From positions 4,128,001 through 4,192,000 of the forward strand of contig OZ241917.1 in NCBI GenBank assembly GCA_965203805.1: a DNA stretch of 64,000 nucleotides, given 5' to 3'. How positions within the stretch are numbered: the stretch's first letter is position 1; every line of letters starts with the position of its first letter. Made by a program: the position numbers and the translations under genes. Shown piece by piece: positions 1 to 64,000 of this stretch. The DNA is from Candidatus Latescibacterota bacterium. Its GTDB lineage: Bacteria; Latescibacterota; UBA2968; GCA-2709665. The notes beneath the pieces are model-generated. The model made no database searches, had not been told where the DNA came from, and was given only the letters and a program-made list of their open reading frames with translations.

Positions 1-2966
1 AGCCATGCCGGGTCCGAGGGAAACACCTCCGTATCGAACGCGACCTCCCCGCTCGCGGATTCGTGCCGGCCTCCAAGCAACGGGTGACCGGCGCCCGGCC
101 GCCGCCTGGTCGCCTTGACCCAATGGCTCTTGCGCTGGAACGGATAACCCGGCAACGCGATCCGGCGCCGCTCCTCGCCGGCGAACAGGCCGGAAAAGGA
201 AATCGGAAGCCCCGATTCGTAAGCCCTTGCGGCGGCCACGGTAAAGGCACGGTCGGCCTCTGCCTGCGACACCCTGCTCGAGGGTCGCAGCAGGCTCGAA
301 AGCGCGATAGGCGGCGGGGCGCTCCCCGCCGCTTCCGGCCAGGCCATGGTCGCCATCGAACCAAGCACCGAATGGGGCCCGACTTCAATGATCAGATCGA
401 CGCCGAGGCGCGCCAGGGTCTCCATGCTTCGACTGAATGCCACAGGTTCGCGGGAGTGGCGGCGCCAGTATGCGCCGTCCATCCGTTCATCCGATTCCAG
501 CACCCGGCCTGTAACGTTGCTGACGAGCGTGAGCGAGGGAGACGAGATGTCCAGATTCGCGACCACATTCTCCAACCCGTCCAGCATCGGATCCACCATG
601 GGACTGTGGAAGGCGTTTCCGGTGGCAAGACGGTTGACCCGGACATCCCGGGCAAGGAAGCGCTCCGATATCTCCGTAACGTCGTTTTCAAGGCCGCTTA
701 CGACCTGATGCGCGCCATTGTACGCCGCGATGCACAGTCCCATCTCGTCGGACCTTGCATTCAGTTCATCGATAGCCGTCTCGACCTGCGGTACGTCGGC
801 GAAGATCGCGGCCATGGCGCCGCCTTGCGGCAGCGCAGCCGTGAGTTCGCCCCTTGCCGCGGCAAAATGTACGCCTTCCTCCAGGTCGAACACCCCGGCC
901 GCCTGCGCGGCGGCGTGTTCACCAAAGCTGTGTCCGAGCACAACGTGAGGGCGAACACCCAGGCTGGACCACAGCGCCGTCAGTGCGCACTCCAGCGAGA
1001 ATATGGCCGCCTGCGTCCACGCCTGGTTGGAAAGATCTCCGGAACGGCCGAACATCACGTCCAGCAGCGAGCCGCCCCGTTCCTTCCTCATCACCGCGTC
1101 GCAGCGGTCGAGTACCGCTCGGAACACGGGCTCCGTCTCGTGCAACTTCTCACCCATACCAACCCAGTGGCTTCCCTGACCCGTGTAAAGGAAGGCAACG
1201 CGGGAAGGCGCCTGCGCGTCGTTCGCCGCGCCGGAATCGGCAAGCGCACGGAGCTCTTCGCGCAGAGACGAAACGTCGCCGAAGACGATGCCTTTCCGAT
1301 GCGCGAAATGGCTCCGGCCCACGCCGGCCGTCCACGCCATATCGGCAAGCATGGACTGTGCCGCGCCCGCGTCTCCGGGTTCGGTTGCGCGCTCGTCCAA
1401 CCAGTCCAGGTACCGCCCCGCCAAGCCCTGAAGCGCCTCATTCGACTTCCCGGAAAGCGGCAAAACGCGCGTTTCTCTATCGGCCGCAGCGTCCGAACCC
1501 CGCGCCTGTACCGCTGCCTCGCCGGCAAGCGTTGCGGCGACCCGCATTCGGGAACCCGACGGCCACTGCCGATGCTCGACGCCGGCCCGCCCTTCCGTCT
1601 CGGTATTGTAGGCTTCCACCACCAGGTGTGCGTTCGTGCCGGACCAGCCGAAACCGCTTATACCGGCCGTCGGGACTCGCTCCGAATGGCTCGGCCAGGC
1701 TGTCTGTTCCGCCGTCACCCGCAGCGGCATCCTGTCCCAGTCCAACGCCGGATTCGGCTCGCGGAAGTTCAGGTGCCTTGGAATCACGCCGTGATTCATT
1801 GCCAGCGCGACCTTGATCAGCGCCGCAACGCCCGCCGCAGGCTCGAGATGGCCGATGTTCGTCTTCACCGAACCGATCAGGAGTGGCCGGTCCGCCGCGC
1901 GACCGTTGCCGTAGGCGGCAGCGGCTGCCTCCAACTCGATGGGGTCGCCCACCGTCGTCCCGGTCCCGTGCGCTTCCAGATAATCCACTTCCGACGGCGA
2001 AAGCCCCGCATCTGACAACGCCTCCCCGATGACGCGCTCCTGTGAGGCGCCGTTCGGTACGGTCAACCCCGGGCTGGCCCCATCCTGGTTGACCGCCGAA
2101 CCGCGGATCACGCCCCAGATCCGGTCGCCGTCCGCCTCCGCCTCGCGGAGTCGCTTCAGGACTACGATTCCACAGCCTTCACCTCGCACATACCCGTTCG
2201 CGGCGGCGTCGAACGTCTTGCATTGCCCGTCGGGCGCCAACATTCCTGCCTTGCCTCGTAATTCCGACAGCCGCCCCGATACGATCAGGTGAACCCCTCC
2301 GGTGAGCGCGAGGTCCGCCTCGCCCCGTTGCAGGCCCGATACCGCCTGATGGATCGCCACCAGCGATGACGAGCAGGCGGTGTCGAGAGCCATCGCCGGT
2401 CCCTCGAGTCCCAGCGCGAAGGCGACCCGTCCGATGGCTGTGTTGAAGGAAGTGCCGCTGACGGCATAGAGGCTTGCCGCCGGCTCGGTAATCTCCGTCC
2501 CACCCAGGATCAGGCTGCGGTAATCGTGATTGCTGATCCCCGCATAGACGCCGGTCCGGCTGCCTTTCAGCCGATCCGGATCCATCCCCGCATCCTCGAT
2601 CGCCTTCCAGCTCGTTTCCAGCATCAACCGCTGCTGCGGGTCGAGCAGTTGCGCCTCGACCGGCGAAATGCGAAAGAACGCAGCGTCAAACAGATCGATC
2701 CTGTCGAGGTAAGCGCCGAACCGGCAGGCCTCGCTCTGAATATCGGCGTTGGGAAAAAGCTCTCCTATGCGCCCGTCGCCGGACCCCGGGACCCCCTCGC
2801 TGACGGCGTTTCCACCGGCTTCGAGCAATTGCCAGAATGAAGCGATGTCCGGCGCACCGGGAAATCGGCAGGCCATGCCCACGATTGCGATCGGCTGTGC
2901 GCAGCCGGAAGTCGCGCGGTCGTCATTCAGGTTGCCCGAAGATTCAATTTGCCCATCTGCGTCCAT
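1..2966 (-). CDS. Type I polyketide synthase, 5' part (KS-AT-start of DH), Sup-like; runs off the left edge
   Basis: Absent from the ORF track because it has no stop in the window. Manual translation from ATG 2966 (GGGAGG RBS) gives PIAIVGMACRFPG, DPQQR, KS active site DTACSSS, EAHGTGT, KTNIGH, AT motifs GHSFG and NAFHS, YPFQR linker and HPLLG at the DH start. Confidence 0.95.
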   Translation of the reverse strand, partial: MDADGQIESSGNLNDDRATSGCAQPIAIVGMACRFPGAPDIASFWQLLEAGGNAVSEGVPGSGDGRIGELFPNADIQSEACRFGAYLDRIDLFDAAFFRISPVEAQLLDPQQRLMLETSWKAIEDAGMDPDRLKGSRTGVYAGISNHDYRSLILGGTEITEPAASLYAVSGTSFNTAIGRVAFALGLEGPAMALDTACSSSLVAIHQAVSGLQRGEADLALTGGVHLIVSGRLSELRGKAGMLAPDGQCKTFDAAANGYVRGEGCGIVVLKRLREAEADGDRIWGVIRGSAVNQDGASPGLTVPNGASQERVIGEALSDAGLSPSEVDYLEAHGTGTTVGDPIELEAAAAAYGNGRAADRPLLIGSVKTNIGHLEPAAGVAALIKVALAMNHGVIPRHLNFREPNPALDWDRMPLRVTAEQTAWPSHSERVPTAGISGFGWSGTNAHLVVEAYNTETEGRAGVEHRQWPSGSRMRVAATLAGEAAVQARGSDAAADRETRVLPLSGKSNEALQGLAGRYLDWLDERATEPGDAGAAQSMLADMAWTAGVGRSHFAHRKGIVFGDVSSLREELRALADSGAANDAQAPSRVAFLYTGQGSHWVGMGEKLHETEPVFRAVLDRCDAVMRKERGGSLLDVMFGRSGDLSNQAWTQAAIFSLECALTALWSSLGVRPHVVLGHSFGEHAAAQAAGVFDLEEGVHFAAARGELTAALPQGGAMAAIFADVPQVETAIDELNARSDEMGLCIAAYNGAHQVVSGLENDVTEISERFLARDVRVNRLATGNAFHSPMVDPMLDGLENVVANLDISSPSLTLVSNVTGRVLESDERMDGAYWRRHSREPVAFSRSMETLARLGVDLIIEVGPHSVLGSMATMAWPEAAGSAPPPIALSSLLRPSSRVSQAEADRAFTVAAARAYESGLPISFSGLFAGEERRRIALPGYPFQRKSHWVKATRRRPGAGHPLLGGRHESASGEVAFDTEVFPSDPAW

Positions 2967-3091
2967 AATGTCCCTCCCGATATGCGTGCTTCAACACACC
3001 TGCCTTACGCGATACGCCCGGACCCGGTCAAAGGGCATCGGGAAAATCCGCCAACTTCAGTATGAGTACCCCCAAGGACGTCAAACGAGAT

Positions 3092-3620
3092 TCAGCTGAC
3101 CGGATTCCGCTCCAGCGTTTCAAGCCATCGATACCCGAAGGCCGGGATTTTGCCTGGAGGCGTCACGCCGCCGGGAAACATGCTGAATCGTTCCACGCGC
3201 AGGCGGTAGCTGTAACCGTGCACCGGCTGGAAATCCACGATTTCGCTTCTGAACGCGGCGCCGTTGACGACGTTACAGGAGATCGAACTGTTCTCGCCGC
3301 ATCTGATCCTGCCGGGGCCAACGGTGATTTCTTCCTCCTGAGTGCCGGCCGCCTCGGTTCTTTCGACGATTTCATCCAGCACATGGCGGCCATCGCGAAA
3401 TTTGTTTACATTTAACGTATTGTAATACCCGGCGTCGTATTCGAAATTGGTGATGATATCGTCGTAAGGCGTGCCGTCAACAAGCAGACAGCCGATAGGC
3501 ATATCTGCCGGCATCCTGCGGCGGCTCCTCTCCGCCCCACGGATCGTATTTCCCAATCCGCAGGCGGCAGGTGTAGCCCGGTTCGCGCTCCAATTGCCGG
3601 AAATCGGAAGTTGACAAGGC
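3092..3620 (-). pseudogene. Frameshifted, 5'-truncated multi-copy DUF4377-like protein
   Basis: DUF4377-like segments lie in two frames: EPGYTCRLRI..PPQDAGRYAYRL in ORF 3477-3659, and CLLVDG..ITNFEYDAGY plus ITVGP..C..C..VHGYSYRLRV..YRWLETL in ORF 3092-3718. No credible start or signal peptide. Confidence 0.55.
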
Positions 3621-4178
3621 CGGTGCTTCCAACATAACTTTAATATCACACCTGTCCAAAATCGGTTTCTGTCTTGGACAGCATCTGGTTCACTTCCGCG
3701 AAGCAGCGCTTCGACCAAGGTAGCGTGAGTTTCAAAAAGTGCCTATTTCACGGGCTTAATGGGACGGGAACAGCACAATTATGGCCACTGGATGAGTCAC
3801 TTTGTTCTTGGACAGCATTGCGAAGACGATCGCAACCTGGTTTTCATTATCCGGGTCAAACCCGTCCAAAATCGCCAATTGAAGCCATATTTCGAACCTT
3901 ATCTCTGAGAATCCGACGGTTCTTGGACAGCAGTGCTTTAATATATAATAAAAATCGACATTTGGACAATGGCCGGTGACCGGGTTTCGGACCGATGGGC
4001 GCCGCCGGCATTCCGGACCGGGACTGATTTCACCCTGCGTGCAGCGAATTTTCGAAGAAGGCAACGGTTGGTGACAACCTGAACGGTCATCAATCCATAT
4101 TGATATGAGGCGCAATCAAGAAGCGACTATATTTCCGATCCGCCATTTCAGGGCCAGACCCTGATCGCTCGAGGGGGA

Positions 4179-7142
4179 ATGACGGTGCGCGTGTTTTTTT
4201 TCTGCTGGTTGGTGCTGGGGTGCGGAACTGTTCTGGCCCAGCCCGACGGTTACGTCGAAGGGACGGTTAAAGGGGAGGCGGGCGAGGCCCTGCCCGGTGC
4301 CAATGTCGTTGTCCAGGGTACGGATCTTCCGGAGAGAGCCGTGGCCGCTGCCGGCGACGAGGCGCGGTTCCGAATTGCCGTTCCACCGGGCAATTACCGG
4401 ATCGAGATTACATTCATCGGTTACAGGGCCGAGATTCGTGAACGTGTCGCCGTGCATTCAGGGCGGTCCACCACGCTCAATGTGATTCTCACGGAGCAGG
4501 TCATACTTCTGGAGCAGAGCGTGGTTTCCGCTTCCCGTCGACGGGAAAAGATCCTGGACGCACCCGCTTCCGTCACGGTGGTCGAGTCCGCCGATATCCG
4601 TAAAAACCCTTCAATGAACGTCGCCGACCACGTGAAAGACCTGCCGTCGGTTGATTTCGCGAAAACCGGACTGGCCAACAGCAGCATCGTGGTGCGCGGC
4701 TTCAACAGCGTATTCACCGGCACGCTTCTTATGATGACGGACAACCGGCTTGCCCGGGTGCCGTCCGTGCGGGTGAACGCCCCGAATTTCATTCCCATTA
4801 CCAGCGACGACGTGGAACGCATCGAGGTGGTCCTGGGGCCGGGATCGGCGCTGTACGGGCCCAACAGCGCCGACGGGGTCATGCACATTATTACCCACTC
4901 TCCCTTTACGTCGCAGGGCACGAGCGCGCATTTCGGATACGGAGAGCGCGATCTGCGCCAGGCTTCGATTCGCCACGCAGGCAAGGTCGGAGACCGGGTG
5001 GGCTACAAGATATCCGCACGGTACTATACAGGGACGGAGTGGGATTACGTCGACCCGGAGGAGGTGCGGGCCAGGGAACGCAGGGACCAGGAAATCGCCG
5101 CGGGTCTGAACCTGCCGCCGCTTCCGACCCGCAATCCCGAAACCAACAATCTCGGTCTGGAAGGGCGCCTGGACTGGCGCCCATCGGACAATTTCACCGC
5201 CATCTTTTCTGCTGGACACAACAAGGCCGACCTGGTGGGGCTGACTGGCGTGGGGGCCTCGCAGACAAGAGACTGGCAGTACAACTACGCCCAGTTGCGC
5301 GTGTTGTACGGCGACTGGTTTATCCAGGCCTTTCGCAACTGGACCGATTCGGGCGGCACCTTTCTTCTGCGCACCGGCGACCCCGTGGTCGACCTGTCCT
5401 CCCTCACGGTATTCCAGGCGCAACATCTGTCGAAACTGGGCAAACGCCAGCGATTCACCTACGGCCTGGACGCATTGTTGACGCGGCCGGATACCGAGGA
5501 AACCGTGATGGGCAGGAACGAGTACGACGACGACCTGAACGAGTTCGGAGTCTACCTGCAGAGTGAAACCTCCCTTTCCAGTATGCTGGATCTCGTGCTT
5601 GCCCTGCGCTACGACTACCACAACCGCCTCTCGGACCCGGAGTTTTCGCCCCGTGCCGCGCTGGTGTTCAAGCCGGAGCCGACCCAGACTTGGCGCCTGA
5701 CCTATAACCGGGCGTTCACCACACCCACGTCGAACAATCTCTACCTCGATCTGCTGGCTACCCGGGACCCCTTCGGGTTCAGCGGTCTTTTCGGGCCGAT
5801 GTTTACGTCGCGCGGCCAGGCATTCGATCCAATCGACCTCTGGACCCAGGGAAACTACCAGGACGACGGTTTCGGCTTCACGTTCCGGAGGGAAGGGGGC
5901 CGGCCCCTGTTCCGCTCTCCGTTCGCCCCGTTGGCAGGGCTTCCCGCCGACCAGTATCTGCGCCTGGACGACCCGGTTTTCACCAACGTGATGTGGGGTA
6001 TCGGCAGGGAGGTGGTGTTGGAGCAGTTGTTGCCGACCGTAAAGGAGATGGCCGTCGGCATCCTGATCGAACAGGGCATGGGCGCCGATGAAGCCCGGGC
6101 CTTCGCGAACGGACTGGCTGAGGCCTTTCCCGGCATCGTTCCCGAGCAACTGACCGGTCTCCGCAATGTCATGGGCCGGCTGAATATCGCAACGCCGCCG
6201 CTTGGAGAAGAGCCGGGCGACAATCTGCAGCCGTTCTTCTTCGTTGAGTCGGACGGCGCCACGCCGGTTACGGCCTACGACGTTCCGCGGATTCAGTCCG
6301 CGATTACCAGGACGATCGAATTCGGCTACAAGGGCGTCCTGGCCGACAAGCTCATCGTGGCCGCGGACCTGTATCAGTCGAGGATCGAGAATTACGTGGG
6401 TTCGGTTTCGGTGGAAACCCCCAACGTTTTTCTAGATCCGGAGCGTCTTGCCGAGGCGCTGACTCGAGGATTCGAAGAGACGCTGTCCGATCCGTCCAAC
6501 GCGGTGCTCGCCGCCGGAATCCAGCTGGTTGACAACGTGCAGGTGCCGGGACTCCTGGAGGGCAACCGGAACGGTACGCCGGTGGACGAACTGACCGCCA
6601 TCTTCGTGGCCGGGGCGGCGGCCATACCATACGGTACGGTGTCGCCGGAGCAGGCGACCGATCCCTATGCGATGGTGCTGACCTACCGCAATTATGAAAA
6701 TATCACCCTGCGCGGGCTGGACCTGAGCATGGCCTACTATCCGACGGCGCAATGGCGGCTGACCGGCAATTATTCATATGTGAGCGAGAATTTCTTCAAG
6801 AACCTTAAGTATACGAATGTCCCGGGGGTTGGCGATGTCACGCTGAATTCGCCCCGGCACAAGTTCAAACTGGGGGCGACGTACGATTTCTCCCGGTGGG
6901 GGCTGGCGGTTGGCGGCGCCTTGCGCTTCACCGATTCCTTCCCCATGCAGTCCGGGGTGTACGTGGGCGACGTGGATGCCTATACGGTTCTCGACCTGAA
7001 GCTAAGCTACCGGTTGCCGGTCGAACGGGATATGGTTTTCCACGTCGACGGGAGCAACGTGCTGAATACCCGCTACCAGTCGTTCATCGGGGCCCCGGAG
7101 GTGGGCCGCCTCGTCTTCAGCCAGGTCAGTATGCGGTTTTGA
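4179..7142 (+). CDS. TonB-dependent outer membrane receptor with N-terminal carboxypeptidase-regulatory-like domain
   Basis: Signal peptide, LPGANVVV domain, VVSASRR..APASVTVV plug, ERIEVVLGPGSALYG, FSPRAALVF, C-terminal Phe. Confidence 0.95.
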   Translation: MTVRVFFFCWLVLGCGTVLAQPDGYVEGTVKGEAGEALPGANVVVQGTDLPERAVAAAGDEARFRIAVPPGNYRIEITFIGYRAEIRERVAVHSGRSTTLNVILTEQVILLEQSVVSASRRREKILDAPASVTVVESADIRKNPSMNVADHVKDLPSVDFAKTGLANSSIVVRGFNSVFTGTLLMMTDNRLARVPSVRVNAPNFIPITSDDVERIEVVLGPGSALYGPNSADGVMHIITHSPFTSQGTSAHFGYGERDLRQASIRHAGKVGDRVGYKISARYYTGTEWDYVDPEEVRARERRDQEIAAGLNLPPLPTRNPETNNLGLEGRLDWRPSDNFTAIFSAGHNKADLVGLTGVGASQTRDWQYNYAQLRVLYGDWFIQAFRNWTDSGGTFLLRTGDPVVDLSSLTVFQAQHLSKLGKRQRFTYGLDALLTRPDTEETVMGRNEYDDDLNEFGVYLQSETSLSSMLDLVLALRYDYHNRLSDPEFSPRAALVFKPEPTQTWRLTYNRAFTTPTSNNLYLDLLATRDPFGFSGLFGPMFTSRGQAFDPIDLWTQGNYQDDGFGFTFRREGGRPLFRSPFAPLAGLPADQYLRLDDPVFTNVMWGIGREVVLEQLLPTVKEMAVGILIEQGMGADEARAFANGLAEAFPGIVPEQLTGLRNVMGRLNIATPPLGEEPGDNLQPFFFVESDGATPVTAYDVPRIQSAITRTIEFGYKGVLADKLIVAADLYQSRIENYVGSVSVETPNVFLDPERLAEALTRGFEETLSDPSNAVLAAGIQLVDNVQVPGLLEGNRNGTPVDELTAIFVAGAAAIPYGTVSPEQATDPYAMVLTYRNYENITLRGLDLSMAYYPTAQWRLTGNYSYVSENFFKNLKYTNVPGVGDVTLNSPRHKFKLGATYDFSRWGLAVGGALRFTDSFPMQSGVYVGDVDAYTVLDLKLSYRLPVERDMVFHVDGSNVLNTRYQSFIGAPEVGRLVFSQVSMRF

Positions 7143-7272
7143 CCATGATTCGTATGGTTTCGAGGACGTTAAATCGAATATATGCGAATTGATAAAGGCG
7201 ATTAAACTGCGGATTACCAGGATACACCAGGTCACCGAACGTGAACGGAAGTATCATCCTTATGGACGACCT
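7142..7272. repeat. ~130-bp dispersed repeat, copy 1 (inverted copy at ~12358-12490)
   Basis: 7165-7250 (GACGTTAAATCG..TTGATAAAGGCGATTAAAC..CCAGGTCAC..ACGTGAACGGAA) closely matches the reverse complement of 12382-12467; weaker similarity extends on both sides. Confidence 0.85.
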
Positions 7273-7381
7273 TGATACTCCGTTTGGCACCGGTCCGTTC
7301 TGTGTCTCTTGTGTTTTTTGTGACCAATTTGACTGTTGTCTTTTTTGAATCGAGGTTAATCGCGTGCAATGGAAGGTAAGT

Positions 7382-7415
7382 GAGGGGGTGCGGCGACTGC
7401 CGCACCCCCTCTTTT
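7382..7415 (+). terminator. Intrinsic terminator
   Basis: Perfect 13-bp stem GAGGGGGTGCGGC/GCCGCACCCCCTC, GACT loop, then TTTT. Confidence 0.75.
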
Positions 7416-7436
7416 GCGAGGCAGAGGTCTGATAAT

Positions 7437-8444
7437 ATGTCTAGCAACAGGACATCAGCGGAGAATTCGAAAGAGACGCATGACGGTGGGGCGTCCATCC
7501 GCGATATGACGGCTACTCTGGACCGTGCGAAAGGGGCGCTGGTCGGTCTCGCTCTGGGCGACGCGCTCGGCACGACGCTGGAGTTTGCCGGTAGGGACAC
7601 CAGGCCGCCGGTTGCCGACCTGGTGGGCGGAGGTCCGTTCGGCCTTGCCGCGGGGGAGTGGACCGACGACACGAGCATGGCCCTTTGTCTCGCGGAATCG
7701 CTGCTTGAGCGAGGTCGGCTGGACGTTCACGATCTGATGAATCGGTTCGTCCGGTGGTATAAGGAGGGACATAATTCGGTCACCGGCACGTGTTTCGACA
7801 TCGGTGTGACCACGGAGCGGGCACTCAGGGCTTTCAGCGAAACCGGGGAGCCGATGAGCGGCAGCACCGATCCGCGCAGCGCCGGCAACGGTTCGCTCAT
7901 GCGGCTGTCGCCGGTGGCGATCCGATGGCGGCGCGACCGGGCGAGGGCGACGGCGGCCGCGCGGTTGCAGAGCCGAACCACGCACGGCGCCGTGCAGGCG
8001 GTGGAGGCTTGCGCGTTCTACGTCGAGCTGCTGATCGAGGCGATCGCCGGGGCGCCGAAGGAAACGGTCCTGCGTGCCAGAGAATGGAGCGGCGATGCTC
8101 AGATCGCCGGGGTGGCCGCGGGGACGTGGCGCACGAAGGCGCGCGACGCCATTTCGTCGTCAGGATACGTATTGCACACTCTGGAAGCGGCCCTGTGGTG
8201 CGTGGGCCGATCGGAATCCACTGAAGAAGCCCTGATTCTGGCGGCCAATCTCGCCGATGACGCCGACACGGTAGCTGCCGTCACCGGCCAGCTCGCCGGC
8301 GCGCTGTGGGGCATGTCGGACGCACCCGCCGGATGGCTCGAGAAACTGGCATGGCGCGGGCGCCTGGAAGCGCTCGCCACCGGCCTGTTCGAGGCCGCCA
8401 ACAGCGAGCGGGACGGACCCGTCGGTGAGACGCTATCCCATTAG
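7437..8444 (+). CDS. ADP-ribosylglycohydrolase family protein (DraG-like)
   Basis: GLALGDALG, WTDDT, DIG, AGNGSLMR, TTHG, DDADTVAAVTG motifs. Start ATG 7437 follows GAGG; ATG 7506 is an alternative. Confidence 0.95.
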   Translation: MSSNRTSAENSKETHDGGASIRDMTATLDRAKGALVGLALGDALGTTLEFAGRDTRPPVADLVGGGPFGLAAGEWTDDTSMALCLAESLLERGRLDVHDLMNRFVRWYKEGHNSVTGTCFDIGVTTERALRAFSETGEPMSGSTDPRSAGNGSLMRLSPVAIRWRRDRARATAAARLQSRTTHGAVQAVEACAFYVELLIEAIAGAPKETVLRAREWSGDAQIAGVAAGTWRTKARDAISSSGYVLHTLEAALWCVGRSESTEEALILAANLADDADTVAAVTGQLAGALWGMSDAPAGWLEKLAWRGRLEALATGLFEAANSERDGPVGETLSH

Positions 8445-9263
8445 ACTTCCATACCGCAACCCCACGGCTTTTTTCACCGCCTCCAGGGTCCGCTGGCCCT
8501 CGATCCTCGCCTCCGATCCCCCCAGATGCAGGACATCCCCCACGAGGCTCAGTCTGCCCTCCAGCTGTGTCTCCGCGATCCGAAACGGCTCCTGTTCGGC
8601 ATCCTTCCGCGCCTCCCCATTTGTTTTCGTCCCAACACGCGCGTCGGCATCCGCAATCCCGACCGCATTTGAGTGACGCACGCGCATTCCGGTAATTCCG
8701 CGGGTTCCGTTCGCCTGTACGCTTTGCTTGAACCCGGGCAACGGGAAGACGGTCCCGAACTCGCGATTGAATCGACGCGCTACTTCCCGGCACAGATTCG
8801 AGCGCATCTGCTGGCCGGGTCCCGCCGTCACCATTGAAGGCCGGAACAGCAGCACGTCCGCCGGCTGAAAGATCGGATAACCGGTAAACCCGGCGGTCGA
8901 CGACCGCCTCGCTGCATCCGGCTTCCGCCGCGCCTCCGGGAAGGCCATCGGGGCCGGCAGCGGTATCGAGTGATCAAGAATCATCGCCAATTCCGCGAGT
9001 TGCGGAACCTGAGACTGCAGAAAACAGACGCTCCGTTCCGGATCGAACCCGGATGCCAGCAGATCCGTGACGAGATGACGAATATTCAGCTCGATCTCAC
9101 GCGGATGTATCCGATCCGGGATCAACGCATGGTAGTCGGCGATCATAAAAAAGCAACGGGCTTCCGGCTGTCGGTCAAGTATCTGTTTCAAAACCCCGAT
9201 CAAGTGTCGGAGGATCGTGCTTTCCATTGGCCGGACACTTGCCAGGACAATAGGACGTTTCAT
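8433..9263 (-). CDS. Degenerate tryptophanyl-tRNA synthetase paralogue (no HIGH, no KMSKS, shortened anticodon-binding domain)
   Basis: TrpRS-like blocks CFFMIADYHAL, LASGFDPERS..FLQSQVP, GYPIFQPADVL, REVARRFN..FGTVFPLP, TLEAVKKAVGL. The HIGH position reads TILRH and the KMSKS position reads MRVRHS. AAGGAG RBS. Confidence 0.85.
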   Translation of the reverse strand: MKRPIVLASVRPMESTILRHLIGVLKQILDRQPEARCFFMIADYHALIPDRIHPREIELNIRHLVTDLLASGFDPERSVCFLQSQVPQLAELAMILDHSIPLPAPMAFPEARRKPDAARRSSTAGFTGYPIFQPADVLLFRPSMVTAGPGQQMRSNLCREVARRFNREFGTVFPLPGFKQSVQANGTRGITGMRVRHSNAVGIADADARVGTKTNGEARKDAEQEPFRIAETQLEGRLSLVGDVLHLGGSEARIEGQRTLEAVKKAVGLRYGSLMG

Positions 9264-9508
9264 TCCGAGGACTCCTTGTTTTCAAATATGCCAAGTCGAA
9301 AAACGGGCCGACGCCAGGGCGCCGCGTCGGAAAATGCAGTTTGCTGTACAAGAAAAGCCGCGATCCACTTCCAGGTGAACCGCGGCCATCGCCAGTCCTT
9401 CAGGCACAAATCATCCGGAGGCGGACGCACGGCTCCTGTTGCCCCGAGCCACCAGCGGTGAAGGGAAATCGCCGCGTTCCCGGACAAAATGCCCGAACGT
9501 TGTGCCAT
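9260..9508 (-). CDS. Trp-rich leader-like ORF (82 aa, 7 Trp including WW) between trpS and the TrpRS paralogue
   Basis: GAGG RBS before ATG 9508; sequence MAQRSGILSGNAAISLHRWWLG...; its stop overlaps the downstream ATG (ATGA at 9260-9263). Confidence 0.5.
   Translation of the reverse strand: MAQRSGILSGNAAISLHRWWLGATGAVRPPPDDLCLKDWRWPRFTWKWIAAFLVQQTAFSDAAPWRRPVFRLGIFENKESSE
9350..9386 (-). terminator. Intrinsic terminator / second attenuator hairpin
   Basis: Minus strand GCCGCGGTTCAC-CTGGAA-GTGGATCGCGGC (12-bp stem with two G-U pairs) followed by TTTTCTT. Confidence 0.7.
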
Positions 9509-9516
9509 GGTCAGCC

Positions 9517-10593
9517 TCACGATCCGGAGTCCTGCCGTTCGTCCCTGCGCATCCGGTCCCGGGCTTTCCGGGATATCCGGTTCCAGACGCCCGTGAGCCC
9601 CATGGCTTTCTTCATGGCCTTGAGCGTTTCATCGGCGACCACCTGGACGCGCTGCGTTCCTTCGTACAGTACCTTTTCCACGTACCCGGAATCCGCTTCG
9701 TATCGCGCCCTTCGCTCCCGAATCGGATCGAGAAAGTCGTTCAGCGCCCGCGTGAGCTTCTCCTTCACCTCCACGTCGCCGACCGTCCCGGCGCGGTACC
9801 TCGTCTTCAGGTCCGCCACTTCCTCCTTGTCCGGATTAAACGCGTCGTGGTAGACGAAGACGGGATTTCCTTCCACCCTGCCGGGTATGTCGGCTCTGAC
9901 CCGGTTGGGATCGGTAAACATCCCGCGCACCTTCTTCTTCACGGTCTGCGCATCGTCAGAAAGAAAAATCGCATTGTCCAGGCTCTTGCTCATTTTCGCC
10001 TGGCCGTCCGTTCCCACCAGAACCGGGACCTCGCCGATCAGGGCGTCCGGAATCGGGAAGACCTCACCGTAATAGCTGTTGAACCGACGGGCGATTTCCC
10101 GGGTCACCTCCACGTGCGCCAGGTTGTCCTTTCCCACGGGCACCAGGTGCGCCCTGGGGGTCAATATGTCCGCCGCCTGCAGAATCGGATATCCGACAAG
10201 CCCGAACGGGATCGCCTCGTCGTCCAGCCTGGCGGCGCGCGCCATATCCTTGATGCTGGGCAGCCGGGCGACTCTCGGCAGCGTCACCAGCATCTCGAAA
10301 AAGAGGTCCATCTCGTAGACGGCGTGGATGGCCGACTGCAGATAAATGGTCGATCTGGCCGGATCGATGCCCACGGCCAGGTAGTCCAGCAGCATTTCCC
10401 GCACATTCTCCCGAAGGGCATGGATATGCTCCTTCTGCGGCCGGGTCGTGAGCATATGCAGGTCCGCCACGAGAAAATAACATTCGTATTCGTCCTGCAG
10501 CCGGACCCGGTTCTTCAATGAGCCCACGTAATGCCCCAGGTGCATCCGCCCCGTGGGACGGTCTCCCGTCAGAATCCGTTTTCGATCGTCCAT
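9517..10593 (-). CDS. trpS: Tryptophan--tRNA ligase
   Basis: [14 protein letters not shown] (HIGH), [16 protein letters not shown], complete C-terminal domain. ATG 10593 with GGAGG RBS. Confidence 0.97.
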
Positions 10594-10606
10594 CGCGTTT
10601 TCCTCC

Positions 10607-10640
10607 AAAACAAAAATCCCCGCCGTTGACCGGCAGGGAC
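10607..10640 (-). terminator. trpS attenuator terminator hairpin
   Basis: GTCCCTGCCG-GTCAA-CGGCGGGGAT then TTTTGTTTT, directly before the trpS RBS. ACCGGC in the leader can pair with GCCGGT of the 5' arm as an antiterminator. Confidence 0.85.
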
Positions 10641-10668
10641 GTTGGTTTATTCAATTCGAATCTCAAGT

Positions 10669-10746
10669 TCAGCACGCAGTCAGCCGGCCGGTACGATTGA
10701 AGTCGTGCCGCCACCAGCACCCGCTGTGTATACCGCGCGCCGCCAT
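10669..10746 (-). CDS. TrpL-like attenuator leader peptide (25 aa)
   Basis: AAAGGA RBS, then MAARGIHSGCWWRHDFNRTGRLTAC*, with tandem TGG codons at 10711-10716. Too short for the ORF track. Confidence 0.85.
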   Translation of the reverse strand: MAARGIHSGCWWRHDFNRTGRLTAC

Positions 10747-10875
10747 TGCTTTTTCCTTTCAACCCAAACTGTGAATGACCGGTCAACGATATCGAATTCC
10801 GGATGCGCTGTCAAGCGAATTCTGCTATTTCCGGTTTTTCCACACGTGTTGCGCCCGATCCTGGATAAATTACAG

Positions 10876-10940
10876 ACATGGACAGACATGGATGGACAGG
10901 ATAGAAACAAAAAAGCGTGACAAAAGCACGAGAAAACGAG
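10876..10940 (+). repeat. Dispersed repeat CATGGATGGACAGGAT...AAAAGCACGAGAAAACGA (copies at ~42850-42965, ~49290-49420, partial inverted at ~48415-48443)
   Basis: Near-identical stretches seen directly at the listed positions. Confidence 0.8.
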
Positions 10941-11122
10941 TAACGGCAGTGAATCGATTCCCCATAGACCGCGCGTCGTCATTCCGGCCATCCTGAACCC
11001 GAAACATTTCGGCGGCCAACCCAATTCCGGACGCTTCAAGGATTTCGTTATGTGCGCTGCTAATGTTATTCAAAATCAACCGATTATACAACAAACAAAC
11101 CCGTTTTCATGAATAATCCGGG

Positions 11123-12115
11123 CTATGTTGCATCCCGCAACAGTTGCGCCATATCCACGGCAAAGTAGGTCAGGATTACATCCGCGCCCGCCCGTTTGAT
11201 GGACGTCAGGGTCTCCACCATCGCCCGCTCCTTTTCCACCCAGCCGCGTTCCGCGGCCGCCAGGACCATGCCGTACTCGCCCGACACGTTGTACGCTGCA
11301 ATGGGCACTTCGAAACTCTCCTTCGCCTTCGCGATGACGTCGAGGTAAGGGAGCGCGGGTTTCACCATCACCACGTCGGCCCCTTCCTCGATATCCAGCG
11401 CGGTCTCCTTCATCGCTTCCCGAATATTGGCGGGATCCATCTGATAGGTCTTCTTGTCCTCCGGCACCCCGCGCGCCTTCACCGGCGCGGACTTGAGCGC
11501 CCCCCGGAACGGCCCGTAGAAGCAGGATGCATACTTGGCGGAATAGGCCATGATCCCCACGTTGGTGAATCCGTGGTCGTCCAGCGTCACCCGGATGGCG
11601 CCCACCCGGCCATCCATCATGTCCGACGGCGTGACCCAGTCCACGCCCGCCTCGGCGTGAGACAGCGCCATTTGGCACAACACCCCGACGCTCTCGTCGT
11701 TGGCGATCTCACCGTCGATCAGCACGCCGTCATGTCCATGCGTGGTATAGGGATCCAGCGCCACGTCGGTCTGCACGCACAGGTCGGGAAGCGCCGCCTT
11801 CAGCGCCCGGACCGCGCGCTGGATCAGGCCGTCCGGATCGTACGCCATTGACGCGCGTTCGTCCTTCTCCTCCGAATAACCGAACAGATTCACGCCGCAG
11901 ATCCCGAGGCCGCACACCGTCTCGCACTCCCGCACGAGTTCGTCGACCGAAAACCGGAACTGACCGGGCATCGAGTCAATGGGTTCGCGCACATTGGCGC
12001 CTTCCGTTACGAACATCGGATAGATCAGGTCCCCGACGTTCAATACGGTTTCCCTGACGAGCGTCCGTATCGGTTCGGTGCGCCGCAGCCGGCGGGGTCG
12101 ATAGGTGAGTTCCAT
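11123..12115 (-). CDS. hemB: Porphobilinogen synthase (Asp-rich, zinc-independent type metal site)
   Basis: RPRRLR, DVALDPYTTHGHDG, SDMMDGRV, YSAKYAS, YQMDPAN, MVKPALPYLD, AYNVSGEY. Confidence 0.98.
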   Translation of the reverse strand: MELTYRPRRLRRTEPIRTLVRETVLNVGDLIYPMFVTEGANVREPIDSMPGQFRFSVDELVRECETVCGLGICGVNLFGYSEEKDERASMAYDPDGLIQRAVRALKAALPDLCVQTDVALDPYTTHGHDGVLIDGEIANDESVGVLCQMALSHAEAGVDWVTPSDMMDGRVGAIRVTLDDHGFTNVGIMAYSAKYASCFYGPFRGALKSAPVKARGVPEDKKTYQMDPANIREAMKETALDIEEGADVVMVKPALPYLDVIAKAKESFEVPIAAYNVSGEYGMVLAAAERGWVEKERAMVETLTSIKRAGADVILTYFAVDMAQLLRDAT

Positions 12116-12575
12116 AGAGCCTCTTTAATTCAAACACGGATCAGGATTTACAGGATTATAGGATTAAGCAGGATTAGAAATCAGGATCAAAACCAGGTGC
12201 AGGAAAAAGCAAAGAGCAGGGCAAATGCTCGCTCCTCCGGGAAAAAACGGCAGACCGCGCCACGTCACCATGACCAATCAGACTCCGAATTCCATTAACC
12301 TTAATCTGACAACAACCGCAATGCGGTGCCGCGACGAAACCTTTCGAAATGGGCCGAAAAGGCCATCCAAATGGACATTTTTTCCGTTCACGTCCAGTGA
12401 CCTGGAGAATCCTGGAAATCCGACGTTTAATCGCCTTTATCAACTTGCGTATATGCGATTTAACGTCACCGAAAAACGACGAATCAAGGTTAGAATGTAC
12501 CCTCGCTGGTGCCGATGTCAACCCTCGCGTTCAAGCCGGGTTTGTCGACCGGGCGGCACGAGCGGACACGGCGAG

Positions 12576-12604
12576 GTAGGGGCAGGTTTGAAAACTGCCC
12601 CTAC
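12576..12604. repeat. GTAG-type REP palindrome; related copies at ~23768, 35099, 35145, 40275, 40312, 41276, 43009, 48111
   Basis: GTAGGGGCAGGTTTGAAAACTGCCCCTAC here. Elsewhere GTAGGGGCGACCGGCCGGTCGCCCCTAC, GGGCGGTTCGCGAACCGCCC and GGGCAACCCTTGTGGTTGCCC. Confidence 0.8.
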
Positions 12605-12822
12605 GGTCGGGATATCGCGGGAACGTAGAGGCGATTATCGACGCTCGCCGGGTCTGTTTCGTGATACGGCAAAAAACCTGCTTTAGTGCGTACGAAATTG
12701 GCCTTTTCGCTGATTTGGGATCGGGGTAAATTGTATACCAGGCGACGGGAGGATACGCAGCTTTTCTTCCGTCTGAATTCGGGAAGAAGGACAATGAGAA
12801 CGGCGGCAGACAGGAATGTCCG

Positions 12823-12863
12823 CCTGCCTGCGCCTGCCAGTGACGCTTTGGCAGGCAGGCAGG
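12823..12863. mobile_element. Nested micro-insertion elements (outer 18 nt; inner 12833-12855)
   Basis: CCTGCCTGCG[CCTGCCAGTGACGCTTTGGCAGG]CAGGCAGG inside the REP-like GGCAGACAGGAATGTCCG^CCCCACC. Confidence 0.75.
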
Positions 12864-12954
12864 CCCCACCTTCACAAACGCTTTCTCAACCGCTCGACCA
12901 GCCAGTGTGCGGGCGCAGGGAACTCAATTCCAAAAACGAAAAGGGCAGCCATCT

Positions 12955-15282
12955 ATGGACCTGACCCAATTCCACGACGATACGGTAATTTCTGAACAGG
13001 TGCTTGTCGATTCAGAGCTCGATGGGCATGTCCACCTGCGGGTGGACGCGGAGGACCTGCGCGGCGTGAATGAGATTCGCGCCGACGTGTATCTCCCGCC
13101 CGGGGCGAACGGACAGATCCGGTGCGGGCTGACGTCGGGTGATCGCACAGAGGGCATGAGTGAGGACGACGGTTATCTGTTCCTCGCCATCGTCTCACCG
13201 CGCGGCGGGAACGTCTGGGAGGGATGGCGTGAGTTCCGATTTCCTGCCGAGTGTTTCTATACGCAGGGGATACCATCCGGCTGGGGGCAGATGCGCTCGG
13301 TAACGCTGGACGGACCGCAGGACAGCCGGTTTCGCAACATTCGCCTTTTGGAACGGCAGGTCAGACCCGGACCGAGGATGACGGATGAGCAGTTTATCGC
13401 AACGCTGAATCCGGACCATCCCGGTCTGGGGATGATTCGTAGAGGGACCGCGGAGTCTGTCTTCCCGGATGTCGCGCGGTATTTCCGATCCAGCGGCTTT
13501 GACCGGGAACTGGTCCCGAGCGAGCGGGAGCCGAATGCCGATCCCGATCAGGCCGACCGGATCCTGGAAGGCCGGGTCCTGGGACAGGACTGGTCGACGG
13601 AGATCGACTGGGAGGCCAATCCTACCGGATACATCGAATGGACCCTGGCCATCCACTATCTCCTGTTCCTCAGGCCGGCAATCGACGCGTACTGGGAAAC
13701 CGGACAGGCGAAATACGCAACGGGCATCGAACGGTACATCAAGGACTGGATGCGGCGCTGCCCGGTCCCCTATGGCGTTCGCGCCGGGGGGTACCCATGG
13801 GGTCACTCTCTGGTCGTCGCCATTCGACCCTTCAGCACGCTCGTGGACGTCTTCCGCGTCCTCTGCGCGTGTCCGGAAACCGATGACGGCATGATCATCG
13901 ACATGCTCAAGTCGATCTACGAGCACCAGGTCTATCTGCTGAAGTTCCAATCCTTCCCGCCCTCGAACAAGACCATTGCCGAGGCCCGGACCATCGGCGC
14001 GCTGGGATGCGCTTTCCCGGAGTTCAGAGACGCCGCGTACTGGCGGGAAGCGGGATATCGCCGGCTGCTGGACGACATGCGCGTACAGGTGATGGCCGAC
14101 GGGGCCTCCTACGAACTCACGCCGGGTTACCAGATGAGTATTTCCACCTGGTTTCTGGAATCGTTTCAGGTGGCGCGAAAATTCAACCATCCGCTCGAGC
14201 CCGAACTGGAGGCCGGCATTCGATCGATGTTCGACTGGAGCGTGGCCATCACCCGGCCGGACTTCACCCGCCCCTCCGTTTCCGACGCCGGCAGCATGGA
14301 TTCGAAGTACGGTGATTCTCTCGCGCATCCCGGACGCGTCCTGGACAATCCGGCCGCGGTGTGGGTGGGCGCCGAGGGCCGCGAGGGTGCCCCGCCCGAC
14401 TACAACTCGATCGCCCTGCGGGACTCCGGATATTTCGTCATGCGCAGCGGTTGGGATGAGAACGCCCGGTATCTGTTCTTCGATGGAGGGCCCTACGGCC
14501 GCTGGCACCAGCACGAGGACAAACTCAACCTCGAAGTCTATGCCCACGGCACGCCTTACATTGTGGATCCCGGCATCACGTCCTACTACACCAACCCGTG
14601 GACCCGGTTCTACACGACCACACAGGCGCACAATACCGTCCTGGTGGACGGCCGCGCGCAGGCCCGGGGCCGCAATCAGACCATCGAACAATGGACCGAG
14701 TCCGCCCGCGGTTCAACCGTCTGGCGTTCGGATGACCGAAGCGACGTCGCCATGGCAAGCTACGACGCGCCCTACGCGGACCAGGATTCGCCGGTCCGGC
14801 ACCGCCGCGCCGTGCTATTTGTCAAACCGGATTATTTCATCGTTTTCGACGAGTTGACCGGCGAAGGCAGCCACACGTACGAGGCATTCTTCCATTTCAT
14901 GCCCTTCCGCCTGCTCACCGACCCGGACACCGGCGCCGTCCGGACCGGACGCATGGACGCACCCAACCTGGAACTCCTTCCCCTGACCAGGATGATGCCG
15001 CGGCTGATCTGCGGCCGGAACGATCCCGTGCAGGGCTGGCTCGCCATCGGCGGACAGGATGTCCCGGCCCCCGTGGCCGTCTACAAGAGGCGGAGCCGGC
15101 TGCCGTTCCGGACCGGGTACGTGATCTACCCGTTCGGCGCGGACCGCGTCACCGCCGGCGTCACCGCAAAAACCACTCGGCGCGCGGACGTATGGACCGT
15201 CAACATCGACCATGCCGGCGGCGGGCGGGACCGCGTGCGTATGGATTGGGGGGACGAGAAAGGCCCGGAGTTGATGAGGTGA
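12955..15282 (+). CDS. Heparinase II/III family polysaccharide lyase
   Basis: alpha/alpha barrel region with DGASYELTPGYQ, then SGYFVMRSGW, HQHEDKL, IVDPG..Y and AHNTVLVDG, typical of heparinase II/III-like lyases. Confidence 0.9.
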   Translation: MDLTQFHDDTVISEQVLVDSELDGHVHLRVDAEDLRGVNEIRADVYLPPGANGQIRCGLTSGDRTEGMSEDDGYLFLAIVSPRGGNVWEGWREFRFPAECFYTQGIPSGWGQMRSVTLDGPQDSRFRNIRLLERQVRPGPRMTDEQFIATLNPDHPGLGMIRRGTAESVFPDVARYFRSSGFDRELVPSEREPNADPDQADRILEGRVLGQDWSTEIDWEANPTGYIEWTLAIHYLLFLRPAIDAYWETGQAKYATGIERYIKDWMRRCPVPYGVRAGGYPWGHSLVVAIRPFSTLVDVFRVLCACPETDDGMIIDMLKSIYEHQVYLLKFQSFPPSNKTIAEARTIGALGCAFPEFRDAAYWREAGYRRLLDDMRVQVMADGASYELTPGYQMSISTWFLESFQVARKFNHPLEPELEAGIRSMFDWSVAITRPDFTRPSVSDAGSMDSKYGDSLAHPGRVLDNPAAVWVGAEGREGAPPDYNSIALRDSGYFVMRSGWDENARYLFFDGGPYGRWHQHEDKLNLEVYAHGTPYIVDPGITSYYTNPWTRFYTTTQAHNTVLVDGRAQARGRNQTIEQWTESARGSTVWRSDDRSDVAMASYDAPYADQDSPVRHRRAVLFVKPDYFIVFDELTGEGSHTYEAFFHFMPFRLLTDPDTGAVRTGRMDAPNLELLPLTRMMPRLICGRNDPVQGWLAIGGQDVPAPVAVYKRRSRLPFRTGYVIYPFGADRVTAGVTAKTTRRADVWTVNIDHAGGGRDRVRMDWGDEKGPELMR

Positions 15283-15311
15283 CATGGTCAGCCGACAGCA
15301 ACTGAAACACG

Positions 15312-15348
15312 AAAAAGGACGGCTTCCATCGAGAAACCGTCCTTCTTT
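15312..15348. terminator. Bidirectional terminator between convergent genes
   Basis: AAAAAGGACGG...CCGTCCTTCTTT. Confidence 0.65.
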
Positions 15349-15416
15349 GTGCATTCAATACTGAACCACACGATCATGTGTGGTCACGCCGCCGGCCTGA
15401 AAGGTTGCGGTGCGGA

Positions 15417-17378
15417 TCAGTCCACGTCATCCGTCTCCGAAAGATGCGCCTGCCGCGCCTCCTCGACCTTCTCGGGCGGGACGGGCCTGGAGAGCCCCAC
15501 GTAAAACGCCAGGTACCACATGACGAAGATCCCGAATACCAGCATCAGCAGTTGCCAGACCCATAGCGACGGCAGGCCGAACGGTCCCCACGTCGCCGGC
15601 ACGCTGGGATCGCCGAACAGCGTATTGCCCACAACGGCAAAGGGTCCGAACCCAACGAGGAACCAGACCACCGTGAGCAGCCAGGCCAATGGCACGTGTC
15701 TGCGCCGCTCCTTCGAAATCCCCGAAACGGCCTGCACGAAGCGGTGGTGGCTTTCCTTTTTCTCCCGGACATTGCCGGTTTCCGGCCACAGGCGGGAAAC
15801 CAGCACGGCGACAAGCATATTGAAGAAAATCCCCCAGCCCGCGCTGTGAATCGTAAACGGGTACGCGCCCCATGGGGCGTCGCTGACTGTGGAGGCGATG
15901 CGGTCCGGAAGGAACAGCTTTACAAATCCCATAATTACGGGAAGTGCCTCACTGACCGTACGGTCGGTAAGCGTAACGGCAACCAACCCTGCGACCAGCC
16001 CCCAGACGATGCCTTTCCGTGTGAAGAAGCGGAAATAGCACAGCCCCATAAGCGCAGGATACATCTGGAATCCGTAGGCCACGGCGAGCCCGCCCAGCAT
16101 CACGATGGCCTGCGTCGACTTTGCCGCCACGATCAGCGCCGCGAGCGTTACGACGATTACAAAAATGCGCCCGTAGAGCTTCTGCTTACTGTCGGATGCG
16201 TCGGGCGATATATATCGCCTGTAAAGGTCCCGGGTCACCATCCCGCTGAACGTGGACATATAGGCCGCCCCGGTGCTCTGCATGGCGCCCAGCGCACATA
16301 CAGCCAGCAATCCCACCAGCCAGGGGTAGGTGTCCGCCAGAAGGTTGATCAACTGGGGCACCAGTTTTGGCCGGGTCACCTCGTCGAAGACCCCGTTGGC
16401 CAGCAGCACGTTGCCGCCCAGTCCCTGGAAAATGGTGAAGGTGAACAGGATAATTCCGATGATCACCGAGGAGGCCACGACCTGCTGCCAGCGGAAGGGT
16501 TCACTGGTCCGGTTTGAGAACGCCCACATCGAAAAGGCGGGCGAAGACTGGATGCCCATCAGCGCGAACATATAGGTCATACACATCATACCCGTCCAGA
16601 CGCCGCCGACGGCCTTTGAGCCCTCGGAGACGATCTGAATCGAGCCGGGTAACGCCACGTAGTGGGAATGGCCGTCGGGTGTCAGCCCCTTTCCCGAAGC
16701 CAGGTCCTGGCGAACGAGGTTTCCCACGCCCTCGGTAAACGCCGTCCATCCGCCGGAAAACTGAATCGCAACGATACCCAGCGCGACGATCCCAAGCGCC
16801 AGAAGTATGCACTGCGCGCAATCCACGTATGCCACCGACCGAAGGCCTCCGGCGGCGACGTAGATCATCACGATGGCGGACAACGCGAACATCCCCACCT
16901 CGATACTCAGCATATTGTCCGAGAGCACGTTGAACAGGAACCCCGAGGCCCGGAGCTGGACGCCCAGGTACGGCACGCTGAACAGAAATGCCACGAGCAC
17001 GGTCAGCAGCCGGATCGTGTCGCCGCCGTAGTAGTGGGAATACATCTCGCCGGGGGTGATATGCTGAAACGCACGCCCGATGAGCCATTGCCGCCGGAGG
17101 AACAGCACGCCCGTAAACGGAATCGTCAGCGCATAGAAGGAAGCGAACGCATAGGGAAGGCCCGCTTCCAGAATCAGACCGGGGTGACCCACAAAGGTCC
17201 AGCCCGAAAAACTTGTGGCCGTGGCGGCGAGTACGAAGACCCAGATGCCGATACTCCGACCGGCCACGAAATAGTCCGCGGACGTTCGCGATCGCAGCGC
17301 ACCCCGAAACCCCCAGAAAAGACAATAGGCCCAGTACAGACCCACGAAGATCAGCAACCAGATCAGTTTGGCTTCCAA
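15417..17378 (-). CDS. Sodium:solute symporter family protein
   Basis: DYFVAGRSIG, ATATSFSGWTFVGHPG, GGLRSVAYVD, AMQST and many TM helices. Probable TTG start at 17378 after GGAGG; the track start at 17750 looks over-extended. Confidence 0.93.
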   Translation of the reverse strand: MEAKLIWLLIFVGLYWAYCLFWGFRGALRSRTSADYFVAGRSIGIWVFVLAATATSFSGWTFVGHPGLILEAGLPYAFASFYALTIPFTGVLFLRRQWLIGRAFQHITPGEMYSHYYGGDTIRLLTVLVAFLFSVPYLGVQLRASGFLFNVLSDNMLSIEVGMFALSAIVMIYVAAGGLRSVAYVDCAQCILLALGIVALGIVAIQFSGGWTAFTEGVGNLVRQDLASGKGLTPDGHSHYVALPGSIQIVSEGSKAVGGVWTGMMCMTYMFALMGIQSSPAFSMWAFSNRTSEPFRWQQVVASSVIIGIILFTFTIFQGLGGNVLLANGVFDEVTRPKLVPQLINLLADTYPWLVGLLAVCALGAMQSTGAAYMSTFSGMVTRDLYRRYISPDASDSKQKLYGRIFVIVVTLAALIVAAKSTQAIVMLGGLAVAYGFQMYPALMGLCYFRFFTRKGIVWGLVAGLVAVTLTDRTVSEALPVIMGFVKLFLPDRIASTVSDAPWGAYPFTIHSAGWGIFFNMLVAVLVSRLWPETGNVREKKESHHRFVQAVSGISKERRRHVPLAWLLTVVWFLVGFGPFAVVGNTLFGDPSVPATWGPFGLPSLWVWQLLMLVFGIFVMWYLAFYVGLSRPVPPEKVEEARQAHLSETDDVD

Positions 17379-17824
17379 AACGTCGGTCCCTCCGGTGGGA
17401 TTGATGAAACGTGGACATCCGGCCCGGCAAGGTATGAACAGAGGCCATGAGACGCAACGATTATTACCAGGAGCAGTAAATAGTGGCCAGTGGTCAGAAA
17501 GAGCAGTTGTCAGCTTCCGTTTATTTTCATGAATTGCAAATAGTCGACGTCCAGGCCCACCAAAGAAGAGTGGGAGGATGTAAACAATACGGTGCTCCCC
17601 GTAATAAATGACGGAATGCAACTCGCTGAGGCCGGCTCCGCGGACCTTCCGCGGGACCCGAAATTCCATTTTTAGTTTGACAAGATGCGCATATTTTCGT
17701 ATGGAAAGTTGCAGGACCGCGCACTGTACGCACTCGTCGGGTGTGATCACGAAACGCGGTTAATCCTGCAATTCCGGCGCGGCGCTTTCTGAAGCGCCGG
17801 GTTGAACGATCCAGCCACATCGAT

Positions 17825-19348
17825 ATGTCTATTTCGCGAAAAGGACTGATGCCGGCTATCGTCGGCTTTCTCGTCTCCGCCTGCACCCTGGCGCCGCGTT
17901 CGACGCCTGTCGTTTCCGAATCCGTTGCGGAACTCACCGATAGATCCGCCGGAGGCGACGTTGCCGGTTCAATCGAACGGCGCGAGTGGTGGAAAACGTT
18001 CGCCGACCCGGCCCTCAACCGGGTTGTCGAAGGAGTACTGGCGTCCAACTTCGATCTTGCAGGCGCGGTCGCACGGGTCGATCAGGCCAGGGCGCGGGCA
18101 CGCATCGCCAGGGCGCCGTTGTTTCCAACCCTTCAGCCATCGGCCGGCGTCAACGAATTCGATGCGCCCACCAATGCGGGTATCGGCGCGCAACTGGACG
18201 AATTGGGACTGGGTTCCAGCGCGTCCGGAATTGTCCTCCCCGATCGACTCGGCCTTACGACGTACACTGCCGCCGTGGAATTCGCCTACGAAGTGGACTT
18301 CTGGGGCCGGAACCGGAACGACGGTCTTGCCGCGGGAGCCGAACGCCTGGCCTCGGAGTCGGATTATCTGACGGCCCGTATGGGCGTGCTGGCCGAAACG
18401 GTGCGGACCTATCTCGAGATTGTCAACCTGCGCCACCAGAGGCGATTGACCGGTGAAATCACAGAGGTGCACGGGCAACGGGAGTCGCTGGCCGCGTCCC
18501 GTTACAACCGCGGGTTGATCGATGCCAGCGGCCTCCACCGGGCGCGGCAGGAAGCGCGCAACGCCCAGGCGGAACTGCCGCAGATCGAAGCTCTGCTGGC
18601 CGACGCGGAGGGGCGGCTCCGCGTGCTTATGGGAGACCACCGCGCGGATCTCGCGCGCATGCTGCCCGATTCCCTTGCACAGTCCAGCGCCCTGCAACCG
18701 GTTCCACCGGGCATCCCGACCCGTCTCCTGGCGCAGCGCCCGGACGTGATCGCTGCAAAGCAACGGATGGAAGCGGCCCGGTACCAGGTTGGCGCCCGTC
18801 GCGCGGACTTGGCGCCAAGACTCTCCCTGCACGGTTCCATCGGGCTGCAGAGTACGGAATCGAGCGAGTGGTTCAACCCGGAACAATGGTTCCGGAACCT
18901 GAGCATGAACCTTCTCGGACCCGTATTCCAGGGCGGGCGGCTGCGCGGCAACGTTGCGCTGGCCCAGGCGGGATTGAAAGCAGCGGTCGCGGCCTACGGG
19001 AGATCCGTGGTTACCGCGGCCAACGAGATTGAAGCCGCCCTTGCGGGGCTGGCCGCCAGCCGCCGCCGCCATTCGCTGCTGGCCTCGCTGTCGAAAACGG
19101 CGCTTGCAGAAAAAGAACTGCAGGAGCAACGGTACGTTTCGGGTGTGGTTGACTACGAGGTGCTCCTGACGGCGACGCAGACCCGGTTGGCAGCGGAATC
19201 ATTACTTGCCGCGGCAAAGCGCGACCTGGGCTACGCCCGCCTTGCGCTTCATCGCGCGCTGGGAGGCGCGTGGACCGCCGGCGACCTTCAGGCCCGCCGC
19301 CGGCAGCCGCCGAACCAGCGAATCCTCTCCCGACCTCCAACGGAGTAG
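17825..19348 (+). CDS. Efflux outer membrane lipoprotein (NodT/OprM family)
   Basis: Lipobox VSAC, WWKTFADPALN, YEVDFWGR, LLAQRPDV, ALGGAW. Confidence 0.95.
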   Translation: MSISRKGLMPAIVGFLVSACTLAPRSTPVVSESVAELTDRSAGGDVAGSIERREWWKTFADPALNRVVEGVLASNFDLAGAVARVDQARARARIARAPLFPTLQPSAGVNEFDAPTNAGIGAQLDELGLGSSASGIVLPDRLGLTTYTAAVEFAYEVDFWGRNRNDGLAAGAERLASESDYLTARMGVLAETVRTYLEIVNLRHQRRLTGEITEVHGQRESLAASRYNRGLIDASGLHRARQEARNAQAELPQIEALLADAEGRLRVLMGDHRADLARMLPDSLAQSSALQPVPPGIPTRLLAQRPDVIAAKQRMEAARYQVGARRADLAPRLSLHGSIGLQSTESSEWFNPEQWFRNLSMNLLGPVFQGGRLRGNVALAQAGLKAAVAAYGRSVVTAANEIEAALAGLAASRRRHSLLASLSKTALAEKELQEQRYVSGVVDYEVLLTATQTRLAAESLLAAAKRDLGYARLALHRALGGAWTAGDLQARRRQPPNQRILSRPPTE

Positions 19349-19354
19349 ATTGCC

Positions 19355-20566
19355 ATGTCCCGCAAGTCCAGTGCTTTAGCTGCCGGCGCGATTGTCGTGG
19401 TCTCCGTGGCTCTGGCCGCGCTGCTGATTTCGCTGGCGCCCGAACCCACCCGGATCGAACAGCCTCCCCAGGTGCCTTTCGTGCAGACGGGACCGGTTTC
19501 AGCCGGGTCCGGATCCATTCCGGTTTTCGGATCCGGTACGGTGAGGCCAGGCGCGGAGGTCGCTGTCGTCCCCCAGGTGGGCGGCAGGGTTGTCTGGGTG
19601 GATCCGGGATTCAAGAGCGGAGGAAGGGTCAGGGCGAGCCAGACGGTTTTTCGTATCGAAGAGGTCCATTACCGGTTTCGGGTGCTGGAAGCGGAGGCCA
19701 CTGTCGCGGCCAGCCGTGCGGCCTTTCTCAGGGAGCAGGAGCAGGCATCCATCGCACGCTCGCAGTTCGAACTCTACGCCGCGCCGCGGGGAGATGAGAC
19801 GCCTCCGGCCGATGCGAATCCGCTCGCGCTCAGGGAACCTCAGTTGAACGCGGCGCGGGCGGCGCTGAGCCGCGACGAGGCGAGGCTTGCCGATGCCAGA
19901 CTCGCCCTTTCGAAGACACGGATTACCGCGCCTTTCAATGGCCTTGTCCGCGATGAGTCCGTTAACGTGGGACAGGTCGTGAGCCCGGGCCAGCCGGTGG
20001 GCCGGCTGATCGCTTCGGACGCGGCGGAAGTGGTCGTTCCACTGTCCGATTCCGACGCCGCCATGATCCCGGGACTCTGGGATCTGAATGCGGGAGACGG
20101 TAAACGTGACGTGTCAGCACGGGTGATCGCACGGTACGGCGAGGCCCGGTATGCCTGGCAGGGGTACGTGGACCGGGCCGAGGCATCCCTCGACGAGCAG
20201 ACGCGCACCATCGATGTGATCGTACGCGTACCGGATCCGCTTACGGCAGGCGCCCCGACGGACGGGAACGCCAGTCCCGGCAGCAGTCCACCGCTTCTGG
20301 TGGGCGAATTTGTCGAGGTGGAAATAGAAGGGCTGGTTTTGGAACGCTATTTCAAGGTGCCGCGGGCGTCGCTGAAACCCGGCAACGAGGTCTGGATGGT
20401 GAAAGCCGGCGTTGTGAAGCTTGTTCCGGTTCGCGTATTGCAGCGCGCCGACGATAAAGTGTTCGTGACGGGTTCGCTCGAACACGGTCTGGCGGTGATC
20501 ACGGGCGGAGTTCAGTTCGCCACGGAGGGAATGCCCGTCCAGACGGAAACTGACGGGTCGCCATGA
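19355..20566 (+). CDS. RND efflux periplasmic adaptor subunit
   Basis: N-terminal TM, PQVGGRV lipoyl half, coiled hairpin, TRITAPFNG, TRTIDV. Confidence 0.95.
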   Translation: MSRKSSALAAGAIVVVSVALAALLISLAPEPTRIEQPPQVPFVQTGPVSAGSGSIPVFGSGTVRPGAEVAVVPQVGGRVVWVDPGFKSGGRVRASQTVFRIEEVHYRFRVLEAEATVAASRAAFLREQEQASIARSQFELYAAPRGDETPPADANPLALREPQLNAARAALSRDEARLADARLALSKTRITAPFNGLVRDESVNVGQVVSPGQPVGRLIASDAAEVVVPLSDSDAAMIPGLWDLNAGDGKRDVSARVIARYGEARYAWQGYVDRAEASLDEQTRTIDVIVRVPDPLTAGAPTDGNASPGSSPPLLVGEFVEVEIEGLVLERYFKVPRASLKPGNEVWMVKAGVVKLVPVRVLQRADDKVFVTGSLEHGLAVITGGVQFATEGMPVQTETDGSP

Positions 20567-23500
20567 GTCCGAACGGGAACAACCACGGGGAACGGCCGGG
20601 GCCGATCGCCTACATGGCCGAAAACGGCATCGCGGCCAATCTGCTGATGTGGGTTATTATCGCGTTCGGGCTGGTGTCGCTGACCGGCCTGGAGCGGGAG
20701 GCGTGGCCCACGGTTCCGTTTTACCATATTGAAGTCTCGATGGCCTATCCCGGCGCCACGCCGGAGGAGGTGGAGGAGTCGATCGTTGTCAAGATCGAGG
20801 ACCGGGTCAGCGGTCTGGACGACGTAAAGGCGGTCAAGTCCGTGGCGGCGCCGGGCATCGCGTCCGTCAGGATTCAGATGGATTCCGGAACGGACATGGC
20901 CCGGGCCCTGGACGATATCGAGTCCGCGGTCAATCGCATTCAGACGTTCCCGGGCGGCGCCGAACGTCCCCTCTTCTGGGAAATGACCAACCGCCAGAGT
21001 ATGATGCGGCTCATTGTCTACGGCGATGTATCGGAGCGCTCTCTGAAGGAACTGGCCTACCAGATCGAGGACGAACTCAAGACGCTTGCCTCCGTGTCCC
21101 AGGTGGAGGTCAGCGGCGTCAGGAATTACGAAATCTCCATCGAAATTCCGCTTCATCGACTGAGGGCTCTCGGACTTACGCTCAACGACATTGCCGACAC
21201 GATTCGCCGCAGTTCCCTGGACCTGTCGGCCGGAAGCATCAATACCCGGGAATCCCAGGTGCGTGTCCGGACCCTGGGCCAGAACTACAACCAGCAGGAC
21301 TTCGAAGACATCGTCCTGCTCAGCAACAGCGACGGAACGGTCCTGCGCGTTGGCGATATCGCCGACGTCCGCGACGGTTTTCAGGAAGCCGACCTGATCG
21401 TCCGACACCAGAACCAGCCCGCTGTATTCGTGGAGGTGTACCGGGCTGACGGCGAGCACGTAATGGATGTGGCCACGGCCGTGCGGGAGCACCTGGCGAA
21501 CGAGGTAATTCCGTCTCTGCCCGGCGGCGTGGGCGTTACCATCTGGAACGACGAGTCCCAGGACTTCAAGGAACGCACCGAGATTCTCATCAAGAACGGT
21601 ATCCTGGGCCTTCTTCTGGTGCTGGTCTCACTCAGCCTTTTTCTCCAGATCCGGCTGGCGATGTGGGTCGCCGTGGGTCTCGCCGTGTCGGGTATCGGCG
21701 CCATGGCGGCCATGCTTGTCCTGGACGTCGCGATCAACGCTCAGAGCCTGTTCTCATTCGTCCTCGCCATAGGTATTGTCGTCGACGATGCGATCGTCGT
21801 GTCCGAACTCATCGAGAAAGAACGCAAGCGGGGCACCCCCGGAGTCCAGGCTGCAATCCGCGGCGCCCGCAGAATAAAAGTACCGTTGATATTCGCGGTT
21901 CTCACCACGGTTGCCGCCTTCGTCCCGCTCCTGTTCATCCCCGGCGGCGTCGGTGAGTCCTGGCGGGCGCTGCCGATCATCATGATTGCCATCCTCCTGT
22001 TTTCCCTTGTCGAATCGCTGCTAATTCTTCCCAACCACCTCTCCCATATGCACGGTCCCGAATGGACGCCGAAAAACGCCTTCGATCGGTTATTCGCGCG
22101 GGTCCAGGGTCATGTCGACGTGCTGCTGAACCGGTTCGTGCAGGGACCCCTGGACAGGGCATTGCGGTTCGCGGCGGACCAGCCATGGGTGACCATGGCG
22201 GGAGCGGTGGGATTGCTCGTACTGTGTTTCGCTCTGGTGGGCGCGGGTATCATCTCGACGACGTTGGCGGCTGAGGTCGAGGGGGATTTCGCAACCGTGA
22301 CTCTGGAGATGCCCGACGGGACGACCGCCGCGAGGACTTACGAGGTGGCCCGGGAACTGGAGGCGGCCGGGCACCGGGTCATCGAACGACTCTCTCGCGA
22401 GCGACCCGCGGACGCGCCTCCGCTGCTTGCCGGCGTGATCGTGACGGTCGGCCAGCGGCCGCGGGTCCAGGGCGGAGGGCTGAACCCGGCGCCAACCCTG
22501 AATCCGGAAGCCAATGTCGCCACCGTCGAATTCAGACTATTGAGCGCTCAGCAACGGCAGGTCTCCACCGTTGATTTCGTTCAGGCCTGGCGCGAGGAAG
22601 TGGGGGTATTGCCCTACGTGAGGGGTATCACTTACAGCGGGGAGGTCATCGACTTCGGCAACCCCGTGGAGGCCGTCCTGTCCCATCCGAATCCGGAGCG
22701 CCTCGTCCGGGTCGCAGGGACGGTGGTCGACGGACTCCGCGGCATTGGGGGCGTCCACGACGTACGATCGGATCACGCGCCGGGTGTCCCGGAGGTTCAA
22801 CTCGAGTTGCGGCCCGAAGCGCAGACGCTCGGTCTCACGCTTGATGCATTGGCCGGCCAGGCGCGCGCCGCGTTTTTCGGAGCGGAAGCCGTCCGGATTC
22901 AGCGCGGGCGCGAGGAAGTCCGTGCCTACGTGCGGCTGCCCGAAGATGAGCGGAATTCCATTACCGATATCGAAGGGTACCTGATCCGGACGCCTAACGG
23001 TGCGGAGATTCCGGTAACCGGCGTTGCCGCGATGAAATCGGGCATGTCGCCGCCGGCCATTCGACGGAAGGACGGCCAGCGCGTGGTCACGGTTACTGCC
23101 GACGTGGACGCGGCGGTGATTTCCGGGGATGAAGCCAACGACATCCTGGCCAACTCGATTCTCGCGGACCTGACTGCCGCAGACCCGGACCTGACCTACA
23201 CGTTCGGGGGCGAGCAACAACAGCAGCTCGAGTCTCTCGATGCGCTGTTTCGCGGGTTCGCAATTGCGTTGATGATGATCTTCGTGCTGCTCGCCATTCC
23301 CCTGCGCTCCTACACCAAACCGTTCATTATTATGGCCGTCATCCCCTTCGGCCTGATTGGCGTGATCCTGGGTCACTGGGTCCTGGGGTTGGCCCTGAGC
23401 GCGGTATCGTTCATGGGTGTCTTCGGCCTGAGCGGCGTGGTTGTGAACGATTCCCTGGTGATGATCGATTTCATCGATCAGAAACTCAATGAAGGCGCCC

Positions 23501-23739
23501 CGGTGCGAACCGCGATCATCGAAGGCGCAAAGGGGCGTTTTCGTCCGATTATGCTCACTTCCCTTACGACTTTCCTCGGCTTTTTCCCCCTCATTCTGGA
23601 ACGCGCCATTCAGGCCCAGTTCCTCGTCCCCTTCGCAGCGTCGCTCGGTTTCGGCATCGTCATCGCCACGTCAATCCTGCTGATGGTCGTTCCCGCGCTC
23701 TACGCGATCCGTTTGCATCTGGTTCCCGTGCGGGATTGA
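20563..23739 (+). CDS. RND efflux permease (AcrB family)
   Basis: YPGATPEEVE, GIVVDDAIVV, GVVVNDSLV, RFRPIMLTSLTT; ATGA overlap with the adaptor gene. Confidence 0.96.
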   Translation: MSPNGNNHGERPGPIAYMAENGIAANLLMWVIIAFGLVSLTGLEREAWPTVPFYHIEVSMAYPGATPEEVEESIVVKIEDRVSGLDDVKAVKSVAAPGIASVRIQMDSGTDMARALDDIESAVNRIQTFPGGAERPLFWEMTNRQSMMRLIVYGDVSERSLKELAYQIEDELKTLASVSQVEVSGVRNYEISIEIPLHRLRALGLTLNDIADTIRRSSLDLSAGSINTRESQVRVRTLGQNYNQQDFEDIVLLSNSDGTVLRVGDIADVRDGFQEADLIVRHQNQPAVFVEVYRADGEHVMDVATAVREHLANEVIPSLPGGVGVTIWNDESQDFKERTEILIKNGILGLLLVLVSLSLFLQIRLAMWVAVGLAVSGIGAMAAMLVLDVAINAQSLFSFVLAIGIVVDDAIVVSELIEKERKRGTPGVQAAIRGARRIKVPLIFAVLTTVAAFVPLLFIPGGVGESWRALPIIMIAILLFSLVESLLILPNHLSHMHGPEWTPKNAFDRLFARVQGHVDVLLNRFVQGPLDRALRFAADQPWVTMAGAVGLLVLCFALVGAGIISTTLAAEVEGDFATVTLEMPDGTTAARTYEVARELEAAGHRVIERLSRERPADAPPLLAGVIVTVGQRPRVQGGGLNPAPTLNPEANVATVEFRLLSAQQRQVSTVDFVQAWREEVGVLPYVRGITYSGEVIDFGNPVEAVLSHPNPERLVRVAGTVVDGLRGIGGVHDVRSDHAPGVPEVQLELRPEAQTLGLTLDALAGQARAAFFGAEAVRIQRGREEVRAYVRLPEDERNSITDIEGYLIRTPNGAEIPVTGVAAMKSGMSPPAIRRKDGQRVVTVTADVDAAVISGDEANDILANSILADLTAADPDLTYTFGGEQQQQLESLDALFRGFAIALMMIFVLLAIPLRSYTKPFIIMAVIPFGLIGVILGHWVLGLALSAVSFMGVFGLSGVVVNDSLVMIDFIDQKLNEGAPVRTAIIEGAKGRFRPIMLTSLTTFLGFFPLILERAIQAQFLVPFAASLGFGIVIATSILLMVVPALYAIRLHLVPVRD

Positions 23740-23914
23740 GCGAAATCCGCGCAAGTGTGGCGTTTTGAAGGGCAACCCTTGTGGTTGTCCGCCTTTGACG
23801 TTGTTTTTATTACGATTTAGACTTGCCCGATCAAGGCTCATCGTTATATTTGTTAGAGGCGTATCAAGGGAAATTGCAGTGCGGTATCGAGACTATACCG
23901 GGGGGCGAAGGCCG

Positions 23915-25942
23915 ATGGCTGTCAAGAGTGGGGAGCAGGCGACCGAAACGCTGTGTTTGCACGATGAACTCATCCTGATGCTCCTCAACGAGGAGAACGG
24001 CTACTTTCATCAGGTACCCGGGTGGGATCTGAACTGCGCCGTCGTCGGCGCGGTACTCGCGGACCTCTCTCTGCGGTCGCGAATCGACACGGACATGGCA
24101 TCGCTGTTTCTTGTGGACCCCACGGAAACTGGCGATCCCGCCCTGGATCCCATTCTGAAGGAAATCGCAGACGAGCCGGCTCAACACAACACCCAGTACT
24201 GGATTGAACGGCTGGCGCCCCATGCCGAGGCAGTCATTGATTACACGCTGGACCACCTGGTCGATCTCAAGATCCTTGAACACCACGACGGCGATTTCTG
24301 GACGGTGTCACATACGGTCTGGCAGTCAGAATTTTACGGCGACTACCAGGAAGGCACCGCAGGCCAGTTCATCAAGACGCGTATCAGCAGGGCCATCTTC
24401 TCGAACGAAATTCCCGATCCGAGAGACGTCATAATCATCTGCCTCGTCAACACGTGCGACGTCTTTCGCTTCATATTCCAGCTCGACGAAAAGGCGGAGG
24501 CTCGCATCGAGGCCATCTGCAGGATGGACCTGATCGGCCGGTCCATCGCCGCTGCGGTTGCCCATAACCTGGCCGGACCGCTGCTGCGCCGTTCCACCCT
24601 GACCAAGCACATTCCGCGTGTAACGCTGCGCGACGTCGTGTTCAGTCGCCATGTCCGAAGCGGCAACATACCCGCGCTTCTGGCAGATCTCACACAGAAG
24701 TACGGCCCGGTTTTCGAGATGCGTCTGCCGTTTGCGAAACCCATGGTCTTCCTTTCCGGGCCAGAGCCGAACCGATGGGTGCATCGGCACGGGCGAATGT
24801 ATCTAAGATCCAGGGACTATTTCGCCGACTTCGAGAAAATCTATGGCGCGTCCGGCGTGTTGCCCTCCCTGGACGGCGCCGATCATTTCCGGCTTCGCAA
24901 AGCTTTGTCGCCTGCTTATTCAAGAGCGAGACTGGTTGCGCAACTGGACAAGCTCTACCATTATGCTCGCAACTACATGGCGGATTGGTCGGTTGGCGAC
25001 GCGTACCCTGCAACGCCTACGTGCCGGCGGATGATCAACGCGCAGATCTCACCTCTGTCCGTGACGGTGGATACGCAGGATATCATCGACGATCTGATCG
25101 AGTACAAAGAGCGCGCGCTCAGCACCCACATCATCGGGGCCCTGCCCAAATTCCTGCTGAACACACCGGGAATGAAACGACGGGCGAAAGGCGTGGACAC
25201 CTTGCTGGAACGGATCCAGGGTGTCCATACGCCCGCCCAGCGGGCCGGTTGCCCGCGAAATCTTGCCGATGACCTGTTGAGTCTGAACGCGAGCGATCCA
25301 CAGGTCGTACCCGAGTCGAATCTGCGTTTCGCTCTGTCAGCGGCGCTGATTGCCAGCGTGTATCTTGGCGATGCGTTCAGCTTTGCGTTGTACGCCATGG
25401 CGTCACAGCCTCCACTTTACGAGAAGATCCGGAGTGAGGCCGACGCCCTGTTTGAGAACGGAGACCCCGATGGCGAAGACTTCACGCCATCCGCGATCGA
25501 CGTCACTCACCGCTTCCTCATGGAGTGCCTGCGGATGTATCCCATTGTCCCCCTGTCCATGCGAAACGTGATGAATACGTGCGTGGTCGAGGGTTACGAG
25601 ATACCTGTGGGGACACGGGTCTACATTGCGCAGACAGCCCCGCATTACATGGATGACGTCTTCCCTGACCCCTTCACGTTCGATATCGACCGGTATCAGG
25701 CGCCTCGAAACGAGCACCGCAGTCCCGGATACGCGCCGTTCGGGCTGGGCACGCATACGTGTCTCGGCTCCAGGTGGCTGGAGTTGCAGCTGGCCGCCAA
25801 CGTGCTGATGGTGGCGCACTACTTTACGATCGAGGTGTCCCCGGCGAACTATATGCTCAAATTCAGCCCGATACCTTCGATGAAACCGAGCAAGAAGCTG
25901 AAGTTTCACGTTGCCGAGAAAAGGCGCGAACTTCCCGTCTGA
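23915..25942 (+). CDS. GPP34 (GOLPH3/Vps74)-like domain fused to cytochrome P450
   Basis: N-terminal LHDELILMLLNEENG..GAVLADLSLRSRI..TGDPALD..L..I (GPP34-like). C-terminal P450 with ECLR (ExxR), FPDPFTFDIDR and FGLGTHTCLG heme ligand. Confidence 0.88.
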   Translation: MAVKSGEQATETLCLHDELILMLLNEENGYFHQVPGWDLNCAVVGAVLADLSLRSRIDTDMASLFLVDPTETGDPALDPILKEIADEPAQHNTQYWIERLAPHAEAVIDYTLDHLVDLKILEHHDGDFWTVSHTVWQSEFYGDYQEGTAGQFIKTRISRAIFSNEIPDPRDVIIICLVNTCDVFRFIFQLDEKAEARIEAICRMDLIGRSIAAAVAHNLAGPLLRRSTLTKHIPRVTLRDVVFSRHVRSGNIPALLADLTQKYGPVFEMRLPFAKPMVFLSGPEPNRWVHRHGRMYLRSRDYFADFEKIYGASGVLPSLDGADHFRLRKALSPAYSRARLVAQLDKLYHYARNYMADWSVGDAYPATPTCRRMINAQISPLSVTVDTQDIIDDLIEYKERALSTHIIGALPKFLLNTPGMKRRAKGVDTLLERIQGVHTPAQRAGCPRNLADDLLSLNASDPQVVPESNLRFALSAALIASVYLGDAFSFALYAMASQPPLYEKIRSEADALFENGDPDGEDFTPSAIDVTHRFLMECLRMYPIVPLSMRNVMNTCVVEGYEIPVGTRVYIAQTAPHYMDDVFPDPFTFDIDRYQAPRNEHRSPGYAPFGLGTHTCLGSRWLELQLAANVLMVAHYFTIEVSPANYMLKFSPIPSMKPSKKLKFHVAEKRRELPV

Positions 25943-26014
25943 CGTGCCGTGGCGACGGGGGGGTTGAAAAAACGTCTCCCGAACTTTCGGTCCGCCCGGG
26001 AATGTGTTTTCAAC

Positions 26015-26051
26015 AGGAGCCTGTCGGAAAACCTCTGACAGGCTTCTTTTT
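26015..26051 (+). terminator. Intrinsic terminator after the P450 gene
   Basis: AGGAGCCTGTCGG...CTGACAGGCTTCT followed by a T tract. Confidence 0.7.
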
Positions 26052-26111
26052 AGTTTTATCGGGGAGCAACCTGTAGTCTACATCCTCATCGCGCAAAGAT
26101 AAGGGGTACCT

Positions 26112-27491
26112 GTGGGAAAGAGTGAAGAACTGCGGCGCATCGCCATCGTCGGCGGAGGCATATCGGGTCTGGGGGCCGCGTGGGCGCTGCATTGTCACCC
26201 GGACCGGTTCGATTTCCGGCTTTTCGAGGCTGAGGATAGGATCGGCGGGAATGCGATTACAGCGGATATGCCGCAGGATGACGGCGCCGCCATTCCCTTC
26301 GACATTTCCGTCACCGCCTGTATTCCATCGATATATCGGCACATCCTGCTCCTGATGGCGTCGTTCGGCATTGATCTGGTCGATACCAGATTCAGCTACA
26401 GCGTAAGGTATCGCGGCGGCATCTACGCCCACGATTTCGACTCCGATATCAGAAAGCAGTTGCAATTCGAGATCGCAAAGTTCCAGCGGCTTCTGTCACG
26501 ACTGCATGGGTTCGGCAGGCTGACCCGCTCCCGGTCAAGATTTCTGAACGCCCTCAATCCGTTCAACTACGTCAGCATGGAGACGGTCCTGAACTTTGCC
26601 GGGTTTTCCGGGGACTTCAGGTATAAGGTACTGAAGCCCATGTTTGTCAATTTCCTGATGGCGACCAACGTGTTCGATATGCCCGCAGCGCTCTTCTCGA
26701 GATATCTCGATTTCTTCAATATCGAAACCGCCACGCCCATGCAGACGTGGGATCAGGGAACGCGACGCATCTACGAGAACCTGGCCGCTGGCTTTCGGGA
26801 CAGGATTTGCCTCAACCGTCCTGTCCGGAAGGTGTTCCGCGGGTCGTCCCACGTTGTGGTCGAGGACGAGCATGGCGTTAAGGAGACGTTTGACGACGTG
26901 ATTTTCGCATGCAATGCGAACCAGACGCTGATGATGCTCGACAGACCCTCGATGCTGGAGCGCTATATTCTCTCCTCAATACGATACGAGAGCGAACTCC
27001 ACAACCATACGATCGTCCACTCCGACGCGTCGGTACTTCCGAATAACGAAGTGAAACCCCTCACAACGCGGAGCAATCACATCGAACAATACGGCGCCAG
27101 ACCGGACAACTATGAAATCACGTATATCATGCACAACCAGCAACCGTGGGCGAACCGGTCCGACCGGCCCTGTCTGGTGACCTACAACCCGATCAGCCGG
27201 ATCGATTCACGAAAGATCATCGGCAGGTGGTGGTTTCAGCATATTGTCCACGATGTGCGCCACGTTGCCTGGCTCGTTCCCCTGTTCCGCTTCATTCAGG
27301 GCAGGAAACGGACCTGGCACTGCGGCGCCCATACGCTGGTCAACAGCCAGGAGACCTGCTTTGTGAGCGGGCTCGCGACCGCAACACAGATCGGCGCGGA
27401 CTACCCCTTCGACGATTCAGAGGCAAAGCGGTGGTTCAACTATTACGGGAACATCATGTATGGCTGGAGGTTCAGGAAAGCGAGGGGCTGA
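26112..27491 (+). CDS. FAD-dependent oxidoreductase (amine oxidase fold, COG2907-like)
   Basis: IAIVGGGISGLGAAW, LFEAEDRIGG, FDDVIFAC, VHSDASVLP, QG..RTWHCGA. Confidence 0.85.
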   Translation: MGKSEELRRIAIVGGGISGLGAAWALHCHPDRFDFRLFEAEDRIGGNAITADMPQDDGAAIPFDISVTACIPSIYRHILLLMASFGIDLVDTRFSYSVRYRGGIYAHDFDSDIRKQLQFEIAKFQRLLSRLHGFGRLTRSRSRFLNALNPFNYVSMETVLNFAGFSGDFRYKVLKPMFVNFLMATNVFDMPAALFSRYLDFFNIETATPMQTWDQGTRRIYENLAAGFRDRICLNRPVRKVFRGSSHVVVEDEHGVKETFDDVIFACNANQTLMMLDRPSMLERYILSSIRYESELHNHTIVHSDASVLPNNEVKPLTTRSNHIEQYGARPDNYEITYIMHNQQPWANRSDRPCLVTYNPISRIDSRKIIGRWWFQHIVHDVRHVAWLVPLFRFIQGRKRTWHCGAHTLVNSQETCFVSGLATATQIGADYPFDDSEAKRWFNYYGNIMYGWRFRKARG

Positions 27492-27702
27492 AGACGACGG
27501 AAGACCGTTGAGAAAAGACGGAGTTAATGCGAAGATTTGCGGATACGCGATGAAGGTTGACAATAAAGGGCTGCGAAATATTCCGGTGCTTCGCTGAGCA
27601 ACAGAAGAAACAGTTCGTCGCACAAACTGACAGTTTGCGCTGCGGTGGGTGGGTCGGTGTCATTGACGTTTCTGCTTTTGGCTGACTGCTAACCGCTGAT
27701 GG

Positions 27703-28767
27703 CTAACTGCTACCGGGATAAAACTGCCGGCAATAGCGACGGTAGGTTCCGATAGGACCGTCGGAACGGCACAACCTGGGGGGCGACCGATGCCGTTTCT
27801 TCTCCCAGATCACCACGTCCTGCAGCACGTCCCGTTTCTGCTGTGACAGCAGAATATGATTCATCAGCCTCTGGCGCAGCTTCGAAGGGACGAATCCCAG
27901 GCCCGTAATGAACCGCCGGGGCTTTCGTAATTCTCTCAGCTGGCCGGCCAGAACGAGATCGATGACGTCGCCGTCGACAGGTGTCGGAAGGACCCACAAT
28001 CTCGCGTGCATATCGATGGTTTTCTCGTGGACCTCGACGAAAGAGTAGCCCAGACCATGGACGTGGGTTATCGCGGAGACTTCATACTCGAGGTCCTTTA
28101 CACCCAGGATACTGCGAACGCGTTTGAAGTCGAAACAACTCTTCAGGTAGGCGCCGTCCACAGTTACCGAGCCGACCGGATTCACGTTGTCGTATCCGTG
28201 AACGTAGCGCAGGTGTCCCACGTCAACTGAGTTCTCGCCCGTTTCCTGGGGATGGCTGCGAAACCGGAGGCGCCGGAATCCCAGCTTGCTCCATTCCGGG
28301 CCGGTTGGCGGATCATCCGGAAGGTCCCATTGCGAAGGGCGGCCGCCGCTTCCGTACCAGGCGAAGACCATGCCGAGGATCTCACTGGTCTCGTAGACCT
28401 GTAACCTGGCGGCCTTTGCCGCAGGTGCGTACGGCGTCGCAACGCATTGGCCGGTCGTATCGAATTCAAAGCCGTGAAACGGACAGACGAGGCGCCCCTC
28501 GCATACCTTGCCGCCGACCTCCGGCCCGAGGGACGAGCCCAGGTGCGGGCAGATGGAGTCGGCCACGCAGATACGCCCTTCTTCGTCGCACCAGGCGACG
28601 ATTTCCTCGCCCATCCACGTCTTCTCAATCAGTTTCTCTCGAAGAAGGGACTGCCGCGTCGTTACCAGGTACCACCCTTCGGGGAACGGAGGCAGATGAT
28701 CGGCTCCCGCCCTCCCCGGCCGGTCGATTGTACCTGGCTGCGACTCTCGTGACCCTGTTGTAGACAT
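27703..28767 (-). CDS. Rieske [2Fe-2S] oxygenase (KshA/Neverland-like architecture)
   Basis: PFPEGWY, CPHLG..CPFHG cluster ligands, ENSVDVGHLRYVH mononuclear Fe motif, QDVVIWE. Confidence 0.9.
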   Translation of the reverse strand: MSTTGSRESQPGTIDRPGRAGADHLPPFPEGWYLVTTRQSLLREKLIEKTWMGEEIVAWCDEEGRICVADSICPHLGSSLGPEVGGKVCEGRLVCPFHGFEFDTTGQCVATPYAPAAKAARLQVYETSEILGMVFAWYGSGGRPSQWDLPDDPPTGPEWSKLGFRRLRFRSHPQETGENSVDVGHLRYVHGYDNVNPVGSVTVDGAYLKSCFDFKRVRSILGVKDLEYEVSAITHVHGLGYSFVEVHEKTIDMHARLWVLPTPVDGDVIDLVLAGQLRELRKPRRFITGLGFVPSKLRQRLMNHILLSQQKRDVLQDVVIWEKKRHRSPPRLCRSDGPIGTYRRYCRQFYPGSS

Positions 28768-28783
28768 TGGAATCCCTTGTGTG

Positions 28784-30067
28784 CTACCACGCCGTCAGCG
28801 CGTCTTTAAAGAGCGCCGCCAGGTCCTCTTTGCCGGCGGGCCTCGGCGACAGCTTGGTCACCCGGTGCTGGGGCAGCGTGCCGTCCACCAGCGCCGGCAC
28901 ATCGGCTTCCGTAAAACCGATTGCCGAAAGTCCGTTGGGCATTTCAAGCCGCTTCATCAGGACGACGATGCGGTCCGCCAGCAGCTCGCCTGCCTCGGTT
29001 TCGGGATTCGTGACTGAGGATACCTCTCCTCCGAGCAATTCCGCGGCTTTCAGATGCCGGTCGGGGCAGGCCGGACCCGTAAACCGAAAAGACGCCGGGG
29101 CATTCAGGAAGACCGACATTCCGTGCGGTACGATGGGATGATGGCTCACCATGCCCTCGGGCTTGTAATCCCGTACCATCCCGGACACGGGATAGGACAT
29201 TCCGTGAGGCAGGTGAACGCCCGCGTTGCCGAACCCCATCCCCGCCATACTCGACGCCAGGATCATGTTCGACCGTGCCTCGTCGTCCTCCGGGTCCGCC
29301 ACCGCGCGCACGATGTTTTCCGCGACCAGTTCGATGGCTCTGATCGCCCACATGTCGCTGATGGGATTTGTGCCCTGATAGGCCGGGCGCAGAATCGGCC
29401 GTTCGGGCAGCGGTCGCTGATCGTACGGAATCGCCGTATATGACTCGAGGGCGTGGCACAGCACGTCCAGGCCCGTGGATGCCGCGACAACCGGCGGCAT
29501 CGTCCGTGTATTCTCGGGGTCCACGATGCCCAGCGTCGGCTTCAAACGGCGGTGCGCGATTCCGGTTTTGACGTGTTTTTCGGAGATATCGAAGATGGTA
29601 ACTCCGGTTGTCTCGCTGCCCGTTCCGGCGGTTGTGGGAATCGCAATCAGCGGCTTGAGCGCCCCGGGTACCGGCTTGCCGCTGCCAATGGGTGCGTTCA
29701 CATAGGCGTAGAAATCGTCTGGGTACGTGGAATACAGATTTGCGGCCTTTGCCGTATCGATCGAGGAGCCCCCGCCCACCGCGACAAACGCGTCGAAGTT
29801 TCCGTCCAATGCAAAGTCGATCGCCTGCTGAAATGACACGTCTGTCGGCTCTACGCGGACCCGATCGTAAAGCGCGTAATCGACGCCCTCGCGCTTCAGA
29901 GCGTCGACCGCCGTCCGCACCGGGTGCAGGTCCACCAGGTTGGGGTCGGTGAGCAGCATCACCCGCCCGACGCCAAGTTCGGACAGGTCCATGCCCACTT
30001 CCCGTGTGGCGCCCGGGCCGAACCGCAGATTCGACGTTCCCATCTCGAACGCGAAATCGGTCTGCAT
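28784..30067 (-). CDS. Iron-containing alcohol dehydrogenase, hydroxyacid-oxoacid transhydrogenase-like
   Basis: GGGSSIDTAK, YVNAPIGSG, PTTAGTGSE, DVLCHALESYTA, RPAYQG, GVHLPHGMSYPVSG. Confidence 0.93.
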   Translation of the reverse strand: MQTDFAFEMGTSNLRFGPGATREVGMDLSELGVGRVMLLTDPNLVDLHPVRTAVDALKREGVDYALYDRVRVEPTDVSFQQAIDFALDGNFDAFVAVGGGSSIDTAKAANLYSTYPDDFYAYVNAPIGSGKPVPGALKPLIAIPTTAGTGSETTGVTIFDISEKHVKTGIAHRRLKPTLGIVDPENTRTMPPVVAASTGLDVLCHALESYTAIPYDQRPLPERPILRPAYQGTNPISDMWAIRAIELVAENIVRAVADPEDDEARSNMILASSMAGMGFGNAGVHLPHGMSYPVSGMVRDYKPEGMVSHHPIVPHGMSVFLNAPASFRFTGPACPDRHLKAAELLGGEVSSVTNPETEAGELLADRIVVLMKRLEMPNGLSAIGFTEADVPALVDGTLPQHRVTKLSPRPAGKEDLAALFKDALTAW

Positions 30068-30269
30068 CAGATTCTCCTGTTACCGGAATGGGCGACAAAA
30101 AGGTCCGAAACGACGTGAAGCTTTACATCCTGCCCGACACGCCCGGGCTTGTAATTTTAAGAAAATGCACGGATGGAGGCAAGGATAACGGCGGAAACGC
30201 AGGGCGAATGACAAAGCCTGCCAATGTGTTTTACTGGCAGGCCGTTGACAACGTTATTGATGTTATGGA

Positions 30270-30503
30270 CTATTTCTCATTGAGTTTTGCTTCGTTTGCG
30301 GCGATGCGTTCTCCGAAGGAGTCCAGGCGTGCATCTATTCTTTCTAATTTCCTATCGACGGTATCAAATTTCGTTTCCATCTTATCTTCCAATCTGTCTA
30401 TTCTCTGATTGATTCCGGAGGAAAAGTTCCACAGCAGACCCCAGATGGCCAATAGCAAAAGTACCAATCGCATATTGTCTTCGTTGAAGATTTTCTCATT
30501 CAT
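30270..30503 (-). CDS. Small TM + coiled-coil protein (paralogue of 32058-32297)
   Basis: MNEKIF..one TM..QRIDRLEDKM..IDARLDSFGERIAANEAKL; own sigma70-like promoter. Confidence 0.75.
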   Translation of the reverse strand: MNEKIFNEDNMRLVLLLLAIWGLLWNFSSGINQRIDRLEDKMETKFDTVDRKLERIDARLDSFGERIAANEAKLNEK

Positions 30504-30526
30504 GTCGTACATCCATTCTGGACAAA

Positions 30527-30572
30527 AAAGTACGTCGAAGAGGTGCATTTTGTCAAGCGGAAAGGTTATAAT
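30527..30572. promoter_or_regulatory. Overlapping divergent sigma70-like promoters
   Basis: Minus strand TTGACA (30556-30551)-N18-TACTTT; plus strand TATAAT at 30567-30572 upstream of the Rpn gene. Confidence 0.55.
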
Positions 30573-30721
30573 ACAGATGCCACAGAACCAGACATCCGCA
30601 CTTGATCCCGTGTACCGCGTTTTGGGGGAAATCATCGGGATGGGATTGACTTCAGACGTTGATCCGGTATCTTGTCTACGTGGATCCGTCCCTCTCTCCC
30701 CAAGGACCCGGGGTATCCTGA

Positions 30722-31621
30722 ATGGCAGAATTCGATGCGATCTCCAGGCATCTGATTCAAAACTACCCCGACGAGTTTGCCGGCTTCTCCCTCGGGCGAG
30801 AGGACGTTGAAGTTCTTGAAGTCATTGACACCGCGCAACCCACTGTCTCTGCAAGTCAAGCGGACAGTCTCATTCGCGTCCGGATCGACGGCCGCGAGGC
30901 ATTGGTCCACAACGAATTTCAGACGACAGACAGCACGAATCCGCCCATGCCCCGTCGCATGGCCGGCTACGTGGGCCGCGCCATTGAACGTCATGGCGTG
31001 CCGGTTTTTTCCAGCGTAATCTACCTGCGTCCCAACGCGGGAAAACGGGATCCGGGACAGTATTCGCAGTCACATCCCGGCCATCGGGTGCTTGTGGAGT
31101 ACAGGGTGATTCGGCTGAGTGAACTGGATGGTCAAGGCGTCCTTGACGCCGGACACACGGGGCTGATCGCGTTCGCGCCATTGATGAAACCGCCTGAAGG
31201 GATGGCTTCACGACCGTGGTTGCGTCGTTGTATTCAAACGGCTCACGCGAGGCCCATGGCTCCGCCGGCTAAAGCTGATTGCCTGGCCGGCATGTCGTTG
31301 CTCAGCGGATTGGTATACGCGCCGGAAACCATTTCTGCCATCATCTTGAAGGAGGGCATTATGGATCTAATACGCGAATCGTCCTTTGCCCAATACCTTA
31401 CCCGTCAAGGCATCGAACAAGGGATCGAGCAGGGACTCCGGGAGAGCATTCTGGCCGTCCTGGAGATTCGATTCGATCTCTCTGCGTCGCATCCCCTGGC
31501 GGCTCGCATTGCCGTGGTTGACGACGCGCAACGTCTAAAGGCGTTGCACCGCGCGGCGGTCCAGGTATCCAGCGTCAAGGCGTTTGTTCAGTTGTTGGAT
31601 CAGGAACAGGACTCATCTTGA
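30722..31621 (+). CDS. Rpn/YhgA-like PD-(D/E)XK nuclease family protein
   Basis: ADSLIRV..LVHNEFQT..MPRRMAGY..PVFSSVIYL and C-terminal GIEQGIEQG followed by L.IRF. Confidence 0.85.
   Translation: MAEFDAISRHLIQNYPDEFAGFSLGREDVEVLEVIDTAQPTVSASQADSLIRVRIDGREALVHNEFQTTDSTNPPMPRRMAGYVGRAIERHGVPVFSSVIYLRPNAGKRDPGQYSQSHPGHRVLVEYRVIRLSELDGQGVLDAGHTGLIAFAPLMKPPEGMASRPWLRRCIQTAHARPMAPPAKADCLAGMSLLSGLVYAPETISAIILKEGIMDLIRESSFAQYLTRQGIEQGIEQGLRESILAVLEIRFDLSASHPLAARIAVVDDAQRLKALHRAAVQVSSVKAFVQLLDQEQDSS
31361..31621 (+). CDS. Putative in-frame internal small protein (RpnS-like antitoxin, 86 aa)
   Basis: Strong internal RBS AAGGAGGG at 31349-31356 before in-frame ATG 31361 (MDLIRESS...). Confidence 0.55.
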   Translation: MDLIRESSFAQYLTRQGIEQGIEQGLRESILAVLEIRFDLSASHPLAARIAVVDDAQRLKALHRAAVQVSSVKAFVQLLDQEQDSS

Positions 31622-31999
31622 ATCGGCAAAGACACCAAACCACCGGCCATTGCGCAAACTGACAGTTTGCGCTACTTCGCGGTCACTCCCCCCTTGAGGG
31701 GGAGTCGGCAAGCCAGGGGCGCCAGCCCACGAGCGCGCCGGTGGGGGGCTTCAGCCTGCCCGGTGGTATTCCGCACAGGCGGGCGTGAGGCCTTCCTCGA
31801 ATATGGACAGGTTACTGGCCGGACATCCGCTGCGAAACGGCGTGTGTCGTAACGCCGTGACCCTGAAGATATTTCCTTGTCTTTCGGCTATACGCCGTGT
31901 AACAGGATAGCTGTTTTTTCTCTTCACGTCCAGCTTCGCCGGCGAAAACCATCCGCTCAAATTCCCAAGGAATGATCCACATAAGTTCAACATTTACAG

Positions 32000-32028
32000 T
32001 TGACAGGACAAACTATACCACGTACTTT
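32000..32028 (+). promoter_or_regulatory. sigma70-like promoter
   Basis: TTGACA-N17-TACTTT about 30 nt upstream of ATG 32058. Confidence 0.65.
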
Positions 32029-32057
32029 TCCGCTAAACAACACCGGAGAAGTACACT

Positions 32058-32297
32058 ATGTTACAGAAAATTCTCAGTAATGATTACTTCCAAATGCTCA
32101 TCTTTCTATTAGCGCTGACAGGCTTAGTGTGGGGCACCGTGTGGACACTTAATACCAGACTTGAAGACAGACTCACTCAGCGGATAGACAGACTTGAAGA
32201 CAATATGAACAGTCGTTTCGAAAAGATCGACGCTCGCCTGGACTCCTTCGGTGAACGTATTGCCAAAAACGAAGCCAGATTAGAAACCTCCCAATAA
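32058..32297 (+). CDS. Small TM + coiled-coil protein (paralogue of 30270-30503)
   Basis: GGAGA RBS; TM followed by QRIDRLEDNM..IDARLDSFGERIAKNEARL. Confidence 0.8.
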   Translation: MLQKILSNDYFQMLIFLLALTGLVWGTVWTLNTRLEDRLTQRIDRLEDNMNSRFEKIDARLDSFGERIAKNEARLETSQ

Positions 32298-32483
32298 CCC
32301 CCGCCTGCATCTACCCTCTCAAGTTACGTCGATAATCCCCTACCGCTTCTTCTGCGGATCGAAGCTCTTCACTTCCACCTCAAAAACCTCAGCCCGCGCC
32401 AACTCCTCTGGCGTAGCGCCTATACTAACGTCCTCCTGTTCGTTCCGTGAGGCGTGGAATATGTCTTCCAATCCGGGTGTCGC

Positions 32484-32783
32484 TTATTTCCTGAAAAATT
32501 TCCTCCAAAGTTGCAACTCCCGCTCAATCAGTTCGCAAATCTGGTTTTCCCCGCCAGTTATTTCGATCCTTTTCCTTTTGTTGTTTTCTAATCTGGCGGT
32601 GATTGCAGGCTTGAAATCTACTTTTCTGTTTGGGCTTGCCTGTGTGACGCGGACGATTCGAGTGTAGCCACCTCCATCTTCAATCCAAAAGGACCACCCG
32701 TATTTAAGTGGTTTTGATTGCAGGTCAGGAAAATTGGATTCGATGATCTCTTTAATCTGATCAACACTCATCGTCGGTTGCAT
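32484..32783 (-). CDS. Hypothetical protein (99 aa, low GC)
   Basis: GAGGT RBS, normal globular composition, upstream TTGACA at 32878-32873. Confidence 0.65.
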   Translation of the reverse strand: MQPTMSVDQIKEIIESNFPDLQSKPLKYGWSFWIEDGGGYTRIVRVTQASPNRKVDFKPAITARLENNKRKRIEITGGENQICELIERELQLWRKFFRK

Positions 32784-33132
32784 ATTACCTCTCTATCTTC
32801 CCTTCGATTATTTCCAGAACCTTGCTCATGGTATAACCCCCTCGAAAAATTGTTCAGAAAATTCTTGCGTCTTGTCAAGTGAAAATATTATAATGTGCCC
32901 GTCTTCATACTGGCAGACCCGCATGTCGGGTAGCCTACCGAATACAATAGCCGACTTCTCAAGGCAAGGGTCGCTCCCTTTCCTGGTGAATACGTAGGGC
33001 CTTCCCGCATACCTCTGCGAGTATGGAGACACTACCCGGCACCCTCTACCGGGGTGCCAAACCGTGCTCACCGTCTCACTCCGGAGGGATGCATTTATGT
33101 ATCGGTCACTCGCATTCGTAGAGATAGAGAGA

Positions 33133-34305
33133 ATGAACAGTAAGCGAATCGACAAACTGGAAAAGCAGGTTCATTATCAGAAGTGGGGTCTTATTGTATT
33201 GATGAGTTTGTTTTTATTTACTTCGACTCCTGGAATTACTGAGATAACGCAAAGGGTTTTATTACCCAAAGAATTACTCACGGAATCACTTTCCGGTATC
33301 TATTCACAAAAAACAATAGGTGATGTACCAGAATCTCCCTTGAGAGTTACACCTGCTAAGAAGATAGCTCAAGCGGCAGGAGATATATTGACTGTCAGTC
33401 AAATAAATGTTGTCGATGCTATAGGTAGAACACTTGCCCAAATTGGATCAGATTCCGATGGTAATGGAGGCATATGGTTATACAATCTTAAAGGCAACGT
33501 AGTAATGTGGTTAGGGAGTGATCAGAATCTACATGGTGCCCTAACAGCTTCCACTAGTAATGAAGTAACTGTGGCAACTATTCAGTCAGTAGTTGATGAG
33601 GAAGATCAGAATATTGTAACGGGAAGGGTAACAGTACAAGGTTCAGGAGATTCTGCGGCAACGCTCGGTGCGGATGAATTCGGAGATGGTTATACAGCTG
33701 TATTCAATAGACAAGGTCAGGTTGTTGCTTACCAGGGTATCGATAGGTTGGGTAATGGTAATATCTTAGCGTACAACAAACAAGGCGAAACTATAGCTTC
33801 TATAGGGGCCTCCAGCGAAGGCACTGGCTATTTGAGCGTGTTCGAACGAGGAAATCTCGTTGCGAATTTGGCTGCTTTTAAAGACGTAGGGGGGGGATTG
33901 CGACTGACGAATAAGAATGGCAGAACAGTTGTTGCGCTGGGGCCCAGTATCGGAAATACTGGTGTCATTAGTGTTATAAGCACAACTGGTGAACCAAGAG
34001 CAATTGCTTTGATAGGCGCTGATTCTGTTGATAGCGGCTTATTGGCTGTTCTAGATGCAACTGGAGAACCAACGGCTTTAATGACCAATAGATATTTGGG
34101 TATTGCTGAACACCAATTTGAAGCGTATATAGATGATAATGGAAACGGTGTGGTCGAAACACGATCAGCGAATGGTGATATTCGCTGGTCTTCAGAAACT
34201 GTAGTGCAGCCATCGGGATTATTGGGCGATTTGGATGGAGACGGTGATGTTGATTTTAACGACTTCCTCGCATTCGCACAGAATTTCGGAAAAGAGGGCG
34301 GTTAA
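33133..34305 (+). CDS. Membrane-anchored beta-repeat protein with C-terminal EF-hand/dockerin-like motif
   Basis: Coiled coil + TM, then ~23-aa repeats (hxhxN/DxxGxxhhxhGxxxxGxG), C-terminal GDLDGDGDVDFNDFLAFAQNFG. Low GC. Confidence 0.8.
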   Translation: MNSKRIDKLEKQVHYQKWGLIVLMSLFLFTSTPGITEITQRVLLPKELLTESLSGIYSQKTIGDVPESPLRVTPAKKIAQAAGDILTVSQINVVDAIGRTLAQIGSDSDGNGGIWLYNLKGNVVMWLGSDQNLHGALTASTSNEVTVATIQSVVDEEDQNIVTGRVTVQGSGDSAATLGADEFGDGYTAVFNRQGQVVAYQGIDRLGNGNILAYNKQGETIASIGASSEGTGYLSVFERGNLVANLAAFKDVGGGLRLTNKNGRTVVALGPSIGNTGVISVISTTGEPRAIALIGADSVDSGLLAVLDATGEPTALMTNRYLGIAEHQFEAYIDDNGNGVVETRSANGDIRWSSETVVQPSGLLGDLDGDGDVDFNDFLAFAQNFGKEGG

Positions 34306-34349
34306 ACAACAAGCCCGGAGAACCATAATCTCTGGGCTTGTTGTTTAAC
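34301..34349. terminator. Bidirectional terminator
   Basis: GTTAAACAACAAGCCCGGAGA...TCTCTGGGCTTGTTGTTTAAC long stem. Confidence 0.75.
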
Positions 34350-34899
34350 ACAATTGTACTTATACTATCGCCGTCTGGGTGGTCGTCGTTTATGGCGTTT
34401 CACGCTAACGATCTTGCGACGTTTTCGTGGAATACTGATCACCTCCTGTGGGACGGATTGATGCTCATTCATCAGTCCGTCTTTTTCATATATTATCTAC
34501 GGGCTGATACGCTTTTGGACTTCATGTTTTTAGGCGTCCAGCAATGTGAAAGCGCCTCTCGCCGGACCTGCGGAACCTTCCCAACCGAGCGCCGTAATTC
34601 AGCCGAAGAGATATCTTGTCGGGGTGTTCCTCATTTCCGCTATTCAACAACTCGGCATGAATTTCTCGTGCCGTCATGCCACGATCGCCGCCCACCTCCA
34701 GTAAACCCTCATATCATCCCCCACAAAAAAAGGGACCATAGCCCTAAGTCAAATGTGACTTTGGGTTATAATCCCCTATTTTTCTGTTTCATTTTGCGCC
34801 TCCTGTAACTTCCGTCGAACGTCGAGAGAGGAAGATCAACGACAATCCTTTAAGTTCTCGGTCGTTCCGACAAGAAAGCCGATGCGGTCGAGGCGCCCG

Positions 34900-34995
34900 C
34901 CAGTCTGCGTGCGTGCTACACCTGCCTGCGCCTGCCTGTCCCGTTGGAACGGCAGACAGGCCAAGCCCCGCGCGGCATGCAGGCGCACAGGCAGG
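34900..34995. mobile_element. Triple-nested micro-insertion elements (middle 34921-34983, inner 34931-34960)
   Basis: Removing layers in turn regenerates the element seen at 51401-51433 (reverse), an element like 49432-49461, and finally the empty REP site at 40204-40230. Confidence 0.8.
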
Positions 34996-35055
34996 CGCTC
35001 CCAGGGAAGACGGTCGCCATCAGGGCAGGGCCCTGTCCCCCAACCGGCGCGACGA

Positions 35056-35082
35056 TCTGCCTGCCTGCGACGCACAGGCAGG
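35056..35082. mobile_element. 27-nt micro-insertion element
   Basis: TCTGCCTGCCTGCGACGCACAGGCAGG; two differences from the copy at 42966-42992. Confidence 0.7.
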
Positions 35083-35417
35083 TGCCGCAGTCGCATTTGT
35101 AAGGGCGACCGGCCGGTCGCCCCTACAGCAGAGATTCGTCACGCGGGCGGTTCGCGAACCGCCCCTACAAAATGGCGCAGACATAGCTGACTGAAATCCC
35201 GTGTCCGTATCGTTAACCGGTCTTTACCGTATGCTCTGCGCAGACCACCAAGAAACGCGGACGATCCATGGATCGCCCGCGTTTCTATAGCAAGTGACGC
35301 TGCAGTAGACGTCTTGCTTCTCACTTCAACTGGTTCAGACCGCGAAGCTTCGTCCGCAGAGGCGGATACCTACGGTGAATCGGAGCAAATGGCTAAATCA
35401 GTTCAGTGACCGATCTG

Positions 35418-38400
35418 TCATGCTCCGCTACCGAACTCCTGACCGAAAATCAGAAAGTCGCCAAACCCGATCGTGCCGTCCTGATCCAGATCGTACTTTG
35501 CATCATACCTCGCGTCGCCCCGGCTTGCGCCGAAGTGCATCCCAAGCGCCACAAAGTCCCCGAAATCCACCCTGCCGTCTCCGTTGAAGTCCGGCGTCAG
35601 CTGAGCCAGCCTGAGGGTAACGCCGATATCAGAAGGCGTGATGTTTTCGCGCGTGTCTCCCCGTCCCACCTCAGCACGTACGAGCTGTAGTGTGGTTTCA
35701 GATAGCATGTCCGTGGTGCTGAATCGAGCCGTCCCGACAAGTCCGCTGTCGGACGATGCTTGTCCACCGAATGACACGACACTGATCTCCACAGCGGTGG
35801 GGTTCGTGTGATGTTGCGTAAGAATCTGAGCGGATGGAAGAAGGCTGCCTGCATCGAACCCCTGGTAGGCGACTTGAGCGGCCGTGTATTCGAAGCGCGT
35901 GGAGATCCCGTTTGCTCCCCTGATATCGTGGGCGAAAACCTGAATCGGCACGGTCTCTTCGGCGGAAACGTCGAGCGTTGTAACACGTTGATCTCCGGCA
36001 GCGCTATCGCCATCCAGGGAAATCGAGAATGTGGCAGGGGATGGTGTGGAATTAAATGATATGACTTTCGTGGTCTTGATGTTGTTTGACAACGTCTGGC
36101 TTTCGGCAAGCGTCACGACGTCGATGCCAATGGAAAACTCGCGACCGGTTACGTCCACGACCGTCTTGAATTCTCCACGCGCCAGAAACCCCGAACCCGG
36201 CAAGGTGACATTGTTGGTCGCCGCAAAGTATGTGCCGGTCGCTTGTGGGATATTAAAGCCAAACGCACCACTTTCGGCTTTGACAAAGTCCAGCAGCGAA
36301 GAATCGAAGTCAAATTTGACCAACACGCCGGCCAGCGACGTCTTGACACCTGACGCGAAAACTTCGACGGCAATTTTCGTGTCTTTTCCAGAAGCAGTTC
36401 CCGACGTAACGCCATCATTTATCTTATTTCCGGCCCCGCCATCAGGAATCAGATCGAGCGATAACACCGCATCGGCATTGGAGCCGGAAGTCGGCCGAAC
36501 GGACGGGTATTCTGACACGTCCCACAAGCGTATCGTGTTGAAGGCACTTCCGCTGGCCAGGATACTGCCATCCGGCGAAAACGCAACAGACTTCACTTCT
36601 CTCGTATGGCCAGGAAGTGTCGCGATAGGATACCTTGTAGCCGCCACGTCCCACAGTTCAATAGCACCGCCACTCGTCCCAGCGGCCAGCACTGTCCCGA
36701 GGGGTGAAAACGCGACGGACGAGATTCCACCCCTGCTGGATAGGGCGACGATATGTTCTCTTGTAGCCATATCCCACAGGTTTAGCATGTGGTAATGGAA
36801 ACCCGAGATTGATCCCGAGGCGAGAATCTTTCCGTCCGGCGAAAATGCGATTGAATTGAAACCAAAAATTCCGAGATCGACATTATCGATGATTGTTCCG
36901 GATAATGATAACGAGGCGATATGTCGTTTGGTCGTCACGTCCCACAGTTTTATGGCTCCGTCACCACTGGCCGCTGAGGCAAGTGTCGTGCCGTCCGGCG
37001 AGAATACAATGGAAGTGATCCACCCCGTTGGAATAGCATGTCTACCGAGTGTGCCGATATGCTCTCGTGTTGCCAAATTCCACAATTCGATTGTATTGTT
37101 GCCTCCCCCTACCCACGATCCAGACGCGAGCGTTTTGCCGTCAGGCGAAATAGCAATAGAATTCACAAAACGACCATGCTCAAACGCGGTGATCCATTCT
37201 CTCTTCTCCACATTCCATAGTTGAATCAAGCCGATTTCTTGGTTCCCCCAACCTGTCGCGATTGTTCTGCCATCGGGCGAAAACGCCACAACCCTACCAA
37301 GACCCAATGTGGCTATATGGTCTCTGGCTGCCACGTTCCAAAGCTCGACGTTTCTACCATTGGACCCCGCGGCGAGCATTGTACCGTCAGGCGAAAACGC
37401 TACGGAGGCGGGATCATCAGTAGTCCTTAACGTTCCGATATGGTGTGGCGAAATCTCAATCAGGGTAAAAAAACCTCCGTGTGAGTAGTTCCCTTCAACA
37501 TCAACAGCCCGGACGAAGATATCATGTCTTACCGGATTGGAAAGGCTCGTGCCGCTATCAGATGGCAAAACTCCGTCGTAGTCAAATACAACCGCAGCAA
37601 GTGTTTCCCCTTCCAAAACACGGCAGGCCTTTACCTCAAGGGAGCCGGCCGCGGGATGTGGTTGTTTTGTTCTAACGAACAGGAGCACCTGGTTCAGTCC
37701 ATCTGGATCGCTGACATTCAGCCGGATGGAGACAGTTGTTGAGCCCGTTGGATATTCAACTGGTGAAGTAAGTTCTAAGGTGCCGCCCGTTATTCCGTCA
37801 ATAGGTCCGCTGAAGCTGCCATCCGAATTTCCTGCGACGGGGATATTCGGATTAAAATAGGGATGTACCGACAAGAACTCGGAATGGCATTCGGATAAAT
37901 GACGCTGTCTCGGGCCATACGACATGATGTATTCATTATTGTTGAAATCGTGCGACAACCCGAAGGCGTGTCCAAGTTCATGGGCCGCTGTTTCAAAGCT
38001 AAATGCCCCGTGTACCAGAGCGTGACCGCCGACTTTACCCCATGAGATGCCTGTTCCGCCCGCCCGCCGACCACGTGAAGTACCGATCGCATTACTGCTG
38101 TTGTCAACGACGATGAGATAGACATTCGCATCGCGGTCAAATGCATGTTGAATCTCGTCGGGCACTTCGCTTGATGTGTTGTCAAGATAGAAACTATCGG
38201 GGTGTTGACCGTCCACGCGATGGACGACTGGTTCCCCGGATGCATCCGATTCGACGGCAAACGTCTTGTATCCATATCCGTGCTCCTGCATTTGTTCGCC
38301 GTAGAAGGTTTGAATCCGGCGAATGGCTCTCTTCATCGAATCCACGACGCTGGCGCGGAACGGGCGGTCATTGGGTAGGAAATAGATCATCCGCACCGTG

Positions 38401-38594
38401 CGCGGCGGCCCGACGTTCAGATTCAAGGCCTGTTTGCCAGCGGCAAAGATGCTGTCGCGTGCCTGCATCTCTTCGAGGTCGAGGGGCAGGTAAAAATGGA
38501 CGCTGTCAGCCGGCGCGGGTGAGGCGAGGCCGATAGAGGTGAAGCCACCACTGATAAGCGCGTATAGACACGTCAGAAAACATATCTTTCGCAT
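35418..38594 (-). CDS. Secreted zinc metalloprotease + 7 WD40 repeats + two cohesin-like domains + EF-hand/dockerin-like C-terminus
   Basis: Signal peptide MRKICFL.., HELGHAFGLSH with IMSYG Met-turn, seven SxAFSPDG..LWxV repeats, DFNGDGRVDFGDF and DLDQDGTIGFGDF loops. Confidence 0.92.
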   Translation of the reverse strand: MRKICFLTCLYALISGGFTSIGLASPAPADSVHFYLPLDLEEMQARDSIFAAGKQALNLNVGPPRTVRMIYFLPNDRPFRASVVDSMKRAIRRIQTFYGEQMQEHGYGYKTFAVESDASGEPVVHRVDGQHPDSFYLDNTSSEVPDEIQHAFDRDANVYLIVVDNSSNAIGTSRGRRAGGTGISWGKVGGHALVHGAFSFETAAHELGHAFGLSHDFNNNEYIMSYGPRQRHLSECHSEFLSVHPYFNPNIPVAGNSDGSFSGPIDGITGGTLELTSPVEYPTGSTTVSIRLNVSDPDGLNQVLLFVRTKQPHPAAGSLEVKACRVLEGETLAAVVFDYDGVLPSDSGTSLSNPVRHDIFVRAVDVEGNYSHGGFFTLIEISPHHIGTLRTTDDPASVAFSPDGTMLAAGSNGRNVELWNVAARDHIATLGLGRVVAFSPDGRTIATGWGNQEIGLIQLWNVEKREWITAFEHGRFVNSIAISPDGKTLASGSWVGGGNNTIELWNLATREHIGTLGRHAIPTGWITSIVFSPDGTTLASAASGDGAIKLWDVTTKRHIASLSLSGTIIDNVDLGIFGFNSIAFSPDGKILASGSISGFHYHMLNLWDMATREHIVALSSRGGISSVAFSPLGTVLAAGTSGGAIELWDVAATRYPIATLPGHTREVKSVAFSPDGSILASGSAFNTIRLWDVSEYPSVRPTSGSNADAVLSLDLIPDGGAGNKINDGVTSGTASGKDTKIAVEVFASGVKTSLAGVLVKFDFDSSLLDFVKAESGAFGFNIPQATGTYFAATNNVTLPGSGFLARGEFKTVVDVTGREFSIGIDVVTLAESQTLSNNIKTTKVISFNSTPSPATFSISLDGDSAAGDQRVTTLDVSAEETVPIQVFAHDIRGANGISTRFEYTAAQVAYQGFDAGSLLPSAQILTQHHTNPTAVEISVVSFGGQASSDSGLVGTARFSTTDMLSETTLQLVRAEVGRGDTRENITPSDIGVTLRLAQLTPDFNGDGRVDFGDFVALGMHFGASRGDARYDAKYDLDQDGTIGFGDFLIFGQEFGSGA

Positions 38595-38833
38595 CGGACT
38601 AAACTCCCTGTGCGCTCGATTGATTGAATTCCCTGGCGGTTGAAACGTCACAGTGTAGTTTCAAGGCTGCCGCAAAGTCAATACCAACGTGAGGCGAATT
38701 CCGGGTAGATTGCATTTTCGTTCCATTCAGGGATGTTGTCCAAAGCAGAAGTCGGCGGAAAGGGCAGTTGTCCGGTACCTGACGAAGCGGTTTCCTCTTG
38801 ATCTGGTTCTTTAACCTGCGAAGTCTGGCGGCC

Positions 38834-39649
38834 TTAGATCGAATTCCTGTTTTGCTCATCGCGTTGCAGAAGCCCACAGAGCGCGGACGACCACTTGACC
38901 GCGTCATAGGCCGTCTGGCGGATAGCAGGCTTTGAACCGTGCGTATCTCCCATCGCACGGCGGAGTACCTGGAGCGCGTGCGCTGCGTGGTTGCTTGCCT
39001 TCTTCAGGTGTTGAACTGCCGCTGAAGCATCCTCAGAATCCATCCCGATGCTGACGAACTCCTTGCTCATCTCCTCGAAGACGTCCAGCCGCTTCAGGGC
39101 GGTATTTACCTTGGTCTGAAATGAAGCCGTTCCCGGATTTCCAAGGCCGTGATCTTTGTAAATGGTTTGAGTCACAAGGTCCACCGCGCCACAGGCGGAA
39201 GTGATGGCGCCACTGTAATCGCCATCAATAAGCCGTGACATTGCCCGACCGAGTTCATTCGCAGTAGATCGAGGCAAGAAACGGGCTTCACGTGAATCGA
39301 ACTCCCGTACGGGAACAAAATTGCCATCGATAAACTGATAACCGTGCCGGCCCAGTATATATTGAACACTGGCATCCAATTCAGCGTTTTTTCCTGTAAG
39401 GCGCTCCGCCAGAATACATAATGCCGTATCCTGTGCAGCCTGGCTCATCTCTCCGAATAGTCGGTCCACTGCCGGCATCACCTCCGCTCTGCTGCCCAGG
39501 CCGCTCCGCGCTTCGGCTTTCGCCGTAATCTGCGAGACGTCGAATCCGGCTGCGGCTGCCGTATTTCTGATTTCTTGAACGGGTAGTTTATTGAGTTCGG
39601 AGCGGAGAGGGCCGTACAACCGCGTCCTATCAACGCTTGGTAATGACAT
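38834..39649 (-). CDS. Abortive-infection C-terminal (Abi_C-like) domain protein
   Basis: GDYSGAITSAC.. and LRRAMGDTHG resemble the Abi_C RxxxGDxHG motif; AGGAGA RBS before ATG 39649. Confidence 0.7.
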   Translation of the reverse strand: MSLPSVDRTRLYGPLRSELNKLPVQEIRNTAAAAGFDVSQITAKAEARSGLGSRAEVMPAVDRLFGEMSQAAQDTALCILAERLTGKNAELDASVQYILGRHGYQFIDGNFVPVREFDSREARFLPRSTANELGRAMSRLIDGDYSGAITSACGAVDLVTQTIYKDHGLGNPGTASFQTKVNTALKRLDVFEEMSKEFVSIGMDSEDASAAVQHLKKASNHAAHALQVLRRAMGDTHGSKPAIRQTAYDAVKWSSALCGLLQRDEQNRNSI

Positions 39650-39856
39650 GGTTCTTCTCCTGTCTGCAATACCGTTGGATTCAACGTGCGCCAAACGGTT
39701 GTGATCCCGGCGTCACTTTACCAATCCCATCTGGCGTCCATGTCGCAGTGCGCGATTCTTAAGAGTCGGGGATATTTCTCTTGAACAGCACGCGTTTAAA
39801 CTGTTACGCACGATTTCGATCTAAAGTGAATCGGCAGCAACAATAGGGCTCGTCGT

Positions 39857-40087
39857 TCAGTTTTCTTCAAGTATTTGCGACAGTTGATTCAGAACTTCCT
39901 GCCATTCCTTTTTGACAAATTCAAAAAGCCCATTTGCTAGTTGGGGCAGGTCACCTCTGTTGTCCGCAAACCAACTCTCGTGGCGTTCCGATACACGATT
40001 GCGATACCCTGAACCTCTGCCCCATTGATCATCGCAACTAACCCAGTGTTTTCCATCGGGTTTCATATATCTGGTCTCAGGCGTCAC
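39857..40087 (-). pseudogene. 3' gene fragment abutting a REP cluster
   Basis: Lower-GC, protein-like 76 codons with no RBS; its 5' end joins repeat DNA. Confidence 0.35.
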
Positions 40088-40377
40088 CGTCCCGGCTGAT
40101 GCGATCCTTGAAGCACCACTATAAAGTGGGGCATTGTTGCGGTACCAGCCATCCTGCTTTCCATCGAGGGCAGGATGCCCTCGTTCCCGGCAAAAAGGCC
40201 GATGCGGGCGAGACGCCCGCGCTCCCAGGGGAGACTGGCCGTCGCGCGGCAGGCAGGCGCCGTCTTTGCATTTCTAGGGGCGACCGGCCGGTCGCCCCTA
40301 CAGCGGCGCACGGGCGGTTCGCGAACCGTTCCATCCTGTTCATCCATGTTGCATCCTTGACGTCACGCATGTCATCA

Positions 40378-41103
40378 TCAATTTTTCGGCTTGTAGTCGT
40401 CTCGCTCATAGTCGACAGGTCGGAAGCCCTTTTCAATGAGGCTGAAATCGCAACGTACTCGCATCCATGCCCGCGCGTATGTCAATACCGTATCAAGGTT
40501 CTGAACGCTCTGGACTTCCAGGTTTACACTTGCTCCCAGAAGACATCTGTAGTGCTTTCGCAAGATGCCGTCCACAATCTTCATGAGATCGTCAATCTCA
40601 GCGTCGTGTAAAGGATAGTCGCTTCCGATTGAATTCGTATTGTCGAAGTATTTCCTGTCCAAATGGACAATCGCTTTGTCTCTGTGCGCCTTTATTCGGT
40701 CTATGGCGTTCTCCTTTGCGTGCAGTTGGGCGATGTGATCATCTATTATGGCGCGATACGATTCGGGCTTTATTGGCTGAATTACTGAATGCGTTGTATA
40801 GTCACCTGTTGGCTTCATTGATTCGGCGTGTTCCCGCGCCTTATTCAACCAGTCTCGGAGCGACCTTTGCTCTGTCTGCGAGAGGAACATTGACAACTCG
40901 ACAAGAAAAATTCGCCATATACTGTACGTGGCATGCTGGAAGAAATAGTGACCAAGGTTGAAGGCATCAATGTTGTCAAGGGACAGCGGATTCGAGTTCC
41001 AGGTCGCAATGCTATTGAGTTGCTGGTCCAGGCTCTTGATGTTGAGATAGCGATAAATGAGCTTCTTGAAATAGTTCCGAAGTTCATCGTGCGGATTTTT
41101 CAT
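40378..41103 (-). CDS. HEPN domain protein, AbiU2-like
   Basis: All-helical, IKAHRDKAIVHLD (R..H HEPN-type motif); AGGAGG RBS before ATG 41103; lower GC. Confidence 0.7.
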   Translation of the reverse strand: MKNPHDELRNYFKKLIYRYLNIKSLDQQLNSIATWNSNPLSLDNIDAFNLGHYFFQHATYSIWRIFLVELSMFLSQTEQRSLRDWLNKAREHAESMKPTGDYTTHSVIQPIKPESYRAIIDDHIAQLHAKENAIDRIKAHRDKAIVHLDRKYFDNTNSIGSDYPLHDAEIDDLMKIVDGILRKHYRCLLGASVNLEVQSVQNLDTVLTYARAWMRVRCDFSLIEKGFRPVDYERDDYKPKN

Positions 41104-41450
41104 TAGTAACAACCTCCTATATGTGATTCGGGGATGCTGCGACCGCCATTTCTTCGCTGAATTATGTGTAGTCTTTCCGATGCCCCGATTGAAAAGCAGA
41201 CCACCGGCGCGGCGACCTGGCTTGCCCTGTATGCGCCCGTCTGTGCTGCAGGCACGCGCTGTCTTTGCATTGCACGGGCGGTTCGCGAACCGCCCCTTGC
41301 CGTTTCGTCAACGCGTTTGGATTTTCAAGGAACGCGTCAAAAAGGGATTGCTTGCGGCATCGTCGCGTTCTAACATAGTGTAGAGTGCATGGAAGTCGTC
41401 AAAACGGCCCGGGCTATTAACGGCGCCTTCAGCGCGAAAGAGGTGAGGTC

Positions 41451-42818
41451 GTGCGGAAAAATTGGATGGGCAACGTCGCAATCATCGTCCTGGCGCTGGT
41501 AAATGTCGCTCTGTGGGTTGCTTTCACGCCGGCCGATGATGGAACCCGGGAGGGGTACGGTCGTCGGCTATTCTCTGAGATTCTCAGTTCGACCGCGATG
41601 GTCCTGATGGCATCCGCCCTGTTCCTTTCGACCCGGCCGCGGTACCTTGAATCATTCTTCGGCGGCCTGGACAAGATGTATCACGCCCACAAGAACGCGG
41701 CGATGGCAGCCCTTCTGCTGGTCGTGGCCCACTTTCTGATCATGCCCCTGGGCGGCGATGATGATGAATTAGAAGAAGCCGCTGAATCTTTATCGCCCTT
41801 TGTGGAGTTCCTGGCCGATATCTTCGGCGCGTCGCCCGTCCTGGAAAGCCTGGGCGAGGTCCTGGGCCTGGTCGCCTTTGCCGGGCTTCTCGCGCTGGTC
41901 CTGCTGACCGTTGCGCCGAGATTGCCTCTGATCGGGTCATTTACCCGCTTCTCCTACAGCAGATGGCTCAAGACACACAAGTTCATAGGAATCTTCTTCA
42001 TCATCGGGTTTTTTCACTCATTGACGGTTGACGCCCTTGTTCTCGCCGAACCGGTTCTCCTCGTCTATTTGACCGCCGCCTCTATCGTGGGAGCGATCTG
42101 TTATCTGTACACGGAAATACTGGCCGTCTTTTTCAGGAAGAGGTTCTCGTTTGTCGTGGAAGCCGTCCGAAGACTGAACGGAACCACTATGGAAGTAGCG
42201 CTGAAACCGCTGGCGGAAAAGCCGCGCTTCACGGCGGGACAGTTCGCCTTTGTGAGTTTTCCAGGCGATAAGGCGATGAAAGAACCCCATCCTTTCACGG
42301 TATGCTCTTCTCCCAATGAAGAAAATATGCGTTTTGCGATTAAGGCTTCCGGCGATTGGACGCGGCAGCTGAACGCCCACCTGCAGTGCGGGGCTCGGGC
42401 GAGGGTGGACGGCTGCTACGGCAGATTCAACTATAAAACGGGCGGTCGGGAACAGATATGGATCGCCGGCGGCATTGGAATCACCCCCTTCATGAGTTGG
42501 ATCCGGGATTTCGAGGACGGGCCCGATGCCGACGTGGAGATGTTTTACACGGTTCGCGGTGAAGGGGATTTGCTGTTTTCGGATGAGATCGCATCGGCTG
42601 GCAGCCGATATGATCATTTCCGTCACCATATCAAGGTTTCATCTCAGGACGGCAACCTTACAGTCGAAGAGATCGCGTCCCGGTGCCAGGGCGAAATCAG
42701 GGACAGGCACGTTTATATGTGCGGGCCAATTGCCATGATGGATTCAATGGAACGCCAATTCAAGAAAATGCGCGTGCCCGCTGAAAATATCCACTACGAA
42801 GAATTCAACTTCCGTTAG
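41451..42818 (+). CDS. Ferric reductase-like transmembrane oxidoreductase (bacterial NOX-like)
   Basis: TM helices with paired His, HPFT (FAD), AGGIGITPF (NAD), MCGP, C-terminal EEFNFR. Confidence 0.92.
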   Translation: MRKNWMGNVAIIVLALVNVALWVAFTPADDGTREGYGRRLFSEILSSTAMVLMASALFLSTRPRYLESFFGGLDKMYHAHKNAAMAALLLVVAHFLIMPLGGDDDELEEAAESLSPFVEFLADIFGASPVLESLGEVLGLVAFAGLLALVLLTVAPRLPLIGSFTRFSYSRWLKTHKFIGIFFIIGFFHSLTVDALVLAEPVLLVYLTAASIVGAICYLYTEILAVFFRKRFSFVVEAVRRLNGTTMEVALKPLAEKPRFTAGQFAFVSFPGDKAMKEPHPFTVCSSPNEENMRFAIKASGDWTRQLNAHLQCGARARVDGCYGRFNYKTGGREQIWIAGGIGITPFMSWIRDFEDGPDADVEMFYTVRGEGDLLFSDEIASAGSRYDHFRHHIKVSSQDGNLTVEEIASRCQGEIRDRHVYMCGPIAMMDSMERQFKKMRVPAENIHYEEFNFR

Positions 42819-42965
42819 AAGCTACTTGGCCCCATTCATTCATGAGACGGAACAAACATGGATGGACAGGATGAAAACCAAAAGCACGAGAAAACGAACA
42901 TCAGAAACTACGAAACACGCGAAAAAAACGAAAAATCCGTGGCTGAAATCAATTGCCACAAGAGG

Positions 42966-42992
42966 CCTGCCTGCATGCGACGCACAGGCAGG
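42966..42992. mobile_element. 27-nt micro-insertion element
   Basis: CCTGCCTGCATGCGACGCACAGGCAGG at a G^C step after CCACAAGAGG. Confidence 0.75.
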
Positions 42993-43123
42993 CGTCAAGG
43001 TTGCATTTGTAGGGGCGACCGGCCGGTCGCCCCTACATAAAGGCATGCATCCGCCCTCCGTATCCATTTTTTCGATTTCGCCGAGACTGGCTACGGTCGG
43101 CCGGTGTCCTTGACCAACTGAGA

Positions 43124-43423
43124 TTACCGATACCCATTCTGTCTTCCCCGTCGCAGCGCGCGTTTCTGGTCCGCGGGGAGTGAGGGATAGGCCGTGATGA
43201 CGCGTTCGTCTCGGATGACGACCTTGCGATTCTTAAGCCGTTCCAGCGTCTGAATCTCCCGTTTTCGGTTCGCGATCTCGCGCGCGACGTCCTGCCTTCG
43301 CATCAGCCACGTATCCCTGTCGACCGGTGTACCGAATTGCTGAATCAGCCGGATATCTCTTCCGCGAAAGCCCCGCTGCTGGGTGCGCGTCCGGCCGTGG
43401 CGGGTGTAGGCGATGGCGCTCAT
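43124..43423 (-). CDS. DUF4258-like small basic protein (putative toxin)
   Basis: YTRHGRTRTQQRG..DI and VV....VITAY termini; ATGA-coupled to the upstream XRE gene. Confidence 0.7.
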   Translation of the reverse strand: MSAIAYTRHGRTRTQQRGFRGRDIRLIQQFGTPVDRDTWLMRRQDVAREIANRKREIQTLERLKNRKVVIRDERVITAYPSLPADQKRALRRGRQNGYR

Positions 43424-44460
43424 TGTTCGTCTCCTTCGTTTTCGGTTTCGGGCTTGCTCATTCCAGGCTCATTCTCTTCTAACATCTTTTTTGTTTTCGA
43501 GCTTACCAGAACCGGGGCTAATTCCTTCAGGAAATCTGCCAATTCCTCCTCATTCATGCCGCTGAATTTCTCGGACATTCTGTCTTCAAGCCACTTCTGA
43601 CGCTCTTCGTGTTTGGCTTCCTCCATCAATTCCTCAGGTACCTCGGACAGCCGCAAGAATCCCATTTCCAGGGCCGCCCTGCCAACAGGGGACGCGTTGG
43701 TGATCCTGTCCAGTTCCTCGTCGCAGATACCGTAGTACGGGAACCTGAATTCCACCCGAAAGTCGAGTTCGCCATCGTCCACCGTAACGGACTCGGGAAT
43801 ATCGAGGTCGGCGGCCAATATGTGCAAATAATCTGCGAATGGGTTTTCTTCACTCAGATCGAAAAAGTTACGATCGACAAGTGTGCCATCCGGGTCGTCG
43901 AGCAGACGTTTGCCGAATAGATCGGCCCTGCGGATGGATTCTTCTTCTCGATCGACCCCATGGTACACGGCCTCGTGAAGGCCGGTATCCAGCCCCCCCC
44001 GCCAGTACCCGCCGATCTGTTCCAATTGCCGGATTGCCTCTCGCGCTTCTTTTAATTTCTCTCGCCGCCAGGCGAGGCTGCCCTCGGCCAGAAGGGTGAA
44101 CAACAGCGGCGCCATGGTGATTACATCGGTTGCGGTGACGCCGTATCGGCGTTTTATAAGGTCATAAGCGAGTCGGGCTTTGGGGGCGATCTGCGCGCCG
44201 ATACGGACCGGGTCCGGCTCGGTGTCCGGGACCCTATCGGCGTCCGGCATGTCCAACTCGCCTGTGAGCACACCCGGTTCGACGTCGAGTGCTTTGGCGA
44301 GACGGAGCACGGTGTCTTCTCGCGTCGTTTTGCATTTATCAGGTTCTTTTTCCAGGCGTTGAACTGTCCGCGCATTGATACCAGCCATATCTGCAAGCCG
44401 CTGGATTGACAAGGGTTTCGATTTACGCAATCTGCGCAAACATTCATGATCTATTTTCAT
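43420..44460 (-). CDS. XRE-family HTH protein with large acidic C-terminal domain
   Basis: LRRLRKSKPLSIQRLADMAGINARTVQRLE..LAKALDV; AGGAG RBS before ATG 44460. Confidence 0.85.
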   Translation of the reverse strand: MKIDHECLRRLRKSKPLSIQRLADMAGINARTVQRLEKEPDKCKTTREDTVLRLAKALDVEPGVLTGELDMPDADRVPDTEPDPVRIGAQIAPKARLAYDLIKRRYGVTATDVITMAPLLFTLLAEGSLAWRREKLKEAREAIRQLEQIGGYWRGGLDTGLHEAVYHGVDREEESIRRADLFGKRLLDDPDGTLVDRNFFDLSEENPFADYLHILAADLDIPESVTVDDGELDFRVEFRFPYYGICDEELDRITNASPVGRAALEMGFLRLSEVPEELMEEAKHEERQKWLEDRMSEKFSGMNEEELADFLKELAPVLVSSKTKKMLEENEPGMSKPETENEGDEQ

Positions 44461-44893
44461 TGGGAAGCTCCTTCGGTTGATTGTCGCGAAGCCCGATTCA
44501 ATTGACACAAATAAAATACCTTGAAAAAATACAAATTACAAGAGGGTATATATTGAAATAATCAAGAAAACTTAAATATTAAATAGGCTATATTTGATAA
44601 AATGTCGGGATTCACGTCCTGCGATCAGGATTCGGCATCCTGCCGAAACGATTTGGTGCAGACATACCCGGACATTTCGTTACCGTACGCAACGAACGGT
44701 ATTCCTCAATGAATGGCAAGCCGGCGACCGGTCGATGAACCGCTGTTTTTCTCTCCCTCTCCCCCGGGAGAGGTCCGCGCCCCGCTGCATGACTTTCTCG
44801 CCGGCGTGACGGCTTTTGTTTATCATGCGGTATATATCCCCGTGCAGGTCGTTTGTGAGCCGTCTCGCCACTCGCTGATTGAACGACAATCTT

Positions 44894-46864
44894 ATGCCTC
44901 GTGAAGGTCCCCCAAGAATTCGCAATCTCGGTATCCTCGCACACGTCGATGCCGGCAAGACGACCCTGACTGAGAATTTGCTGTTTCTCAGCGGCGCCAT
45001 CCGTTCTCCCGGAAATGTCGACAAAGGGACCAGCCTCTCCGATGCGCTCGACGTGGAAAGGCGGCGAGGGATCTCGGTCCGGGCATCGTCGATGTCATTC
45101 GAGTGGGAGGGCGTGAGGATCAACCTGATCGATACGCCGGGGCACGTCGATTTCTCCGCCGAAGTCGAACGGTCGCTTCGGGTGCTGGATTGCGCCGTGC
45201 TCGTTCTTTCCGCGGTCGAAGGCATCCAGGCCCAGACGGAGACTATATGGGCCGCGCTGGAAGCGCTGAACATACCTGTCATCCTGTTCGTGAACAAACT
45301 GGATCGGATCGGCGCGGATACGGCGAGGGTCGTCGATGATCTGAAGCGTCGTTTTTCACGCGACGTGATTCCGGTCAATCAGCCGGAGAAGGAAGGCGAA
45401 TCGGACGCTGGTATCGCCAGTCTGAACCCGGACGGTCAAACCGCCCTCACAGAGAGCGTCGCGGCGAAGGACGATGTGCTCCTGGAGCGATTCCTGAACG
45501 AAAAGCCGATTTCACGAGCAGAGATCGAGAAGGTGATTGCGGCTTGCACGGCAAAGAGAGAACTGTTTCCCATGCTCTGCGGCGTGGCAAAGAACATGAT
45601 CGGAACGGAGGAACTGCTGGGAAAGATCGTGGCCTGGTTCCCCGATGCGGATGCCGACGACTCACGTCCGCCTTCCGGTGTGGTGTTCAAGCTCGACCAC
45701 GATCCGAAACTTGGGCGCATCGCCGGCGTTCGCCTCTATGCAGGACGACTCCAAAACAGGGATATCATCCGGAACGTTACGGCGGATCGCGACGAGAAGA
45801 TTACGCAGATCAAGAAATCCTATCTCAATCGATACGAGGACACGAGTGCCCTCTCCGCCGGCGACATCGGTTTCTTGTGCGGGATGCCTGAGGCGAAGAT
45901 CGGCGACGTCCTGGGCGACCCGGGTTCCATCCCCGGGTCCTGCGAACTCGGAGAGCCCCTGCTGTCGGTTCAGGCAATCCCGGTAGACGAGGCGGATCAT
46001 TCCCGGCTGGCCGCGGCGCTGCAACAGTTGTCGAGCGAAGACCCTCGCCTCAACTACACGTGGTTCGAGGATGAACGCGAACTGCACGTGAGGATCATGG
46101 GCCCTGTTCAGGCGGAAATCCTGAAGGAAATGCTCGATGCGCGATTCGGCATCCAGGCGCGGTTCAATGACCCGATGGTCATTTACAAGGAGACGCCTGC
46201 TTCCGTTGGATACGGTATCGAGCGCTACACGATGCCGAAACCGTGTTGGGCCATCGTGAAGTATCGGATCGAACCGGGCGAGCCGGGAAGCGGTGTCGTT
46301 TATTCGTCACAGGTCGGCGTCAACGATATCAAGGCACGATTTCAGAAGGAGATCGAAAGATCGATCGAGGGCGCGCTCAGGCAGGGAATCAAGGGATGGG
46401 AAGTCACGGATCTGAAGATTACCCTGGTGGAGGGAAGCGATCACGTTCTGCACAGCCGCGCGGGCAATTTCAAACTGGCAACCAATATCGCGGTGCTGAA
46501 AGGGCTGACCGCGACCGGGTCGATTCTGCTCGAACCGATACTGTCGTTCAAAATCTCGGTGGCCGAGGCCTACGTTGGAAGAATCACGTCCGATATCATC
46601 AACGCGCGCGGCGCCTTCGATCCCATAGAGGCAGACGGAGGTGCGCTATCGGTTACGGGACGAGTACCCCTGGCGACTTCAATGGACTATCCCATCCGGC
46701 TGAACTCGTTGACTGGCGGAACGGCGAAATTCTCCTTCAAGTACGACGGATATGAGCCGTGCCCGCCGGGCGTGGGCGTCGTGCGGCCCTACAAGGGGAT
46801 ATCGCCGCTGGACCGGGCGAAGTACATCCTGAAGATGCGAGGGGCGGTAACGGAAGCCGTTTGA
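44894..46864 (+). CDS. TetM/TetO-like ribosomal protection-type translational GTPase
   Basis: AHVDAGKTT, ERRRGIS, DTPGH, NKLD, EF-G-like domains II-V, VIYKET, KPCWA, GIKGWEVTD, RPP-type C-terminal extension. Confidence 0.88.
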   Translation: MPREGPPRIRNLGILAHVDAGKTTLTENLLFLSGAIRSPGNVDKGTSLSDALDVERRRGISVRASSMSFEWEGVRINLIDTPGHVDFSAEVERSLRVLDCAVLVLSAVEGIQAQTETIWAALEALNIPVILFVNKLDRIGADTARVVDDLKRRFSRDVIPVNQPEKEGESDAGIASLNPDGQTALTESVAAKDDVLLERFLNEKPISRAEIEKVIAACTAKRELFPMLCGVAKNMIGTEELLGKIVAWFPDADADDSRPPSGVVFKLDHDPKLGRIAGVRLYAGRLQNRDIIRNVTADRDEKITQIKKSYLNRYEDTSALSAGDIGFLCGMPEAKIGDVLGDPGSIPGSCELGEPLLSVQAIPVDEADHSRLAAALQQLSSEDPRLNYTWFEDERELHVRIMGPVQAEILKEMLDARFGIQARFNDPMVIYKETPASVGYGIERYTMPKPCWAIVKYRIEPGEPGSGVVYSSQVGVNDIKARFQKEIERSIEGALRQGIKGWEVTDLKITLVEGSDHVLHSRAGNFKLATNIAVLKGLTATGSILLEPILSFKISVAEAYVGRITSDIINARGAFDPIEADGGALSVTGRVPLATSMDYPIRLNSLTGGTAKFSFKYDGYEPCPPGVGVVRPYKGISPLDRAKYILKMRGAVTEAV

Positions 46865-47105
46865 AGCTATTGCCGGGTATCAGGGAGGCACGGGGCGTGA
46901 GGGACCAAGAAGCGGGGAGACGTGAGCCGGGAGCCGGGAGATGACGTCCTTGCCCAATTGGTTCTTCCTTTGAGCCACAGGCAAGAAATCAATCCGCACG
47001 GGGCAAGCGATCTCTCCCCTCTTCCGTCTTCAGTCTTTCCGCCTTTTGATGGTTGTGTTTCCCTTTGTGTCTTTGTGCCTTTGTGTGAGCTGGTTTTCGT
47101 TTTTC

Positions 47106-47141
47106 TGACCACTGACCACTGATCGCTGACCGCTAACAGCT
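47106..47141 (+). repeat. Heptamer tandem repeat (CTGACCA/CTGATCG/CTAACAG)
   Basis: CTGACCA CTGACCA CTGATCG CTGACCG CTAACAG. Similar short tandem repeats occur at ~12142, ~27682, ~56122 and ~60835. Confidence 0.7.
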
Positions 47142-47310
47142 GTTAGCCGACTTTCCCCTCGCCAGAAACCCCTTGTTCCATCTGCCGGAATCAGATATAC
47201 TCCCGTTCGCCCTCGTGATACCCCAAACCCGCTGCGATGGGCGCGTTCCGTGACGGTAGAACGACCCGTCCCGGCGCCGCGCCGTCGCGGTGTTCTCTTT
47301 TGTACCGTGG

Positions 47311-48114
47311 ATGCAAAACTCACCCGTTATTACCGTTGAAAATGCGTGCAAGACCTTTGCCGGGGACCGAGGCGAGGTCCAGGCCCTGGACGGCTTCGAT
47401 ATGGCCGTGCGGGAAGGGCAGTTCGTCTCCATCGTCGGTCCCAGCGGCTGCGGCAAGAGCACCCTGCTCTGGGCCATGGCGGCGCTCTGGCCGCTTTCCG
47501 ACGGGAAGATTACCGTCAATGGGCGGGAGGTCCTGGAACCGCGGCGGGAAATCGGTATGGTCTTCCAGACCTCCAACCTGCTGCCGTGGCGCAATCTGCT
47601 GCAGAATATCCGGTTTCCGTTCGAGATTATGAGGGAAGATCCGGAACAATACCGGGACCGTATCGACGAGTTGATCGAAATCACCGCCCTGAAGGGTTTC
47701 GAGCGTCACTATCCGGGCGAACTCTCGGGCGGCATGCAGCAGCGGGCGTCCATCGTCCGGGCGCTGGCATACGACCCCGGGGTCCTGCTGATGGACGAGC
47801 CCTTCGGCGCCCTGGATGCCTTCACCCGGGACGAAATGAACCTGATGCTCCTCAACATCTGGGAGCAGTCCCGCAAAACCATCGTCTTCGTCACCCATCA
47901 GATTCCGGAAGCCGTCTACCTCTCGGACCGGGTCTACGTGATGACCCCGCGCCCGGGCCGGAACTCGAAAATCTACGACATCGACTTGCCCCGCCCGCGC
48001 CCGTTATCCGTTACCGCCGAACCCCATTTCTTTGAAATCGTCGCCGAAATCAAACAGACCATCTTCCACGACGTCCAGAACGACGCCGCGCCGGCGTTGA
48101 CGTTGCATTCGTAG
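47311..48114 (+). CDS. ABC transporter ATP-binding protein (NitT/TauT family)
   Basis: GPSGCGKS, LLPWR, LSGGMQQR, LLMDEPFGALD, FVTH. Confidence 0.96.
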   Translation: MQNSPVITVENACKTFAGDRGEVQALDGFDMAVREGQFVSIVGPSGCGKSTLLWAMAALWPLSDGKITVNGREVLEPRREIGMVFQTSNLLPWRNLLQNIRFPFEIMREDPEQYRDRIDELIEITALKGFERHYPGELSGGMQQRASIVRALAYDPGVLLMDEPFGALDAFTRDEMNLMLLNIWEQSRKTIVFVTHQIPEAVYLSDRVYVMTPRPGRNSKIYDIDLPRPRPLSVTAEPHFFEIVAEIKQTIFHDVQNDAAPALTLHS

Positions 48115-48471
48115 GGGCAACCCTTGTGGTTGCCCGTCTTTCGGTCGTTTCCGGTTTCCCTTTGCGTCTTCGTGTCTTTGTGTGAGTTGATCGCTGACAG
48201 CTTTCATTAATGGTTCGACCTATGGTGAATTATTCACGAAAACCCATGGTTTTGGTGTATAACGGGTTGTTTTTCAATAAATTCAGCGAAGTATTATGCG
48301 ACAGCATTTCATGAATTACAAAATTGATTGGTCAGGGTGATGTTTCGTAGCCCACGGAGGCAAGGATCCATCGGTTTGGCCCGAAATCGTGAGCATTTGT
48401 CCTGCTCTTGGTCTTTATCCTGTTCATCCTGTCCATCCATGTAAGTTCATGTTTAGTGAATTATTCAGGCT

Positions 48472-49272
48472 ATGACCGATAATCGCGAAAAACAACCCAT
48501 CAACTGGTCCGCGCTGACTTCGATGCGTTTCGCCGGCGTACAGGTGGCCGTGATCGTGGGTGTGGCGGTGGCTGTCGTGGCGGCATCCGAACTCGTGGTC
48601 CGCGCGTGGGACATCCCGTCCTACGTCTTCCCGCTTCCCAGCGAGATCGCTACCGCCCTGTACCGGTCCTTTCCGCTACTCTGGCCGCACCTGCTCGTTA
48701 CGCTTCAGGAACTGGGCCTGGGATACGTTACCGGGGCGGTCGCGGGCATCCTCCTGGCTGCGCTGATCACCCAGTTTCCGTTCGTGGAAAAGATCGTCAC
48801 GCCGTATATCCTGATTCTGGTCACCACGCCCATGCTCGCCCTGGTGCCGCTGCTGATCCTCAAATTCGGCTTCGGCCAGACGCCCCGGGTCATCGCGGTG
48901 GCGCTCGCCGTCGGCCCAATGGTCATGATCAACGCCGCCACCGGCTTCCGCCGGACCGACCTGGCGAAGATCGCGCTGGCCCGCTCGTACGGCGCCTCGA
49001 CGCTCCAGATTTTCCGCAAGGTCCGCTTTCCGCTCGCGCTGCCGATGATCATTGTCGGCCTGATGGTCGGCGGCATCTTCGGCCTGCTGACCGCGATCGG
49101 CGCGGAGATGGTGGGCGGCGGGTCCGGCCTTGGCAATCGCCTGGTCTATTACTCCTCGCTCGCGCGCATGGCCAGCTTTTTCGCAGTGATCATTCTCATT
49201 GCCGCGATCGGGATCGGCCTGTACGTCGCCTTTTACCTGATCGGCAAGAAGTGGGCGAATTGGGAAAATTAG
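48472..49272 (+). CDS. ABC transporter permease (NitT/TauT family)
   Basis: FPLPSEI, six TM helices, ARSYGAS..QIFRKVRFPLALP loop. Confidence 0.95.
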   Translation: MTDNREKQPINWSALTSMRFAGVQVAVIVGVAVAVVAASELVVRAWDIPSYVFPLPSEIATALYRSFPLLWPHLLVTLQELGLGYVTGAVAGILLAALITQFPFVEKIVTPYILILVTTPMLALVPLLILKFGFGQTPRVIAVALAVGPMVMINAATGFRRTDLAKIALARSYGASTLQIFRKVRFPLALPMIIVGLMVGGIFGLLTAIGAEMVGGGSGLGNRLVYYSSLARMASFFAVIILIAAIGIGLYVAFYLIGKKWANWEN

Positions 49273-49418
49273 CCGATTGAAAGCGAAATCAGGACAAACA
49301 TGGATGGACAGGATAGACAGGATGAAAACCAAAAAGCACGAGAAAACGAACATCAGAAACTACGAAATACACGAAAAAACGCGAAAAATAGGTGGCTGAA
49401 GTTCGTTACCACAAGGGG

Positions 49419-49481
49419 CCTGCCTGCAGCGCCTGTCTGCGTGCGTACACGCACAGGCAGGCAGGGCACTGCGCAGGCGGG
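49419..49481. mobile_element. Nested micro-insertion elements (inner 49432-49461)
   Basis: CCTGCCTGCAGCG[CCTGTCTGCGTGCGTACACGCACAGGCAGG]CAGGGCACTGCGCAGGCGGG inside CCACAAGGGG^CACAAAAA. Confidence 0.75.
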
Positions 49482-49663
49482 CACAAAAACAGCTAATCTG
49501 TTACAGGGCGTATAGCCGATAGACAAGGAATACCCTGCAGGGTCACGGCGTTACGACACACGACGTTTGGCGTTTATACCTTTTGTGCTTTTTGTGGCTG
49601 AATTAGCGCTTATCTTTTTCGCATTGAGGTTAAGTATACCGTTACCATAAGGGAGGAAAGCAC

Positions 49664-50776
49664 ATGAGAAGAGACACCTTCACCCGCCGCGAATTTCTGG
49701 GATATTCATCGGCCCTGGGCGTCATGCTCTGTATCCCCGCGAACCCGCTGAATGCAGGGGAAGCCGACAGAATCGTGTGGGTTTCCCCGCGTGGAAACCT
49801 GGAGGTGATGGATGACTTCAACCTGTGGGTGGCCCACGAAATGGGTTATTTCAAGGAGCTGAACCTGGACGTGGTGCTGCAGCCCGGTCCCACGGAAGCA
49901 TTGGCGGTAACCAAACTGGTGGGCCAGAAGCAGGCTGACATGGGTTTCCCGTCTCCCGGCGTTCTGCTATCCAGCATCGACGCGGGGATCCCGGTCGTCC
50001 TCGTGTGGGAGATGGTCATGAAACAGGTCTTCGACTTCGCCCTGCCCGAAGACAGTCCCATCACGAAGGTCCAGGACCTGGCAGGGAAGAAAATCGCCGT
50101 CGCTTCCGAAGGCTGGCGCTTGATCATCGATCCCATCCTGGTTGAAGCGGGGCTCGATCCCAAGTCGGTGACCTATCTGCCTGGCGGCCCGCAATGGGGC
50201 CAGATGGTCGCCCTGGGGCGGGCCGACGCGGGGCTTGCATGGCGAGGCCTAGCGGCCCAGTGGAAGGCCCTGGGAATGAAGCTCAAATTCCTTGTGGGGA
50301 TGGAGTTCTCCAATCATCCTTCCAACGGCTACGCCATCCACCGCGACGATCTGAAAGACGAGACCCGCGTGGGTATCTGGACGCGCTTCTTCAAGGCCAA
50401 CTGTCTGGCGTACGAGTTTACGCGGGCCAACCCCCGTGCGGCCGGTCAGATCACCTACGGCCGGTTTCCGGCGCTGCGGGAACAGATGGCGCCGCAGCTT
50501 GCGCTGGACTCGATGCTCGAGTTGGGCACCATCTACTTCGACGGCGACCGTATCGGGAAAGGGTACGGATACAGCGATATGGCGTCCTGGCAGGCCTACA
50601 TCGACACCGTCCACAAACTCGGGCAGATCGAGAATCACTACAAGGCCGAGGACGTTGTCAGCAACGCCTTCGTCAAGGAAGCCAACAACATTGACCGCGT
50701 CCGCGCCCGCGCGGAAGGGAAGGCGTTCGAACTGAGCGATGACTTCAAGGATCTGAAGGTCAATTATCCGGTTTAA
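49664..50776 (+). CDS. ABC transporter substrate-binding protein (NMT1/THI5-like), Tat signal
   Basis: TRREFLG Tat motif, MGYFKELNLDV, ITKVQDLAGKKIAV. Confidence 0.92.
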   Translation: MRRDTFTRREFLGYSSALGVMLCIPANPLNAGEADRIVWVSPRGNLEVMDDFNLWVAHEMGYFKELNLDVVLQPGPTEALAVTKLVGQKQADMGFPSPGVLLSSIDAGIPVVLVWEMVMKQVFDFALPEDSPITKVQDLAGKKIAVASEGWRLIIDPILVEAGLDPKSVTYLPGGPQWGQMVALGRADAGLAWRGLAAQWKALGMKLKFLVGMEFSNHPSNGYAIHRDDLKDETRVGIWTRFFKANCLAYEFTRANPRAAGQITYGRFPALREQMAPQLALDSMLELGTIYFDGDRIGKGYGYSDMASWQAYIDTVHKLGQIENHYKAEDVVSNAFVKEANNIDRVRARAEGKAFELSDDFKDLKVNYPV

Positions 50777-50977
50777 GGAGGAACGTCGCGGACATACTTC
50801 CGCTTGTCGGTCCTGCTATGGATTCTCTATAGCGTTCCGGCAGGTCGCCTGCCAGCGGACAAACACCTTTTGGAACTAACCTCCGGTAGAACAAGATTTT
50901 AACCTCTCTCACAAACTCTTTTTTTATCTTCGTCCTTTTTCTTGTACGCCCAAGAAAAAGGACCAAAAAGAACGGCG

Positions 50978-51010
50978 CCTGCCTGCCGAGCAGGCTTCGG
51001 CGCAGGCAGG
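50978..51010. mobile_element. 33-nt micro-insertion element
   Basis: CCTGCCTGCCGAGCAGGCTTCGGCGCAGGCAGG; its reverse complement matches the outer element at 62490-62552. Confidence 0.75.
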
Positions 51011-51400
51011 CCGCTCGGCGCGGGGCCGGTTTTTCCGTGAACCACCTCAGTGGTAACAACGGAAATATGCACCCCTGTCACCGGACCAGCCCTGTCGGAT
51101 CTATGTTGCTGGACGGATTTGCACGGAAAAACCCCCCACACCGCCACCGTTCGCCTGACTGGACTGTACGATATTCAATGCATTTTCTGTCTTAACGATT
51201 AAGCGCTTGCGAACCTCTCGCGCTGTCCTCATCATTCAGACGCAAATCGCTTTACGAAGGGATGTCATGACTAGAGGACTACCAGAGCAGAGCGCGCTGA
51301 CCCGTCCAGCGACATGGTTCTATGTGCCACCGAGGGTGTCAGGGCAGAGGATTCTGTGCATCCTCTGAGGGTATTCGCGCTATGCATATGGCAGGCCCCG

Positions 51401-51433
51401 CCTGCCTGCCGCGCGGGGCTTGGCGCAGGCAGG
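51401..51433. mobile_element. 33-nt micro-insertion element
   Basis: CCTGCCTGCCGCGCGGGGCTTGGCGCAGGCAGG; its reverse complement matches the middle element at 34921-34983. Confidence 0.75.
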
Positions 51434-51639
51434 CGCCCAGCGGCGACTTTTGGTTCCTTTTGGTCGCTTCAAAAGGAACCCGCCGGAGGCAGGGAATTTG
51501 GGGAAAAGGGGATTTTGACTTTGATTTTCGCTTTTGATTCAAGTTGACGGCTGACGACTGATAGCCTCTCGTTCACGGGAAACCAATTCGTATACGCTCG
51601 AAATGCCTCTTGAGAGGACTTTCACAGGAGACAATGGCG

Positions 51640-52821
51640 ATGGCTGACGAAGGCAGCGCGATCTACCCGGGTATCAGGATCACGGGCGTGGACACGTTCC
51701 TGGTGAAAGGGAACTGCTGTTTCGTTAAGATCAGGACGAACGAAGGGATCACGGGGTTGGGCGAGGGCTCGATCAGCGACAATAAGGTGGGCACCATCGC
51801 GCAATGCATCAAAGACCTCGAGGGACACCTCGTTGGCAAGAACCCCACGGACATCGAGCATCTCTGGCAGGGGCTCTTCCGCTGGAACCGCTGGCACGTG
51901 GGCGTGCTCTTCACCACCGCCCTCAGCGCCATCGACATCGCACTGTGGGATATCCTGGGAAAGATCGCGGGCCTGCCGATCTACAAGCTCCTGGGAGGCG
52001 CCGCGCGGGACAAGGTCCGCATCTACGCCGGCGGCGGGGGGAAGGCGGGCGTGCAGCGCGCCAGAGCCATGGGATGCAACGCCGTCAAGACGGGACCGCC
52101 GGTGACCAGAGCCGGCGACCCGCTCACGGTGCCCATGCCCTGGGACCTGAAACGGGCGGTCCGTCAGATCGAGGAGATGCGGATCGAAGGGGGCGATGAC
52201 TTCGACATCCTCATCGACGCCCACGGTCGTCTGACGCCGACGATGGCGCTTGAGTACTGCAGGGCGGTGGAACCCTACCGCCCCTTCTGGGTGGAGGAAC
52301 CGATCCAGGTGGAAGGATCGAACGACGCGCTCGAGTGGCTGAGCGATCGCACGACGGCGCCGCTGTGCATGGGCGAGCGAAACTTCACGAAATGGGGCTT
52401 CCAGGACATCATCGCGAAGCGCCTGGTGAGCTACCTCAATCCGGACATCGTCCACTGCGGCGGCATCTCGGAGTTCAAGAAGATCGCGGCCATGGCGGAG
52501 GCGCAGTACATCCAGGTCTCACCCCACATCACCTACAGCAGGGTCGGAGTCACCGCCGAGATCCACATGGGCCTGAACTGCCCCAACAGCGTGATACAGG
52601 AGATGGCTTCCTACGCGGACGATCCCACCAGGGAGAAGACCGACTGGCGGGATGATCTGTTCTACGGGCACCGGTACCAGATCGAGGACGGCTTCGTGAC
52701 GTTGCCGGACACGCCCGGTCTGGGGCTCGAGCTGAACGAAGAGGTGGCCCGGGCGCACCCCTATGAACCGGTACTCAGGGAGGAACTCAGGTACGAGGAC
52801 GGATCGGTGGAGGACAACTGA
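51640..52821 (+). CDS. Mandelate racemase/muconate lactonizing family enzyme (DgoD-like acid-sugar dehydratase)
   Basis: EGITGLGE, SAIDIALWDILGK..LPIYKLLGG, metal ligands DAHG / EEP / GE, PGLGLEL. Confidence 0.93.
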   Translation: MADEGSAIYPGIRITGVDTFLVKGNCCFVKIRTNEGITGLGEGSISDNKVGTIAQCIKDLEGHLVGKNPTDIEHLWQGLFRWNRWHVGVLFTTALSAIDIALWDILGKIAGLPIYKLLGGAARDKVRIYAGGGGKAGVQRARAMGCNAVKTGPPVTRAGDPLTVPMPWDLKRAVRQIEEMRIEGGDDFDILIDAHGRLTPTMALEYCRAVEPYRPFWVEEPIQVEGSNDALEWLSDRTTAPLCMGERNFTKWGFQDIIAKRLVSYLNPDIVHCGGISEFKKIAAMAEAQYIQVSPHITYSRVGVTAEIHMGLNCPNSVIQEMASYADDPTREKTDWRDDLFYGHRYQIEDGFVTLPDTPGLGLELNEEVARAHPYEPVLREELRYEDGSVEDN

Positions 52822-52883
52822 AGCGCGGGAAGTCCAAGGACGCTCTGTCCGGCTGAAGGGCCAGGCCCCCCGCCTGGCGCCAA

Positions 52884-55010
52884 TCATGTATTCATCACGA
52901 CCGCCGCGTGGCTGGCCGGGCCGCAAACCCCCGCGCTGTTGCGCGCCTTGAGCCGCAGTTGGTTCAGGCCCTCGTGCAGTTTCCACTCCAGGCAGGGGTC
53001 AGTTTGTTCGCGCCATTCGGCGCTGTCGATCTGCACCAGAAATGCGTCAAAGCACGGCGTCTCGGTATCCACGTCCACGCGCAGGACATCCGGCTCGGCG
53101 GTTTCGCTCAAGTAGAGTTCCGTCCGGTTGAGCGGGGGACTGAAATCCTGCCAGCGCCTGGTGTGCTGGTGGTATTCGCGTTTGCGGGGGAACACGTCGC
53201 GGTAGAAGCAATAGAAGAGATCGCTTCCCCAGTTGCTGGAGAGTCGCCACGGCAGCGGCCATGGACGGCTGGCAAAGTCGTTGCGCAGCACCATCTGCAA
53301 GTGTCCCTTGAGCATCAGGTGCTCCGGCCCTCCGCTCAGGTCGTCAATCGAAAAGGCATTGTCGCCCTGGCGATAGGCAACGCGCGCGGCACGGAGCATT
53401 TCGAGGTCCGGCAGGCGCCATTGGATGGGATATTCCCAGGTCGCCGGTCCCGGCATGATCTCCGCCAGACGCTCGCTGACTTCCACCAGATTCAGGGGAA
53501 TGCCCGTGTCCGGATCGTAAATATAGTAATCGCGCGTCGCATCCAGGAATATCCACTTGTCGAACTCGTTTGACCACACTTCGGCCACTTCGTGTCCGTA
53601 CGTGTGTTTGGTGGAGATATTGACCCAGCGGGCCGGAAAGCCCATGGCCAAACAGGCGGCGATCAGGGTCAGATTGCAGTAGAGACAATGGCCGTCGCGC
53701 CGGCGTTTCCCGTTGTCGCCAGGCTGGCCGGGCCGTCCATTCTCATCCCTATCGAGTCGAGGTAAATCGTAGTAATTCCATTCGTAGGCATCCAGGCGGT
53801 CGATCGGTACTTTGTAGGCCCAGTGCATGAGTTGCAGCTGGGCCTCGAATTCAGTTGCCGCGCCTGAAACCATCGCGTCAAGTTCAAAGCGGCGGCGCAG
53901 TTCGTTCAAGCGGGCGAAATCTTCGTGGACGTAGGGCAGGGACGGGCGAATGACGCGCCCGTTGCGGAGTTGGAGAAGGCGATAACATCCATTGGAGCGG
54001 TGCTCGTGCTCGCGCCGTTGCGCCGCCACGGAAATCCCCTTGAATACCGGCGTCACCAGCGGATTGCGGGCGTACATGACCATCCTGAACTGCAGGTAAC
54101 GTCCAACGGGAGCGGGCCACGTCCTGGCGAAATTCGATACGGATTCGAAAGGGGTCCATGAGGCCGCTTCGGGCACCGGATTATCGCCCAGTCGCGCCTC
54201 TATTTCCACCAGGCTTCCCTCGGGCGCATCCACCTCCCATCCTACCCGGCACGCATCTATATCGAGCAATTTCGCGATTCCCTTTGTGTCCCCTCCTGTC
54301 GCCAGATCGATCACCGGCGAGACAAAGGTTCCCCGCGGTACGCTGCGGTCCAGACTGAGGCGGATGGCGTACTCCCCGTCGATTTCATCTCTCCAGCCCA
54401 GGTGCTCGAAATCCCAGGTGCGGCCTCCGTCCCGGCTCTTGGCGCTGCGGTCAGGGTGGCAGAGCCGCGTTTCAGAGCCTCGCTTGTATTCTCCATCGGC
54501 GGCCACCATGATTTCCCAGCTGGTCTCCTCCGATTCGGACCACAGGACGAACTCATTGGTACCCTGCCTCAGTGCGCCCACGGGCACTGCAACCACGAAC
54601 CAGTTGTCGAAGTGCGAGCCTCCCCAGTCGGTGGTGTAGTAGTGGCGGGCAGTCGGGTGGGCGATCTTGCTCGGAGGTCGGATCAACTGGTGACCATTGA
54701 TGGAGACGTGGAGCGCATGGTCATTGTCGTCCATTTCCCGTCCGTTGAAGACTAGCCAGGCGGCTGTGGCACGAGGATCATCCAGGACCAGATCTTTTCG
54801 CGCCATCACTCCTTTATGCAATTTCTCAAACCACGACCGGTCCTCGGCGCCTTCGGGCCGGCCGATGGCCGGCGCATCGTCTTCGACCAGGAGCATATCA
54901 TTGAGGACGATCGCCTTTCTCAGCTGGCAGTATTGGAGTTGATCGAACTGACCCCGTACTTCCAGCGCAGCGGCATCCAGCGAAAAACGGCAATTACTCT
55001 TTAACGACAT
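52884..55010 (-). CDS. Transglutaminase-like domain protein
   Basis: GHCLYCN..LAMGFPAR..HEVAEVWSNEFDKWIFLDAT (Cys-His-Asp). Start ATG 55010 after GGGGAG, or 55031 (ATGA overlap); the track start at 55325 lies inside the upstream gene. Confidence 0.85.
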   Translation of the reverse strand: MSLKSNCRFSLDAAALEVRGQFDQLQYCQLRKAIVLNDMLLVEDDAPAIGRPEGAEDRSWFEKLHKGVMARKDLVLDDPRATAAWLVFNGREMDDNDHALHVSINGHQLIRPPSKIAHPTARHYYTTDWGGSHFDNWFVVAVPVGALRQGTNEFVLWSESEETSWEIMVAADGEYKRGSETRLCHPDRSAKSRDGGRTWDFEHLGWRDEIDGEYAIRLSLDRSVPRGTFVSPVIDLATGGDTKGIAKLLDIDACRVGWEVDAPEGSLVEIEARLGDNPVPEAASWTPFESVSNFARTWPAPVGRYLQFRMVMYARNPLVTPVFKGISVAAQRREHEHRSNGCYRLLQLRNGRVIRPSLPYVHEDFARLNELRRRFELDAMVSGAATEFEAQLQLMHWAYKVPIDRLDAYEWNYYDLPRLDRDENGRPGQPGDNGKRRRDGHCLYCNLTLIAACLAMGFPARWVNISTKHTYGHEVAEVWSNEFDKWIFLDATRDYYIYDPDTGIPLNLVEVSERLAEIMPGPATWEYPIQWRLPDLEMLRAARVAYRQGDNAFSIDDLSGGPEHLMLKGHLQMVLRNDFASRPWPLPWRLSSNWGSDLFYCFYRDVFPRKREYHQHTRRWQDFSPPLNRTELYLSETAEPDVLRVDVDTETPCFDAFLVQIDSAEWREQTDPCLEWKLHEGLNQLRLKARNSAGVCGPASHAAVVMNT

Positions 55011-55027
55011 TTCTGAACACTCCCCGG

Positions 55028-56083
55028 TCATTTCCACGCCGCGCGCAGAAGGCGGACCCAGTTTCCGTGCATGATGCCGGCAACGTCGGTCTGCGAGTAC
55101 CCGCGTTTTTCCAGGATGGCGGGAATCTTTCGCAGGTCGGCGATGGTGTCGAGATCCGAGGGGCACTGTTCCTTGCCGTAGCCGCCGTCCAGGTCGGTGC
55201 CGATGGCGGCGTGGCGCGAGTTCCCCATCAGTTGACAGACGTGGTCGATGTGGTCCACCACGGTTTCCAGCGTGATGCCCGTGTTGTCCATGGCGGCCCG
55301 GTCCCACAAGGGGGAGACCATCCATACGTCCATCGCTGCGCCAATGACGCCGCCGCGCTGGGCCAGTGCCTTAATCTGTCGATCGTCGAGTTGGCGGTCG
55401 TGGTCGCACAGAGCCCGGCAGCAGTTGTGCGTGGCCAGCACGGGACCGTTGAAGACCTCCAGGGCTTCCCAGAATGCTTGCTCGGCCAGGTGGCTCACGT
55501 CGAAGATGATCCCAACCGCCTCCAGGGCTTCGAGCATGGGGCGGCCTCTGGCCGTGAGGCCGCCCGGAGCCTGGGTCCCGTGCGAGTAGGCGCTCACCCC
55601 GTAGTGACACAAGCTCACGATCCGCAGGCCTTCATTCCACCACTTCGGTACCTGTTCCGGCGCCACAATGCCGTCCGCCCCTTCCATGCTGAGGACAAAT
55701 CCCAGCGGGGTCGTCTGCGGATCCTCATCCCACTCGGCCAAGTGGGCGTCGAGTTCAGCGCGATCGCGAATCTGGCGCAAGACGCCCCTGGCCTCCATCA
55801 GGCGGTAGTAGGCCAACTCGCCCATGCACCTGGCGTAGGCGATGTCCTGGGTGCGCACCCCGGAAAAGCGATTACCCATCGAAGCAAGCCGGCAGTGCAC
55901 CGTTACGAAGAAGAGTCCGATTCCGCCGCGCCGCAGTTCGGCGAAATTCACCACGTTCATGCCGCGGCCCTTCTGCGTCATCCCTGCCTCGGCCTCGCGT
56001 ATTTCGGCGATGGGCTGGAGCAGGTCCCGGTCCCATTCGAGCGCGTTGTGGGCGATATCCAGGTGGGCATCGACGATCAGCAT
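55028..56083 (-). CDS. Membrane dipeptidase (peptidase M19) family protein
   Basis: VDAHLD, SMEGAD, GGLT..G, DVSHL, ATHN, IGTDLDGG, GNWVR. Confidence 0.95.
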   Translation of the reverse strand: MLIVDAHLDIAHNALEWDRDLLQPIAEIREAEAGMTQKGRGMNVVNFAELRRGGIGLFFVTVHCRLASMGNRFSGVRTQDIAYARCMGELAYYRLMEARGVLRQIRDRAELDAHLAEWDEDPQTTPLGFVLSMEGADGIVAPEQVPKWWNEGLRIVSLCHYGVSAYSHGTQAPGGLTARGRPMLEALEAVGIIFDVSHLAEQAFWEALEVFNGPVLATHNCCRALCDHDRQLDDRQIKALAQRGGVIGAAMDVWMVSPLWDRAAMDNTGITLETVVDHIDHVCQLMGNSRHAAIGTDLDGGYGKEQCPSDLDTIADLRKIPAILEKRGYSQTDVAGIMHGNWVRLLRAAWK

Positions 56084-56505
56084 GGAGGTTCTCCCATCGA
56101 TAATGTTCCAAAGGCGGTGAGACGTAAGACGTTAGACGGTAGAAGACGTATTTGCCCGATTGGTTTTTCCTTTATGCCTCCGGCAAGAAATGAAACCGCA
56201 CGGGGCAATAAAACCGGTAGACGTTAGACGGGAGAAGGTAGAGGATAACGTTACCAAAGTGTTTTCACGCTGACCGTGCCTGTTTCTCTACGGCCCCCGT
56301 CCTCTCCAAGCCTCCCCGTCCTTCCTCCCTACGGTCGGAAGTCCGGGTCCCAGGCTTGTCGAGTCCGACCCCCTTGTGTCCTATATCACTCTAGTAGTAC
56401 CGTACAGAGTGGTTTCTAGGGGTGATGGGGGGACTGACCTACAAAATTAGTTTCACTTAAGTCTGGAGTGATATAGTGCAGTCCCATGCACTATATCATT
56501 CCCAG

Positions 56506-58260
56506 CCTATGTTTATTTATAAAACGATAGTATTTAGCCCCAATTATTCACAAAAAAGGTAGTTTCCTTACCCAAGTCATTGTATTATATTATGGTTAGG
56601 CGAATAACCATAACACAATGAAACAGGAGGAAACTACCGTGGAAGGTCAAGATAGTCAACTCACAGTTCCGTTCGCAAGTGTTTCTGGCAAGCAGGTGGA
56701 AGCCGTCTTCGACGGCGGTGTGCTCACCAGCCTGCCTGCTGCAGGCAGGCGATATCGGGTCGATGTTGCTTCGAGAGGTGGAGTCCAGGATCGGCATTTT
56801 GTCTCGGATCGTCGAGGCGTTACCGGACCGTCGGCATCCCAGTTATGTGGATCACACGATGTCGGATCTGATCAGCCAGCGTGTGTTTCAGATCGCGTGC
56901 GCGTATGAAGATGCGAACGATTGCGATTTGCTGCGCTTTGACCCCGCGTTCAAGGCGGCCTGTGGTCGGTTGCCGATATCAGGGACGCCGTTGGCCAGCC
57001 AACCCACGATGAGTCGTTTGGAAAACGGCATTCGTCGCCGGGACTTATATCGTATTGCCGAGGCCTTGGTGGACGGGTTTATCGCGTCCTACAAGCGGCC
57101 TCCCAACGCGGTCGTTCTGGATATCGATGACACCGACGACGAGGTTTACGGCTGTCAACAGTTGGCGATGTTCAATGGCTATTATGGTGAACGCTGTTAC
57201 TGTCCCTTGCATATCTATGAAGGGCAGACAGGAAGACTGATCACGACGCTTTTGCGTCCGGGCGCCCGTCCTACCGGCAAACAGATTGTCACCGTTCTCA
57301 AGCGACTGGTGAAACGCCTTCGCGAGGCGTGGCCGCACGTGCGACTCTTTTTGCGTGGCGACGGCCATTTTTCCTGTCCCGAGGTCCACGACTTTTGCGA
57401 CGTGCAAGAGGTGTATTTCGTGCTGGGACAGACGGGCAATGCCAGGCTTGCACAACGGGGACACGCGCTGATCGAGCAGGCAAAGGCACAGTATCGGGAG
57501 ACCGGACAGCCTGTGCAGCGATTTACCAGTTTCGCTTACCAGGCAGATTCCTGGGCCGTGCCAAGACGCATCATCTACAAAGCTGAAATCACCGCTTCCG
57601 GACAAGCCAATACACGCTTTGTCGTCACCAACCTGAAGAGTAGCCAACCCTCATTCCTCTACAAAACCGTCTATTGTGCGCGCGGCCTGTCTGCCGGCCA
57701 GGCAGGCAGGATGGAAAACTTCATCAAGAATCACAAAACCTTCCTCCATTCCGATCGTACCTCCTGCCACACCTTCGAAGCCAATCACTTCCGTCTCTTA
57801 CTGCATAGTGCCGCTTATGTCCTGATGCACACCCTTACCGAAAAAGGACTCTGGACCACCCAATGGACGCACGCGCAGTTTAATACCATTCAGAATCGCA
57901 TCCTCAAAGTCGCCGGGAGAGTGTCCGAACTCAAAACCAAAATCAAACTCCATTTGCCAACCTCATTTCCCTTGAAACACCTCTATGGCACCATCCTATG
58001 CAATTTGGCAAAGGCAGTTCCATAACGCAGACGCTTCACGCAGGCAAAGCCGTCCCTTTCTCATCGCCAAAAGTAAGACCAAGGCATCCGTCTGTCCTTT
58101 CCATCCACAAATCAAAGAACTCGACACCCCTCGATGCTGACAGACCACCCAAAATTACGCATTATCCCGTCACCAACACGTCATTTGACTATTTCCCCTT
58201 CTATAGATCACTTTTTGCTTCCAAAAACACTGTTCCGTTCAGTTTCATGAATTAGTCAGG
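56506..58260 (+). mobile_element. IS1380-family insertion sequence (ends approximate)
   Basis: Contains an IS1380-type transposase. The right end TTTCATGAATTAGTCAGG pairs imperfectly with the left CCTATGTTTATTTATAAAAC. Confidence 0.75.
56639..58025 (+). pseudogene. IS1380-family DDE transposase, frameshifted by a 19-nt insertion and carrying a 21-nt in-frame insertion
   Basis: FDGGVLTS|DIG, YEDANDCD, LASQPTMSRLEN, LDIDDT, RGDGHF, YCARG|RMENFIK. Removing 56731-56749 joins ORFs 56618 and 56679 in frame. GTG 56639 has an AGGAGG RBS. Confidence 0.9.
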
Positions 58261-58309
58261 TTAGTACGAGCAAGCGGATATCTATTAGCGTACGGGTACA
58301 AGGAGGGGA

Positions 58310-58489
58310 ATGATATAGTCCACTACGGGGGAACCAGAACTAACCAAGCTGGAATATTTCACGGCGATGGCTCTGTCGGACTTCTGTACCCAGTATCAAC
58401 AAGGTCCGTATTCCTTTGACGAACTGGCCGAGTGGAGTGTTAAGGCGGGGCGGGCGACATTGAAGCAGTTGGAGCTGTCTGAAGAATAA
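58310..58489 (+). pseudogene. Remnant of a small phage-type gene (LTKLEYFTAMA motif)
   Basis: EPELTKLEYFTAMALSD..LAEWSVKAGRATLKQLE* resembles the LTKREYFAAMA small phage proteins; in-frame TAG at codon 3. Confidence 0.4.
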
Positions 58490-58637
58490 ACCCTTGGAAT
58501 ATTCATTATTCTGGGGGTTTTATTCTGTCTGTAAGAATATTTATTTTTCTTATAAAGGGGATTGAACTTACTTATAAAATCGGGTATCTTCATGGTAAGC
58601 CGAATTAATCTCCACTTTCACCGTTGGGAGGTTTACC

Positions 58638-59807
58638 ATGTTGAGGCACGTCGTTGTACTCGCGTCGGTAGGCGTTCTGTGGGGTTGCTCGGAGCAGCAT
58701 TCGGTAGATTCACCCGAACCGGTCGCCGGAAGCAAGTTGGCCGTCAAGAGTTTCACGCCTGTGAAGGGTCACGATTATGATCCTTTTAAGGTGTTAAACA
58801 GGGAGGATCGGAAAGCATCGTTGGGTGGAATTGAGGGAGCCACAGCCTATTTTGAATTGGTTGCGGCGCAGTTGGCTAGTGCGATGCATGACAAGGAAGC
58901 CAGGCGTATTATCCACACGGTCATTTCAAGTTGGAAAAAGGGAGACATAAAGTTGTCGGCAGTTGCAATAGAGTATCCGCATTTCGCACAGGTCTTTGCT
59001 ACTGGTTTTAAAGAAGCCATGCAGGATAAACGTCTTTCAAATCAATTGGCTCAAATTGCTCAAAGAAGTGCAACTGACGGTAAGGCGCTGTTCCAGGTAT
59101 TGGGTGCGATGGTAGATATCGAAGTAATTCTGGCTCTTCCCGAGGATCAAAGTTGGGATGGTTCAGAACCCATCGCGGTTATTTGGTCACCCATAGAGCG
59201 TAATCCAGATATAGTTCAGGGCATTGGAACGAATCTAAAGCCTATTCGTTTAAATGCTCATACGGATGAGCCTCCATATCCGTTACTCTCCTTAAATTTC
59301 GATGAGGATCAAACCCCAGAAGAAATAGAGAGCACATCATCGGTACCAGTGAACGATATCTGGAATTGGTCACTTATCACACCGGCGTACGCGCACAATC
59401 CAACCAATCATCCCAATTGTAACCACTTTCCGCTTATCAAGCCTGTGTATACAATTACTATCTTTAAGACACACGAAACTTGGGGTGACGACCCAGAGAT
59501 CTATATTAAGGTCTTGTTTTACAACAACGTTAGAACTGAGCGATTTGATCTTCCGGACGTCAACCGAGTTAACAAACCGTACAAGAATTATCGTCATCTG
59601 AAAACTATCCACGGTCCTTGCAACGGTGGGAGAGTCAAAAAGTTCCATGTCCTTGAGCGTGATTATTGGGGACTCCCTGATGATACCGTGGCGTGTTGGG
59701 AAGATGTTGTGATGACCAGAATGGGTATTCACGAATTGCTTCCCTCTGCTGCTGATTGTGGTGTCGAGGATGCGTGGCTTCATATCTCCTTTACAGGATT
59801 AGATTAA
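58638..59807 (+). CDS. Lipoprotein of unknown function (possibly DUF3103-like), low GC
   Basis: GGGAGG RBS, lipobox LWGC, HETW..PEIY..FDLPDV segment. Confidence 0.75.
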   Translation: MLRHVVVLASVGVLWGCSEQHSVDSPEPVAGSKLAVKSFTPVKGHDYDPFKVLNREDRKASLGGIEGATAYFELVAAQLASAMHDKEARRIIHTVISSWKKGDIKLSAVAIEYPHFAQVFATGFKEAMQDKRLSNQLAQIAQRSATDGKALFQVLGAMVDIEVILALPEDQSWDGSEPIAVIWSPIERNPDIVQGIGTNLKPIRLNAHTDEPPYPLLSLNFDEDQTPEEIESTSSVPVNDIWNWSLITPAYAHNPTNHPNCNHFPLIKPVYTITIFKTHETWGDDPEIYIKVLFYNNVRTERFDLPDVNRVNKPYKNYRHLKTIHGPCNGGRVKKFHVLERDYWGLPDDTVACWEDVVMTRMGIHELLPSAADCGVEDAWLHISFTGLD

Positions 59808-59820
59808 TTGAGGTGTTGTT

Positions 59821-60312
59821 ATGAAACTCTCGATCTTGGGCATCATCGTGGGCGGTGGTCTTTTTGCAGGTGGGTTTGTAGTACATGATACTGACTACAG
59901 TCTCACTCAGTTTACTCATCCAGTCTCCGGAGACCCAGTGTGGGAAGCATCGAATATTTGGCCGCACGCCCACAGTCCTTCCGACAACTGGGAACACCTG
60001 GGCTGGTTGATGGGTGTAACAGGCGCGGCGATCCTCACCATGTCTATTGATCGGATGCAGAACTTGGACAAGACAGTACAGAAAGCTGAATCTAGGTTCC
60101 GCACCAAATGGGGAATGCTTGTTGGAGCCGGAGCCATAGTCGGAGGTCACTTTCTTCACGAACGCGGTGAAGATGATGAACTCCAACTTGTGGCTAGTCG
60201 GTATTACAATGGTCCCGTGCAATGGATCGACGCTCGTAACAACCCACGGGAACACCTGGGATATTTCTTGAGCGCGGCTGGTGCTTCCTGGTTCACGTAT
60301 TCAGCGAGGTAG
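59821..60312 (+). CDS. Small membrane protein with internal duplication
   Basis: GAGG RBS; two halves GGxxxH(D/E)...EHLG(W/Y); Gly-rich hydrophobic segments. Confidence 0.7.
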   Translation: MKLSILGIIVGGGLFAGGFVVHDTDYSLTQFTHPVSGDPVWEASNIWPHAHSPSDNWEHLGWLMGVTGAAILTMSIDRMQNLDKTVQKAESRFRTKWGMLVGAGAIVGGHFLHERGEDDELQLVASRYYNGPVQWIDARNNPREHLGYFLSAAGASWFTYSAR

Positions 60313-60335
60313 GGTATAGGTTCCCTTCCGCACAG

Positions 60336-60377
60336 CAGAAGCCCCTGGTCAGATATAATTTTGCCCAGGGGCTTCTG
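60336..60377. terminator. Terminator-like hairpin
   Basis: CAGAAGCCCCTGG...CCAGGGGCTTCTG. Confidence 0.65.
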
Positions 60378-60910
60378 TAAAACACGTCTGGGATCTGAGA
60401 TACAATAAATCTAACACCATTAATAGAGACATCTAAGAACACACTTCTTTCTAAATTGTGTGAACCCCCTTGGGTGATTTCCCCAGGGGGCTGTTTAATT
60501 CATCTTTGTTCTTTGATCTATATTCTTCTATCTTCTTCTCGCTACCAATCAACTATTCATCTCTAAGCGGAGAGGCGGTTATGTCGTCTTGTCAGGAAGA
60601 AAAGAAGAAAGTAGGTTATTTTGAAGATAATGACGGGTACAAGAAGGGGAATGGTGTAGTGCATGTGGACCCGTGGGGTAGGGAAAGCCGTAGCCCAGGG
60701 ACCCGGACTAGACGAGGACGGAGCGTAGCGGAGTCCGAGGATAGTTCGGGGAGGGCGAGGCTGGGAGAGTGGGGGAGGGTTCTCTACCGTTATCGTAACG
60801 ACAAGAAGGACCATAGGGCACATATATCATCTCCCGTCTTACGTCTAACGTCTACCCGATTCAGGCTCACCAATCCAAGCTGAAAGCTCTATCGTACGAC
60901 TGAAGATACA

Positions 60911-62404
60911 TCAGTTTTCAATTCTGTCGAATAACGCCTCGACTTCCGCCTCCTTCTCCTCACTGCGTTTGCTGATGTATCCCCCGCCGAAGTAGATGAC
61001 CAGCGCGACCAGGATCTCCACGCCTGTGTAAATCTCGAACCTGTCGGTGTATTGAATCATGATAAAATAGGTGATCACACCGCCGATAAAAGACAGGACC
61101 GCGCCCCGCGCCGTGGGTCGTTTCCAGATCATCCCGAACATCAGCGGGATCGCGATGGGTGACAGGAGGCCGCCGAACAGCTTCACGGTGAGGGAAAATA
61201 CCTTGTTCATGCCCTGACTCTGGGAGATCACGACCGCGGTCACCAGGACCGCGATGCCGAAAATCGCCGTGATGGTCATCCCCGCCCTGAACAGCGCCCT
61301 GTCGTCGATCTCGCGCCTGAAATTGCGCTGGTAGAAGTCTTTGGTGAACACCGCGGCGAGCGCGTTGATATCGCTGTCGATCATGGACATGGTCGCGGCA
61401 AACATGGAGCATACGAGCAGACCGATCAGCCCGGGCGCCAGGGCCGACAGAATTTTCTGCGTGACGAGGATATAGGTCTGGTCCAGATCGAAACCGGCGA
61501 CCGGCTGCAGGGTCACCGGATCGAAATACTCGGGCATCAGCAGCGGCGCGGCCCAGGCGGGGACGAAGATGACGATGGGATAGAACAGATAGAGAATCGC
61601 CGACAGGAGCGCCGCCCTCTGGGCATCCCTCGGTTTCTCCACCGACACGAATCGCTGCGCCAGGCCCCAGGTGCCCCCATTGTAGCTGAAGATGATCACA
61701 ACCACGTAGACCAGCCAGAAGCTCACGCCGATCCCGCCCGCTTCATTGAAGAATCCGGCGCGTTCCCGCGGCAGGCTGTCCCACATCGCGTTCCAGCCGC
61801 CCACCATATCCAGCGCGATGAACAGTACAGCCAGACTCATGACGAGCTGTACCACGAATTGGACCAGGTCCGTAAGTACGGTCGCCCACAGCCCGCCGAT
61901 AAACACGTAGGCGATGGTAATCAGACCGGAAACGACGATCACGGGCAGCACCGCCCAGCCGGTCACCACGTGGACCACGATCGAGATCGCGAACAACTTG
62001 ATGCCGAGGTCGATGAACTTGATGAGGATCCCGGAAACCGCGATCAGACCCCTCACGGAATTGCCGTAGCGCGCTTCCAGGTACTCCACCGGCGTCAGCA
62101 CTTTCAGCCGCGACCATCTCGGCGCCCAGACAAGGCATCCGATCACCAGCGCCACGAACACGCCGAGAGAAAACAGGGTCCACATGCTGAACCCCGCGAC
62201 TGCCGCGCGGCCGGCGAAACCCACGAATGCCACCGCGCTGTATCCCGATACATGGTGTGAGATCGCCGCCATCCACCAGGGCAACCCGTGCCCCGCCGCG
62301 AAGTACTGTTCCACATTAGCGGACTTCCGCTTCGCCAGAATCCCTATCCATGCCATCAGTACCGCGTACACCGCAATGACGGCATAATCGACTTGTGTCA
62401 GCAT
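60911..62404 (-). CDS. Sodium:solute symporter family protein
   Basis: QYFAAGHGLPWW, TPVEYLEARYG, GGLWATVLTD, AQRFVS, FAATMS. Confidence 0.95.
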   Translation of the reverse strand: MLTQVDYAVIAVYAVLMAWIGILAKRKSANVEQYFAAGHGLPWWMAAISHHVSGYSAVAFVGFAGRAAVAGFSMWTLFSLGVFVALVIGCLVWAPRWSRLKVLTPVEYLEARYGNSVRGLIAVSGILIKFIDLGIKLFAISIVVHVVTGWAVLPVIVVSGLITIAYVFIGGLWATVLTDLVQFVVQLVMSLAVLFIALDMVGGWNAMWDSLPRERAGFFNEAGGIGVSFWLVYVVVIIFSYNGGTWGLAQRFVSVEKPRDAQRAALLSAILYLFYPIVIFVPAWAAPLLMPEYFDPVTLQPVAGFDLDQTYILVTQKILSALAPGLIGLLVCSMFAATMSMIDSDINALAAVFTKDFYQRNFRREIDDRALFRAGMTITAIFGIAVLVTAVVISQSQGMNKVFSLTVKLFGGLLSPIAIPLMFGMIWKRPTARGAVLSFIGGVITYFIMIQYTDRFEIYTGVEILVALVIYFGGGYISKRSEEKEAEVEALFDRIEN

Positions 62405-62489
62405 AGACCTTTCCTGTGAAGATGATTAGTCAGATTAACGATATGTGTGCGCCGTGACCTCGCCCCTCAGGGATACCCTCACCCCCCGG

Positions 62490-62552
62490 CCTGCCTGCGC
62501 CTGCCTGTCCCATTGGAACGGCAGACAGGCCGAGACCTGCTCGGCAGGCAGG
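62490..62552. mobile_element. Nested micro-insertion elements (inner 62500-62529)
   Basis: Inside the REP-like CCCTCACCCCCCGG^CCCCCTCTCCCAAGGGGAGAGGG; the inner element differs from 34931-34960 by one base. Confidence 0.8.
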
Positions 62553-62677
62553 CCCCCTCTCCCAAGGGGAGAGGGGGAGACGTAAGACGGGAGAAATTAA
62601 CACCGGTCCACCGGACAACGACGTGGCATTGCGAGATAAAACCACGGATGTCCGGTATTGTTGTAGGGGCGGTTCCT

Positions 62678-64000
62678 TCACCAGCCGATCGCATACGACG
62701 TGGAGCGCGGATCCGCGCCGCCGGCGCGTGTGCCTGTCTCAGGATCGACGGTAATTGCGCACACCCTGCTGACCCCTGTGCTCCACTCGTCCTCATCGTT
62801 GACGATGTGCCCGCGGCTTCGCAGATCCTCCCGCACGTGCGGCGCGATGCGGGCTTCGGCCGTGACCTCCCCGGGCAATGATCCATGCGGCCAGAACGAA
62901 TTCGGAAAGCTGTGACTGATGACGCGCGCGGCGTCGATCGCTTCCTGCGGTTCCATTCCAAACTCGATGATATTCAGGAACACCTGCAGCATTCCCTGCA
63001 CCTGCGCATCGCCGCCGGGACAACCGAAGGGCATAAACGGCTTTCCATCCTTAAGGACCGTCGCGGGGTTCGGCGTGAGGCGCGGACGTTTCCACGGCTG
63101 CAGACACGAGGGATGCGCCGGATCGAGCCAGGTCTGCGTGCCCCGTCCCGATAACGGAAAACCCAGCCTCGGCACGACCGGGGTCCAACCGACCACATCG
63201 GACGGGGTCGATGAGAAAGCGTTGCCCTGTTCGTCCACCACACAGAGGTAACTGGTGTCGCTTTCCCAATGAGACAGTCGCTCCGGTTGCGGGCGGTCCG
63301 GATCCAGGATTGGGAAGGGACCGTTTTTACCGCGCGGTTCCGGATGGAATCGCCACGGATCACCGGCGGGCGGCATGTCGGCTGCGGCGCACTGAAGGTC
63401 GATGGCGGCCCGTCTTCCAGCGGCATAGCGCTCGTCGAGCAATCCCGTCAGCGGCACCTGCACGAAATCGGGGTCGCCGAAGTACGCCTCCCGATCGGCA
63501 AACACCAGTTTCATTCCCTCGATGATGGCGTGGAGATAGTCCGCCGATTCGTGCCCCATCCTCTGCAGGTCGACCCCTTCGAGAATCTTCAGCGCCATGT
63601 TCAAGGTTGGCCCCTGGCACCACGGTCCGCATGTATATACATCGTAGCCTTTGTAGGCGATGTGACTCGGCGGTTCGACCCGAACCGAGAAGGTCGCGAG
63701 GTCTTCGTACGTCAACAGCCCCCCTTCCTGAACGTAAAATTCGGCGATTTCCCGAGCGATTTCACCCTTATAGATCAGATCGCGCGCTGCTTTGATTCCC
63801 GCTTCCCGATCGCCCCCTGCCCCTCTTTCGGCGTCGACCATCCGCCGGAAGGTGTTCGCCAGATCCTTCTGGAAGAATATCTCACCTTTCTGCGGTATAT
63901 GTCCATCGGGATTGAAGACGGCAGCCGTGGATGGCGCATCTCCCAGCGTCCCGCCGGCGAAGGCGTGAAACTGATCGTCGACCGGGTGACCGTTTTCGGC
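62678..64000 (-). CDS. Gamma-glutamyltransferase family protein (5' end outside the window)
   Basis: Frame is open to the edge (AENGHPV..QKDLANT); ADREAYFGDP, SDTSYLCVVD nucleophile Thr, PWKRPR, GCPGGD, GADPR. Confidence 0.95.
   Translation of the reverse strand, partial: AENGHPVDDQFHAFAGGTLGDAPSTAAVFNPDGHIPQKGEIFFQKDLANTFRRMVDAERGAGGDREAGIKAARDLIYKGEIAREIAEFYVQEGGLLTYEDLATFSVRVEPPSHIAYKGYDVYTCGPWCQGPTLNMALKILEGVDLQRMGHESADYLHAIIEGMKLVFADREAYFGDPDFVQVPLTGLLDERYAAGRRAAIDLQCAAADMPPAGDPWRFHPEPRGKNGPFPILDPDRPQPERLSHWESDTSYLCVVDEQGNAFSSTPSDVVGWTPVVPRLGFPLSGRGTQTWLDPAHPSCLQPWKRPRLTPNPATVLKDGKPFMPFGCPGGDAQVQGMLQVFLNIIEFGMEPQEAIDAARVISHSFPNSFWPHGSLPGEVTAEARIAPHVREDLRSRGHIVNDEDEWSTGVSRVCAITVDPETGTRAGGADPRSTSYAIGW

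Follow-up and report, generated by a model that had tools for sequence, protein, structure and literature searches.

A tryptophanyl-tRNA synthetase remnant behind a Trp-codon leader in Latescibacterota: non-catalytic by its motifs, dispensable and putatively functional

Introduction

A leader of the trpL type is a short, translated open reading frame (ORF) in which codons for the sensed amino acid stand in tandem; an intrinsic terminator lies downstream. In Escherichia coli pyrBI, the leader ORF passes through the intrinsic terminator, which would be masked by a ribosome that closely follows the polymerase. Attenuation of trpRS1 in Streptomyces, the gene of an auxiliary tryptophanyl-tRNA synthetase (TrpRS), has reportedly been shown experimentally. 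Some synthetase-derived proteins have lost the motifs for aminoacylation while selection maintained the fold; an example is HisZ, which has a defined partner (HisG) and role. For S. avermitilis trpS2, a classical attenuator is predicted upstream in one part of a published study (PMC1262725), and S. coelicolor TrpRS1 is described in a section of a 2022 review as an indolmycin-resistant duplicate (PMC9437257). In that review, the TrpRS row contains no aaRS-like (non-aminoacylating) paralogue (PMC9437257), and our literature search returned no truncated or dead bacterial TrpRS family. A terminator situated a few bases past a translated gene is, according to a passage of a further study, almost fully repressed (PMC4824070).

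Here we describe psi-TrpRS (psi), a gene in a 64,000-nucleotide window of a Latescibacterota genome. As with Streptomyces trpS2/TrpRS1, a second divergent TrpRS (about 30% identity) stands beside the housekeeping one, preceded by a Trp-codon leader and a terminator. The auxiliary enzymes of Streptomyces are full-length and active, whereas psi has neither the ATP motifs nor the small domain. The leader departs from the Streptomyces attenuator as well: its UGG codons pair with CCN, its ORF continues across the terminator, and the folds predict no 2:3 antiterminator. With trpL it shares the short ORF, the tandem codons and the subsequent terminator; unlike in trpL, 35 of 36 leaders have their stop codon within or beyond the hairpin, again without a predicted 2:3 antiterminator. 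The extension of the ORF through the terminator, as read from the sequence, is the feature shared with pyrBI, from which the psi leader differs in that it senses through UGG codons, which a stem formed with the Pro codons sequesters. The Deinococcus pair of TrpRS II and nitric-oxide synthase (NOS) was rejected as a parallel, the NOS gene being missing: PF02898 had 0 matches in this genome (G000, 99.8% complete), while the controls matched in B. subtilis and D. radiodurans. Our overall verdict is that psi is probably functional yet dispensable.

The psi gene and its predicted fold

The first-pass annotation of this DNA had described a 276-codon open frame with a good ribosome-binding site, and exactly this ORF and its Shine-Dalgarno sequence were found (Table 1). 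The neighbouring trpS probably starts at the ATG at 10593 (358 aa, Shine-Dalgarno GGAGGA) and not at the TTG at 10608.

Table 1. Features of the trpS-psi locus (window coordinates)
Feature	Position	Strand	Remarks
psi-TrpRS ORF	8433..9263	-	ATG, 276 aa; ORF listing, profiles, model, orthologues, selection
Shine-Dalgarno AAGGAG	9272-9277	-	8 nt 5' of psi ATG; conserved in 6/6 orthologues (GGAG core, alignment)
Second, weaker terminator-like hairpin and T-run	9309..9324	-	between leader terminator and psi ribosome-binding site
Intrinsic-terminator hairpin	9356..9387	-	13 pairs, then UUUUCUU; inside leader ORF; dG -20.5 kcal/mol
Pro-Pro-Pro codons CCG CCU CCG	9416..9424	-	complementary to leader Trp codons
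Tandem Trp codons UGG UGG of leader	9449..9454	-	invariant alignment columns
Type-B leader ORF, 82 aa	9260..9508	-	begins MAQRSGILSGNAAISLHRWWLGATGAVRPPPDD; start 8 nt past trpS stop
Housekeeping trpS	9517..10593	-	directly upstream of psi; TIGR00233 311 bits

The profile PF00579 matches psi with E = 2.1e-18, residues 22-175 corresponding to profile positions 23-181 of 292 only; TIGR00233 scores 107.4 bits (cut-off 176.75), NF008922 scores 137.2 (cut-off 572), and psi falls below the cut-off of all NCBIfam TrpRS equivalogs. In a BLASTP alignment with the neighbouring trpS (33% identity over 221 aa), ADYHAL, CFLQSQ and GYPIFQPAD are retained, HIGH is gone (ILRH in place of HLGH; psi segment PMESTILRHLIG), the aspartate of GxDQ is lost (GPGQ, segment VTAGPGQQMR) and the KMSKS of trpS is represented by GMRVR, in agreement with the blocks that the annotation had listed as kept and lost. 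The CP1 loop is missing, and of the C-terminal domain the last two helices alone align with trpS, the small (anticodon) domain being otherwise absent. In the AF2 model (mean pLDDT 70.7), the Rossmann core and the C-terminal helices are confident, and residues 106-128 and 183-222 have pLDDT <50, i.e. predicted disorder; the best Foldseek matches of the model are all TrpRS (top 6ncr, TMq 0.75). Psi is an intact gene with a TrpRS fold and, judged by its motifs, non-catalytic, as the annotation had proposed; the same losses recur in the orthologues, in which the ex-HIGH, ex-KMSKS and ex-GxDQ positions vary.

In an RNA library, contigs with 6 differences span 8240-9177, which is in keeping with expression of psi, although they give neither strand nor level and DNA carry-over is possible; 9265-9657 and most of trpS are left uncovered, and such contigs cannot show absence.

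Origin from the TrpRS-II family

The nearest relatives of psi (39-47% identity) form a 332-aa clade with a Cys motif, TrpRS-II, whereas identity to the neighbouring trpS is 31-33%; in the tree, this clade is split from housekeeping trpS with an SH-aLRT support of 100. By this placement, the ancestor of psi is a TrpRS-II of 332 aa, an auxiliary enzyme of the Fe-S type that occurs across this order and was ancestral to it, and psi is not a copy of trpS. The annotation had thus been correct in assigning psi to a different TrpRS clade and in dismissing a recent copy. Its alternative, a displaced ancestral trpS in decay, had the origin wrong, the ancestor being an auxiliary, leader-controlled TrpRS-II, and the trend partly right, given the neutrally evolving catalytic loops and the deletions in 9/15 genomes described below. 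The Cys cluster motif, located in the small domain of the 332-aa forms, recalls the [4Fe-4S]-type TrpRS of Thermotoga maritima (PDB 2g36), which binds an Fe-S cluster and is the second-best PDB relative of psi by sequence (E 3e-27; fold rank 7, TMq 0.75); in psi this region is absent, either deleted or replaced by a disordered linker.

A graded series exists within this one order, comprising the full enzyme, a clean small-domain deletion, motif-dead mini forms and psi. The mini form read in G004 has 235 codons without HIGH or KMSKS and lies behind a WWIW leader; psi of this genus differs from it in its leader sequence and in its greater length (269-308 aa), and where the mini form has a clean deletion, psi retains a degenerate remainder of KMSKS and a linker that varies. 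The small domain was lost several times among the TrpRS-II relatives, and the median omega of the 248-aa forms without it is 0.097 versus 0.11 for the 332-aa forms. Since the relatives lacking the small domain are constrained like full enzymes, losing the tRNA-charging parts does not amount to losing function here. In G012, a weak match was found on another contig (C68, E 4e-4).

A Trp-codon leader with a terminator inside its reading frame

The Trp-codon leader and the terminator directly upstream of psi had been missed in the annotation. In this genome, the leader ORF ends in an ATGA that overlaps the psi start. A leader of the form RWW(W)...PPPD with a terminator precedes all 35 TrpRS-II-derived genes examined, psi included (6/6 genus orthologues and 24/24 f2 loci, plus G003, G004, G005, G031 and G052); leaders were found at 36 of the 37 loci searched, none being found at G022, and WW or WWW is present in all 36 examined. 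The intergenic region of psi is better conserved in the alignment than psi itself. Minimum free energy (MFE) folds pair the Trp with the Pro codons, in a 12-bp stem in family f2, and the terminator stem shows covariation, with 3 pairs changed on both sides across 23 sequences. The palindrome of the second hairpin is kept in G011, G017 and G016 and is different in G007 and G009.

The stop codon of the leader follows the hairpin in 31 of 36 cases; in 4 it falls within the hairpin, and in 1 it precedes it. No antiterminator emerged when MFE folds, which cover equilibrium folding only, were computed with the UGG codons occupied by a ribosome: the terminator persisted in 7/7 leaders folded (G000, G016, G007, G038, G048, G024, G026), and in 6/6 (all of these except G026) with the ribosome on the PPP codons. 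In G007 alone, a truncated RNA had region 2 potentially paired to the 5' arm. The fold of the whole leader is no better than that of shuffles (z = -0.93). A permissive Rfam search of positions 7000-12500 gave 0 matches at E <= 1, so no RNA family described there accounts for the leader, and a sigma-70 consensus scan of 8200-11200 found no promoter-like site from the terminator to psi.

Unlike that of trpL, the leader ORF enters or crosses its terminator, so the switch may have either polarity. Scanning all of G000 for WW ORFs with a terminator behind them gave 14 matches; the trpS leader alone is convincing among these, and the leader of psi itself, which contains two G-U pairs, did not pass the strict rule for hairpins. 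This outcome provides neither a regulon nor any hint on polarity. The leader of trpE, which mixes W, Y and F codons and is of a third kind, does not help on polarity either. An ORF running into or through the terminator in 35/36 leaders, together with the lack of a predicted antiterminator, leads us to read the element as a pyrBI-type coupling attenuator, in which plentiful Trp-tRNA would permit read-through and a ribosome stalled on UGG would entail termination. As judged from the architecture, we lean slightly towards this coupling polarity, and the classical polarity has an appreciable, smaller chance of being correct. RNA polymerase coming from trpS would reach psi only by passing the leader terminator, so the amount of psi would depend on how ribosomes read the UGG codons.

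Selection, loss and the possibility of a relic

The annotation had suggested that dN/dS, the orthologues and synteny be inspected; dN/dS and the open frames of the orthologues speak for a gene kept by selection. Pairwise dN/dS is 0.28-0.46 for psi in 15/15 pairs, 0.046-0.085 for trpS and 0.14-0.27 for ARH; the corresponding maximum-likelihood omega values are 0.367, 0.044 and 0.146. For psi, omega is thus not near 1 (lnL -3761.6 with omega free versus -3826.7 with omega = 1; bootstrap upper bounds <=0.62 in 8/8 pairs), indicating purifying selection; 66 residues that do not vary within the psi group also match the TrpRS-II consensus. All 6 orthologues are open, without stops or frameshifts, none has intact motifs, and 5/5 gap blocks comprise whole codons; a stop-free frame arose by chance in 0.2-5.7% of 5000 random-substitution simulations per orthologue at the observed divergence. 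These intact copies, present in 6/15 genomes of the genus, occupy the same hemB-trpS-leader-psi slot with a convergent ARH. In the remaining 9/15 genomes, psi is cleanly deleted at that locus, with at least 5 junction types and 6-8 losses inferred on the flank tree; G015, the sister of psi-bearing G009, has lost it. Psi is dispensable: many close relatives have discarded the gene. The Latescibacterota in which psi persists are some of those associated with sponges and corals.

These deletions raise the possibility that psi is an expressed relic on its way out, i.e. a protein without a function of its own that is still transcribed from the trpS/leader unit, constrained by the avoidance of misfolding and destined for whole-gene deletion. 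We regard this reading as unlikely, albeit as the most serious rival. Several independent junctions would be in line with it, as would the omega of psi, which is the highest of the three neighbouring genes and 8x that of trpS. The former catalytic loops and the linker (residues 101-128 and 178-233; omega about 0.3-1.6, and about 1 for residues 183-222) evolve neutrally, and these loosely constrained stretches coincide with the segments of pLDDT <50. Only 8 psi-specific changes are fixed, all of them mild, so there is no signature of a new function; the constraint is spread across the fold with no surface singled out, and a relative, G030, has a copy with 3 in-frame TAG stops. A relic is harder to reconcile with the absence of disrupted intermediates, no frameshifted or stop-containing psi being found in the 15 genus genomes (6 intact, 9 without). 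Residues 61-100 and 234-276 have an omega of 0.04-0.27, and the core blocks reach about 0.1 where dS is 0.2-1.4, a strong constraint for a weakly expressed, useless protein. The conservation of the ribosome-binding site and the leader, and the full-enzyme level of constraint in relatives without the small domain, also argue against it. Psi is under relaxed but real purifying selection, which acts on the fold.

Possible partners and activities

TrpRS binds tRNA across the dimer, as class Ic enzymes do. The annotation had proposed a heterodimer-forming regulator. In such a model, psi would pair with the co-transcribed TrpS, one side lacking a working active site and the other the anticodon domain, and would tune or throttle Trp-tRNA charging. 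The modelled TrpS:psi complex reached a median ipSAE of 0.74 in 3 runs versus 0.00 for the best of 3 controls, passing a mark that is reached by 58/80 solved complexes and 2/110 mismatched pairs, but any TrpRS-like pair should pass by its likeness to the homodimers already solved, and the result cannot distinguish a homodimer from a heterodimer. The partner pLDDT is >=63, the runs share at least 60% of contacts, and the predicted interface is built from helix 87-99, from residues 82-85 and 43-62 and from the C-terminal helices, which are the canonical elements of the dimer. However, it bears no special constraint: invariant residues make up 20/46 of the interface versus 72/230 (p = 0.12; p = 0.86 for ordered residues only), and its omega equals that of the remaining fold. 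The interface residues of psi are also of the TrpRS-II type, with no convergence toward TrpS (31-33% identity overall); A93, for example, faces D101. Genomic position points both ways. The dead forms of family f1 (genera g1, g3, g4) always lie directly behind trpS on the same strand, and the full, catalytically intact f2 forms examined (G033, G048) are ~1 Mb or more from it, yet the motif-dead form of G031 (f2) is unlinked to trpS. Heteromers of duplicated aaRS are exemplified by ThrRS T1/T2 (PMC4787780; PMC9437257). Altogether, the heterodimer proposal is weakened, and we consider it rather improbable. Psi shares with HisZ the retention of a synthetase fold, but nothing comparable to HisG and its role was identified for psi, and no operon partner of TrpS2 is conserved in f2, where the neighbours are a convergent 195-aa gene and polA.

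Trp binding, also proposed in the annotation, is weakened by the pocket: G125, F126, V127, Y129 and P130, at least 95% conserved in TrpRS-II, vary among the psi orthologues, and G016 carries D136A. A residual enzyme, which would activate Trp or a related acid or act on aminoacyl-tRNA via a rebuilt site, is very improbable: D43, Q83, S84, Q133, A135 and Q151 are unchanged throughout the psi group, with D136 retained in 8/9, and cyclodipeptide synthases are enzymatic class-Ic Rossmann cores without HIGH and KMSKS (PMC3105412, PMC7566563), but HIGH, KMSKS and the GxDQ aspartate are all missing from psi at positions that vary among orthologues, the pocket drifts, PF00579 is the sole Pfam match at E <= 0.01 with no cyclodipeptide-synthase family, and the locus has no biosynthetic neighbours.

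Proposed role and implications

On balance, we favour, with modest confidence, the view that psi is a real, translated gene, namely a leader-gated, non-catalytic TrpRS-II remnant that serves as a conditionally useful accessory protein. It would act by binding rather than catalysis, as a subunit of a TrpRS-type dimer; sequence comparison makes the homodimer its most likely form, because the surface residues are still those of TrpRS-II. Such an accessory might, for example, bind Trp or a Trp analogue or serve as a decoy under certain conditions, and many lineages would manage without it. A bolder and decidedly speculative extension, to which we attach little probability, holds that the TrpRS-II Rossmann core works independently of tRNA as a module with its own task, which selection has preserved through at least 5 separate small-domain losses; that the type-B leader represents a previously undescribed class of Trp attenuators whose polarity is inverted, allowing read-through only if UGG is read fluently; and that psi, directly behind trpS, is produced under ample Trp-tRNA as a subunit with a dominant-negative or buffering effect, either limiting the activity of TrpRS or sequestering the Trp analogues common in sponges.

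If psi is merely dying slowly, it would still provide a well-dated case of the decay of a synthetase paralogue, in which the catalytic loops go first and the fold last, followed by clean deletion. The type-B leader makes testable a leader-peptide attenuator with a polarity opposite to that of trpL, and the TrpRS-II series makes testable what a class-Ic Rossmann core may be able to do without tRNA recognition.

psi is an intact gene for a TrpRS-fold protein without catalytic motifs

The TrpRS-fold ORF psi, which lies between the housekeeping trpS and an ADP-ribosylglycohydrolase gene (ARH), is a real gene and encodes a genuine pseudo-enzyme. The first-pass annotation had described a 276-codon open frame with a good RBS that keeps the ADYHAL, FLQS and GYPxxQxAD blocks and has lost HIGH, KMSKS, the VPVGxDQxxH segment and most of the anticodon-binding domain. 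This observation is right in all particulars, because ORF, RBS, family scores, motif alignments and structure model all agree. In Pfam, PF00579 matches psi (E 2.1e-18) at profile positions 23-181 of 292 only, versus 6-291 for the neighbouring trpS, and psi falls far under the cut-off of every NCBIfam TrpRS equivalog. BLASTP against the neighbouring TrpS (33% over 221 aa) and the family alignment place ILRH at HLGH, GPGQ at GxDQ and GMRVR at KM(S/G)KS; the small domain is gone except for its last helices, and ADYHAL, CFLQSQVPQLAEL, GYPIFQPAD and RRFNREFG are retained. The AlphaFold2 model (61-row alignment, mean pLDDT 70.7) is confident in the Rossmann core and the C-terminal helix pair, with pLDDT <50 in residues 106-128 and 183-222; all its best Foldseek matches are TrpRS from bacteria (6ncr and 2g36, TMq 0.75).

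Features of the trpS-psi-ARH region, with constraint along psi
Feature	Position	Strand	Remarks
ARH	7380-8444	convergent with psi	PF03747
psi/ARH overlap	8433-8444		stop-proximal 12 nt of psi on 3' end of convergent ARH
psi ORF	8433..9263	-	276 codons, ATG start, from ORF listing
psi Shine-Dalgarno AAGGAG	9272-9277	-	8 nt upstream of psi ATG
Leader terminator hairpin before psi	9387-9356	-	13 pairs and T-run
trpS	9517-10608 as listed	-	canonical; same strand as psi, which is 253 nt downstream
trpS leader terminator	10640-10616	-	after leader stop; hairpin ends 8 nt before trpS RBS
trpS leader peptide	10669-10746	-	MAARGIHSGCWWRHDFNRTGRLTAC; classical-looking, unlike the type-B leader
psi, first segment	residues 61-100		omega 0.09-0.27
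psi, second segment	residues 101-128		omega 0.52-1.63; low-confidence segment of model
psi, third segment	residues 129-177		omega 0.09-0.41
psi, fourth segment	residues 178-233		omega 0.30-1.37; low-confidence segment of model
psi, fifth segment	residues 234-276		omega 0.04-0.25

Descent from an auxiliary TrpRS

psi derives from the leader-controlled TrpRS-II, the auxiliary Fe-S-type TrpRS of this Latescibacterota order. In a collection of 5.8 billion proteins, the nearest to psi are P0001-P0008 (269-308 aa, 48-98% identical), which share its losses, none having intact motifs. A tight 332-aa group follows (39-40% identity by BLAST, 43-47% in a MAFFT alignment), which carries HLGH, GPDQ, KMGKS and the Cys cluster motif and has a C-terminus nearly identical to that of psi; also among the nearest are 245-248-aa proteins missing exactly the KMGKS-to-small-domain stretch. 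In a tree of 35 paralogues and three housekeeping sequences, obtained by a quick search and with long branches flagged by the program, the paralogue clade is split from trpS at SH-aLRT 100, which bears out the earlier view that psi resembles another TrpRS clade than its neighbour and is no recent copy; psi groups with short forms from two sister genera, in a long-branched subclade. The single-contig genome of 5.87 Mb that carries psi has two TrpRS-like genes only, trpS and psi, and no NOS gene. A TrpRS match occurs in 52/53 genomes of the order, and the stretch is present in sequencing runs labelled as sponge, coral and marine metagenomes.

According to PMC9437257, known TrpRS duplicates comprise TrpRSII/NOS and the indolmycin-resistant TrpRS1; the TrpRS entry in its aaRS-like column is a dash. 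The available portion of PMC5388404 makes no mention of a truncated TrpRS, and the literature searched, with subscription journals outside, yielded no dead or small-domain-less bacterial TrpRS.

Intact orthologues and frequent loss

Gene order in the genus (15 genomes, counting that of the window) is conserved as hemB-trpS-[psi]-ARH, and psi occupies its slot in six of them (G000, G011, G017, G016, G007 and G009). Every copy is intact (269-308 aa, ATG start, TAG stop); the copies differ by five gap blocks, every one of whole codons; the first-pass annotation had named stops and frameshifts as signs against it, and none was found in psi among the 15 genomes. In the other nine, trpS is followed directly by ARH at a distance of 20-261 nt. 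Leader and terminator are kept without psi in G015 and G018 and partly in G019, and the leader is gone in the remaining six. The junctions of the psi-less loci are of at least five types, and psi-bearing genomes are scattered on a tree of trpS and ARH, in which psi-bearing G009 and leader-only G015 are sisters (support 99/99). Counted by eye on this two-gene tree, six to eight losses are implied if psi was never regained; psi is expendable in most close relatives. Between the two orthologue groups, psi has roughly double the dS of the flanking genes (0.9-1.3 vs 0.47-0.70), and G016 groups with the G000 group on the psi tree and outside it on the flank tree. Both observations could be due to old alleles, to recombination or to a misaligned linker, any of which would suffice.

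Selection on psi

Purifying selection on the fold of psi is relaxed but clear. Pairwise NG86 dN/dS is 0.28-0.46 for psi in 15/15 pairs, hence not near 1, the value the first-pass annotation had set against its reading, and 0.046-0.085 for trpS and 0.14-0.27 for ARH; the maximum-likelihood omega (IQ-TREE GY+F3X4) is 0.367, 0.044 and 0.146, respectively. With omega fixed at 1, the psi likelihood drops by 65 log-likelihood units, which is not a clean one-parameter test because kappa was fixed as well (at 2). In codon bootstraps, the upper 95% limit of psi omega does not exceed 0.62 in any of 8 pairs. Constraint along psi is a mosaic (see table). Under random substitutions at the observed divergence, the frame stays open in 5.7%, 3.2%, 3.9%, 0.2% and 0.16% of 5000 trials for five orthologues. 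Nine psi-type sequences share 92 invariant residues, 66 of which equal the TrpRS-II consensus, and have only eight psi-specific fixed changes, all mild; positions conserved in TrpRS-II and released in psi fall around HIGH and KMSKS, in the CP1 loop and in the Trp-pocket motif GFVGYP, and the G016 psi carries D136A at the indole-contacting aspartate. Together, these features count as evidence against a new function.

Expression and a possible partner

An RNA-library run (X19) holds two contigs, 8240-8898 (4 differences) and 8895-9177 (2 differences), which attest presence only, with neither strand (ARH overlaps the 3' end) nor level, and may reflect DNA carry-over; DNA sequenced from the same sample yields a single contig that spans the whole stretch.

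The case for the proposed heterodimer with TrpS is weakened. The complex model reaches an ipSAE of 0.74 (median of three runs) versus 0.00 for the best of three controls, with partner pLDDT of at least 63 and at least 60% of contacts shared between runs; the mark it passes is reached by 58/80 solved complexes and 2/110 mismatched pairs, counts that apply approximately here, as own alignments were used. The model poses the pair as the canonical TrpRS dimer. Since many homodimers of TrpRS have been solved, the pass indicates likeness rather than proof of binding. Invariant positions are not enriched in the predicted interface (20/46 vs 72/230, p = 0.12; ordered residues only, p = 0.86), and the omega of its 46 residues equals that of the rest of the fold.

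Trp leaders of the region

The trpS-psi spacer, more conserved than psi itself, contains a type-B leader, absent from the first-pass annotation, i.e. a Trp-codon leader ORF of the form RWW(W)...PPPD with a terminator, and a second, weaker hairpin. The ORF begins 8 nt past the trpS stop, which an SD-like GAGG overlaps; its first 16 residues are variable yet in frame, and its core is (L/M)xRWWx(G/C)A(T/A)G(A/T)VRPPPDD. Homologous leaders, M..RWW(W)..(D/E)V(C/R)PPP(D/G).., stand upstream of 24/24 loci of the family f2 and precede the G003, G004, G005, G031 and G052 copies. A type-B leader is found before 35/35 TrpRS-II-derived genes examined, full-length, small-domain-less or dead, in a count that leaves out G045 and G030; no conserved operon partner of TrpRS-II genes was found in f2. 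Homology is seen in an alignment of 23 leaders; RNAalifold finds the terminator in it, and three pairs of the stem have changed on both sides. The leader peptide carries PPP because CCN codons complement UGG codons: the UGG codons and CCN-CCN-CCN are paired in MFE folds, by 12 bp in f2.

In equilibrium folding with a ribosome set on UGG, no antiterminator displaces the terminator, which stays in 7/7 leaders folded. Among 36 leaders (two rows mis-framed by the script, G022 not included), 31 have their stop downstream of the hairpin, four inside it and one, that of the psi-less G018, 5 nt before it. The type-B leader thus differs from trpL, with no antiterminator in folds and, in 35/36, no stop ahead of the terminator, and resembles coupling attenuators such as pyrBI, in which the leader ORF runs through the terminator. 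This layout, together with the statement in the abstract of PMC4824070 that repression is nearly complete for a terminator lying just a few bases past a translated gene, makes us lean towards read-through when UGG is decoded fluently.

In G037 (L013) and G044 (L019), the leader ORF is stopless and in frame into trpS2, the TrpRS-II gene of f2; P0037 (301 aa) and similar database proteins are gene calls that take in the leader. Most loci of the genus g11 have a second conserved small WW ORF, M(T/I)MHDHILTDATPDRVLAPRVSETVRGWW(R/W)AAVWVC, upstream of the type-B leader, ~200-450 nt before trpS2 (L011-L031).

trpS probably starts at the ATG at 10593 (358 aa, GGAGGA 8 nt upstream) and not at the listed TTG at 10608. 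Since trpS has its own leader, the region has two distinct Trp leaders in tandem, one before trpS and one before psi. The MAARGIHSGCWWRHDFNRTGRLTAC leader occurs in 9/10 genus genomes examined (G000 included), and a trpS leader in 3/5 examined genomes of other genera, with MARDGHVRGWWYESIHTGRLTVC-like peptides in g3, g4 and g5. Outside the window, trpE (G000:C1:3141868-3142030) has a third leader type: promoter-like TTGACA-17-TTTAAT, the leader ORF VTDRGRNRLAWRGYFYRSYRWYYREAAERHVCPRE with Trp, Tyr and Phe codons mixed, and a terminator with nine consecutive Ts. In Streptomyces, classical attenuators are predicted upstream of trpS2 and leuS, according to PMC1262725.

Repeated loss of the small domain

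The TrpRS-II family sheds its small domain repeatedly. Nine g11 species (L021, L022, L025-L031) carry a 248-aa form with the same clean in-frame 84-codon deletion of KMGKS and small domain; a 245-aa form with other borders occurs in G052, and G045 is assigned to this form by frame length only. Forms that also lack HIGH have 234 (G003), 235 (G004), 237 (G005) and 222 aa (G031). The TrpRS-II-derived copy of G030 (G030:C47:234749-235342) has three in-frame TAG codons and is either a true pseudogene in the family or something else. HIGH is altered in two short g11 forms (MYLGH in G047, HLEH in G051). On the protein tree, 248-aa and 332-aa species are interleaved, with omega ~0.10 in both; the interleaving reflects either recombinational spread of a single allele or a lack of resolution in the tree.

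Over the 248 shared columns, median omega is 0.097 for the 248-aa form (8/9 genes, 28 pairs; G035, whose contig ends inside the gene, left out) vs 0.11 for the 332-aa form (10 genes, 45 pairs). Selection there thus did not slacken when KMSKS and the anticodon domain were lost, and this is the strongest hint that the TrpRS-II core may have a role beyond tRNA charging.

Follow-up and report, generated by a model that had tools for sequence, protein, structure and literature searches.

A stretch of 64,000 nucleotides from a Candidatus Latescibacterota genome (contig OZ241917.1, hereafter the window) bears on the question of how bacterial repeats only tens of bases in length are dispersed. It contains palindromic units of 18–46 nt, which carry the ends CCTG(C/T)CT...AG(G/A)CAGG and lie within other repeats and within one another. 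An initial annotation had listed such units and taken them for a mobile DNA class much smaller than typical MITEs. All listed units have been found in place, and the 13 paired-end matches in the window are far above the mean of 0.01 (maximum 1) obtained in 100 order-3 Markov simulations. That the units are genuine mobile DNA is nearly certain. They are non-autonomous and very small, and, as a precedent exists in the small dispersed repeats (SDRs) of cyanobacteria, they do not constitute an unprecedented class. The family offers a sharply defined test object: its ends are exact, its target preference covers two bases, filled and empty alleles coexist in a single genome, and one precise loss is probable.

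Units and hosts in the window

The 15 units of the window are part of a genome-wide set of some 260, which occupy 223 loci. The 10-mer GCCTGCCTGC occurs in 163 copies versus 18 expected, and pairs of ends have been found 292 times in left-then-right order and 25 times in the reversed order. The fold consists of a constant 7-bp outer stem (CCTG(C/T)CT / AG(G/A)CAGG) and a variable inner stem-loop, mostly with a 2-nt bulge, and the terminal inverted repeats measure 7–9 bp. Lengths of 21 and 27 nt are present, with 30 and 33 nt being the commonest. In this genome the units are mostly extragenic, and the hosts, as classified by a rough motif count, are non-essential repeats and transposase genes, namely REPs, MITE-like repeats and IS genes.

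At 12823..12863, a 41-nt unit occupies a G^C step within the hairpin of a GTGG-footed REP on the minus strand (12806..12872), the stem of which (CAGACA/TGTC(C/T)G) is broken by it and has an arm identical to the 9-nt element end. The block has a confirmed empty site with 13 empty paralogues; its reading as two nested units, the one given in the annotation, is possible but unproven, because neither piece stands alone in this genome. A three-level nest at 34900..34995 comprises a 33-nt outer unit with a degenerate left end, a 33-nt middle unit (34921–34983) with a degenerate right end at an A^C site, and a 30-nt inner unit (34931–34960). A contig from another sample spans 33900–34948 of the window without any difference. 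The REP at 40204..40230 (plus strand) is the sole close empty match to the site filled by this nest, as had been proposed, and the right half of a unit remains beside it at 40236..40257 (plus strand). Two further nests have two levels, each with a 33-nt outer and a 30-nt inner unit: that at 49419..49481 (inner unit 49432–49461) has three near-empty host copies; that at 62490..62552 (inner unit 62500–62529) lies in a BoxC-like repeat. Altogether, 14 of the 74 confirmed sites in the genome fall within another unit, which bears out the nesting.

Two 33-nt units lie in MITE-like hosts (50978..51010 and 51401..51433). Contigs skip 33 nt at 50976 (three runs) and 51399 (one run) with short side matches of 18–34 nt; these skips may stem from paralogous host repeats and hence have not been taken as empty alleles. 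The 27-nt units at 35056..35082 (degenerate left end, flanks A^T) and 42966..42992 (flanks G^C) are the same save for their degenerate ends, and the search for their empty sites has yielded one match with four mismatches and none, respectively, nothing convincing in either case. The recurrence of cores claimed for other pairs holds as well: 34931 and 62500 are one base apart, 34921 matches the reverse complement of 51401, and 62490 matches that of 50978 by type.

Two units reside in a gene for an IS1380-family transposase (PF13701, 56639..58025, plus strand), which is a host and not the mover. A 19-nt unit at G^C (56731..56749) shifts its reading frame and is missing from five of eight aligned copies, and a 21-nt unit (57686..57706) lies in frame and is missing from four of the eight. 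This second unit comprises 21 nt, and the CAGG that follows belongs to the host, which corrects the annotation.

Exact insertion at R^Y steps

Exact removal of the unit has restored a site that is present empty elsewhere in the genome for 128 of 746 candidates and for none of 254 controls, in line with the mobility that had been proposed. With 4-nt ends and spans of up to 4 kb, 128 matches have been obtained versus 0 non-tandem matches for two control motif pairs, and within these spans no empty site has turned up for any long version that could be autonomous. Of the 47 host contexts, 37 have a G^C junction, 7 are A^C/G^T, 2 are A^T and 1 is G^G, which makes 46 of them R^Y, with RY steps making up 25% of the genome. 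The proposed R^Y target accordingly stands as a strong preference and fails as a strict rule, the G^G insertion site having been confirmed in IS1380. Outside this genome, where flanks have been taken without empty-site comparison, R^Y is found in only 49 of 80 flank pairs. Target-site duplication is absent, again as first suggested: both target bases are kept at the non-GC sites, and junction ambiguity is just 0–1 nt in 12 of 49 unbiased cases, by which an obligatory 2-nt duplication is ruled out.

The flanks are variable host sequence with neither a conserved GTAG/GTGG/CGTC foot tag nor a fixed target tetranucleotide. When the bulge is used to orient 80 loci, 69 of them have a pyrimidine as 3' flank and 76 have a base other than T as 5' flank, with C^C in 15 and G^G in 6, an asymmetry that suggests the use of one strand. 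No bias between leading and lagging strands has been seen in binned replichore counts (82 versus 89 of 171), and wobble pairs have given no signal of strand polarity (G.T 10, A.C 9). A preference for hairpin DNA had also been postulated. Judged by eye, stem bases, stem interiors and positions beside loops are used alike; with hosts that are non-essential repeats or transposase genes, selection against harmful sites therefore fits equally well, and the preference is not upheld.

Length is biased as well. A multiple of three has been found in 41 of 49 units versus 59 of 220 other indels, which points to selection acting on the element, presumably because units that keep the frame persist in genes. 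Stop codons are not significantly avoided, with a stop in some frame in 11 of 55 units versus 15.5 in shuffles (p = 0.065).

Spread among genomes and relation to known repeats

Comparison of orthologous loci in sister genomes, as the annotation had advised, has revealed both filled and empty alleles, with gains and a probable precise loss of units. Site 1261191 is filled in G000 alone of 14 genomes, and G000:5540063 is filled in 6 of 14. At the latter, G009 is empty, although it is sister (support 100/99) to the filled G006 inside a filled clade; the unit has probably been lost precisely, and gene conversion could instead have removed it. A single genus shows copy numbers between 0 and about 200, and no new unit-rich genome has been found among 111 genomes of the phylum. 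At least seven phyla other than cyanobacteria hold the family in multiple copies, and phages carry it too, with ends exact to the base between phyla and a freely variable inner part. Units lie in frame in conserved or essential genes, i.e., DnaE, TsaD (twice), a Mur ligase, a DnaG-like gene and polyprenyl synthetase; both orientations occur in genes, and ORFs contain 15 of the 17 units seen in a small Patescibacteria genome. The family also accounts for odd short peptides (LPA..QAG, PAC..AGR) in essential proteins of many uncultured bacteria. A search of the main texts of the open literature for the end motifs or the encoded peptides has returned nothing relevant. New here are the predominance of 3n lengths, the multi-copy presence in no fewer than seven phyla and the in-frame position of units in essential genes.

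The precedent for such a class comes from the Nostocaceae, a comparison that the annotation had not drawn. Elhai and colleagues are said to have described there, in 2008, SDR1–8, nested mobile repeats of 21–27 nt that are reportedly hairpin-like and lodged in heptamer repeats and miniature transposons; to our knowledge, their mover is not known. Compared by description and not by sequence, the units resemble SDRs in their size of tens of bases, hairpin-like form, precise insertion, nesting and lodging in small repeats. They differ in having constant ends, lengths of 18–46 nt and a relaxed R^Y target, and in occurring in at least seven phyla and phages rather than being confined to Nostocaceae. 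SDR1–8 are cited in PMC4390886, PMC5861425, PMC2884548 and PMC3116915. SDR5 inserts precisely between bases 3 and 4 of HIP1 (PMC4390886), and in cyanobacteria rich in HIP1 no SDRs were found beyond the Nostocaceae (PMC5861425).

By the features tested, the units are not MITEs, REPs or Rickettsia palindromic elements (RPEs). Bacterial MITEs, as outlined in passages of PMC3184786 and PMC3733652, are non-coding, have terminal inverted repeats and depend on a trans-acting enzyme. The units share the first two of these traits and presumably the third, but MITEs measure 70–300 bp, whereas the units are far shorter than 70 bp, make no target duplication and have no partner IS; MITE-like repeats of this genome are among their hosts. 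RPEs, in the relevant sections of PMC3184786 and PMC10969869, are about 105–150 bp long and lineage-restricted and insert in frame in conserved genes, giving short extra peptides; the units do likewise, yet differ in length, nesting and non-3n variants. REPs are palindromes of 20–40 nt with a stem that may be bulged. In this genome the units recall REPs and REPINs by their size, their bulged stem and their mostly extragenic position, and the 9-nt unit end equals the stem arm of GTGG/GTAG-footed REPs (CAGRCA/TGYCTG), including the same variable pair. The units, however, lack the foot tetranucleotide, flank no RAYT and use REPs as hosts. Folded single-strand ends and the lack of target duplication are shared with IS200/IS605 elements, for which single-strand transposition is described in excerpts of PMC6006769 and PMC8266576, but the fixed target tetranucleotide, the replication-strand bias and the separate left and right hairpins have no counterpart in the units.

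Candidate movers and routes of transposition

No gene bracketed by units has been found in this genome, among 51 neighbours in other phyla or in the small Patescibacteria genome, which agrees with the proposal that no enzyme is linked in cis. Pfam assignment of 51 of 74 selected neighbour ORFs in other phyla has returned no nuclease family, and clustering of neighbours at viral loci has given prophage structural genes only. Several candidates have been rejected or weakened: a small GIY-YIG protein (none found in G000, frequent in unit-less genomes), the four-helix-bundle protein PF05635 (in 13 of 15 genus genomes, unit-poor ones included), the GxxExxY protein PF13366 (likewise in 13 of 15) and a Rep_trans-like IS (which harbours units itself and has not been found in 9 of the 13 rich genomes); for PF01797 the search was neither discriminating nor sensitive. 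Y1 genes do not follow copy number in a search that missed some RAYTs (10 of 13 rich and 30 of 48 poor genomes), and the RAYT of this genome has no match in G024, which has 32 units. RAYT loci are bracketed by repeats other than units. A REP that stands on both sides of a RAYT gene in G016 has a stem arm matching the unit ends, which coincide with the inner ends of the RAYT-linked REP doublet; this REP is missing in five of five other-phylum genomes. No specific mover gene thus emerges among the tested candidates, and the RAYT-linked REP is the one remaining lead.

We are evenly divided on whether the units are moved by a trans-acting single-strand enzyme of the HUH type. Such an enzyme, encoded elsewhere, would bind the folded stem of the unit, cut at R^C and G^Y to free a small closed hairpin and join it into another R^Y step by single-strand nicking and rejoining, the likeliest chemistry being HUH/Y1 of a RAYT-like kind. 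What the comparisons show is that units are gained, and probably lost, as exact blocks, and that they nest, recombine at shared ends into composites and hitch-hike in REPs, MITEs and IS genes. The two junctions of a unit fall on steps of one kind. TnpA-REP behaves likewise: its cleavage of single-stranded DNA takes place at a single dinucleotide, either 5' or 3' of a hairpin with a bulge, and it can rejoin the DNA (PMC8266576).

Among the alternatives, it is unlikely that the units are copied by host recombination and repair with no dedicated enzyme, i.e., by template switching, microhomology-driven gene conversion or ligation of clipped hairpins into nicks. The failure to find a linked enzyme would fit, as would the near confinement of one 30-nt unit type to one homologous position within other units, which resembles conversion, the recombination between shared ends that has produced composites in one IS1380 copy, and the multiplication of units with their host repeats, by which 74 site/length pairs reduce to 47 contexts. 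First insertions, however, have occurred in unrelated sequence without homology (IS1380, single-copy genes), the ends stay exact between phyla while the inner part varies, and the range of copy number within one genus is a poor fit to a universal pathway. Movement by way of a small hairpin RNA, with reverse transcription or splicing into DNA, would agree with the stable folds and the conserved architecture, and such a route has reportedly been discussed for cyanobacterial SDRs in the 2008 work. We consider it quite doubtful, as RNA energies give neither strand an advantage (mean difference −0.03 kcal/mol), units stand in both orientations in genes and leave neither duplication nor tail, and an Rfam match is absent from the window.

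Enzymes of other families fare worse. A DUF559 (Vsr-like PD-(D/E)XK) nickase might open the target or free the hairpin and leave host repair to finish the insertion; it is full-length in 9 of 9 genus genomes with at least 9 units and in 0 of 6 with 0–3, present in 12 of 13 rich versus 13 of 48 poor genomes among 61 relatives (kin that are not independent) and in 4 of 4 rich genomes of the first other-phylum test. It has not been found in G024 or in G128, G129 and G130 (49, 12 and 78 units), so that outside the phylum it is present in 4 of 7 rich genomes; its genes are bracketed by BoxC-like repeats even in unit-less genomes, no single clade marks the rich genomes, and we regard this route as very improbable. 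Equally strong reservations, if not stronger, attach to a DDE transposase that would move a minimal MITE and duplicate GC, or to a serine/IS110-type recombinase with a 2-bp GC core. Terminal inverted repeats, the prevalence of G^C (37 of 47) and the numerous DDE transposases of the genome speak for this reading, but at A^T, A^C/G^T and G^G sites neither target base is lost and the unit stays complete, which contradicts duplication or a staggered 2-bp core; units of 19–21 nt also seem too short for two-end synapsis in duplex DNA, and no IS with unit ends and an empty site has been found. GC-rich palindromes can mislead assemblers, and the check rests on assembled contigs; an assembly or sequencing artefact is nevertheless next to impossible, given junctions that recur in the other-sample contig, filled orthologues in five other genomes, several of them decayed, and the occurrence in unrelated phyla and phages.

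Within single-strand HUH-type transposition, an improbable but specific origin is that the units escaped from REPIN-like doublets, of which they once formed the cores. What lies between the loops of two GTGG-footed REPs in inverted arrangement would have become an independent replicator of 18–46 nt, selected for frame-keeping lengths and spread over many phyla by a RAYT-type HUH enzyme. Both exact 8-nt unit ends lie in the inner segments of 14 of 32 REP doublets; 3n lengths are found in 10 of the 32 doublet cores, i.e., no bias, and no core has an identical counterpart among the free units. If this origin were true, SDR-class elements would have their first named mover, and the units would be among the smallest transposing DNAs known. 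An enzyme that pastes a hairpin of 20–30 bases scarlessly into R^Y steps would be of chemical interest in itself, and the 19-nt frameshifting unit at 56731 is a ready-made reporter.

Anatomy and mobility of the units

The short palindromic units, hairpins of 18-46 nt ending in CCTG(C/T)CT...AG(G/A)CAGG, are real, mobile and widespread elements that resemble the small dispersed repeats (SDRs) of Nostocaceae and follow unusually clear rules. All 15 units listed for the window by the initial annotation have been found present (15/15), and their paired end motif is far more frequent than a null would allow, the window containing it 13 times where Markov simulations yield 0.01. In the source genome (G000; 5.87 Mb, 59% GC, one contig), 223 unit loci have been located, and recursive collapsing of nests has yielded 262 units (227, 30 and 5 by nesting round); counting degenerate-ended members would raise that total by no more than a few dozen (a relaxed search matches 50 times, its control 22 times). 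The outer stem of 7 bp (CCTG(C/T)CT / AG(G/A)CAGG) is followed by a 2-nt bulge, which is GC in 44 of 51 distinct model-fitting units, and an inner stem-loop. Unit lengths peak at 19, 21, 27, 30, 33 and 36 nt; a 31-nt class is only apparent, being a 27-nt unit plus 4 host bases, and blocks of 37 and 41 nt look like nests shortened via recombination between shared ends.

An alignment of eight IS1380 copies contains four exact filled/empty pairs (19, 33, 21 and 21 nt). Genome-wide, an empty paralogous site has been found for 128 of 746 candidate units, which collapse to 74 site/length pairs and then to 47 host contexts, against 0 of 254 for a reversed-order motif control, and in an unbiased scan for indels of 12-60 nt among repeats the units are the sole recurrent hairpin family. 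The empty alleles sought at orthologous loci have been observed at two gene sites compared among 14 genomes. At G000:5540063, in a single-copy gene, a 33-nt in-frame unit is filled in six of the 14, several copies having decayed; the site is empty in G012, which is 94% identical to the source genome, and in G009, though the latter is sister to the filled G006 inside a filled clade. This pattern needs more than one gain, or precise loss, and may also stem from gene conversion. The second site is filled in the source genome only, with 11 clean empties and two larger deletions, and its net gap is 27 nt because one adjacent codon is absent in the source genome. The same junctions at 34900 and 49449 recur in a contig of another sample, and the sequencing runs containing the window are sponge, coral and marine metagenomes. 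In the IS1380 copy at G000:C1:1368671-1369928, the stretch between two units is missing, apparently through recombination between their shared left ends. Prophage-like kin contigs (L092, L093, L309 and related viral loci) carry units at differing positions, one site occurring both filled and empty.

Target sites, hosts and lengths

As the initial annotation favoured, insertion causes no target duplication and strongly prefers R^Y: of 47 confirmed contexts, 37 are G^C, seven A^C or G^T, two A^T and one G^G. Among 80 loci of other genomes, read without empty-site confirmation, R^Y is seen in only 49; a pyrimidine flanks the 3' end in 69, and C^C is commoner than G^G (15 versus 6). Only 43 of the 223 loci lie in predicted CDS, which covers 78% of the source genome in a rough gene model, and most of the genes hit encode DDE transposases belonging to several families. 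The remaining hosts are what we take to be REPs, MITE-like, BoxC-like and heptamer repeats, a classing that leaves 123 of the 223 loci unassigned.

Lengths divisible by three have been found at 64 of 74 confirmed sites, in 41 of 49 unit indels of the unbiased scan versus 59 of 220 other indels (a few of them degenerate family members), all in the source genome, and in 68 of 80 genome-collection loci, 13 of these coming from three Latescibacterota genomes. In-frame hosts include DnaE, TsaD, a Mur ligase and a DnaG-like protein, and codon phase 2 is used in 12 of 18 insertions read. The rule is not universal: 19- and 20-nt units occur, one of which frameshifts an IS1380 transposase in the window, and 19-mers predominate in the Acidobacteriota genome G130. 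Length class tracks gene density between G130 (L671-L676), where units are mostly 19 nt and none of those seen lies within a predicted ORF, and the 0.8-Mb Patescibacteria genome G129 (L662-L670), with 18- and 36-nt units, 15 of 17 within ORFs. A Rep_trans-like IS protein (L148, G000:C1:2954924-2956528) has an in-frame 33-nt unit; in G001 and G008 the copies of this type are mostly shorter by 33 nt. At L012:478-3000, a protein of ~1200 aa contains a RAYT-like Y1 domain closely preceded by an in-frame 27-nt unit; comparably long frames are present in G008, G011, G016 and G054.

Candidate mechanism, enzyme and origin

The two junctions of a unit share one type of step, no target base is deleted or repeated, and unit size goes down to 18-19 nt; these features point to a process in which one strand would be cut and rejoined at the foot of the folded hairpin, which would fit better than duplex transposition. 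HUH/Y1 enzymes perform such chemistry. According to PMC8266576, TnpA-REP (RAYT) cleaves single-stranded DNA at a dinucleotide on the 5' or 3' flank of a bulged hairpin, then joins the DNA again. Since neither a guide tag nor replichore bias nor wobble polarity has been found at the units, we hold this single-strand, HUH-type reading with only middling confidence. Host recombination certainly reshapes and amplifies the copies; that it alone explains the units entirely is improbable.

The initial annotation recognised no mobilising enzyme in the window, and the search for one flanked by unit ends has likewise revealed no bracketed gene in the source genome, among other-phylum neighbours or in a small Patescibacteria genome; a scan blind to single-copy elements has found no long element with unit ends and an empty site. 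GIY-YIG, a four-helix-bundle protein, GxxExxY and a Rep_trans-like IS have been rejected, as their presence does not follow copy number. DUF559 tracks unit abundance perfectly within the genus (9/9 versus 0/6) but was not found in G024 or in three of seven rich other-phylum genomes, the negative genomes being partly incomplete, and is an unlikely mover. BoxC-like repeats bracket DUF559 genes in most genomes examined (L387, L407, L382-L411), several of these genes being domains of 600-900-aa proteins.

An abundant GTGG/GTAG-footed REP is a conceivable, rather unlikely origin of the units or source of a shared recognition motif. Its stem arm equals the 9-nt unit end, ~1% of such 9-mers (2% for two variants) being present in abundant repeats of the source genome, and its variable, compensated stem pair (AT 109, GC 43, mixed 6) is the one variable in unit ends. 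GTGG-footed REPs bracket a RAYT gene in G016, and 14 of 32 close inverted, REPIN-like doublets with unique spacers (metagenome loci, L519-L646) enclose a segment with both exact 8-nt unit ends. Outside the genus, this REP has been found in three of four rich genomes but in none of 42 poor ones; of 21 congeners, G024 alone has both REP and units. Against this lead, the REP is present in 15/15 genus genomes regardless of unit count. G015, with its 133 units, lacks this REP, as do 5/5 other-phylum genomes, and the 32 doublet cores show no bias to multiples of three and none is identical to a free unit. The RAYT clade of G016 is missing from the source genome (best match 39% identity), though ~50 REP copies are found there. 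Two RAYT genes of G016 (L515 and L514, G016:C1 near 1069996 and 2478275), each between inverted GTGG-footed REPs, both look frameshifted near the start.

Distribution and relation to known systems

Copies per genome range from 0 to 208 within the genus, and in the phylum, sampled with 111 genomes, unit-rich members are confined to family f1 and G024. Records labelled Latescibacterota contain units of the same types. In ten genomes from further phyla, picked for containing one match, copy numbers are 3-78 (these genomes are labelled Bacteroidota, deltaproteobacterium, Verrucomicrobiota, Methylomirabilota, Nitrospirota, Patescibacteria and Acidobacteriota), and phage contigs also harbour units.

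SDRs of Nostocaceae are closest in workings, a likeness concerning their properties rather than their sequences. They are cited in PMC4390886, PMC5861425, PMC2884548 and PMC3116915. The units lack the duplication and size that define MITEs (PMC3184786, PMC3733652) and the size of Rickettsia palindromic elements (PMC3184786, PMC10969869), and unlike REPs they have neither a REP tag nor a cognate RAYT; PMC6006769 and PMC4666352 are further sources. No published description of unit motifs or peptides has been found in open-access main texts; supplementary repeat lists could bear on novelty.

At 17825-27491, the window also has genes for an outer-membrane efflux protein, HlyD and AcrB; next come a fusion of GPP34 with cytochrome P450 and a flavin oxidoreductase. 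Amid repeat-rich spacers lie a 1077-aa WD40-repeat gene (35418-38651) and a HEPN AbiU2-like gene (40378-41112).
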